A DNA stretch of 64,000 bases from Seison nebaliae (Eukaryota), in contig JALJEE010000763.1 in NCBI GenBank assembly GCA_023231475.1, positions 62,001 through 126,000 of the forward strand. The letters are read 5' to 3'. The notes below the pieces were generated by a model that was not told where the DNA came from, did no database searches, and saw only the letters and a program-made list of their open reading frames with translations. Position 1 is the stretch's first letter. Each line of letters begins with the position of its first letter. Made by a program: the position numbers and the translations under genes. Shown here in pieces: positions 1 to 64,000 of this stretch.

Positions 1-550
1 TGAAATCGGCTGTTGACTGTTCATAATTAATTGATTTAGTTAAGAAATTATCATCGATAATTGTGGAGGTTGAAGCCAAAGTGGAATTCATATAGTCGCC
101 TAAAATCGAAATAGCCACCACTCCTACCTGATTGTATACATTGTAACGATTTGAATAGTTTTTATGGATAACTAATTTGATCATGAATCCTGTTGAATGC
201 ATATGAATCGATTTCAGTTCTCTCGCTTCGTAATTCGTTCGTTGATTAGATGACAATTCTACATATCCCAATCGAGAATATCGTGCAGTTTTAGCCGTCT
301 CAATTTGTGTCGTTGAATCACCAACGAAAACTTCGATCTTACTAGAAATCAGATACTGATGACTGAGAATTTGAATTCCATTGATAGTACATCGATCCTT
401 CAACATCAAAATCAAAGTTTGGGGATAACTGCAAAACTTCTCCGATTGCCATCCAATAACTAACGGTCCGTGGAGGTTAAGTTCGGAGGCCGGATGATTT
501 TCTTCTTCCGAAGTGACGTGGACAACCTCGAAAGGAACTTTTGTTAGCAT
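1..550 (-). CDS. CEP104: Centrosomal protein of 104 kDa, N-terminal jelly-roll domain (runs off the window start; absent from ORF track)
   Basis: ATG at 550, open to the window edge: MLTKVPFEVVHVTSEEENHPASELNLHGPLVIGWQSEKFCSYPQTLIL...LSHQYLISSKIEVFVG...RLGYVELSSN...EARELKSIH...NVYNQVGVVAISILG. This matches the CEP104 N-terminus (GWRSPRFCQFPQ, HQYMISSKIE, RLGYV, ARELKSV, NQVALVAINIIG). Confidence 0.92.
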   Translation of the reverse strand, partial: MLTKVPFEVVHVTSEEENHPASELNLHGPLVIGWQSEKFCSYPQTLILMLKDRCTINGIQILSHQYLISSKIEVFVGDSTTQIETAKTARYSRLGYVELSSNQRTNYEARELKSIHMHSTGFMIKLVIHKNYSNRYNVYNQVGVVAISILGDYMNSTLASTSTIIDDNFLTKSINYEQSTADF

Positions 551-904
551 TGGGAGTGGCACAATTGAAATTAGAGAAGTGAAGTATTTATCGGAATATA
601 CATTGAACGAATGAAATTAGGAATTGAGGACGAAGGACCATAAACAAAATTGTTGTTATCGATTTGAAATGGCCGAATATCTTCCTCTGTTGAAAATCGT
701 AGGGCAATTTTGAAAAGAAAAGAAAAAACTAATTTTATCGAGGAGAAAATAAAATAGAAACCAGTTTGATATAGAGTGTATAAACACCAATACTTCAACT
801 ACATATTCCAGAGTGTAGAGAGTATAACGAGTGATCTCTATTGAACATATGTATCGTGATAAACATAAACTATGTGTGTAAATGGAAAAAGAATAATAGA
901 ATTC

Positions 905-917
905 GTTGCTAAGCAAT
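905..917. promoter_or_regulatory. Candidate RFX X-box upstream of CEP104
   Basis: GTTGCTAAGCAAT is an imperfect palindrome close to the X-box consensus GTNRCC(N0-3)RGYAAC. It lies about 355 bp upstream of a ciliary gene. Confidence 0.55.
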
Positions 918-1602
918 CATAATATTATTCGATGTTTGAGTTCATGTAAGTTCACTCTTTTACTAGCATATACATATATAACCCATTTCCCATTTACCAG
1001 CAGTGAGATCAACTAATTACTTCGAAAACTTCACTATAAATGACAAATTTAATTTTACAATTTATTGCATATTCGCTTGTTTGGAAATTTTAAAAGTTTC
1101 TTCCATTCCTGCCTCCTTTCTCTACAGTCCTCTTAATTCCTACCCTCCCAGAAAATTTGTGTAAGAACCTTTTACCCTCATTTTTCTTTATAAAGATGTT
1201 ACTAATAAATAGAACGACGGAAATTAGATGTAAATTACAATTTCTTCATATAATGATTTCATAAGGAATGAATGTGGCTATTATTGAACGAATTGAGGTG
1301 AAGAAGAAAATAATGATGAAATGTGAAAACATAAATTAGAATAATAAAATATTCCTGAATAATGTTATATTTATTCTTAATCTCCGGAATGAAAATAAGA
1401 ATTATGAATGAAATTTATTATTGATCTGACAAATTGAGCAGAAATTAAAGTTTTTACAAAGAGAGGAAGTTTAATCGTCGTTTAACAAGAATGAGAATTT
1501 AAGAAAAAATAAGTGAAGGTGGAAATATTGGAGTCTCTGTAAATGAATATCGATCCAATATCAGTAGACATCATTAGAAAATTTTGTTATTTGAATGACG
1601 AT

Positions 1603-2943
1603 TTAGTGTTTATGATTATAAGACAGAATAAGTGGGAGAGCGATACCGATTAGAAAACAGAAAATTTCACTTTTACTCAATCTCTGATGTGAATGACAAC
1701 CATTGGAGATTTGTTGTGGGTCATTATTTGTCAGTTGTACTTCTACATCCAAAGTGTTCGATGTTGAATTCGATGTTTGTTGTTGTTGATTCAATTCGGG
1801 AAGAACATGTACAGTCGCTACATAGAGAAACGTTCCAGCACTGAATAACATAGCGATTGCTGTACGATACGATCCACTTGTTACTGACATTTGTGATGAT
1901 GGTGAGAATTGGTAGATGGTTAAAGAATAATAAGTTACAATAGCTGCAACAGGAGCAGCTAAAGAAAAAATTAAAAGATGACGTCGAATTTGTTCACGAC
2001 GTAACGAAATGGAGAGGAGATATGCGACGAGTCCGAATGCTGCTGGTGCCTATTCATTTATTTAAAGTAAAACTAATTTGAGAGAAAGAAAGTAAAAAGA
2101 ACTTTATGTAGAATGATGGCAAGAAATACAATAAATTGTACGTCCGCTCGTTTTGCTAACGCTGATGCTCCCAATGCCAATCCATCAGCTATATTCATAA
2201 AAATAAATTAGTTTAGTACTTTATAATAATCAATACGAATTTTTTGAAATGAAAATAATTTTTTTCCGATGTTTAATTTTGGAAAGATAAATTGTTATGG
2301 CATAAAATATATTAACCTGCTGAATGGATAACTAGACCTAAAGTGGTACTGATTTTTGACAAATCTGAGACTAATGAAAATTTATTTAAATGAAGAGAAA
2401 ACTTACCGGAATTTGGAGATCGAGAAGATAAAATATTTGCCAATTCGTCTACGAGTAACATGAAAACGAATCCTAAAACGAGTGAAAGTCCGATATAGAT
2501 ATGAGGATCGTTATGATGATGATCATGATCTTGATGTGTTGATTGCTTAATTTCCATTTCATTAATCGTTTTCAATCCGTTACCTGAAATTATTCTCGAT
2601 TGGATCATTCAGAACAGACGGAAATGAAATAAAACTGTTCATTGATGTTTTACTGATGGTTGTCGATGTTTCCACAGCTTCATAAAGAAGATGGACGCCT
2701 TCTGGAATGATGACGGCTAACGATGCGCCAACTAATAATCCTGTTCCTAATACTGTCACATATCTCATTCGATCCTTTTAATTGAAAAGAAAAAATATTA
2801 ATTTTTTGATGAATTATCATAAATTACATAATGAAATTAAATTTAACTTTTCTGAGAGTGATGGCGAGTGGAATAATACCAGCTGCGTACGAACCGATAA
2901 ACATCGCCACACAAGAAACCATGAGAAGCATAAAGCCTTCCAT
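1603..2943 (-). CDS. SLC39A9: Zinc transporter ZIP9 (about 6 exons)
   Basis: Spliced translation: [26 protein letters not shown] / [25 protein letters not shown] / His-rich loop, [17 protein letters not shown] / [17 protein letters not shown] / [14 protein letters not shown] / [21 protein letters not shown]. These are ZIP9 hallmark motifs. Confidence 0.95.
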
Positions 2944-3391
2944 CTTTTTGTGGAATTAGATTGAAAAAAAAATAAAATACTCCTAATCTTTCGTTGTTCA
3001 CTTTTTATGTCATGAGTGAAATAATTCGATGAGTGAGACCTGAATGAGAAAGGCAAAATAATTGAAACGGAACTAAAATTTGACTGAAAACTCGAAGAAC
3101 AACAAGGTGAAATTTTTTAAAAAATTTAATATTGAGCTTCGAAATTAACAAAAATTTTCGTTTCTTCTTCTCTAAACCTCGCAACGTTTACTGAATATCA
3201 AAAAGGAAATTAGCAAAAAAATATAAATTTTCGAAGAAAAATTTATGAGGAACAAAAAGAAATGATGTAATATTATTTGAACGTGTTCTGTGCAATTAGT
3301 GATTATATGAATGATAAGAACATTCATTTGAAAGTTGAAGATTTTACCAAATGAATAATATGAAAAATTTAAAGGTTTGAAACGAATTTTC

Positions 3392-4366
3392 TCATTTCTG
3401 ACCCTTCCTTCCTTTTTGTTTTCTCATCTGTTTCCGATTCTTCATCGATTTCTTCAAATCAAATTTTGCTTTTCCTTTCATTTTGAATGTCTTTGATTTA
3501 TTCTTTGGATTGAAACTTTCGAGCAGATTCTCTCGTTCCATCATCTGATTTGTTCCTTGTTCCATATTTAAATTCTGAGAATTCTCCAAAACTTTCTTAA
3601 CAATTTTCGACGTCAATCTTTTTTCTTGCGTTTCGTCAATTGAAGTGGTGAGATGTTTTTGTTTCGGTCGGATTCCATGAACAAGTTTCTCTTCTTTTTT
3701 TGAAATTTCTTTCGAGAATTTTCCTAAAGAAGCATCACTTCGTCTGGCCACGTCTAATCGTTTCTTCATCACTAAAGCTGATGAATCTGGAACGATATCA
3801 TTCTTATCTGTAACGAGTGCAGGGAGACCGGAAAGAGATTTGTTTGAATTCCTTTCAATATTTCTCAATCGTTGAAATTCATTTTTGGCAACTCGTTCTT
3901 TTTTCAGACGTTTCTCTTCCGTAAAATTCGAATCGGATGCCATTTCATTATCTTTCAATTCTTTTATCCAAATTTCATTTTGATTCTTTTCTGATCGACC
4001 TCCAAATCTAGGAAGCCATTCCTTCTTTTCTTCGTTCCAAACCATCTTCGATTTTTTTGTTTTCTTCAAACCTTTCTCTCTTGCAAACTTTTCCCATTTC
4101 GTTTCCGTTTTCTTCATTGGAAGTCGTTTCGCTCTTGGAATCTTCGTAGTCGACAATGAGAAGGGTAGATTAATAATCGTTAAATTATCTGAATTTGTCT
4201 CTTTCGGCAAACGGTTGAGAGAATTGAGAAGAGTTTTCGTGGATAATAATGTCATTTGTTGAAGATAAATCTCTTTATCTTTCTTCAATTCTTCTTCATT
4301 AATCTTCTCGTAAGATGATGCCAAAAGATTTGACTCATCTAACTCCACATTCATTTCAATATCCAT
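3392..4366 (-). CDS. RRS1: Ribosome biogenesis regulatory protein (intronless)
   Basis: 324-aa ORF containing IPRAKRLP..K.ETKWEKFAREKGL.K.KK...WNEEKKEWLPRFG, KKERVAKNEFQRLRNI and ASLGKF. Confidence 0.95.
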   Translation of the reverse strand: MDIEMNVELDESNLLASSYEKINEEELKKDKEIYLQQMTLLSTKTLLNSLNRLPKETNSDNLTIINLPFSLSTTKIPRAKRLPMKKTETKWEKFAREKGLKKTKKSKMVWNEEKKEWLPRFGGRSEKNQNEIWIKELKDNEMASDSNFTEEKRLKKERVAKNEFQRLRNIERNSNKSLSGLPALVTDKNDIVPDSSALVMKKRLDVARRSDASLGKFSKEISKKEEKLVHGIRPKQKHLTTSIDETQEKRLTSKIVKKVLENSQNLNMEQGTNQMMERENLLESFNPKNKSKTFKMKGKAKFDLKKSMKNRKQMRKQKGRKGQK

Positions 4367-4529
4367 TTAAAAATAATTCTGTTTTCAAAAAAATAGGAAA
4401 AGAATATACAATTTCATCCATCCTTCACTAAAAAAAGACGACGTCATTCTACCATTACCATCTATCAACGAGAACAGCAATTAAAGGAAGAAGAAGAAAG
4501 AAAATTTTACAAATTCAATAAATTTCAAC

Positions 4530-5971
4530 ATGAAACGTTCGAGGAAGAAAAGTCGAAATTAAACTTTTCATTTCCACCATATTTCTTCCCATTTCTTTTT
4601 GGATTGATATCGATAATTTTGATGAGTCCAACAATTTATCAATCGATTGGAAAGAAGAGATATTTATCTACTCCAATAACGACAGCATTGGAGAATATTG
4701 GATCTCATGCTATTTTAGATCGACGATATATTCATCCTTTTTATAAAATTTATCGTCCTCCATGGAAATTTGATAACATTTATAATGAACGAATAGAGCA
4801 TGATATAATTATTGAAAAGGATTCAAAAGAAAGTTAATAATTAATTATATAAAATAATTTTAAATAATATTTGAAAGAGAATGATTGGAAAGAGAGAGAA
4901 GCATTGAAAGTTTTGGCGATTGGAGACAAAATGAAAACGAATGGAAATTTCAAAAGAGCTAGACAAGTTCTTGAACATGCGGAACAATTGGCACCAAAAA
5001 ATATTGAAATATTGACGTCTTTGGGAGAATTATATGAATTGATAAATGAATATCTCCTCGCTAATCAAATGTATCATCGAGCCATTCATATCAATAAGAA
5101 ACAAGCATTCGTCGCTCAAAAGAAACAAAGTGAATTGTTGAGTATTGTGGAAGAGATCGATCAGGAATTATTGGAGAAAATTGATAATTATTTACAATTA
5201 CTTTATCGTACATCAAATTCTATTCAATCGTCAACGAAAAGAAAGAATGATGGATATTTCTATTTTATTTACCATTCGAATGCTATCGAAGGAAATCAAT
5301 TGAATCTTAGTCAAACGGAATATATTGTACGAACAAAATTAGCTATTGGAAATCATTCGTTAATCGAACAACAAGAAGTTCTTGGATTGGATGCCGCTCT
5401 TCGATATATAAATATCACATTTCTTACAAAGAATGTTCGTAAATCGAACAGTTATCGACCATTCCAATATTTTGGACGAGAGACATTATTGAAAATTCAT
5501 CAATATCTTCTTGGTTACGTCAATCCGATAGAGGCGGGTCATTTTCGACAACGACAAGTATACGTAGGGAATCATGTACCACCACCATCATCAGAATTAG
5601 AAGATTTATTGGACGAATTCTTCATTTGGTTAAATAGTGAACAAGTCCAAATGTTACATCCCATCGAATTCGCCGCTCTCGCTCATTATAAATTCGTTTA
5701 TATTCATCCGTTTCATGATGGCAATGGTAGAACGGGACGAATTATCATGAATTTAATATTGATGGGCGTTGGGTACCCGCCCGTCACAATTAAACAGGAA
5801 GATCGATTAGAATATTACAAATATTTGAATATTGCCAACGAAGGCGATATAAGACCATTTATTCGCTTCATCGCACAATGTGCTAAACAAGCAATCGATT
5901 ATTATCTGAAAATGAATGACGACGCCTCTTCCATCACTTCATCAACTGAATCACCCGAATTCATACACTAA
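4530..5971 (+). CDS. FICD: FIC-domain AMPylase HYPE/FICD; 5' end uncertain; intron 4833-4877
   Basis: TPR region, inhibitory motif (HSNAIEGN) and catalytic HPFHDGNGRTGR. A GTT...AAG phase-1 intron joins ORF 4604-4837 to ORF 4871-5971. Confidence 0.93.
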
Positions 5972-8900
5972 TCCCCATAACCCCGTTATTTCCGTCACAT
6001 TTTTTAGAGAAAAGACTAAAATTTCGAAATTAAAAAATTGTACTTTTTTTTCTTTAAGCATAATCGATATTAAACATACTAACGTATAATGTAAGTCAAT
6101 TGCTATAATTATTCTTTATATTTTTGTCGATATCATTTCAAATATTTATCTGATATTGGAAATCTCTTATTCGAATTAAATTGAACTTTACTTATTTGAT
6201 ATAATTATTTTAAAATTCGCCACGAGACATAATCAATTAAGCTTGTCTTCTATACTTTAGTCATTATTTATCTTATATTCCTGTTTATGATACGAATGAC
6301 ATGCATAGCTTCCATATTTAGAACTCTTATGGCACAAACACTTATTGATGTAATAATTCATTAATATTAATTTTTTCGATGATATAAATGCTTTGTTTGT
6401 AGTTATAGAACAGTTATACAAATTTTAATTTGAACATTACCATTTACTACCATTTACTTAATTTCAATATTCATTAATTAAAAATTAAAAAATAAATTTA
6501 TATTAATTTATGTTATTCCAATTATCGATTTGTGCGCTAATATTAAAAATAACATCTTAGCTGTTAATTCATTTTCTGTAAAGATAGGAACATCATTATT
6601 CTTCAAAAATTGATTCGATAATTTTTTGTTAAAAGAAAAACTTATTACAAGGAAGCATCAACAAAGAAGAAAATAACGTATTAAGAAGATGATAGATGGA
6701 GCAAATAATAAAATGGACCATAATAATAGAAATGGAAAGAGGAAATTATCATTACAAACATCCACACTGGACTCGCAGACAAATTTCTCTGATAACATTC
6801 TAATTTTATTCTCTTGAAAAAATCAATTTTAGAATTGGAAGGAAGCGAACAAATCAAGGATAAACTAGCATAAAATATACAAGGATAATATAAGGATGAA
6901 TACAATTACAAAACATGTTCGTAAATAAAGAATTTAAAAAATGGTCGTTTGTATGGTATTAAGATTGCATGTGCACAGGAAATTCGCGTTATTTATTCGG
7001 AAAGCCATAAATTATGTTCATTTTTTATTTGAAGATGCTTCCATCCTTCGATACACTTCCTCTATATGTTACGGAACAGTATTCGTCGTGTGTTTTCATT
7101 CATTCTATTTCTTATTTTAGGATAGGAACTCACTCTAAAATCAGAAAGGTATTCACTCTTAATTAGATCCAAATATTTTAAATAGGTGTTTCCCTTATGT
7201 ATTAAGTGTATAGAGGTACGCATTAGTTTAAGAATGGTAACTGACAATTTAAATTAGAATGACATAAGTAACGGCAAACAAATACGATGAAGAATTCGAA
7301 CGACTGACTTATGAGTTGATTCAAATTCTATACCAAATTCAATGAAATGTAACAACAATATTAAATTAATCATCCTTACATTGTCATGGTCTCTTTTAAG
7401 ATAATAATATAATTTTTAACATCATTGATATTCCATCAAATAATCGTTCCCATTAAAATGTTATCTTAATAAAATTTCTTGATATTGGGAATAACAGGTA
7501 TGAAATAAGGTGTTTTTTTTTTATTTATTTATTTTTTTTTATATATAGCAAATCCCCGCGGGGTAAATTAAAAAGAAAAAAAGATAACTCCTTAAAGGAG
7601 TTATTTGAAATTAAATTCCTGCCCGTTACAATAAAATGCTTGAGTGCTTCAGGAACGTGATAAGACAAATCAAAATTAGATGTCACCGATAAAGCGTCTT
7701 CCATTGAAAGAGGATAATTTAACGAGTAATAACGGCAGAAAAACTGGAGAGGCGACGAGAAGCTCTCACATTGTGTATACGTTGGAACTGAAAGAGTTGA
7801 ACTGCGAACAGAATCAACTACTTTCAGATACCTCTGTGCCAGAGGCAAAGGAGTCAATTCGCAAATCGTGAACATAAATGCTCTATTGAAAGGCTTATGA
7901 CAACCGTGCATCATCCGAACTGATCTATTATATGTTCGATCAAGACATCGTAATGACTTATCAGTGTTCGAAATGGAAACTGGCAATCCATAGAAGTCAC
8001 AACAGTAACAGACAAATAGCTTCAGTTTCAATTTAAGAGAGAAAAATTTGCAGCGATGATGGAAGGAGTAGTGCATCTACAAGTGCTGAACTTCTTCTCT
8101 TCGAGTCGATTTGACATCCCAGGAAACACACTTCCTTAGAGTGTTTTGGGTTATTTTTATTTATCAACTAATAAAGAATAATAATTAATAAAATTCTATG
8201 GAATGTAATCTAAAGGTTAATATTAAGTGAATTCCTCTCCGAAATAGAAATCTTAAAAACTTGTAATGAAATGAACAGTTATCCGATTGGAGAATGAATT
8301 CCTCTCCGTAAATGAAGAATTGAGTGAATTCCTCTACAAAGTGAACACCTTTCGAAGATTCACCTCTATATCCTCTTTTCTGTCGTCTTGTCCTTGTATG
8401 CATGTTTATATTTGTATATAGATGATGTATGTGATTGTATGTATATATTTGGTAGTCCGTGCAATCGATGTACAAGAGGACTGTGCACGTAAGGAGTTGT
8501 TGAATAATAATATACAACTGCGAAAGAAGATGGAAGAATTACTCTTTCCTTTTTCTTCTTCTTTTCCTCCTGGTTCAATTCGTTTTAATTATCGGATTTT
8601 GGCCATTTTCTACAATGACATAAAGAAGGAATTGACTGAGAAGGATATCTTTCCAGTAGATATAATTCATTCATTAATATTAATCTCTTTCACTTCATTT
8701 TCCAATATTAATTTCTATTTTTTTAAATGTATATCTCTATTCTTCAATGGATCTTATCATTTCTGTGAGTCGACACGAAATGCAATTGTAAGCAAAAATA
8801 ATATTTTATTGACTCTCTTTGTCACCTAGACGTATCTCGACAATCAATATTTTCTTCTAATTATTTGCTCATATCTATTATATCCTATAAATCTCTTTTG

Positions 8901-9026
8901 AGCTGAAAATTAAATAGTTCTTTTAAAGAATCAATAAATAGGTTAATCCTCCTTTAATATTACGTTATTTATGATTTCTTTCTAAGACAGAGTTTGACGA
9001 AAATCTTATTAGGAGATTGATGAAAA

Positions 9027-12000
9027 ATGCGAAAACGAGAAATGATTAATGGACTATCGCCCCGTGACGATTATAACAATATTGCTGCATTTGCCAAAGC
9101 AGTACTTCATAAGAAGGAACACAAAAAATTGAGACAAAAGCATGACAATTATATGAATCGTATTGATTGTGATGGAATCGTCTTGGATAATCCATATGCT
9201 TCCATCTCCGTGACCAACATTCGAGCAATAACAACTTCAAAAATTCTTCATTTAGTCATACAGTCGTTTGATGATACGAATAAATTTTTATCAGTACCAG
9301 TCGATCGATGGCCCGTCAAAGAATATGTCGACATATTCCTTAGCACACATAAATGGTATATGAAATCAGCTGAATTAGGCGAATATCTGATTGCTTATGG
9401 GAAGTTTCAATCGAATATTAACGATATTTATTTCCAAATTGAGAAAGAAAGTTATTTGAATGGAAATCGTTTCTCTTCTGACATGATTAAGAAACCGTTA
9501 TGTAATCGATGTTATTCTTTCCGTCATCATTCACCCAGGAAGAAAACATTAAGGAATCAGTTAACTCAAGAAAATTCGATATTTGATCGTTTGAATTTGA
9601 TATGTGATCGACGATTGAAATCAAATGATGAGAGTGAAGTCTTCCAAGAAATGTGTAATATTCATCTATTGATTAAATGTGAAGAATCGTTTTCGTCTCA
9701 TTATTGTCGGAGTTGTCGACCGATGATCGAAATGGCTGTATGTCGATTTATTTTCTATTGGTTCAATAAATATCCGCAGCATTTCGTGAACGATATTAAA
9801 CTTATTCGATTAATTTACAATTCACTCTACGTAAATTATGATCGGATAGAGAAGTTATTGGACGATACCACAACAATAAGAACGTCTGAAATGGCTTTGC
9901 ACTGTCAATTCATTAAGAAATATGTCAATTTGAAAGTGTCAAACAGTCTGTTAACATACCTGAAAATTAACCATCGAACCTGCAATTATACAATGGAGTC
10001 TCCGAATGAAATTGATCGATTCTTTAACATGATACCAGTATCAACATCAAAAAGTAACAGCCATGAATTATCTACTAGTACGGGAAACACGATATGTTCA
10101 CCTGATGGTCGAACATCGAATGAGAAGAAAACAGGAATAAAATTATCATTCTTAGACAACGAGGATATAGAAGAGAATGAAACGATGAATGTGAAGAAGG
10201 ATGATGTGTTCGATTGTGAGAACAATGAAGAAATGTCATCGATGTTCAATCATATGTTCTATGGTTCGTTGGCGAATTATCCACAAGTGATGTTCATCAT
10301 GAACATTCTCAACATCAATTCACTTCTTTTGGCTAATCAGATGACTTATATCGAATGGAGTTTCCTTCGACAAATTCCTTATGATGAATTCAACATTTAT
10401 GCGCGACAAGGAACGACGGAAAATCTGAAATATTTGGAACGTTCCGTGCAATTATTCAATGGAATCTCTCAATGGATTCAATGTATGATCTTATGTCGTA
10501 CAACACCGAAAGAACGAGCATTAGTCATAGAGAAATTAATAAATATTGGAGAGCATTTGTTACAAATGAAAAATTATAATACTCTCTTATCATTGATCGG
10601 TGGTATCAATCATAGTGCTATTTCTCGATTGAGCAAGACGATGAATGAAGTGAATGAAAGTGATATGAATCAATTGAAGTATTTAACGGAGTTATTATCA
10701 TCATCGGGTAATTATGCTGCATATCGTCGTCATTTTAATCAGCCATCAAACAATCAATTTCAATGTAACATTCCAATCATCGGGATAATTTTGAAGGATA
10801 TCATATCCATAAATTCAGCATCTTCTGATTATTTTAATAACGATAGACGATTAATCAATTTCCCAAAAATGACTTATTTGGCGAAGATTTTCTGGAAGTT
10901 AAATGTTATTCATCATCAAAATTTTCCAATTGAACGAGATGATAGAATCATTAATACTGTCCTCCCTTCACTTGAAGTGATTTATACGGAGGAAGAGATT
11001 TATGAATTGTCATTAGCCCGAGAACCTCGTTGTGCTACATCTCGAATGCGTGTTAATCGACCAATTCGTTCTATTATTTTGGATAATATGGCGGATTCGA
11101 TTGCTGCATTCAATAATCAAGGACGGGACATCGAGACAATAGCGACAGATGTACGTCTGATTGTATCAGCGATCATCGAACATTATGATAAAGATCGTGA
11201 TGGAATAATCTCGCGAGTTGAATTTAATGAATTACGTGAGGATTTCCCTTTCATCGATTCATTCAACGTTATCGATTCCAACAAAGACAACATGATCAGT
11301 CGAGCGGAACTTATCAAATATTTTGTTGCATGGAACTGTCGAGCATATACGGATGACTTTAAACATGATTTCCAAGAAACGACTTATTTCAAATTAGCGT
11401 TTTGTACTTATTGTCATCATCGTTTAACTGGTGTCATCAAACAAGGTTACCGATGTCGAGGTTGTGGAATCAATATCCATCGACAATGTCGACCATTAGT
11501 TGTAGAAGAATGTTTAAGAAGTGGACAACAACGACTTGCATTCCATCAAAGTAAAATTTCTGATATTCTTTCTCTCGTCAACAATTTACCATCTATCCAC
11601 AATCCACAAAAAACTCATTTCCAACAACAACACCACCAACAACAACAAAACTTACAACAAAATAAGGAACTCGATATGAATTCTGGAGATCTGAAGAAAA
11701 CTAAAAAACTAATTCCATTAGATCTTCTTCCGCCGAACTTTAGTCGAGAATTATCGGCCCAAAATTTTCGACATCGACGTCATCAGCGAGAACCGAAATT
11801 GGCGAACATGGAAAGTTCTTCTGACAATTGTTGGTTTTGTGAGCGAGACAAATTGAGAAATATTGAGAAAGAAAGTAAAATGATGAAGGAAACTCAAACT
11901 GATCTGCCATTCGATTTGAGTGATTCGACTATGTTGACTGTCGATCCACATCTACCACATTCCACTTCGATGGATGGACCTGAGAAAGAATTGGATGATA

Positions 12001-23890: not shown

Positions 23891-25152
23891 TTATTCTGAA
23901 GTTGTTTCATGACCGCGTTGTTTCGATCTTAAAATGAGATGTTCGAGCACACCAATACGCAAATCCATCTGAGCAATTTCTTTCCTTAACTGCTCGAGAC
24001 TCTTTTTCAAACGGACCACGGGAGAACCGTCTGATATTTGTGCACCAGTTTCTCGAGATTCTGCTTCCATAATTTGGATTTGTTCTCGAATACTATCCAA
24101 TTGACGAGTCTTTTCAACAATTGTGTTGGAACCCAATTGACAATCTTGTCTTGATTTATTTAAAATTTCTTGACGGCTTTGTAATGCTTGAATGGAATCT
24201 TCAGCACTTGAATTAAACGTATTCTCAATCGACTGGATCTTTTTCATGGAATCATCTATGTCTGTTTGTAAATTGAATAAATTTCCTTTCGTTTTTGTCA
24301 AGTGTTCTTCGATAATTCCCGTATGTTTACCCATCAAATCTAGACGACTTCGCCAATCCTGAACAAAAAAGCAACATCATTAACTAATGTTAATAATTGA
24401 GTTAATAAAAATGAAACTTTTGTAGTTGACCGAACGACTTTCAACTGAGGGAGAACACGCTCTACTTCATGGTGCCACGCTGTTGAATCCGTTTTACTTT
24501 CCATAATCTCTTCCTTCTTTTTAGATGATTCATTTGATAGTTTATGAATTCCAGCTAAATTTAACATCTCTTCTTCGTTCTCATCATCATCGTCATCTTC
24601 ACATTCATAAATGATATCTTCTTCCATTTTATCTAGATCGATTTCTTCATCAACTTCACCTTCTTCTTCGTCTTCAGATTGAGGTTCATTTAATTCCTCT
24701 TGTTTCATTGCCTCAAAATCTATTAAATTCCAAGAGAATTTATGTTGTTTCAATGCAAGATTGGCTAATTTGGTGAGAACTTCGATGACCGTATCACCAG
24801 ATCCAGTAAGTAACGGTAACGGTTTTATGTCAAGGTTATCGTCATTTTCTTTTAAAACTTTCAGAACATTTCCTACTGCAATTTTGGGATCATCCGATTC
24901 TTCATGACGTTCATATTGAGAACCACTCTCATTACAGAGCCAGATGGCCAGGGAAATAAACTGATGGAATTGTTCACCTGCACTTACAGGAAAGACGAAA
25001 TATACTCTACTAATGGGTTTCATTCGCCATTTGTCTACATAGTTTCGTTCGTAATCGAGTAATTGTAATTTGGTGCATAATTTCTCGTTTTCATAAACGG
25101 CAAAATATTCATTATTAATTTCATCTTCCAAACAATCATTCTCTGTCGTCAT
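23891..25152 (-). CDS. IFT57: Intraflagellar transport protein 57; intron 24359-24417
   Basis: KLQLLDYE, GEQFHQF, acidic linker, WHHEVERVLPQLKV / DWRSRL and ISDGSPVVRLKKSL..LR.EI.QMDLRIGVLEH. Confidence 0.95.
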
Positions 25153-25173
25153 TTTTCTCGTCCAATATCAAGT

Positions 25174-25187
25174 GTTGTCACTATAAC
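25174..25187. promoter_or_regulatory. Second candidate X-box, just upstream of the IFT57 ATG
   Basis: GTTGTCACTATAAC (reverse complement GTTATAGTGACAAC). Confidence 0.55.
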
Positions 25188-25224
25188 GCGGAATTTTTTC
25201 GTTACTTAGCTAGGCTTATATTTG

Positions 25225-25237
25225 GTTGCCAAGCAAC
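25225..25237. promoter_or_regulatory. RFX X-box in the IFT57/SPAG6 bidirectional promoter
   Basis: GTTGCCAAGCAAC matches GTNRCC-N-RGYAAC exactly. It sits inside the near-perfect inverted repeat ATTTGGTTGC-CAA-GCAACCAAAT (25220-25242). Confidence 0.8.
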
Positions 25238-25421
25238 CAAATTTGAAAACTTGAAATTATTCAGAAATTTCTTTCGATTATCTAATTTATTTGGGGAATT
25301 ATTACTCATTGTCATGACAAAGATGTAGTCGTTAGAATCAAATATATTTTTAAATAAACATAATTTCTTTTGATATTCCTTAATCTATAATTTCCTTCTA
25401 ACAAATAATCACTTTTCAACG

Positions 25422-27009
25422 ATGAGTCAACGTGCGATCTTAGCAACCTTCGAACAGTACCAAAAAGCAAGAATGCAATTCGTACAGTCGATTTCTGAAA
25501 TGGCAAATCGACCGCAGAATATCGAAACACTTCAGAATGCAGGTGTCATGTCATTATTACGTCCAATGTTACTCGATGTCGTTCCAACAATTCAACAAAA
25601 TGCTGCTCTTGCATTGGGTCGCTTGGCCAGTTTTAATCAACAGTTGGCCGAAGCCGTCGTCAAAAGTGACATTCTACCACAACTCGTCTATTCATTATCA
25701 GAACAAAATCGTTTTTATAAGAGAGCAGCCGCATATGTTCTCAGAGCAATCGCTAAACATTCTGCAGAATTGGCTCAATCAGTTGTGGATTGTGGAGCGT
25801 TGGATAGTTTAGTAATTTGTTTAGAGGAATTTGATCCATCTGTCAAAGAATCGGGTGCATGGGCATTAGGATATATTGCTCGACATAATGCTGATCTTGC
25901 ACAATGTGTTGTAAATGCAGGAGCAATTCCATTATTAGTACTTTGTTTGCAAGAACCGGAAATTGCACTTAAAAGAATTGCTGCTTCATCACTTGCCGAT
26001 ATATCGAAACATTCAGGAGAATTAGCACAGGCAGTTGTGGATTCAGGTTCCATTATTCATCTGGCACAATTAGCAATTAGTAATGACAACAAACTGAAAC
26101 GGCAAGTATTTAACGCTTTAAGTCAAATAGCGAAACATTCAGTGGAATTAGCGGAGACAATTGTTGAATCAGAAATATTTCCGGCTGCATTTGTTTGTTT
26201 AAAAGATAACGACGAATATGTGAAGAAGAACTGTGCTACATTAATGAGAGATGTAGTGAAACATACACCAGAAGTTTAAACATAAATTTTTTATAATCAT
26301 TCTCTTAATGACTTTGCTATTTCTTTAGTTATCTCAATTAATAACAAATGCAGGTGGTATTGCTGCTGTGGTGGATTATATCAGTGAATCGAAAGGAAAT
26401 ATTCGTCTTCCAGGAATTATGATGTTAGGATATGTTGCTGCACATTCTACAACATTAGCAATGGGCGTTATTGTATCCAAAGCAGTGACTCTTCTGACGA
26501 CTGTAATGCAAGAAGAGGAAGAAGATCACATACTAGGGGCATGTGCATGGACATTGGGACAAATTGGTCGACATACACCGGAACATGCGAAAGCAATTGC
26601 TGTTGCTAATGCTCTGCCATTACTTCTCCATTGTTATCTGAAAGCGAAAGCTTCGGAAGATCTCCAGACAAAAACGAAGAAAGCATTAAAGAATGTCCTT
26701 CAAAAATGTATTTATTTGCCAGCATTAGAACAATTGTTAAATGAGGCACCACCCAACATTCTCAAACATGTCGTGGCGCAATTCAGTAAAGTCTTGCCAA
26801 GTGATGCCAGTGCAAGAAGATTATTTGTAACGAGTGGAGGATTGAAGAAAATTCAGGAGATTAAAGTCGAAGAAGGAACACCGTTGGCAGAATATATCGA
26901 AATTATTAACAGTTGTTACCCGGAAGAAATAGTGAAATATTACACTCCTGGATATGCTGGTGAATTATTGGAACGAGTAGACAATTATGATCCGAATGTT
27001 ACTAATTAA
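25422..27009 (+). CDS. SPAG6: Sperm-associated antigen 6 / PF16 (armadillo-repeat central-pair protein); intron 26274-26328
   Basis: MSQRAILATFEQYQKARMQFVQ...RPQNIETLQNAGVMSLLRP.LLDVVP, ARM repeats, ...SCYPEEIVKYYTPGY. Confidence 0.97.
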
Positions 27010-27214
27010 AATTTAGACAAATGACTTTAACAAACATCATTCTAATAAAAGATAAACTTTATTTCTCCAAATTAAGTTGTTCAATTAAACATAAAAATCA
27101 TATTAATTAAATGAGAAATTTTTGCCAGGCATTTTTTTTTATTAGAAATTAACTAATCAAATCAAAGAAATTAAAGAATAATTAAAGAATAATCAAAAAT
27201 TGAAAAAAAAAAGT

Positions 27215-27493
27215 TTAACTTGCTCTCTTTCGGCAACCGACATCTGGATTGCCAACGAAACCCCTTTTGCAAACGCATTTAGTGGAATGTGGGAGACACT
27301 TTGCATTTTGAAAATTTTTACATTGACATTGTTGCATTAGGACAGTCATATAATCTTTGGGGTAATTTGGTGCACCTATTGGAATATGTTTGAAATAACG
27401 TCGATATAATGATCGATAACTATGAGATGTTTCTTCAGCATTGACTGTTTGCAAAGTGAAAAGTAGCAGTAAGAAGAAGAACAGCAGTTTCAT
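27215..27493 (-). CDS. Small secreted single-EGF-domain protein (92 aa)
   Basis: Signal peptide MKLLFFFLLLLFTLQTVNA and a 6-Cys EGF domain CQC...NAKC.....KCVCKRGFVGNPDVGC. Confidence 0.8.
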   Translation of the reverse strand: MKLLFFFLLLLFTLQTVNAEETSHSYRSLYRRYFKHIPIGAPNYPKDYMTVLMQQCQCKNFQNAKCLPHSTKCVCKRGFVGNPDVGCRKRAS

Positions 27494-28512
27494 ATTGATG
27501 TATATGTATTGTGATAATTCTGTTCGCATATATATATAAGAATATCAGGAATGTATGTAATTTGATCTTCTGGATTGGAGAAGAAAGAGGGAAATGTGAT
27601 GGGAGTGGAAGAAAGAAAGATATGAAAAAAAAGTTTTTCAATCATTAAAATATTATTGGAAATTATTTTGAAGTTATTTTGACATGATGATAAATGGAAT
27701 ATTTCAAATTATCTTCAATAAGCATTTCCCCCTTAAATTCTATTAATATCGATGACTAAATGATTCAGTTCGGTTCATTCCATTTGCTACACTATCTGAA
27801 AGACGCGCGATATCATTAATAGGACGGTTAGAGAAATAACAAAAGAAATTCACAAGCAATTTCAAAAGAAATCATTCAGAAATTCCAGTTCAGACACATG
27901 GAAATATGATGAGAAAATTCAATATGATTTGTTCCTAATTGTCAGAAATAGAAGGAAATATAACAGAAAAATATAGTAATTTTTTTCTCTCATCAATTCT
28001 GTTTCATTATCATCAATTGAAACGAGAGCAATAAATCAATTGTACCGTAAACTTTCATACCATTCAAATATTGAACAATTAATCTGTGAGAGATATTGTT
28101 TTCTAAAGAAGAAAGGTCAGTCAATGGAATATCGTTTCCTCATAATATGTTCTTCAAACTACATAATTAAATCATCATTCCATAAAGTGATCTAATTTAA
28201 TCGATAAATAATTTATGAATGTTTTCTTCTATTCTTAAAAGAAAGTTTCATTGATCAAAACTCCTCTAAAATTTCCAATCATCTGATCTAAACTTTATTT
28301 TATTTAGTCGAATTTCGAATTTAAACACATTCACACACTGAAGTACACCTTAACCCACAATTCTAGATTGTATGGCTCATGGACATACTATATCTACGAA
28401 AAGATTCCGTATAAAGAAAGAAAGCGATAGAATAGAAGATAAATTTGCTAAAGATACGAGATAAAACTAATGTTGGGAATGTGTAAAGAAATATAAATAA
28501 GATACAATTTTT

Positions 28513-31500
28513 TTATGCAGTATCACCGTCCTTCCCCGTATTAATTACGCTACTCTCTTTTGTGGATTGTGTGTTATCTGTTGCGGCGTCGTCATCTTCT
28601 TCGTCATCGTCGATATTATCCAAAAATCGACTAGAATATCCAGATACCGATCGATTATTCGAAAAGTTCGATGGTCTGAAAATAGAAAAAAAATAGATCA
28701 TCAAAAATTCTCCTATGTAGAACAGAATACCTTTAGATTTGGGAGAATATTAAAACCGAAAAGAAAATTAGGTACAATAATAAAATTTTTATTGGAAACT
28801 AAATACTTCGGCAAACATTCGCACCTTATTTTAATAAAAAAATTAATTAGTTTCAGCAATTTCATTAATAATCGGATCCTTCTTCTGGGAGAGACTGGAA
28901 TTAGTGAAAGAATTAGAAAAATTGAAAAGGATAATTGCCATTTGTGTAACATTTAAGTGAGGAATTGTTTAAATAACGCAAATTTTTTGAAGGAAAATAA
29001 ATCGAATTAAAATAGTTGTCAGTTTTGAGCACAAGACATAAGGAGATAAGAGCAGGAAAAGATTTCTTTTGAAGAAAATAAATGTCATTAGAAATGTTAT
29101 TAGTAATGAACAAAGGTCAAAATATTGGCAAGAGAAAAATGGATGAACGATACCATATTTCACATAATAAATAAACTTCGTTTGTTTAAATGGTAGTCAA
29201 TTGGATGATTCGAGTTTAGATAAGAATGTGATGGTAGCATAATTCATCTGGAAAAGAAACCAGCAATTTTCCATAAAAAAGTGAAGAGAATAAATTGAAA
29301 TTTTAATCATGTTTGTTAATTATGATGATTCACTTAAGGAATGTGTAGAAGAAGTGATTAGTACATTCTTTTTATTCTTCTTTGAGAATTTCTTTCCATC
29401 GTCTTTGCCTCTTGTTTTATCGAACTTTTTAATTCGATCTCGAACCGATTCCGATTTTTCTTCATCATTTTCTGTCAAATTCTCATTTGTATTGTTGTTA
29501 TTGGCATTGGAATGTTGATGAGAATTGATGGAAGGAATGACAACTTTTTCATTCTTTTCATTAAGCAAATATCGATTGATTGGTTGTTTCTGAATGTGTT
29601 GATCAACATTCCTCTGTTGTGCATTCTGTGCTACACCAGCTAATGGCAAAGCGAATTGACGATTCGAAGATGAGACTCCACTTGTTCTTCCAAAATTATC
29701 GTTCGTATCGATATAATTATAAGAACCTGGAGCCTTCTGTGTTGGAATGTCACCCTTTAATCGACGTGAATGAAATCCTGTTGTACTTGAAGTGGCGGAA
29801 GATGATGCAGATGAAGATGTCTGATCAATAGATAATGCATATTGGTATGAATCTTTATCTTTATCATGGAATCGATGATAAGAATTATTGACAATTTTTG
29901 ATGGACTCCCATCACCTTCTCCCATCACATCATTATCGACATGATGGACATTGTTCGAATTTATCATCATCTGACGACGTGGACGCACTTCGATATCTTT
30001 CTCTGTAATATTATTATTATTATTAATATTATTATTATTTTCGTTGTTATTGTTGATGAGAGTACTCGATAAATAATTGGTAGAATTTGAATTGGGAATA
30101 TTGGAAGTGGACATGATACCGGTAGAAGATCGTAATTGACCATCTAATTCTTCATCTCTTTGTATTATACGTTTGGTGACTTCCCAATCATTGACTACTG
30201 TACGTAATGCTTCCTGTTGTTCATGATTCAGATAGAGAATACTGTTGTTGGAGGAAGCACAACTATTATCATCATCCAACACTTTCCCTCTATTCACATT
30301 TCTACTGTACGATGTATAATATTTCATGGAATTTCAGTTATTATCGATTAGCAGCGATATTAGAAGCGACGAATATTTAGCATTCAATCATATTGAGCAG
30401 AAGCGAAAAAAGAAAAGAAAATTAATAAAGATGAAATCAAATGAGAAAGATAAGTGAAAGATAAATCAAGAAAAATGAATGATGAATGTGATGAGAAGAA
30501 ATGAATGAGAAGTTCTAAAAATAATAAAATCAGATTCTTTACTCACCGTCTAGTTTTGAGAGTGGAGTTCTCTCGAATTAATGAATCATTTCTTTCCGAT
30601 AATTCATCATATTCATGAGTCAATTTCCTCTTTTGTTGATTGAGTCGATTGACATCCTCTTCCAATTCGTCAGTATGTCGTTTCATCACTCGAATTCTTG
30701 CCAACAATTTTTCTGACTAAAATCCATCAATATCATATGGATCATATGGATAAAAATGAAATAACTTGTTCCTTATACAATTCAGCATTCTGATGCTCTT
30801 CATCGAATTTGGCAGTAAGTTCTCTTGTCTTTCTCTCAAGTTTTCTTAATGAACGTTGAGCACCGTTCTTTTCTCGCGATTCATTCTCCAATGATTCTTC
30901 TAATGTTCGAATCTTTTCATCTTGTTGTTGTAATTGATATTTTGTCTGTGTGAAAGTTTGAAAATAAGAGAAAATAAATGAAAAAGATGTAAATGAACTT
31001 TATTCCTATAAGAATTTTCCGCTTCTTCCAATCGAGCCTTCAGATCTCGATTCTGTCGTTCCAAAGCAGAAAATTGATTTTCTAATCGAAGTTTCTGATC
31101 TTTCTCCATATTCAATTCATTACTCATCTGTTCATTAGATTGATGCAATTTTTTCATTTTATCTTGATCCTGTTCTCGAATATCGATTAATTCATCCAAT
31201 TCTTCTTCCAATTCATTAATTCGACAATCGAGTCGTTTCTTTTCTTCATTTGGAATAGAACCTTTCTGTGAGAGAGCATCATCTAATTGTGATTGCAATT
31301 CTTCTTTATCGGTTAATAATGAACGTTTCGCTCGTTCCAACATTTCCTTATCGTTCTCCAAATTGAGTAGTTCTTGTTCCAACATCTTATTCTTATTGTT
31401 CTCTTCACGTAATTGTTGAGAGATTTGATCTTTATTTAATCGCATTTCATCCAAATCTCTCTGAAGATCACGAGAGGTGATTTGCTGTCTTTTCAATAAT

Positions 31501-34500
31501 TTTCCTGCTTCATCTTTTCCTTTCAATAAATCTTCATTGGATGCCATATATTCCGCTAGTTCCATTTCTAACTTCTTCTTCGCACTATTCATTTGAGATT
31601 TCTGTTTCTTTTCTTCATCCAATTCATCTTCCAATTGTCTCGTTTGTCTCATGAGCATTTTGGAACGATCTTCATTTCCTTCTTGTGCCTCTTGGATTAA
31701 TCGTTCCATTTGAGCAATTTTTGCCGTCATGTTAACTTCGGCACGTAAATTAGCATCTCCTAAAATTATATTTTGATCTTCTAATTCTTCGATCTGTTTC
31801 TGTTTATCATCTAATTGTATCTCCAATTGTTTCTTCATTCGTTCCAATTCGATCTCTTTCTTACCAGCGTCATCTTTTGTTGCGATGATCTCGTCGATTT
31901 CTAAACGTGCACTTCTCAATTTACGTTCCAATTCTTCCACCACCAAATCCGTATCATTCATAATGGCTTCATTACCTAAAATTTTTGTTTTTAATTCTCT
32001 CGCTTCTCCTTCGATTGCATCTTTTTCTATTTGGAGTCTTTCCGCATATGCTTTCTCTTCCGCTAAAATCTTATCGAAATTTCTCGCTTTCTTCTCAAAA
32101 GCTGTCGCTGCTTGTTGTTGTTGATCCAATTCTCGATTAACATCTTGCACTTCATCTTGTAAACGTTTTTTCGTTTTTTCCAATTTTTCCATTTGTTCCA
32201 ACAATGTCTGTTCTCGATCAATTCCATTTTCAATATCTTTTTGAGCTTTTCGACGAGCGTCTTCCGATTGTTCCGCTAATTGCTGAGTAGACTCACATCG
32301 TCTCTTAAAATCGTTACATTTCACCGTTAATTCAGCCACCTGTTTTTCAAATTGTCTCTGTATTTCCTCATTCTCTTCCACTTGATCTCGTAATTGGGAA
32401 ACTTCGTTTTCAGCCGTCCTCAATTTCGCTTGTACCGACAATTTAATTTGTGTCTCTTCATTTGTCATCTGTCCAGATTCTTGTAATTGTCTTTGTAAAT
32501 CTTGAATCTGCTTTTCCAAATGACTACATTTAGCATCAGCATCAATTCCATTAGCATGCATCTGATCACATTCATTCTGCAATTTCGTATGCTTCAAATC
32601 CAATTCGTTACGTTTATTCTCACTCTCCATCATTTTCGCTGTGATTTCTTGGAGATATTGTTCCGTTTTCTTTCGTTTTTGATCAGCATCATTTTTCTGT
32701 TGTTGAATAAATTTCATATCGTTCGAAAGATCCATCACATCGCTCTCCAAATTTTGACGTTGTTTCTCCACTTGTGTCTTCGTCTTTTTCAATTGATCGA
32801 CTTGTTGTTGCAACTCATCATTTTGACGTTTCGTTTTCAATTTATAATCAGCCCATTGTTTTTCTCTTGTGTCATTATCTTCTTCTTTTTGTCGTTTCAA
32901 TTGATCTTTCTCTTGTTCCATCTTCTTCAATTCATTCGCCACTAAGAAATTTGTGTCTTTATTTTCTGTTATCTCATTTCTCAAATCATCAACTTCTTTC
33001 ATCAACGTTTTCTTGTCCTTCTCAATCTTACGACGACTCTCCTTCTCACAATCCAAATCTTCTTCTACATCTTGTAATTTCGACTGTAATTCTTTGATTG
33101 AACGAAGCGCTTCCGATTTCCCATTTTGTTCATCTTCCAAATCGTTCGATCGTTGATTCAAATCGTTTTCTTTTCTCTCGAGTAATCCTTGAAGATCTGC
33201 AATCAATAATGATTTCTCATTCAATTGCTCTTTCAATTCTTGTATCTCCAATTGCAAACGACGAATTTCTCCTTCCAAATCAGAACGACGTTGTTCTTCT
33301 CTATTAATCTTTTCTTCCTGTTCTTGCATCATCGATTCCGCTCTATGTTTTACTTTATTCAACGATTTCACTTTCTCTTCCTCTTCTTCTTGACGTTTTT
33401 GCAATTCCGTCAATCGATCCTCCAAAACCTTCTTTTCTTTTCCCATCTAAAAATTGAAGTAGAAAATTTAACGATGGAAAAGAGATAAAAAAAACTTTTT
33501 GCACTTGATCATCTTGAACAGCGAAATCATTTTCGATACGTTTCAATTTATTTTCCATTTGAGATTTTTCAATCGTTAATTTCTGTTTCAATTGTTCCTC
33601 TTCTTCCAATCTACAAGTGATAAAATTGAATATGAGATAAAGAAAAATGAAAAGAAACTGTTCTTCTAAATCTTGAAGATTTTGATCCATTTTCTTCCGT
33701 TCAGATTGAAATGCGACTTGTTTATTCTGCTCCTCTTCCAACCGATTCTCCATGTCAATCAATGCTTCTTCCATATCGTCATTCGATTTTTTCAATCGTT
33801 TATTCCTATCCTCAACTTCAGCGATGACTTCTTCATCTTGTAATAATTGTTCGGATATCTGTTGTTTATCTTGGAGAAGTTCGTCCATTCTCTCCGTTAC
33901 TTCCTTCAATTCTTGTTCTTGTTTCTTCTGCAAATCAACTGCCTTCTTCAATTCTTCTTCTTTCTTTTGTACCTCTTCCTCTTGACGAGTTACTTGTAGG
34001 ACTGGTTTGACTTTTGTGAATAATCTCCACCATGGCCAATTTCTGAGTTTGAGGAAGGCTCGACCATTTCGTTGAATTATTCGAATTGCATTTCCTGCAT
34101 TCTTCCTGCGATTAAATCCACGACGTGCCAAACAACCGCGACAATATGCTTGAAGATTGATAATTATTTCTGCTAATTTCAAATCACGTTCCTCTTCCAA
34201 ATGAGCGAGAACACCTGCACGGAAGAAGATCTTCGAATGACCAATTCGATATAAACCTTTATCCAACTCCAATTCTTGTATCATCTTTTCGACAGCTTTC
34301 TTTGAATCAACAAATCCTTTCGGAATACAATGAGGTGTCAACAATTCATATCTTTGACGGAATTCTTCAAACAATATTCGATTAGGGAAACCTTGACGAC
34401 AAATTCGAATTCCTTCCAATACACCATTACAACGTAATTGATCAAGAACGAGAATTGCATTGATTTTATTTGGTCGCTTCTCATGATTTGGAATTATACA

Positions 34501-37381
34501 TCGAACGAAATTCGGATTAGTCGACTCCAATGTATCCATCAATTTACTCAATTGTTCTTTGTATAATTGACCGATTGTTCGGAACATTCCCTTCCTTCTT
34601 GAACCACCAAATGGAGATTCTTGTTGTGCGGCATTTGTATGAGTGTATTCAGCATCTCTCCAAATATTCTTCACAAACTCATCATTCGAATTCTGAAGTA
34701 ACATAACAATATTATCATTTAAAGGATCCATATTTTTGATGAGCCACATATCTGCATTGTAATCGACATTACCGGCATAATGAATAACGGTAAATCCAAC
34801 GGAAGTTCTAAAATCAGATTTGATGAATTTAGGATGAGCATTATGAGCATTCACTAATTTCTCAACGAATGTCTTATCACTCGCTTTAGGGAAGAGACAT
34901 TCCTCGTCTAAGAGAGCGAAGATTCCCATCGGTTTATCAATTAGATCAATGGTTGGTTGAAGATCTAAACCGAAATCAATGAATGTCCAATCAATTCCTT
35001 CTTTCTTATATTCTTCTTGTTCCAAAATGAACATGGTATGATTGAAGAGTTGTTGTAACTTCTCGTTCGTATAATTGATACAGATTTGTTCAAATGAATT
35101 ATATTCGAAAATTTCGAATCCAGCAATATCGAGAATTCCGACAAATGATGCTGCTTGTCTTTTCGAACGATCTAATGATCGATTAATACGATATACGACC
35201 CATTTGAATAATCTTTCATAAATCGCTTTCGTTATTGCTTCAACTGCAAATTCAGCTTGTTCCTTACTCTGTGCTTTCGTCACATATTCTCTCCCCACTT
35301 TTATTTTAGGTTTAAGAAGTGCTCTCGTCCAATCACTCATTTGACATCCGAACAAATGAGCCACTTTCTGAACGACAATATCATCAGGTAATGTGGCTTG
35401 ATCAGTGTTTCTTTCTTGACGAAATTCTACATTGCCCAATTGTAATACTCCACTGACCGTACGAAATATAGCATTAATATCTTCTTTACTCATTCCCATA
35501 ATGTCCATCGCACCTAAAGTCTTCCCATATTCATCCGTATCATTTATGTTCTGTACGACGACATTACCGTTGGAGAGATAACGATAATTTTCCATATTCT
35601 CCAAAATATATTGTGTCTTATCTTCAGCGGTAGCTCCTTTGAGGAATTGGTAGAAGATGTGGAATGTTCTCTCTTTGGGAGCTTGACGGATACATCTCGA
35701 TTTCTCCAATAAATCTATTCAATTTATCATAATTATTTGAATTTGAAAGAAAAATGAAACATGTCTCAATATTAGCACTGGAAATGTATCCAGAATTATC
35801 GAAATTGATTCTAATGAATTTACCGAATCTCGATGAATTATCATTTTTGATCGTTTTCGCATTTCCAAATGCTTCCAAGATCGGATTAGCTTGTAATAAT
35901 TGTGCTTCCAATTCGCCCTAATAATGATAAGAAGAAAATAATTAAAATGAAAAAATAAAATTGAAAGTGAGTGAAAGCATAAGAGAAAATAAAGAGATAT
36001 CATCCAAAATAATCTTGGAAATGTTCTGTTTAAAAAGAAGCAAAGAAGAAAAGAAAAAAAAAGCAAAATGAAACTGACAGCGCTTAAATCATTGAAATAA
36101 TTATTATTGTTAATATTATTATGAATTGAATTAGTCGTTGAATGATTGCCGTAATTTCTTGAAAAATGTTGATAATGATGAGGGTGTTGAGTACAATAGA
36201 TGTTGCATGTTTCACCGGCAACTCCACCCCTTCCTCCATGTTGTCTACAGATCGAATCTCGACTCTTTCCATATTGCGGTCCGCTATATCCTGGTATCGG
36301 TTTATGATAGACGTGTGGCACATCATGTAAATTTGGCTGTTAATTAGCAAATTTAGTTAATTAGTTGGTTGATAGCAGCAAAATTAAAAAGAAATGAAAT
36401 TAATAAAAAAAGGAGAAGAAATCATAAAGAAATAATTGATTGAACAAACTGAAAAGAATAGGAGAGGCAAAGAAATATAATAATGGGAAAGAGTACCGCT
36501 GAGAAATATTCAATATCGGTGTCGCACCTCGAAATTTTCGGCTAATTAAATATTTAATTCGATTAATACTTTTCACCAGAGAGACATTTATTTTTCTTTC
36601 TTTTTTTTTTTAGATTAACAAGTGAACATTTTCCAGCAGATGGAAATGAAGAGAAGAAAAAAAAATATAAATACCTGAACAGCTGCAATATTGGACAATG
36701 ACATTCTTGGTCCATTGGGGAGACGCGGAGCTGCAGCTACATGAGCCAAATATTGGATGACTTTCTTTGTATTTTCTGTTTTACCTGCTCCTGATTCACC
36801 GCTGAAATATTTAGATTAATATGATACAATTGAAGAATAACGAACGTACAAAGAATTGATTGATCTTCTTTATCTTGCAACATCGAACGATATGCATTGT
36901 CGGTAATGGCGAAGATATGTGGTGGACGTTCATGTCTTTTCTTTCCTTTATATGCGGCAATAATCTGTTCAGTATAGATGGGCAATGATCGATACGGATT
37001 AACCACGACACAAAAGAGACCAGAATAAGTATAAATTAATCCAGCATAATATCGATCTCTGAGATTGTGAAGGACAGCCGCCTCATTCAAACATGTCAGA
37101 TCGGCCATATCTTCAACTTTGTCGAATTTGGGAGGATTCATTCGTTGAAGGAGATCTCTCTCCACTTCTACCATTTGTCCTGATAACAATTCTAATCGAA
37201 CTGTTTTCGAACCGGATTGCTCCTCAACAATTGACCCTTTAACAAATCCTTCACTCTCATCCGGAATCCAAACCATTTTCTTCTTTGACCAATCGGCATC
37301 ATTCGCTAATAATACTTTTCCTTCATGTGGTACTTGGAGGACACTCAACGGATTTGAACTTTCGCTTTTATCTCGAACCAT
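28513..37381 (-). CDS. MYH10: Non-muscle myosin II heavy chain (zipper/MYH9-10 class), multi-exon with alternative exons
   Basis: [90 protein letters not shown], a long coiled coil and an acidic tailpiece. Orthology to MYH9/10/11 is collective rather than to one gene. Confidence 0.95.
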
Positions 37382-38603
37382 ATTCCTTTATTTCCTTTTT
37401 ATATGATTTAATGAAAATTCATTAATAAAATGATCGATTCCAAATTGACAATTCGTATCTCTCTCAATCAATTGAATAGAAACAATTCTAATTTGAAATA
37501 AAGAAAAGAAATAACTAGTAACAGGAATTAGAGAAAATTGAATGGATAAATTTTGATAAAAAGTGAAAATTGTTTTTGAAAAACATTTTTAAAAAAAACA
37601 TTTGGAGAATGGGAAAAGTCATTGATGATAATGATGAGATCGACAAACGACGATCATGTAGCAGGAGTTTGAAGGACGATGAAGTCGTGAAAAACATATC
37701 GATGAAATCGACCCTCTTCAATTCGATATTCTTCTCATCATTAACAAAATATTTCTTAAATGTGTCTGTTTATACAGCGATTTCATATACATCAACTTTT
37801 CGTCGAAATAAAGTGACTAAGTGTGAGAAGATCGGATGACACAAATGGCTAGATACGAAAGGAATATCCTGAATTCTCCACACAAAACACATTTGGAGGA
37901 AAAATCAACAAAAACATAAATCATCTGATAATTCACTAATGTAAAGTGACATGATTCACAATATCGAATCGTCAAATGAGGACCGATTGAAATGAGAAAA
38001 TAAACATGAACGTCCTTCAAATGCCAATGGTCATCAATGTCTAACTTTCGTCCGTTAATAATATATATCGTCATTTGTTGTAGATGAAGGAATGTGATCT
38101 AACAAGAAACATCGTTTCATTAGTTATTTTCAAGCAAGTTATTTCAGTTATGCATTCTTACCAAACACCCCTCTTGTCCGTTAGACCAGAGGAGAGAATG
38201 ATGAGGTAAAAGTGAGGAGAAGACCTCGGGACAACAGTTTTTGTGAAATCGGAAAGAGTGAAAACTGATAAACATCTACAAATAAATTAATCGAAAGCTA
38301 TTATTCTCTCTTCTGATGGTGGTCGGCCTATTTCCAATTGTCTTTTCTCTTCACACACTCCACTGCTTCTCTCCTCATCTCTTTCTTTCTTTCTTTTCTT
38401 CTCTTGTACATGAATCTCTTATTGGATATAAATGCACGGACGAATATCCACATCAGTCTCCAGATAGCTGAGACCCATGTTAACTCTTGCTCTTTTGTTC
38501 TCCTTGTGCTGTCGTCATACATCATTCCTTCTACTTGTCCCCACATTTCGCCACCGTCATCTCCTCCATTTGTGAGAACATTTATTTGTAATTCATTTAT
38601 TAA

Positions 38604-38668
38604 CATTCACACACATACATACTCACACAATGACACACATATAACCATACACACACACATACACACAA
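38604..38668. repeat. Imperfect (CA)n microsatellite
   Basis: cattcacacacatacatactcacacaatgacacacatataaccatacacacacacatacacacaa, upstream of the myosin gene. Confidence 0.7.
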
Positions 38669-39992
38669 GTAAACGCGGAGAGAGAAAACGATAACTTAAT
38701 TCTTCTATGGACACATTAATATATGTATGTGGAAAAGTTTCATTTATTCATAAGAATGTCATGAACGCCATTTCATTCATCCATACGTTTGATTAACTTT
38801 CCCTTTCTTTTCAAGAAGATTTGTATGTTTATCGCCACTTCTTATCATAAGACGATTCGGTGACTCATTATTTCGTCACAGAAAAAATTAATTCTATATT
38901 CCATCTTAAAATTCTACGACAATGTCATCACTCTCGAACAATACGAATGGAATGCTCGAAGATTCTATTGCATAAATATGTAATTGGATTGGAAACTGAA
39001 AAAAAAATAAAGATGAATTGAAGACACATATTTATGTGTATATTATCTCATATATATACATATTATATTGATCGCGCTCATTTTTCTCATCTGATCCACA
39101 ATCTGGATTGCGTCTCTTTAATTGACATTCGAATAATTATTAATACTTTCTTTTACCTAACCATCTAATTAAACTCATCTTATCTTCTCTAATTGAGAAG
39201 ACAACATCATCATCATACTTTCCTCATTTTTTATGTGTAGAATACATTGAAAGTTGTTTCTCATCCTGCATATGTACGTTTAAGAACGATAGTCTAATTG
39301 TATGAGAAGCATAATGAGCGTAAGTGCAATTAAACGAATGTCCAATTTATCAATGTAAACGGCAGAAAAAAATTTACTTTCCTTACCTATAGAATTACCA
39401 ACATATTGTGCCTGTTCTATAATTCTTCTACAAACAAAAATTCTCTTTTATTTACTTTACTAACTATTCCCGTCAAAAGTCCTACCACTGAAAAATATTT
39501 GAGTCTTCAAATTGAATTTGAATCATTCTCTGACCTTCCTTAAGGCTAAAAATTAAAATAGATGATTAATATCTATCTCAAACTTATAAAATTTTCTGAA
39601 GCTCTATTCTGTTACGCCGTAGGCTTATTATTTACAATTATTCAATTAATCATATTGGAAAAATTAACATTTTCACTTTTAACATTGAAGAGTTCCTCTA
39701 ACAAAAAAGGGTAAGCTCCTTAGAAAACGTTTCTCATAAAATATACTTTATTCTCCCTTCTTCGTTCATATAAAAAGATATACGCCACTCATGGCACAAC
39801 AATTCCTGTGAGAATCATCACTATTATTCTTATCTCATCAGATAAATGTTCTGATAATACTTCGGAGATACACCCCAAATATATGGAAGAAGTTTATAAA
39901 AATAAAACCTTGAAGCAGTTTAAAATTTATTTAATCTTTCGAAAAACAAATTTGTCTTTTTTTTCGGATGAAGTTCATTAAGCCGAAACAGT

Positions 39993-41579
39993 TTAAACTT
40001 TCACTTTATTATGGCAATGACTACCGGTGGACCATTTGTCACAAATACATTTTGGTTTCATCTTTTTCGAAACGATACACTTCCCGTTGTTATGACAATA
40101 AATACCTGCTAAAATTTGTTTCTTAACATGAGAATTTAATTTAAGATGTTTCTTTTCTTTCACTGCCAATGCACAAGTATCCATTATTTTACTGCAATGT
40201 TCTCCGAAATATGGCTCGACACATTTACATCGATATCCCATTAAAGTCGGGACACATTTTCCTTTGTTGAGACATGGACGATTAAGAGCACATGTGGAAA
40301 CTGGTTTCTCACATTGATTGCCTAGCCATCCGGCGTTGCATTTGCAAGTGAAAGTTTTTGTTGGTGGATGAATGTCACAAATACCGTTAGGAGCACACGG
40401 ATCGGGATGACAAGGATTAACTCGATGTTGACAACGATCTCCAATATATGTTTTTGGACAGGTGCAACGGAATTCTCCTTTTCCTAAATTTACACATGTG
40501 CCACCATTGGAACAAACAGAAAAGCCTGTCAATTTTTCACTAGCACAAATGTCAATCTCTTCACATACTTTCATATCACCTCTCCAAACACCATCGGTGT
40601 CACATATTATTCGATCTGCACCACCAGCTGCTCGATATCCATGTTTACAGCCAGTATAGAGAGTTGTTCCAGGAATGAAAGGATGAGTACCATGCAAAAT
40701 CATCGAATGATCTGATAGTTTAGGTCTCTTACAAAACGGATGTGTCTCTATAACGAGACTCCGTTTATGACGTAAGTAAACACGAGCTTCACAATACATG
40801 CCATAATGGTCCCGAGTACAACGACATCGCCGAAGACCTCGCTTAGTCACCACACAGACGGCATTATTCTTACATGGCTTTCCTGGACATGGTATAGGAA
40901 TCTGAACAGATTCTTCGCATGGACAACTGGGAAAATAACAACTGTTATAACAACCAGATGATCGTCTTCGTTCCCTCATTTGACTGTCCATGCTTGCCAT
41001 ACCATTCAAGTACATCGGTTGAGGATTCATAATCAAAGGAGAATAGGCATTGCCGAATTCTTGATTACCATACATTCCCATATATGCAGGATTACGTCTC
41101 AACCTTTCATGTTTTTTCGCCTGATTATGATGATAATTCATCAAATATTCAGTTATCACATTCTCCTTGGATGCATCACTTAACAATTTGATTGAACACA
41201 AAAATTTCTCATCTTTTGTTGTCGTATGGAAATATAGTTGACAATTTTGTTCCACATTCTCAGTCATGAAAGTTTCATTCTGCTTCATACGTTTACACCC
41301 GTATACCATCGACCGATATTTCAGGCAGTTTTCATTTTTCAACTGTGCAACATAATTATGATTATTACAATTGATAACATAATCATGTTCATCATTCTTT
41401 CGATCTATAGTCACATGAAAATAATCGGACTTATGATAACTCTTATCATTGATACACTCATAAATGAGGCTGGTTAACGTTTGGTTCGGACCAGTTTGAA
41501 TGGTCAAATCCGTAGTGTCACTTGCAACCAAACTAATAAATACCATGACCATTACCAGGAAACTTTCCAAATGATTCAT
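39993..41579 (-). CDS. Secreted EGF/sushi polyprotein A (signal, pro-region, furin sites, EGF, sushi, 4 EGF)
   Basis: 528-aa ORF with a signal peptide, RLRR/RRRS/RHKR sites, EGF repeats (C.NGG.C...C.C...G..C) and a CCP domain (C..GY...G...I.C..DG.W....C). Confidence 0.85.
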   Translation of the reverse strand: MNHLESFLVMVMVFISLVASDTTDLTIQTGPNQTLTSLIYECINDKSYHKSDYFHVTIDRKNDEHDYVINCNNHNYVAQLKNENCLKYRSMVYGCKRMKQNETFMTENVEQNCQLYFHTTTKDEKFLCSIKLLSDASKENVITEYLMNYHHNQAKKHERLRRNPAYMGMYGNQEFGNAYSPLIMNPQPMYLNGMASMDSQMRERRRSSGCYNSCYFPSCPCEESVQIPIPCPGKPCKNNAVCVVTKRGLRRCRCTRDHYGMYCEARVYLRHKRSLVIETHPFCKRPKLSDHSMILHGTHPFIPGTTLYTGCKHGYRAAGGADRIICDTDGVWRGDMKVCEEIDICASEKLTGFSVCSNGGTCVNLGKGEFRCTCPKTYIGDRCQHRVNPCHPDPCAPNGICDIHPPTKTFTCKCNAGWLGNQCEKPVSTCALNRPCLNKGKCVPTLMGYRCKCVEPYFGEHCSKIMDTCALAVKEKKHLKLNSHVKKQILAGIYCHNNGKCIVSKKMKPKCICDKWSTGSHCHNKVKV

Positions 41580-41960
41580 TCTTTTCGGGTATATGTCTGC
41601 AGTTAAATTAACTAGAAATTACTACTTGTAAGAAAATTTTGATTCAAGCGACTTCGTTTTTTTTCGTTTCGATATTTCTCATCCGCAAATTTTTCTTATT
41701 GTTGAAAATGAAAATTTATTTTAAAAATGCGAATAATATTCCCTATAGATTTTGCTTTACATACTAAATTTTTTCCAACTGTCGACTGCGTGAGGGAAAA
41801 TGAAGCAAATTTAAACAATTAAAATTAATAATTTTTAACAAAAAAATAATACCGTTAAGTTGAAAATAAAAAAATTTCTAAAAATATTTTATTTAATTTC
41901 TTCGATTTTATTTTGAGGGAAGCAGTTAAATGTCATATAAATTTTTGATTTATTCTGAAT

Positions 41961-42902
41961 TCAAGGTAGCGCAGCTTCACAGACAGCACCAAAGAATGGT
42001 TTTTTGCATGCACATTTGAAGTCATTTTGTTGTGATTGATAACACATTCCTCCATTTAGACACGGTCCTTGTTGTCCACATGGAACAGCAACTAGATCTT
42101 CTTGTTGACATTCTTGTTGACATGTAGGTGACTTACAATAATTGCAGACAGCCCGTAATTTTCTGTAGAAGTAATTATCAGGATATTGTAGTGGCATCGG
42201 CATTGGAGCGACCATTCCATTCGGCGCCATTGGCAACATACGTTTCTGCAAAGAAAAATGAGCACGTTTTTGACGATAAGTATTAGAGGAGTAAGGTTGG
42301 AGATAAGACTGAACGTTTCGTTGACTTTGATATAGAGGATAACTTCTCTTGTTTCGCTTGTACACCTGGACCTTTTTCTTATATAAATCCTGATTATGAC
42401 GATGATGGTGATAATGTTCAATTTCATTTAAATTTTTATTGTTTATTAGAGAGATCTCATAATACAGATGAGTTAATTGACGATATTTCCGATTGGAGCA
42501 TTTGATGACGATTTGAGGACATTGAATTCGGAAATGGATCAATGTATTTCTGAATGAAACGAAACGATGCTCAATCGATAGATTTTTCTTTGTTATGTGT
42601 TCACTACAACCGAATCTGACAAAGGAACCATTAGTAGATTGATCCATTCGCAATTTCGAGTAATTGTATAAGATATCGTCTTTTTTCGTTAAACTGATAT
42701 TGAATGGAACTGGAATGTTGAAGGGTGTCAGATTTTTGAGTGGATCATCTGATGGTAGTAACCATCTGCAGATTGACATATCCGAGTTATTGCGAACTCC
42801 GAATGAAAGTCCGATGACGCTTCTCGATTTATCTGTAACTGGAACAGATAAATGGCGTTGGATTAGTATAAATAGGAACAAGAGATTCCTTGCTAATTTC
42901 AT
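41961..42902 (-). CDS. Secreted pro-protein B with a single C-terminal EGF domain
   Basis: ATG at 42902 gives a signal-like MKLARNLLFLFILIQRHLS, then RNKR/RQKR/QKR/RKLR sites, a Met/Pro-rich peptide and the EGF PCLNGGMC...FKCACKKPFFGAVCE. Confidence 0.8.
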   Translation of the reverse strand: MKLARNLLFLFILIQRHLSVPVTDKSRSVIGLSFGVRNNSDMSICRWLLPSDDPLKNLTPFNIPVPFNISLTKKDDILYNYSKLRMDQSTNGSFVRFGCSEHITKKNLSIEHRFVSFRNTLIHFRIQCPQIVIKCSNRKYRQLTHLYYEISLINNKNLNEIEHYHHHRHNQDLYKKKVQVYKRNKRSYPLYQSQRNVQSYLQPYSSNTYRQKRAHFSLQKRMLPMAPNGMVAPMPMPLQYPDNYFYRKLRAVCNYCKSPTCQQECQQEDLVAVPCGQQGPCLNGGMCYQSQQNDFKCACKKPFFGAVCEAALP

Positions 42903-43015
42903 TTTTGATGTAACGAATAGAAGAACGAAGAAAATATTGGAATTTTCCAAATTGGATTTTGACGAATATCGTATTGTTTTATTATTATTAACGACTTATA
43001 GTTAAAAATGAAATT

Positions 43016-45699
43016 ATGCGCGAAATGTCTAAAAATTTTCCGTTGCTTTTTCTGCTACTCTTCAATTTTTTTTCATTAAGTAAATGTGTTAGCAGATATC
43101 GATGTTACAATTATCGGGGATATACCAGTCGTAAGGTAATGATTGAACGAGCTCGTCGGTTGAGAACTATTCGTCATTATAGTTTGGAAGATTGCAAATG
43201 GACTTGTAATCTGATAAGAGCTTGTAAAGTTTTGGAATGGTCACATTCTCGACGAGTTTGTCGCATGTTTGAACATATTCGAAGAAAGCATATGATTGCT
43301 GATGATGATCATGACGTTTTCTATAAGAGACGGTGTGGTTTGGGTCGACAGGAAGTACCTGCCCAAACTTCGGCTACAGCTTGTAAGTATGCTGTATTGC
43401 CATGGCAACGGACAAGAACTTATAAGAATGTCGCTAAACGTTTTCATGTGAGAACGGCTAATCCGAAGGCATGTAAGAGAATTTGTAACGGAATACGGAC
43501 TTGTGAAGGTTTCCAACATATGAGACAAGGCAGTCACCACGGCCTCTGTAAATTATTACGAAGTGTCAATCCATGGTCATTGAGACCATCCCATCGTTGG
43601 GCAATTTATACGAAAGAAGATTGTGTAACTACAGTTTATAATGGACCATTCTCATTGTTATCTGGTGCTCTATCCAAATGTAGTTATCATCCAATGCAAT
43701 TTAAAACATCTCGTAGTAAAGGAAACATATTGAGAGCGGTACGCGGCGTATTTATGGGATTGGAGGCATGTAAAAGACAATGTAATGCAATGCAGATATG
43801 TCAAGGTGTTGAGTATCATGGAGCTTTCAAAGGACAAGGTGTATGCAAATTATTAAAATCCGCTCAGGAATGGGATTTGCGAGATGCATTCCATTCAGTT
43901 GTCTATGCAAAAATTGGATGTCAATTTGCTGATCATGGAACAAGTGATCCTTGTGAACCTAATCCTTGTATGAATCAAGGACGTTGCCAAGCAACTTCCT
44001 CTAATTATGTTTGTCATTGTCCTCATGGTTATGTGGGAGCGGCTTGTGAACATGGACATTTCCTTCCTTTTGAATCATATGGAAATCCAGAGAATTTGGT
44101 CGCTTCTCATTTCCACGTACATGGAAGATTTAAAAGAGGATTTTTAAGTCGTTATGATGCTGATGTGCAACAGGCACCAAGGAATTACTTCGATTTAAAT
44201 AAAAAATCTGCTTTCACTCATGACGACATAGATCATGACGATTTGGATTTTTACGATAACATAAAGAAACATATAGAAAATCCGAATGAATTAGATTTGG
44301 GTGATTATGAAACTTTGGATCCAGGTGTGATGGATGCAGATGAATCACTTGAAAAATATCCAAGACGTCTACCTGCCGCTCCATTTGACCAGTCGAACAA
44401 TGCTGTATACGAATCACGAATTCAAAAAATGATCGAATATCCTGAATTGTATGAGACTGGAAGAGAACTTAATTTCGATTTTAATGACAATCCAGAATTC
44501 TATGAATTAATTAGATATTGTTTATTTAATCGATGTCGTCGATCAACCATTCAACAATTCAATTTGAAATTGAAACATATTCCCGAAGAAAAGATATTAT
44601 CAATAGTCAACCGATCACAAAATGTTTACGGTTAACAATAGTTTATTTTTTCTAGTTGAAATTTAATTATTTTCCAGAGAAATTATTGTCTTATCACAAT
44701 CGGAAATCGTTTAAATGTCCAAACTGCTTCCAAATTAGACATCGTCGTCATGTTTTGCTTTATCCTTGTGATAAAGGTAATCCATGCCAACATGGAGGTA
44801 CTTGTGTGGATGTTACCCCCCATTATGCCGTTTGCAATTGTCGTCACAATTTCCTAGGGCGATATTGTGAATATGAACAAGGTTGTCCATTGCCTATCAT
44901 CGGACCTCATGTTGGAATTACTTCTCCTTTTAGGCCTTGGATGAAATTCTATGTCGGAGTTTCCGTCCATTTACGATGTCGGAAAGGTTATGAGCAAATC
45001 GAAGGATCTAATGAAATTATGTGTAATAATTACGGGAGATGGGCCGGCACCATGCCAATATGTCGAGAAGAGAATACTTGTGAAATTTTAGAATCTCATT
45101 TGATTAGAGTTTGTAAAAATGGTGGTACATGCGTCCATTTGGGTCTCGGTCATTTTACATGTGTTTGTCCCTTCGGTTACACGGGAAGATTTTGCGAAGT
45201 GGCCATAATTCACTGTAAACACTATAACACTTGTGTGCATGGTACTTGTGTGAAAATTTCGATAAGAGTTCCTCCACCCAACTTCCGTTGTCGATGTCAC
45301 GATCATTGGAGTGGTGATCGTTGTTCAATTCCAGTAAATCACAACATTTGTGCACTTAGAAAACTGTGCCATAATGGAGGAACTTGTATTCATACGAGAC
45401 ACGGATATAGGTGTATATGTCCTCATCATTTCCACGGTGTTCTATGTGAATTTCCAGATCCTCCCTGTTACCAATTTCGATCGATGTGGAAAATGCAAAA
45501 AACTTACGTTGCCAAAAGAATTCTTAAGGGTCGGTGGTGTTTGAATGGAGGAAATTGTTTTCTTTCTGTATTGGAGGAAGAACCGTATTGCCGATGTAGA
45601 GAATATGCTTTCGGATATCGATGCGAATACTGTAAAAGAAAGCCGAGGTTGAACAAATGTAAAAATTATAAATTGCACCATCCCATCCAAATTTTGTAA
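43016..45699 (+). CDS. Secreted PAN/apple-EGF-sushi polyprotein C (about 878 aa); one 47-nt intron 44631-44677
   Basis: Signal peptide, three PAN-like repeats (CK..CN....C.G.....C.LL), EGF, RFKR, acidic spacer, RHRR, EGF, sushi, 4 EGF. A GTT...CCAG phase-1 intron fuses ORFs 43016-44635 and 44656-45699. Confidence 0.85.
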
Positions 45700-48444
45700 A
45701 TTTTCATCATTTTCTTTTTCAATAGTTCATATTTATTCAATTTTGCACATACTATTTCTTCCCACCAAAGTTTAGTTGGTAAACAGTTTTTTTATTTTCC
45801 TAATATCATCCCCTCAATTTATGTAAATAAAGATCAATTTGAATGAATTCTAATTTTTTGGCAATTGTTGAATAACTCTCCAAAATACTGTGTATAATCA
45901 GTTAAAAATAGAATTGACTTGTGGACGTCATTGACTTAAACTATATTCGTGGTCTATTTTATCCCTAATATAATGTATTTTTGAAACCTCAGGACATCCT
46001 ATTAAATTCTTTCGCAAAGAAAAAAAAATAGAAAGTCAACGAGACTGGAGAGAAATTTTTAAGAAATAATTTCTTCGTAGATATTAATTTGATAATTTGA
46101 TTACCATCAAAACTATGTTCTTTCAATAACATCCTCTGTCTCACAAAAAGAATCATTTACTCCTGTGATGATCATGATCTTGGATGACGTTTTTCAGAAC
46201 TGATTATGATATCATACATCTAGAAATTAGAGACTCATCATTAATTCATTAATTCAGACATAATACTTACTAACAGTAAGTCAATAGGAAGAGGAAGATG
46301 TTCTGGTTGTCGGATAATTTTAATTCATAGGACATTGTATCCAGATATCTATCATTTCTCACATTTTATTCAAGATCGATCTGTATGGAATGACGATATA
46401 CATACACCTCAAACAAAATTTCATGAATGTCTAGTAATTACGTAATTGTTCAGCATCATTCGCAAAGGCTTTTTTCACATTATCTAACAAGAATTATCTG
46501 TAAGTATCATTGCTTAGTGGACAAATTTAAATTATCACATCTTCAATATCATCAACAACTATGAAATACAAATTGTTCATGAATAATTGATTTCGTTCCC
46601 GTAAGGTAAATAAGTAACGGTGGCATCTCAACTTCCATCTAAACTTTTAGATAGACACTGAACGGTTCGGTGGATCAAATCTCGTTTTATCTGGCATTTC
46701 CTCATGATTTTCATGTTTCCAAATGGCGGTTATAGCAAAACTTTTCCACAATTTCTGAAATTGTTTCCTCATTGTGTCTTAACAAACCAACTTGTGCTCT
46801 TAAATCAGTTTTTCATAACATTTTTGTATATTAACTAAAGGAGTATGCTAAATTATGTTGCACACGATTAATTAAGAATTTATTAATTAATTAATTTAAC
46901 ATTATCATTAAACGTAATTACGAAATTTGAGATGATCTTATAATCATGCCTGTGTATGTTAAGTATATTCCTTTCCTATAACAATTTATTTATTGTAAAT
47001 TTTTTTATGAGTATGAACCCCTTAAACTTTCGTTTTCGTATTCAGTTATGTTTTTTTTTCGGGAGGAAAGTAAGAGGATATATACTGCTATCATTGTTTA
47101 ACTTAAACATTTCTCTTTCCCTAACGCTTAAATTCTTCATTCTGAATTTAAAAAACAAAATTAATTTTTTAACGAATTATTCCATAATATTTTTTATTGA
47201 TGATCGATTGAAAATTCCCAATTTGAAAATAACTTGGGAAATTAAAAAGAAAGTTTGTTTATTATTTGGCTGTGGAATTAAAATAGATGGAAGGTGTATT
47301 GACGAGAAATGACAATACGAAATTGAAGCGGAGAGATGAATGTTTGAATTTTAACCTTTATTCTTTCTTGTACTCTTTTTAGAAATGATAATAAATTATA
47401 GGTTATTTATTTAAATAAAAACGATAATAAGCTGACATGCATACATAGACATACAGAAGATACATAATAAGGTAAATAATGAAAAATAGAGAAATAAATA
47501 AAGTTGAATAAATAAAATAAATTAAATGAATGAGAAGATCATACGGTAACACAATGAAGTAGTAAGAAAAATAATAAAATAAATTTTATGTAGTCAGCAC
47601 AGACAGATGGAAAAGAGAAGAGAAATCTATTAAATATTCACGTCATTCACAATAACCAATTGAATGATGTTGATGATGAGACTGATGAGTAAAAATACAA
47701 AAGTTTATTTGTACATCTCTAACTTTAGAGAATGAGATGTGCACGTAAGATTCTTAGTGAAGATATCGCTATCTTCTAAAAAATGAAGAATTCCACTTTT
47801 AGCTTATTTATATGTTTTTCCCGAACGCTTACTTTATTCTGTTCTTGTTATTAATTATGTATTGAACTGTCCATTTCCCTGATGTTTCTTTCTCTTTTAT
47901 GATTCGTTTTCGATCTATTAATATTGATTCGATTATGAAAATAACCATCGATAAATAATCTATGGAATTCATTTAAGACATATGACATGACACACAATTG
48001 ATAATTGATGGAATGTTGATGGGAATACATCAATAATGAAGAATATATGATGAGATATTGAAATAAACTTCATTCTATTTTACACTTATCATCCTCATTT
48101 TCAATAATGTAACAACAACAGTTGATATTGGAATAAATAAGCAGAATTTCCACAAGAAAATTGCAATATATTTGCATTCGAATAGCATTTGTGCAGATTA
48201 ATAAATTCCACCTACTCGTCCATCTATGGATGTTTTTATAACATAAATTCTTTTTTTCGCTCATTGTTCTTCCGATCTTTCTATTCTTTCAAATCTTCAC
48301 AAAAACAATTTCATAAATTTCTTCCTTTTGATGAATGTCTAAACAGAATTTGAATAATTGAACTTTTTTGTAAAATATTTTCATTTCAATCCATCGCTGA
48401 ATCGATTGTTCTTCGTTTCAGAAAGTTGGTAACAGTCCATAATA

Positions 48445-51400
48445 ATGAAAAGGTCTAACCCAAAGAAACCGCCACAAATTCCGAAAGGACGAACTTCTGA
48501 TCGAACGAACGATGGTGATACAGAAAGCATATCATCTTCATCGTCATCTAATCGCCATTTAACTTCGTTCCCAAAGAATGACCGAGAGCATGGTGGTAAC
48601 AAAGAGAATTACTCCATCGACATTAATCCAGTCCGATCTTCAACCGTAACTCTCACCACTACAACCAACTCGTCATCAACGTTATTGGGAAACAAACCCA
48701 AATCATCGATGAAATGTAGTAAAAGTAATGTGCAAATGAATGTTTCCTTCACTGACAGTGGAATTGCAGTTGAGAATGTTGAATCTTCGGAAATAGGAGG
48801 CGGACATGGACCTGATGCTTTAGCGTCTCTAATGAATGAGAAAGTTGCTTCAGTTGCTAATCAGATTTACCAGGAATTAGATATGATTATCAAGAAATAT
48901 GGTGAAGATGCTGCCAAGAGTATCATGCCACATATCGTCACGGTTTTAGGTTGGATTTTTTATATTTCTCATTTCTAATGATCCAAATTTTCAGAACAAC
49001 TTGATTATGGTTATACGTATAAAGAAGAATTAATAGCTGAATTGGAATTGTTGAAAGATGATAATGAACAATTGTTGACACAATATGAACGAGAGAAGAA
49101 GCTCCATAAGGAATCAAATCAGAAGTGTTTCCAAATCGAAGATGAACATATTGAGAAATTGAAGAAAATTGAAGATGAGAAGCAAAAAATCGATAGTCTT
49201 CTCAGAATTTATGAATTAAGGACAAAAAATGCTGTCGATCAATTGACTCGACAAGAGGATCGTGAAAATGATTTGAAGAAAGAAAATAGTAAATTATATG
49301 AACGATATTCCGAAGTTTTCTTTTCATTAACAATTCGTTCTTTTTTTCTAATTAATTAATTCATTATCATCATCAGCTAATGAAGAATCATATGGATTAT
49401 ATGGAAAGAACGAAAATCTTATTTGGGACAGATAGACTAGAGAATATAAATTCAGCTTTATTTCTCCAAATGAATGCGAAAGCTCGAAGAGAAAACAATA
49501 TGGCAACTAGTATGATGCAAACTTTAGATCATAAATCACCATCAGATGGTGAGAAAACTGATGATGAGTTTCTACTTTCGTCTTTAAACTCTCAACTAAT
49601 TTTTATTCGTCATTTCATATCAATTTTGTTGTTATTCCATTAGATCACCCAATAATTTTGGAGGAAAAATGACTTTGTCGTTCAATGCGGCAAATTTATC
49701 TTTAAATGATGAAATGAATTCAGAACGTGACATGATTGCTGGTGCAGCTGATCGAGCTGCAGGGAGAGGTGAATTTGGTTCTTCAACAGGTATTGGCTCT
49801 ATTTTTTTTCAATTATATTTTTTCGATTCTTTCTGTCTTCATTTTAATCGTTAAACTGGGAACAGTGTTTTATTTCTTCTTTGCTTCTAATGTTAATTTA
49901 TTTTTGAATTCGTTTCTCTCGTCTATTGGGAATCGAAATTTTCTTTCTAACAAACATCTTTTAACTTATTCTCCTCATTCCTGTAGATAGTGATAATGTA
50001 GCGACTCAAACAAGTCTTGAGTTCTTAGGCACATCATCTACAACACATCATCATAATTCTTCTAGCGTCACCTCAGCACAATGCTTTCGCACACCAAGTG
50101 TTGAAACAGTTAGCGATGGTGAGTCTCAGGAAAATGAATTTCCAATCTTTTGAATGATTTGAATGATATTTCCTTCGATTGTGTTATTTGTGAATAATTT
50201 TGTCGTGCACCTGCTTTCCCCTTTAGCTTCTCTGTTATGACTTTATCTTTCTTACTTATCTTATATTTCGTCTGTGAACAGTCTTTCACTCTCCCATGGA
50301 ATTATTTCCATTCACTTTAGATCTGAAAATAATGATCTGAATAAATGATATCTTTAAAAAAAGAAAAGAAACAGAGAATTGAATAGAAATGAGAGAATAT
50401 TTGGGATTCTTAGTTTTTTTGGGGGGAAATATCAACGTTTCATAAGCCAAATTGACCGGAAGATAAATTTTTTGTCAAAATATTCCTCGTTTTATTTCGT
50501 CATTTTGTTTTCTCATGTTCAGGTCTGTCGCAGCCACTTTCGATGAAGAACGATAGCGCTATGTTGACGGCACAGGCTCTCTGTATGCAGAGGCGCAAAG
50601 AGCTCCATTCACGATATCTTCCAGCAGCAACGGCGTCCCGTCTTCTCTCTTCATCTAAAACTTTACCGAATATATCAGCAACAACATCATCGAATCCTTC
50701 CAACCAATCCACCTCATCATTACAAACAAGTTCGCTAATCTAATCTATATTAAGAATTGGAAAACGACTAATTTTCCTTTTTACTCGGATGTTCTCTATC
50801 TTCTTCCCATGCCATCATAATCTCCTTTAATTATTTTTCATGATTAATTCCAATCGATTGACGAAAGACGATACTCTAAATTATCATCGATTTTCATTTC
50901 TTTCTCATTCTTATTCTCCTCCTTTCTTTTCTTATGAAGAATATTCATCTAGAAATTCGGATGAGAAGAATAAATGGGATTCATCTGAGACAAATTTGAA
51001 CGGTGAGATTACACATTGTTCAATGGATAATATCAATGAAGATGATGAGAATGATTTTAATCCCGACGATGATGAAGAAGAAGATAGTCATGCTTCAACC
51101 ATTTCTGGTCCAAATGGTAATGATTCTCTGGCATACAACAATTCGATCAATTATTCGGAAGAGGCAGCACTTTTCGATTCAGCAGCAAATGATTTTGAAC
51201 AACATTTTGGTGGTATTGATTCAGGTTTCTCTTTCAACAATTTCATTAAGTTAAAAAAGTATTCAAAAGATTAGATTAAATTAGATTAGTTGATTTAAAT
51301 TAAAAGTAAATCTCTACGGACAAGTAAAAAAGAAAAAAATAGTGTTTCGAAAAAAGAAACATTGAAAGTGCTTCATACTAAATATTCGTATTTCCTAATT

Positions 51401-54400
51401 TTGTTCCAAATATCTGAATGAATGATATGTTAATATGCATGTTTTCTTCTCGTTTTCTGTCCCTCCCCCGTCGTCTTGAGCGAATGAATGAAATATACTG
51501 TAAATTGCTTGAATTTGTGGTTGATGAAAATGCGCTAAAAGAAAGAATTTTTTATTTCCTCCTACATATATTTACTCTTTTAGTGGATGAAAGAGCAACA
51601 TATGATGATGATGAGTTAGTCGTTTTTCTTCCTATAATCTAAAATCATAATAAATCTTTCTTCAGTTTAACAATTTCCGTCACAGAAGAAACGGATCTTA
51701 CAAAACAAAATAATCCAAAATCTTTATTCTCCGAATTTCAAGAAGTAAATGAAGGGAACTTATTAGAGATCGGTGATGCAGATATCACAGGTTATTCATT
51801 ACTATTAATCTGCTTCTCTTAATTACATCATATCGCTTATTTGCTATCTTCTAATATCAAACGATTATTTTATGAAATAATTATCTATTTAAAATCGTTC
51901 ATCAAATTCATAACTTCATCAGCATATTCTGGTTTGTTCAACAAATTTTTTTATAAATCTATTTTAGTTCTCCCATATCTGGTGCTAACATGTTTCTTTT
52001 TCTCTCATCTATTGTTTTGATGTCAATGTGAATGATTCGTTATTAACCAGAATGATAATTCCTTTGAATTACTAAAAAAGTCAGTTAATCTCAACTGTTT
52101 TCGTCCTTAAATTTTCCTATGAATTTTTCGTCCTGCTTTATCGTGAAAATATTATATTGGTGAATGAGATGAATGTAAATACTAACTGTCTAATAATTGA
52201 GTGTGTGAATTGTTAAAGTGGAAATATTTAACTTTATTTAAAAGGAATGTCGAGAGAAATCGAAAATATGATCAAAGAGAACAGTGATCTATTGGAAACA
52301 AAGTTTTATTCTTCTTTTTCAATTGAACAAATTCATAAAATATTTGTAGAAATGCATTAAATATTGTGAAAGATGATCTCATTGCGAAAGTAGATGAGAT
52401 GACAACGTTCCTCTTAATTCTAATTCAATTCTTCTTATTCTGACCTTTTTTTTTAGCGAAATCGAATTACTACAAACCAATCTTCACAGTTCACAAGCAA
52501 CAAAGAATAAATTCCAAATGCGAATTGGAGAATTAGAATCAGAAATGAAAGAATTAAAAGAAGAGATGAAGAAAATGAAGAAATCTACTGATGGGAATGA
52601 TGATGGTTCCGATTCCGATGATGATGTTATTTCTTTTCTATCCTTAACCTTTTATGTTGGATAATGAAAATATTGGACAGAATGTACATTCGAAGAAACA
52701 TTTCACTCGATCGGAAATGGTTCGAGTATTGACTGAAAGAAATAAATATAAAGAAAAGTTTATCGAATTACAAGAGGCATGGAATCTAACAGAAATGATG
52801 AGGGCGTCAAAACTCGATTCGATGATGACAAAAGAAGCGACGAGATTGCGTCAAAACCAAACGTCTAATCTCAACAACAATAATGTATCGAATGGTAAAA
52901 AACCAACGCTCATCAATAGATTGTTAATTTTTCCTATGGATTTTCTTAACCATTTCGATTTGTGATTCAGTTTTTCCGGTTTATTTGGAGCATCTAAATC
53001 CACCACTTCCACCACTAATAATTCCAATGGCAATCGAGTTGTTAGTGTCAATTCGTCTCGCGGTTTCAGCAAAAGTCTTCGACGACGTGCTGAAAGTGCA
53101 GGACCAGGTCAACATTTACAAACTCAGAAATTGCAACGAGCGTCACTTAATACGATGAGAGGATTACAATCAACATCTCATCAATCTCCATCTTCATCAA
53201 TGTCGATAGTTGCAACTCCATCATCTGATTCATCAGTCAATTCAACAAGTAAAACGAAATCTTTAGATTTGCGTCGTCGTGAACAATATAATACAGTGAA
53301 AGCTCATGTAAAAAAAGATGTTGATGGTCGAATTCAAGCATATGGATGGTCACTACCAAGTTCGAATGACTTAATCGAAACAATATCGAATAATAATCAA
53401 CAGAATGTGGATAAGCGAATTAATGGAAATAATTCTCCCACTCAAACATTAAGAGAAACGAATAATATTACCGTTCCAGTACCAACATATTGTATTCCAC
53501 TCGAATTAGATTCATCAAGTTTCATGATGGAATCCAGATTAGCAGCTGCTACATCAATCGATTTGAATGGCGGTCTCACCAACGATCTCCAAACTTATAT
53601 CGATTGTGGTTCAAAACTGATTCGAAAGAGAAGAACATCTTTCCATTCAAATATTATTCCAAATAATAACATTCCTGTGCCCGATCTCAACAATATGACC
53701 ACATTGGCATGGTTCATTTGTCAAACGAAGGAACATAAAGAGAATTCTATATGTGATTCCCGATGTGTCATTCTTGATACGGTAAATCCGAATAAAATTA
53801 TTGATAGTTTTAAATTAACACCCAATTCTTCAGTACAAGTTATTGCGAATGTACGAGGAGTTCAACTGAATGATTTCCTTCCATTATCATGTGATGATTT
53901 GCAACAATTACTACTTGATATAACTCACATTTATTTGAAACATTTCATACCATCTTCTGGTTATTTTTCCTTTAATTATCTCTTTTTTCTTCATAATATC
54001 TTTTAAGAATTAAAATTGGAAAATCTTGTACCAGAAATGTTAACAAACACATCCTCTCAAAGATCATCAACTTCTTCGGACTTTTCTGAAATTTATGGAA
54101 CTAAAGAAAATTATTTTAATCATCTTCTTACTTTGTCCACCGTTTGGATTGGTACTCAAGATAATAAGTTTCTATTTATTCTATTTTTTATTCAATTTCA
54201 CATTACTCACATTCTCCATAGAATACTTATCCATTCGGCGATTCGTAGTCGTTCTCAACCGTTAGCTGTAATAACTCTTTCTGCTCCAATCATATCAATG
54301 TTGTTGGTAATTTGTATAATAATCAAATTTTTAATAAATCTTTTATTAGACATTTTCAAGGAAAAATGTTTATCGGTTTGTCTAATGGAACGATAGTTGT

Positions 54401-55557
54401 ATTTCAACGAATATTGAATGAAGAAGATGATTCTGTTGATAAAAACGGTGAATTAATTCAACTATGTAACGGAGCTTGGGATCTTCGTTCTCATCTGACT
54501 ATCGATATTTGTGAATTCGCATTTCAAATTGTCTCAAAAAAACGTGACGACAATCGAGAAATGACAAAGAAACGACTTCCTATTACATGTATAATGGCCG
54601 TTCAAAATAATTTATGGTGTTCTTATAGAAATTATATTTTCATTATTAATCCTTTAACATTGAAAGTGATTGTTAGAAGATTCATTTTTTTCCATTTTAT
54701 TCATTCCATTCCAAGCATTACTTTGAAGCACATCCGAAAAAAGATGCTCAAATTAAATCTCTTATATCGAGCAATGATGGTGTGTGGTTAAGTATGAGAT
54801 TAGATTCAACACTGAGATTGTTCCATGCTCACTCCTATCAACATTTACAAGATATTGATATCGGACCTTTCATCACAAATATTCTTGGTAGGAAATTTTT
54901 ATGTTTATAAATTAATTTTTTTTATATTATTTTATTAGGAACCAATCGATTAGGTCTTTCATTAATTCGAGTGTCGACTATGATGGCGGCTGATAATCGT
55001 CTTTGGATTGGCACAGTCAATGGTGTCATACTCAATATCCCATTAGTTGGGAAGGAAAACGTGATAAAAGGTTCAAATTAACTTCTTTTAAATTCATTTT
55101 TCAACGAATCATTCTTTCAAAGATTCCGAATCAATTTCTTCTGAGAAAACAGAACATTTAATGAAATTAGACAAAGGAGAAAGAATTCCATTTATTGATA
55201 TGAATAATGCTCAATTCTCATTTCATGGTCATCGTGATGTAGTGCAATTTTTCGCTCAATTCAAAAGTTAGAAAGACTCATAACTATTGGTGAGCAATTC
55301 ATATTTCAATTGCAGCAGAAATCATTGAATCGACATCTGAACATTATCTGATACTGTCGGGAGGTCAAGGACATATTGACTTCCGAGTTGGAGATGACAA
55401 GAAAAACAAGAACAATCAGTTAGAGAAAGTTAATGAAGAGGAATCTGATAACAATGAAAATAATACTTTGCCCTCATCATCCACATCATCATCTACACCA
55501 AAAACTCATAATGGTAATCAGAGTCATATAATCATTTGGCAGATTAATACCAAATAA
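48445..55557 (+). CDS. MAPK8IP3: JNK-interacting protein 3/4 (UNC-16 / Sunday driver), about 21 exons
   Basis: RH1 (MNEKVASVANQIYQEL..II.KYGE), LLTQYEREK, leucine zipper II (GMSREIENMIKEN..LLETKNALNIVKDDLIAKVDE), RH2 (FTRSEMVRVLTERNKYKE), DGRIQAYGWSLP and a WD40-like C-terminus ending SHIIIWQ. Confidence 0.95.
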
Positions 55558-55967
55558 AAATGTCTTCGAGGACAATCATATTTAATTGCTTATACCAATT
55601 ATTCCCTTACTTCTCTTTTCATTTCTTATTGTATTTGTAACTGTCTCTGTATATGATCTTCACGACAGCAAATTCTATTCAATTAGTTTTAACGATATTT
55701 CATCATATTTTCATTCATTCAACGTACAACATAACGTGGCATTACATAAAAATATATGAATAACTTAATTTATTTTCTTATTTTTGTTTCTTTTTTCCTA
55801 AAGTCATTAAATGTTATTCTTCGGATTCTCCTATTTCTTTAATCGATTTCCAACATGTTTAAAAAGAAAACAAATACTTGTAAAATAAGATAAATACAGA
55901 AATGTAAAAATTTAAAGAATTAGTGACTAAAGTTGTACGAATTCGTTAATTAAATTCATAAAAGAAA

Positions 55968-56268
55968 ATGTTTTCAAAGTTCGCGCCAAATTATCAGCAA
56001 ATATTTGATGAAACACCGGTGAAAGGTATTCCTGATTGTTAGTCAGCATTTTCATCGACGTCGAATTATAGTTCTTTTAGATAGTCGAGCAAAACATGTA
56101 CAATCGGCAGAGTTAATGAAAAAAAGTGAAGTTTCGCTCAAAAAACCGGAAAATTATCCAACTACTGTTGATTATGGACAACGTCGATCATCTCTTGACT
56201 ATAAAATGAAGAATAAATCGGAACTAGTAAACGATACTGCTGCTACGAGGAAACGTCTCGTTAGTTAG
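55968..56268 (+). CDS. Hypothetical 81-aa protein, two exons (intron 56026-56080); missed by the ORF track
   Basis: ATG 55968 MFSKFAPNYQQIFDETPVK, a 55-nt GTATTC...TTTTAG intron, then an in-frame exon DSRAKHVQSAELMKK...QRRSSLDYKMK...RKRLVS*. No homology recognised. Confidence 0.5.
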
Positions 56269-56289
56269 AAAGAATTTGATTGATAAACT

Positions 56290-58705
56290 TTATTTCTTAT
56301 AGTATAAAAGAGAATTATATGATCGAATGAAACGAAGACGTTGTTGTGTGGTAATCTTCTCTATTCTCATCATTGTATTTGGATTATTGTTTATAATTCT
56401 GGTAACATTCATCGGTTTGGCGTTGAATGGGAAGGGCCCATTTGCATTAGCTGCGTCCGCCATCAAAAACGGATAAATTAAATTATTTCCTTTTCAAACG
56501 ACAAATTCTGCTTATTGACAATAAAAACACTTCTCTAATTCATGGAATGATTTCATTAATTTTGATGAATTATTCATTGTAAGTTTCGTGAAAGAGAAAG
56601 AGATAAATAAAAATAAAGGAAGAAATTATGAAGGAGAACCTGATTGAATCGGAGAGGAATGTGTATAAGATTGGATTGATAGCACTATTAGCATAGCCGA
56701 GTACTTGACAGAAATGTTTCAAATTGATAAGTAAGGAGATGTTGGCATAGAACATGGCAATGAAATTGAATAGCCAATAGGGTAACCAACACGTTATGTA
56801 AACGAGAATGACAGTAAAAGTAGTTTGGGTAACCTTCCTTCGAGCTTTCTGACGATTTCTTAACGATTTCTCTAAAACGATATTTGTATATTTGACGTTT
56901 TGCTCATATTTTTGTAAATTGGCTCGTCGATGCGAATCGGTTATTACTTCTATTGATTTTTTTGGTTTATTATCGATAATTTCATTTTCCAGAGGAGGAG
57001 AACGATCGAAAGCTTTATGGAAAGTACAAGGAATGATATTAAGTTCATTTGAGTTCGTGTTTTCATTCTCATGAATGGAAAGTTGTTCCTTAGACGCATG
57101 TATCGGTGTTTGATTTGGTGTCTCTACAAATTTCGTAGTTGTAGTAGCATTCTCTTGTTGAGTAGCGGATGATTTGATGATAGAAGGTACATTCTGTTCT
57201 AAATATACATTCCCATCCGTTCCATTGAAATTGAACTGAGCAAATACATTTTTAGGTGAACATGAAACATTTACAGTTCGATAATCATTATTACTGACCG
57301 AAATACTCTGAGTATGATTTGGAAACGGATAAGAGAATTTCTTTTGAATCCATTTCATCAAAACCGTTTTCTTAAAGAATGAACAATCATTTAATCTCCA
57401 TAAGAATTTGCGAAGATGTTCATTTCGACTATTTATTGGATGATAATAACGATAATATAAATAATGATTCATATTGAATGTACGATTTCTAATGATTTGA
57501 CTGTTGGAATAATGGAAATAATTACATTTCCTTATATCAGATGTCGACTGTTCGCTACTGCAATTTGACCTTCTTCCTTTATTAGAATGATCTGTAATTA
57601 ATTTCTTCATAATCATCATCTCCCATTTCCGGTTGATGAAACAAATTTTACGGACAATTCGCCAATAGAGAATTGTGATGCAGAGCACAGGAATTATATA
57701 ACTAACAATGGCGTTGTAGACGACAATGAATGTTGCACGATGGAATTTTAACTGATTCCACATGAACAATTGACAGGAGTCAATTCGATGAGAATTAAAA
57801 CGACGTTCAATATGAATTGACGTCAAATTATATGGAATGAATTTCCATTCAAATTTCTTCCAATAGATTGATGTTGTGTCATGTTCGAAATTATTGTGAG
57901 TTATATTTCTACGTCCATTATATAAATTAATCAAAAGATTAATCATCATATAAGGATCGGTTGAAATGTGACGATAAATGAAATTATTCAAAATTGTTTG
58001 ATCGCTTCTCTTTAATAGATAAAGATACTTCAGCATAATTGATTCATTATCCGAATTGGATGATAACGTTCCAGTTGTCGGTTTTATTGATGAGAATCGA
58101 TTTAAAGCATCTTTGAACAATTCTCCATAAGTTGATCGATTCCATAACGTTAGTTGTGGAATTGCACGAGCGAATACTGATGTTGGTAATGAAACGATCA
58201 CAGACAAGAAGATACTACAAATGATAATGATTCTCGCTCGACAAACACTTCTCAATCGGATGGATGCGGCCGAGTGACAGACGGCCAAGTATCGATCAGC
58301 TGCCAACAGAACGAGAATGAAACTTGAAGAAAATTGATTCATATTAGAGACGATGTAATATGTTGTACAAATTATCGCTCCAAAAGGCCATCCTCCGATC
58401 AATATCGTTACCACATTGAATGGCATCGATAAGATGAAGAAGAAATCGACAAATGCCAATCCGAGAAAATATTGATTTGAAACTGATTTCAATAACGATC
58501 TCCCACAAAGTGTTATCATAACGAATATGTTAGCAAAGAATCCAAAGAAGAAGATAACACTAAAGAAAGTAATCAAAAAGTATTTCCAAAACAAATTGGG
58601 ATGTAAGAGTAAATCAGCTGATACGACTGTATAACTGGAATCAGTATCGGAAAGTAATTCATCTTCCTCCTCAAGTGCTCCAATTGGGAGAGTAGTGATA
58701 TTCAT
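56290..58705 (-). CDS. Class A peptide GPCR, somatostatin/allatostatin-C/opioid-receptor-like; introns 56535-56639 and 56451-56499
   Basis: GFFANIFV, LAFVD, WPFG..IC, NQFSS...L..ADRYLAVCH, CWLPYW and YANSAINPILY.FLSD. Two GTT introns restore helix 8 (IREVFLLSISRIC) and a C-terminal tail. The exact 3' end is uncertain. Confidence 0.88.
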
Positions 58706-61700
58706 TCTCTGGAAGGATGACGAGTTTTATGATAATTTTTCCATGAAATTTTCTAATGAAAAAGAATGAAGAGATGAAATAATATTTTCGAGAATATATT
58801 AAATGGTTCTTGGAATGATATGTGCAGTGGAAAAGAAATAACGAATAGACAAAAAAAATCCCTTAAATTTTTGTGCTTCCACCTCCTTCTCTATAGAACA
58901 TAACAATGACATAAGGAGATTACAGATAAAAATTGAAGTTCTGATGTTAATTATATTTCTGTGTGAGAGATTGTATGAGTATAAATTGCATGGAACTTAT
59001 TTGAATTGAAATTTTCTTAAAATAAGAAATTCCATGAGAAAAAGCGTGCTTGATAAGCAGAAAGCGAATGCTTCGATTAAGAAGGAGAATAAACGAAAAA
59101 GAGAATTTTAATAAAACTTTATCATTTTACAATTGAAATATAATATGATAATTTTTATTTCTTCCCATATTTTTCTACTCTTATGTAATCTAATTATATG
59201 TCGCCTATTATTCTCACCAATATCGTTATTCTGATAATTATTATTTAGCATGAAGATTATGCCCATCGGAAAAAGACATCGGAAAGTAGAGCAAACTCGA
59301 CTCTACTTTAATGGAATGACGAGGCTATCTGGAAAAACTTTTTTTTTGAGAAACTTGGGAAATCCATTAATGAATAGGAATGGAGATATAAATATATAAT
59401 TTTTTTATATTTTCAGACATGAACAGTGAAATATTGTCAAACATAGAAAATGGTTATTCCTATAATTTTTTCTCTTGTCCTCCTTCCAAATGGGACGATT
59501 CCGAACGAATAAATGGAAACAATTAGAAGTGAATGTTCCGTCGTACTATATTCATTTCGGAATGAGAAGAATATGGACACAAAGTTATGCAGTTAACTTT
59601 ATTAGGTGAATGACAACGACATATCGAACTTGGAATATACTATCGCCATCTGGAATTAGTTCGTAATTACATTAGCAAAGGATTTCGCTTCATTTCCACA
59701 ATCTATCCGCTTTTTTTCACATTTAACTTCCTATTAGCTGATTGCGAATCTTCCATTAGTCGAAATTCAACGGAAGATAGTGCACATTTAGCGAAAGGGA
59801 ATTTACTTACACTTGAAAGATTAGTTAGAGATGCCACCATTGAATGGTAACCATTCCAATTTCTTTCAGTTGGTTCTTCGATGAAATGGTCAACTGGAAA
59901 ATTCAAGAAAGTTACTTGATTGGAATTTAGGAGAATATAGAAGTTGGTTGAAATTAAAAAGATAAAAAAGTATTTGGACGAATATGCGATAGAACGATTT
60001 GAATTTTCATTATATTAATTTTCTTAGGATTTATCTTTTTCCTCAAAATTATTGACTTCTCGCAGCATTCCATATTTGGATTCGAAAACATATTTTAACA
60101 ACCGAAAATTGAGAAAAGAGATTGATGGATAAATGAATATTATTGACTAACGATTCAGATATATTGGGAGAAAATGGAAGACTGACATATTTCTTATAAG
60201 GCGGAGATACCACTTTTGGCGTTTGCATTCATCTTGCAATCTTTGTGGAATAATGACGATCTAAATGGTAACATGAAAAGAAACATAAAAAATTCATTGT
60301 ACTGTGTCGATTGAATAATGGAAAGAAGTTGGGAGAAATGAATACATAAGTTTAATTTTGAGTACCTACTCACGAATCCCCAGAATGTCTGTTGGACGTA
60401 TTGTACAATAATATTCTTTTCAAAGTGGAATAAGATGAAAAGGACAGTCGCATTTTGTATTGCAAAGGAAGGGGATGTAATTCCTAATTCTTATTTCGTT
60501 TTCGACAGAAATCATTATTTTGGTTTCACTTATTAACAAAAACTGACATTTATTAAAAATTATAATCTTATTGAAATGAGAACGAGAACAGTATTGTCGT
60601 GTTTGAGAGAAAGGCAACAACCATCAAAATATTCTCTTATCAATTATCTTCTCAATAAGATTCTTCAGTCAACATGATATTAAATATTAACTTTAATTCC
60701 ATTGACTCAAATAGTTTACTTCTTTCCGGAATTTTTATAACCTCTGTTTACTGCAAATACTGATTAATTCAATAAGTTTTTGAACGAAAGGACATCTAAA
60801 AATATACGTAAGAAAGAAAGAAATGACATTTTATAAAGAAAAGAATAAAACTTATCATTATTTCATCATACAGATATCTAGATAGCATGGTCCGACATAA
60901 GTTTAGTCATTCTCCTCACAATTTCCCATAAGAGCTCCCAACTTCCATAATTAAAACATAAGGAACATTCAATATTATTCATTTTGTTCATGTTCATCAA
61001 AATTTTATTTCTTAACCATTCTAAATTCGAATGCTTCGAATATCATATCCCTTCCCCTTCCCATTCCCTGCCTACTGTATTCTAAAATAAATTTCAAATG
61101 CTAAAATATGTCATAATAATTTCGGTCAAGTAACATAAATGGAAGGAATTTAGTATCCTTTCTTCTTCTTTATCATCTTACCCCCTACACATCATAATTG
61201 ATAATGGTGAACTTATGTCAATGTGTTCATTTTGCCGCTTAGCGTTTTCACAGATACTCCCAATAATTTCAAAAAATATCAAAAGTTGCCCCTCGTTACG
61301 AATATTAGTAACAACTAATTATTAAATTTCAGGTTTTTTATCAAACGTTATAATGAAAATTAAACGAACTTTTAACTAAAGTGAGATTAACTGATGTTAA
61401 TAAAAATAAGCATTTCTGTGTATCGGTGCCAACACTCGTTATAAGTAAGAGAGATCAGTATAACGATGACTATAATAAAAATCAATATGATAAATACAAT
61501 CATCGATATCAGGTTAAATTCATGAGAATTTTCTTAAATTATTGAAAATTTTTTTATTCTTCAAATGAATATTTAAGTATGGATGATTCATAAAGAAATA
61601 ATATGATCGAATTGGTTTAATTCCGATATCTAATGATCATTGGATTAGAATAGTTCTCCCAATTAATTTCTAGTAATCAACTGAAATCACTTAACGGTAA

Positions 61701-64000
61701 TTAAATGCTACTACATCTGAGAGATTTTGATGAATATGAAAGAACTTCATACGATGAAGAGAATGTGAGATGAAGCATGCAATATTACGTCGTTATACAT
61801 TTTATGTCTGTCGTGTTATCACGTTACTTGTTTACTAGCACATGACAAAGACCATTATGATTATGCTCTCGGTTTGATTATATTTACAAAATTATCTATT
61901 CCGTCCATTTTTTTCATTTATTCGTATATAGAATCGGATTATAAAAAGAGAAGAGAATCATATTATCAGATTTGAGCATGAAATTATTTTTCGTGATTTA
62001 TCCTTTCAATTAATTTCATCTAAGACCATTCTGCATTAAGTCTATCTTATTTACAATGTGAATATTGCAATTCATTGAGATGCCAAGCAAGGTTTACTCT
62101 TTATGTTTTTGACAGTTTGAAAGAACGATTATATATTATATTATCATCTTTCATTGCCACCTCCAACTATAATAATCGGACGTTGGTGGCGAAATAAAAA
62201 TAAAATCATATCATAAAGATCAACAGTAAAATAAATATTAGTTAGAATACTCTCATTTATTATTCAATTCGATTCATCTAATTGTTTCTCTTCCTCTTCC
62301 TCCTCCAGTGTTCGAAATAATCATCCCATCCATTTTCATTCGACCAAATTAACAAATTTACCATGAAATTACTTCAGAATTACGTATAAAAACCTCAGCA
62401 CATATTATAAGAAACATCATAATTTATTATGAATTCCGTTCGTTTATAATAAATCATAATAAATCGAGTATCAATGATAAAAAATAATTTATTATATTGT
62501 AATTATTCACATCGATTTAAAGATAGGATAAAAATGATTCTGGAAAAGTTTGTATATTGGTAACTAAATCTTAATTATGATTTATTGCCACTATACTTTC
62601 AACATTCATTTTTCAGACAGTTTCTGTATTAAAATATGTAGTTTATAAGAGAAATATGAATATAAACATCGCTCAATATATAAAACCTTCATTTATATTG
62701 GATTGTACAACTTCAAGGTAGGATAATATTATGTGTTCAAGTTTGATGATTCGCATTAAAATCTAATTATCAAAATCCGAACAGATAATTGTTCAATCCA
62801 TCTATTCCATCTTTTCAACTTCTTCTCCTCAGTCAATATAGTATTAAATTATTGTTCTTCTATGATGATGTCAATGAAGTGAATGAATTGATGAAACGAA
62901 TTAACTTCGTTCTTTTCCAGGAAATGGATTAATTACTTTCGATTTAAGCAACGGAAAGTTAACATATTTCTTTATACTAACAAATTAGTTAATTCTTTTC
63001 ATTATGGTTAACTTCTTTCTTCTATGGACTCTAATAAAAGTTAACTCTTCTATGGAAACCAAATGAACTCTGAACTAACGTATGATTTACTATAATATCT
63101 CAACACGTTATTCAATATTAGGATTTCTGATGTTTAATATGCGCCTTACTGGTAATGACAACTCACTTCTAATACAGATTTCGAAGACAACTAATAGAAA
63201 AGGTGGAACCATGTATATTTTATTAATTTCATCCAAATGAATATTTTTGCATCCTTTCCGATCTATGTTACTAATGCACTTCAACATACCAATAATTAGC
63301 CAAATGGTTCATTAATTAATCGAACGATATACAGTTGGGGGGTTGGGTCATTCAGAGACTAGATAATTGTTAGACAGACAAAACAAAGTTAGAAGTTAGA
63401 CTGTTATTATAATTTAAAATATTACTTATGTGAGAAACTAAAAGCAGGAAAGATAAAAAAAGGTTTATTGATAAACAACGAAAAATATTATGATGAAACA
63501 ATAAACTAATATGGAGAGATAAGTAATCTAAATTCTAAAGGAAACATAAAATGTTTACGGGGAAAGTCACATTAACAGTACTATTATCACAATCTATAAT
63601 AATGTTAAAAATCTTCCCAAACACCATCATATTCTTCTACAATTGTTGTATCATTTCTATTAATGATTGCATTTGAATGACGAAAAAATAAATCACATTA
63701 TTTTCGAATTTGGGAACTTGATATTAATAAGACATTTTGTAAAGCCTAATTTTAAAAAGTACTTCTTTTTTATTCCCTAAACAACTTTAGAATTAGGCAA
63801 GCTTTATGCTGTTTAATTAAATTGTGCATGTACAGTGCATTAGGGACCAAATTTTATTTATTCCTTATTTCATACATTGATGTAGTTTTAGAACTGCCCA
63901 CGACAAACCTTTATTTTAAGCCCATATCCAAAATTTCAAAAGAAAACTTAATGAACGCTCTCAATCATTTTAAGTGTAATTTGAATAATAATTTTATTTA

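What the first reader, a model, noticed from the sequence alone, without database searches (positions are those of the whole stretch)
1603..58705. Window-wide non-standard 5' splice-site code: about 85% of introns start GTT, not GTA/GTG
SEEN: introns placed by protein continuity mostly begin GTT. Counts: PHKA 6/6 (GTTTAG, GTTTCA, GTTTCT, GTTTTC, GTTCAA, GTTTAA), COQ6 9/9, PCID2 5/6, JIP3 about 17/20, myosin 6 of the constitutive introns, and the single introns of FICD (4833), B9D2, IFT57, SPAG6 (26274) and EGF gene C (44631). My manual total is about 57 of 68. Positions +4 to +6 are nearly free and +5G is a minority. The rule was predictive: it recovered two hidden GPCR exons and the COMMD5-like model. 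KNOWN: in most animals +3 is A or G (GTRAGT), pairing with the U1 5' end and the U6 ACAGAGA box. A GTT consensus is known from Entamoeba (GTTTGT), but that retains +5G. INFERENCE: this lineage may have altered U1/U6 snRNAs or U1C/LUC7/SNRNP27/U6-m6A machinery, or may define its ~50-nt introns mainly by length and composition. AT richness alone would favour GTA as much as GTT.
Basis: partly seen in the sequence, partly recalled or inferred. Interest (0 to 1): 0.88.

Follow-up and report, generated by a model that had tools for sequence, protein, structure and literature searches.

The report
Rotifer introns start GTT, METTL16 unfound
In this stretch of DNA from the tiny marine rotifer Seison nebaliae, 53 of 59 modelled introns begin GTT instead of the GTA/GTG usual in animals and the few exceptions carry extra matches elsewhere, which likely means its splicing machinery now reads U as the correct third letter of an intron.

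Summary
Confirmed from gene models and homology; no RNA junctions were obtainable. The window is Seison nebaliae. 37 of 40 introns in database protein models and 53 of 59 in all begin GTT, against 39-52% background. 30 of the 37 have no, or a homology-rejected, GTA/GTG alternative. All 40 donors whose exon does not end in G are GTT; all 6 GTR donors have -1G and more consensus matches elsewhere, so +3U behaves as the match. +5G is weak but real (22% vs 5%); +4 is flat. An AT-matched arthropod-like control (L008) has 7 of 17 GTT but keeps +5G. A published BUSCO table lists METTL16 as missing in Seison alone of 25 syndermatans, SNRNP27 present. Best reading: a U1 with A opposite +3 (about 0.5, untested); a U6-side effect of METTL16 loss is the main rival. 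Closest known: Entamoeba GUUUGU with co-evolved U1, which keeps +4U/+5G and is intron-poor. The scan already found the GTT bias on four other pieces of this genome.

The parts
14289..15359 (-). PHKA: six introns (15359, 15189, 15027, 14777, 14548, 14352), all GTT
   Evidence: exact mapping of P0001; the two frame-compatible GTR alternatives lose 52 and 10 bits
18944..20442 (+). COQ6: nine introns of 40-51 nt, all GTT
   Evidence: exact mapping of P0127; 6 have no frame-compatible GTR donor, 3 alternatives untested
20724..21976 (-). PCID2: six introns, five GTT and one cag|GTAATA (21707)
   Evidence: exact mapping of P0128; profile scoring
48950..55315 (+). JIP3: 19 introns, 17 GTT, plus cag|GTATTG (49790, 733 nt) and ttg|GTAGGA (54888)
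   Evidence: exact mapping of P0121; profile scoring on five homologues
49987..50118 (+). candidate in-frame cassette exon of JIP3 (132 nt) ending atg|GTGAGT; not counted
   Evidence: read from the sequence and the ORF table; no RNA support
28676..36845 (-). non-muscle myosin II heavy chain: six short GTT introns (36845, 35760, 33658, 33495, 30998, 30765) and two long introns with cag|GTATTT (36674) and acg|GTGAGT (30546)
   Evidence: enumeration, donors listed; junction at 33495 is contiguous with residues 1001/1002 of 1i84_S
26274..26328 (+). SPAG6 intron, gaa|GTTTAA
   Evidence: exons end and start at residues 284/285 of 9ijj_AA; the GTA and GTG alternatives delete 7 and 6 aligned residues
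24359..24417 (-). IFT57 intron, aaa|GTTTCA
   Evidence: the Pfam IFT57 match runs past the upstream GTA alternative
23576..23618 (-). B9D2 intron, tcg|GTTTAA
   Evidence: only frame-compatible candidate
4833..4877 (+). FICD intron, aaa|GTTAAT
   Evidence: only frame-compatible donor
2050..2847 (-). ZIP9-like gene: four GTT introns and one ambiguous ccg|GTAAGT intron (2406; 36 or 42 nt, or retained in frame)
   Evidence: Pfam Zip; introns 2 and 5 have unresolved GTA alternatives
44631..44677 (+). EGF/PAN/Sushi gene intron, acg|GTTAAC
   Evidence: the alternatives are GTT or GTC only
56260..56302 (+). intron of a small membrane-protein gene, ctc|GTTAGT
   Evidence: no homologue tested

Best explanation
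These are ordinary short GT-AG introns whose donors begin GTT, and the spliceosome likely reads that third U through a U1 snRNA predicted to carry A at the base opposite +3, giving a best site AG|GUUAGU. Shown: 53 of 59 donors are GTT; a donor has either -1G or +3U (0 of 59 lack both); GTR donors carry more consensus matches elsewhere; where +5G occurs it follows A, not U. Inferred: a helix that can be anchored as G|GU or as |GUU spans the exon-intron junction, which is U1's geometry. Inferred: the weak remainder of the signal is made up by definition across a ~50-nt, G-poor intron. Inferred: loss of METTL16 would have removed the m6A-dependent U6 reward for +4A, which fits the flat +4 column.
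For: Counts and backgrounds. -1 not G: 40 of 40 GTT; -1G: 13 GTT, 6 GTR (Fisher 6e-4 by hand; database models only 27/0 vs 10/3, p 0.03). Matches to C,A,G and A,G,T outside +1..+3: GTT mean 2.19 (116/53), GTR 4,3,2,5,4,4 mean 3.67 (hand count; rank test z about 2.6, post hoc). Among 13 +5G donors, +4 is A 8, G 3, C 2, T 0, against T in 25 of the other 46 (one search list; p about 2e-4 by hand, dinucleotide bias not controlled). Precedent: Entamoeba and Mastigamoeba changed the U1 pairing bases, and Entamoeba kept U6 ACAGA (10.1101/2022.06.08.495308, passages). METTL16 missing and SNRNP27 complete in Seison (PMC12256650 supplement); SNRNP27K retention allows +4A without METTL16 (PMC10581693, passages).
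Against: No Seison U1 or U6 sequence was seen and no RNA junction was seen. Perfect canonical sites exist (GTAAGT at 2406, GTGAGT at 30546 and 50119), and 3 of 7 introns over 100 nt are GTR against 3 of 52 short ones (p 0.018), which also fits a canonical U1 or two U1 variants; length confounds the compensation test. Most lineages with atypical donors keep a canonical U1 (227 of 230 Saccharomycotina U1 candidates invariant). Even with the change, GTT sites average only about 5.2 of 9 matches. An AT-rich control animal already has 41% GTT (L008). There are only 6 GTR donors.
Confidence: 0.5

Rival explanations
1. U6-side recoding with canonical U1. METTL16 loss would leave U6 A43 unmethylated, so +4A no longer stabilises the U6/5'SS helix. 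+3U would then be selected as a wobble partner of U6 G44 (or G44 changed to A), replacing +5G as the mark of donors that lack U5-side (-1G) support.
For: METTL16 is missing only in Seison of 25 syndermatans. +3 lies opposite U6 G44 in human and G50 in yeast (PMC11732430 passages; PMC3632134 passages). +3C is 0 of 59, and yeast A3C hyperstabilises the U6 duplex. The -1G versus +3U see-saw mirrors the U5 versus U6 classes. The +4A preference is gone (21 of 59).
Against: METTL16 loss predicts +4U, but +4U equals background (25 of 59) and never accompanies +5G (0 of 13). A BUSCO 'Missing' call is weak in a genome lacking 356 of 954 BUSCOs, 76 of them beyond those shared with acanthocephalans. I could not search for the gene myself.
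Confidence: 0.25
2. Protein-driven or intron-definition reading with canonical snRNAs. Relaxed selection at +3 in a compact AT-rich genome was followed by capture by a U-preferring protein (divergent U1C, LUC7, TIA-1/Nam8-like or Prp28 proofreading), with length and G-poor composition doing most of the work.
For: Median intron 50 nt, interior G 5%, +8 to +12 T-rich. Acceptors are relaxed too (-3A in 14 of 59). Control L008 shows +3 at background level (7 of 17). Yeast prp28 alleles improve A3U splicing. SNRNP40 and LSm2 are listed missing in Seison.
Against: Only +3 is sharply U (0.53 bits) while +4, +6 and +7 sit at background, which a general U-rich binder would not give. The strict dependence on -1G looks like base-pair compensation.
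Confidence: 0.19
3. Artefact: gene predictors or the eye choose GTT in T-rich introns and the true donors are nearby GTA/GTG.
For: The origin of the database models is unknown and one modelled intron is wrong (PCID2 intron 7). No RNA junctions. 4 of 37 GTT donors have a GTR alternative scoring within 3 bits and 3 more are untested.
Against: 18 of 37 have no frame-compatible GTR donor within -45..+30 nt and 12 more lose at least 4.9 bits with it, so the floor is 30 of 40 (75%). The SPAG6 and myosin junctions match solved homologues to the residue.
Confidence: 0.04

Closest known systems
Entamoeba GUUUGU(U) donors with co-evolved U1 (ACAAAC); Mastigamoeba U1 ACGUAC (10.1101/2022.06.08.495308, passages)
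   Same: +3U dominates the donors; short AT-rich introns
   Different: Entamoeba is intron-poor with a near-invariant GUUUGN (97-98%). Seison is an intron-rich animal (59 introns in 12 genes) with flat +4, +5G 22%, no GTTTG in 59, and +3U conditional on -1G. Its U1 is unknown.
Saccharomycotina +4A to +4U switch with loss of METTL16 and SNRNP27K (PMC10581693, passages and section 5)
   Same: METTL16 listed missing; +4A preference absent
   Different: The change is at +3, not +4; SNRNP27 is retained; intron density is high.
[quoted passage not shown]
   Same: A see-saw between exon-side -1G and an intron-side determinant
   Different: The intron-side determinant is +3U (40 of 40) rather than +3R/+5G (+5G in 9 of 40).
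AT-rich arthropod-like contig L008
   Same: 31% GC, mostly short introns, many GTT donors (7 of 17)
   Different: GTT is at background level; +5G 12-13 of 17; -1G 13 of 17; all four donors without -1G have +5G.

Membership tests
U2-type spliceosomal introns | GT...AG ends | tested here: met
   40 of 40 database-model introns, where the mapper also allowed GC-AG and AT-AC; the 19 own models were chosen among GT/GC-AG pairs
U2-type spliceosomal introns | no U12 donor signature RTATCC (motif recalled) | tested here: met
   none among the 59 donor hexamers
U2-type spliceosomal introns | branch-point motif | tested here: inconclusive
   a YTRA 4-mer in 40 of 59 introns, no background control
Entamoeba-type transformed donor | +3U dominant | tested here: met
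   53 of 59
Entamoeba-type transformed donor | +4U and near-invariant +5G (GUUUGN) | tested here: not met
   +4U 25 of 59, +5G 13 of 59, GTTTG 0 of 59
Entamoeba-type transformed donor | intron-poor genome with strict signals | tested here: not met
   59 introns in 12 genes, 30 different hexamers
Entamoeba-type transformed donor | compensatory U1 5' end | not testable with these tools
   no genome held; no Rfam match in the window
METTL16-loss +4U switch | METTL16 absent | tested here: inconclusive
   published BUSCO call 'Missing' only; no search of my own was possible
METTL16-loss +4U switch | +4U preferred | tested here: not met
   42% vs 52% background; 0 of 13 with +5G
NN//GURAG class (U6-favoured) | donors without -1G carry +3R and +5G | tested here: not met
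   +3R 0 of 40, +5G 9 of 40
shifted-register donors (lead from e1-7384766; Roca and Krainer recalled) | conserved G displaced to +6 | tested here: not met
   +6G 3 of 59, equal to the 5% background

The most novel reading that the evidence does not exclude
Seison nebaliae is an intron-rich animal that lost METTL16 and the U6 m6A mark and rewrote an snRNA base, so that thousands of donors migrated from GURAG to a GUU code while a minority of -1G sites kept the old code for long and regulated introns.
Probability: 0.3. Interest if true: 0.88.

Novelty: new variant of a known kind. Interest (0 to 1): 0.72.

Why it matters
Genome-wide donor recoding with a co-evolved snRNA is described, in what I could search, only for an intron-poor amoeba lineage. 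An intron-rich animal with alternative splicing would be a natural test of three questions: how an snRNA and thousands of its sites change together; whether U1 or U6 sets the +3 base; and whether an animal can do without METTL16. The deciding data (U1, U6, METTL16, junction logos) can be read from a public genome and transcriptome. It also warns that splice predictors trained on other animals will mis-model this genome.

Tried and rejected
RNA junctions: no RNA holder listed; runs X1, X2 and X5 cover the stretch unspliced and X6 laid nothing. Published transcript-to-genome table (PMC8351084 supplement 2, held cut at 19,906 rows): 21 exon/intron length patterns for PHKA, JIP3, COQ6 and myosin and two single exon lengths gave no matching rows; a positive control worked; three chance hits did not continue the expected pattern. 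No evidence either way. Supplement 1 of that paper could not be read and may bear on snRNA or gene-loss claims; bioRxiv supplements were closed. Rotifer controls: the metagenome scan gave 80 loci; only 3 showed more than one frame, and only L008 was intron-containing animal DNA, so no rotifer comparison was made. The myosin junction at 35760 has a GTG alternative that stays untested: searches (that exon; the next) gave no hit at my thresholds; the motif it would delete is recalled as conserved. Atlas unavailable. The script machine was lost, so U1 duplex energies, decoy discrimination and the dinucleotide control were not run and later statistics are hand counts. Shifted register rejected (+6G at background). 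PCID2 intron 7 rejected. Literature: searches listed no paper on Seison donor sequence or on an animal with dominant +3U; most subscription papers are not in the library. Seen as passages: PMC8351084, 10.1101/2024.08.01.605096, 10.1101/2022.06.08.495308, PMC10581693 (plus section 5), PMC11732430, PMC3632134, PMC10125929. PMC12256650: supplement rows only. PMC3033335: abstract and outline only, not used.
Full report
Identity. No whole genome is held. The long PHKA exon is 100% identical to a protein labelled Seison nebaliae (P0001), as are exons of JIP3 (P0121) and COQ6 (P0127); an unnamed 379-aa PCID2 (P0128) also maps onto the window. The window is about 32% GC and has no Rfam match.

Observation. 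Mapping those four proteins exactly, with GT-AG, GC-AG and AT-AC all allowed, gives PHKA 6 of 6 GTT and JIP3 17 of 19, COQ6 9 of 9 and PCID2 5 of 6 plus a seventh GTC intron. I dropped the seventh: the unspliced protein scores 325 vs 278 bits on a homologue profile, and a low-depth related contig in run X5 differs across it mostly at three-base spacing. Nineteen further introns in eight genes were placed by listing every frame-compatible GT/GC-AG pair (the two long myosin introns were read). Total: 53 GTT, 5 GTA, 1 GTG, 0 GTC of 59, median length 50 nt. Not counted: a candidate JIP3 cassette-exon donor (GTGAGT, 50119), myosin alternative exons, and the GPCR and COMMD5-like models. The ambiguous ZIP9 intron 3 was counted as GTA.

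Is it chance or model bias? Intron interiors are 52% T and 5% G; GT is followed by T in 39% of cases inside introns and 40% window-wide; 53 of 59 exceeds these at p 4e-10 and 1e-12. Of the 37 GTT donors in database models, 18 have no frame-compatible GTA/GTG donor within -45..+30 nt, 12 lose 4.9-53 bits with it, 4 are ambiguous and 3 untested, so at least 30 of 40 are GTT. The SPAG6 junction falls at residues 284/285 of a solved homologue and a myosin tail junction at 1001/1002. RNA confirmation failed for lack of data.

Anatomy of the signal (later tests by hand because the script machine was lost). -2A 36 of 59 and -1G 19 of 59 are above the exon background (34%, 17%). +4 (A 21, T 25), +6 and +7 are at background; +5G is 13 of 59 (p 9e-6). 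All 40 donors without -1G are GTT, and all 6 GTR donors have -1G (Fisher 6e-4). GTR donors match the rest of the consensus at 3.67 of 6 positions, GTT donors at 2.19 (z about 2.6; n = 6, post hoc, confounded with length, since 3 of 7 long vs 3 of 52 short introns are GTR). With +5G, +4 is A 8, G 3, C 2, T 0. The best site is therefore AG|GTTAGT, not Entamoeba's GTTTGT, and a purine at +3 behaves as a mismatch. Acceptors are relaxed too (-3: T 29, C 16, A 14).

Control. The metagenome scan gave one usable intron-containing animal locus, L008: 31% GC, PHKA closest to a spider protein among five tested (60%). Read by eye, 17 donors in three genes are GTA 10 and GTT 7, with +5G 12-13, -1G 13, and +5G in all four donors lacking -1G. 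So GTT at background level occurs in another AT-rich animal. Seison is higher (Fisher about 9e-5 by hand) and has replaced +5G by +3U as the partner of a missing -1G. This is one unnamed contig with unverified models; no rotifer control was obtained.

Machinery. The BUSCO table of PMC12256650 (supplement rows) lists METTL16 as Missing in S. nebaliae and present in the other 24 syndermatans, and SNRNP27, PRP8, PRP6, KIN17 and NCBP1 as complete in Seison (columns confirmed). SNRNP40 (also one bdelloid) and LSm2 are missing, while PRP31, SLU7 and PRP38B are complete. U1C and LUC7 did not turn up under the terms SNRPC, LUC7 and 'U1 small'. Seison lacks 356 of 954 BUSCOs, so this is a lead, not a demonstrated loss.

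Mechanism. A site that needs either -1G or +3U next to GU suggests one helix across the junction, which points to U1 (inference). Entamoeba shows that U1 can change this way. The U6 rival has METTL16, the G44/+3 geometry and the absence of +3C for it, but it predicts +4U, which is not seen. Canonical GTAAGT and GTGAGT sites and the generally weak matches (about 5.2 of 9) leave room for a canonical or second U1 and for protein help. Odds: U1 0.5, U6-side 0.25, protein or intron definition 0.19, artefact 0.04.

Known versus new. It works like the Entamoeba recoding but fails that type's +4U/+5G and intron-poverty features; it is a variant of U2-type splicing. Ten searches listed nothing on this; PMC8351084 mentions introns only for gene compactness in the passages seen. 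The scan's own notes report the same GTT bias on four other pieces of this genome; these are unchecked and not independent support. A word search of those notes for METTL16 with Seison gave nothing.

Noticed in passing
window 20574-20620 (-): The database PCID2 model splices a GTC intron that removes the conserved C-terminus; it is probably a prediction error.
   Followed up: yes
window 20756: Runs X1 and X5 have one base fewer in the T run of PCID2 intron 6; probably an assembly error in the window.
   Followed up: partly
window 20484-20680: Runs X2 and X5 hold a low-depth contig about 90% identical to the last PCID2 exon, i.e. a related lineage; its introns would show whether GTT is conserved.
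   Followed up: no
window 35918-36674 and 28676-30546 (-): Non-muscle myosin II has long introns at loop 1 and the tail with candidate alternative exons, including an 850-nt open Asn/Ser-rich frame near 30300-29320 as an alternative tail.
   Followed up: no
window 48950-55315 (+): JIP3 long introns hold at least one in-frame cassette exon (49987-50118) with a canonical GTGAGT donor.
   Followed up: partly
whole window: Acceptors often end AAG (14 of 59) with little pyrimidine-tract contrast; the 3' site is relaxed as well.
   Followed up: partly
window 9024-13664 (+): A 1547-codon uninterrupted RasGRP-like frame (RasGEF, EF-hands, C1) with a long low-complexity tail; long intronless genes sit beside intron-dense ones.
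   Followed up: no
window 39996-45696: Cluster of secreted EGF/PAN/Sushi-repeat genes on both strands.
   Followed up: no
window 23139-27006: Three ciliary genes side by side (B9D2, IFT57, SPAG6); a CEP104 N-terminus lies at 2-550.
   Followed up: no
PMC8351084 supplement 2, part 1: Most 40-90-nt gaps in the transcript alignments are written as deletions rather than introns; if the aligner needs human-like splice scores for short gaps (recalled), this hints at non-consensus sites genome-wide.
   Followed up: no
L008 561-18738: An AT-rich arthropod-like contig has 7 of 17 GTT donors, mostly GTTTGT/GTTAGT with +5G: a possible intermediate state worth a genome-wide look.
   Followed up: partly
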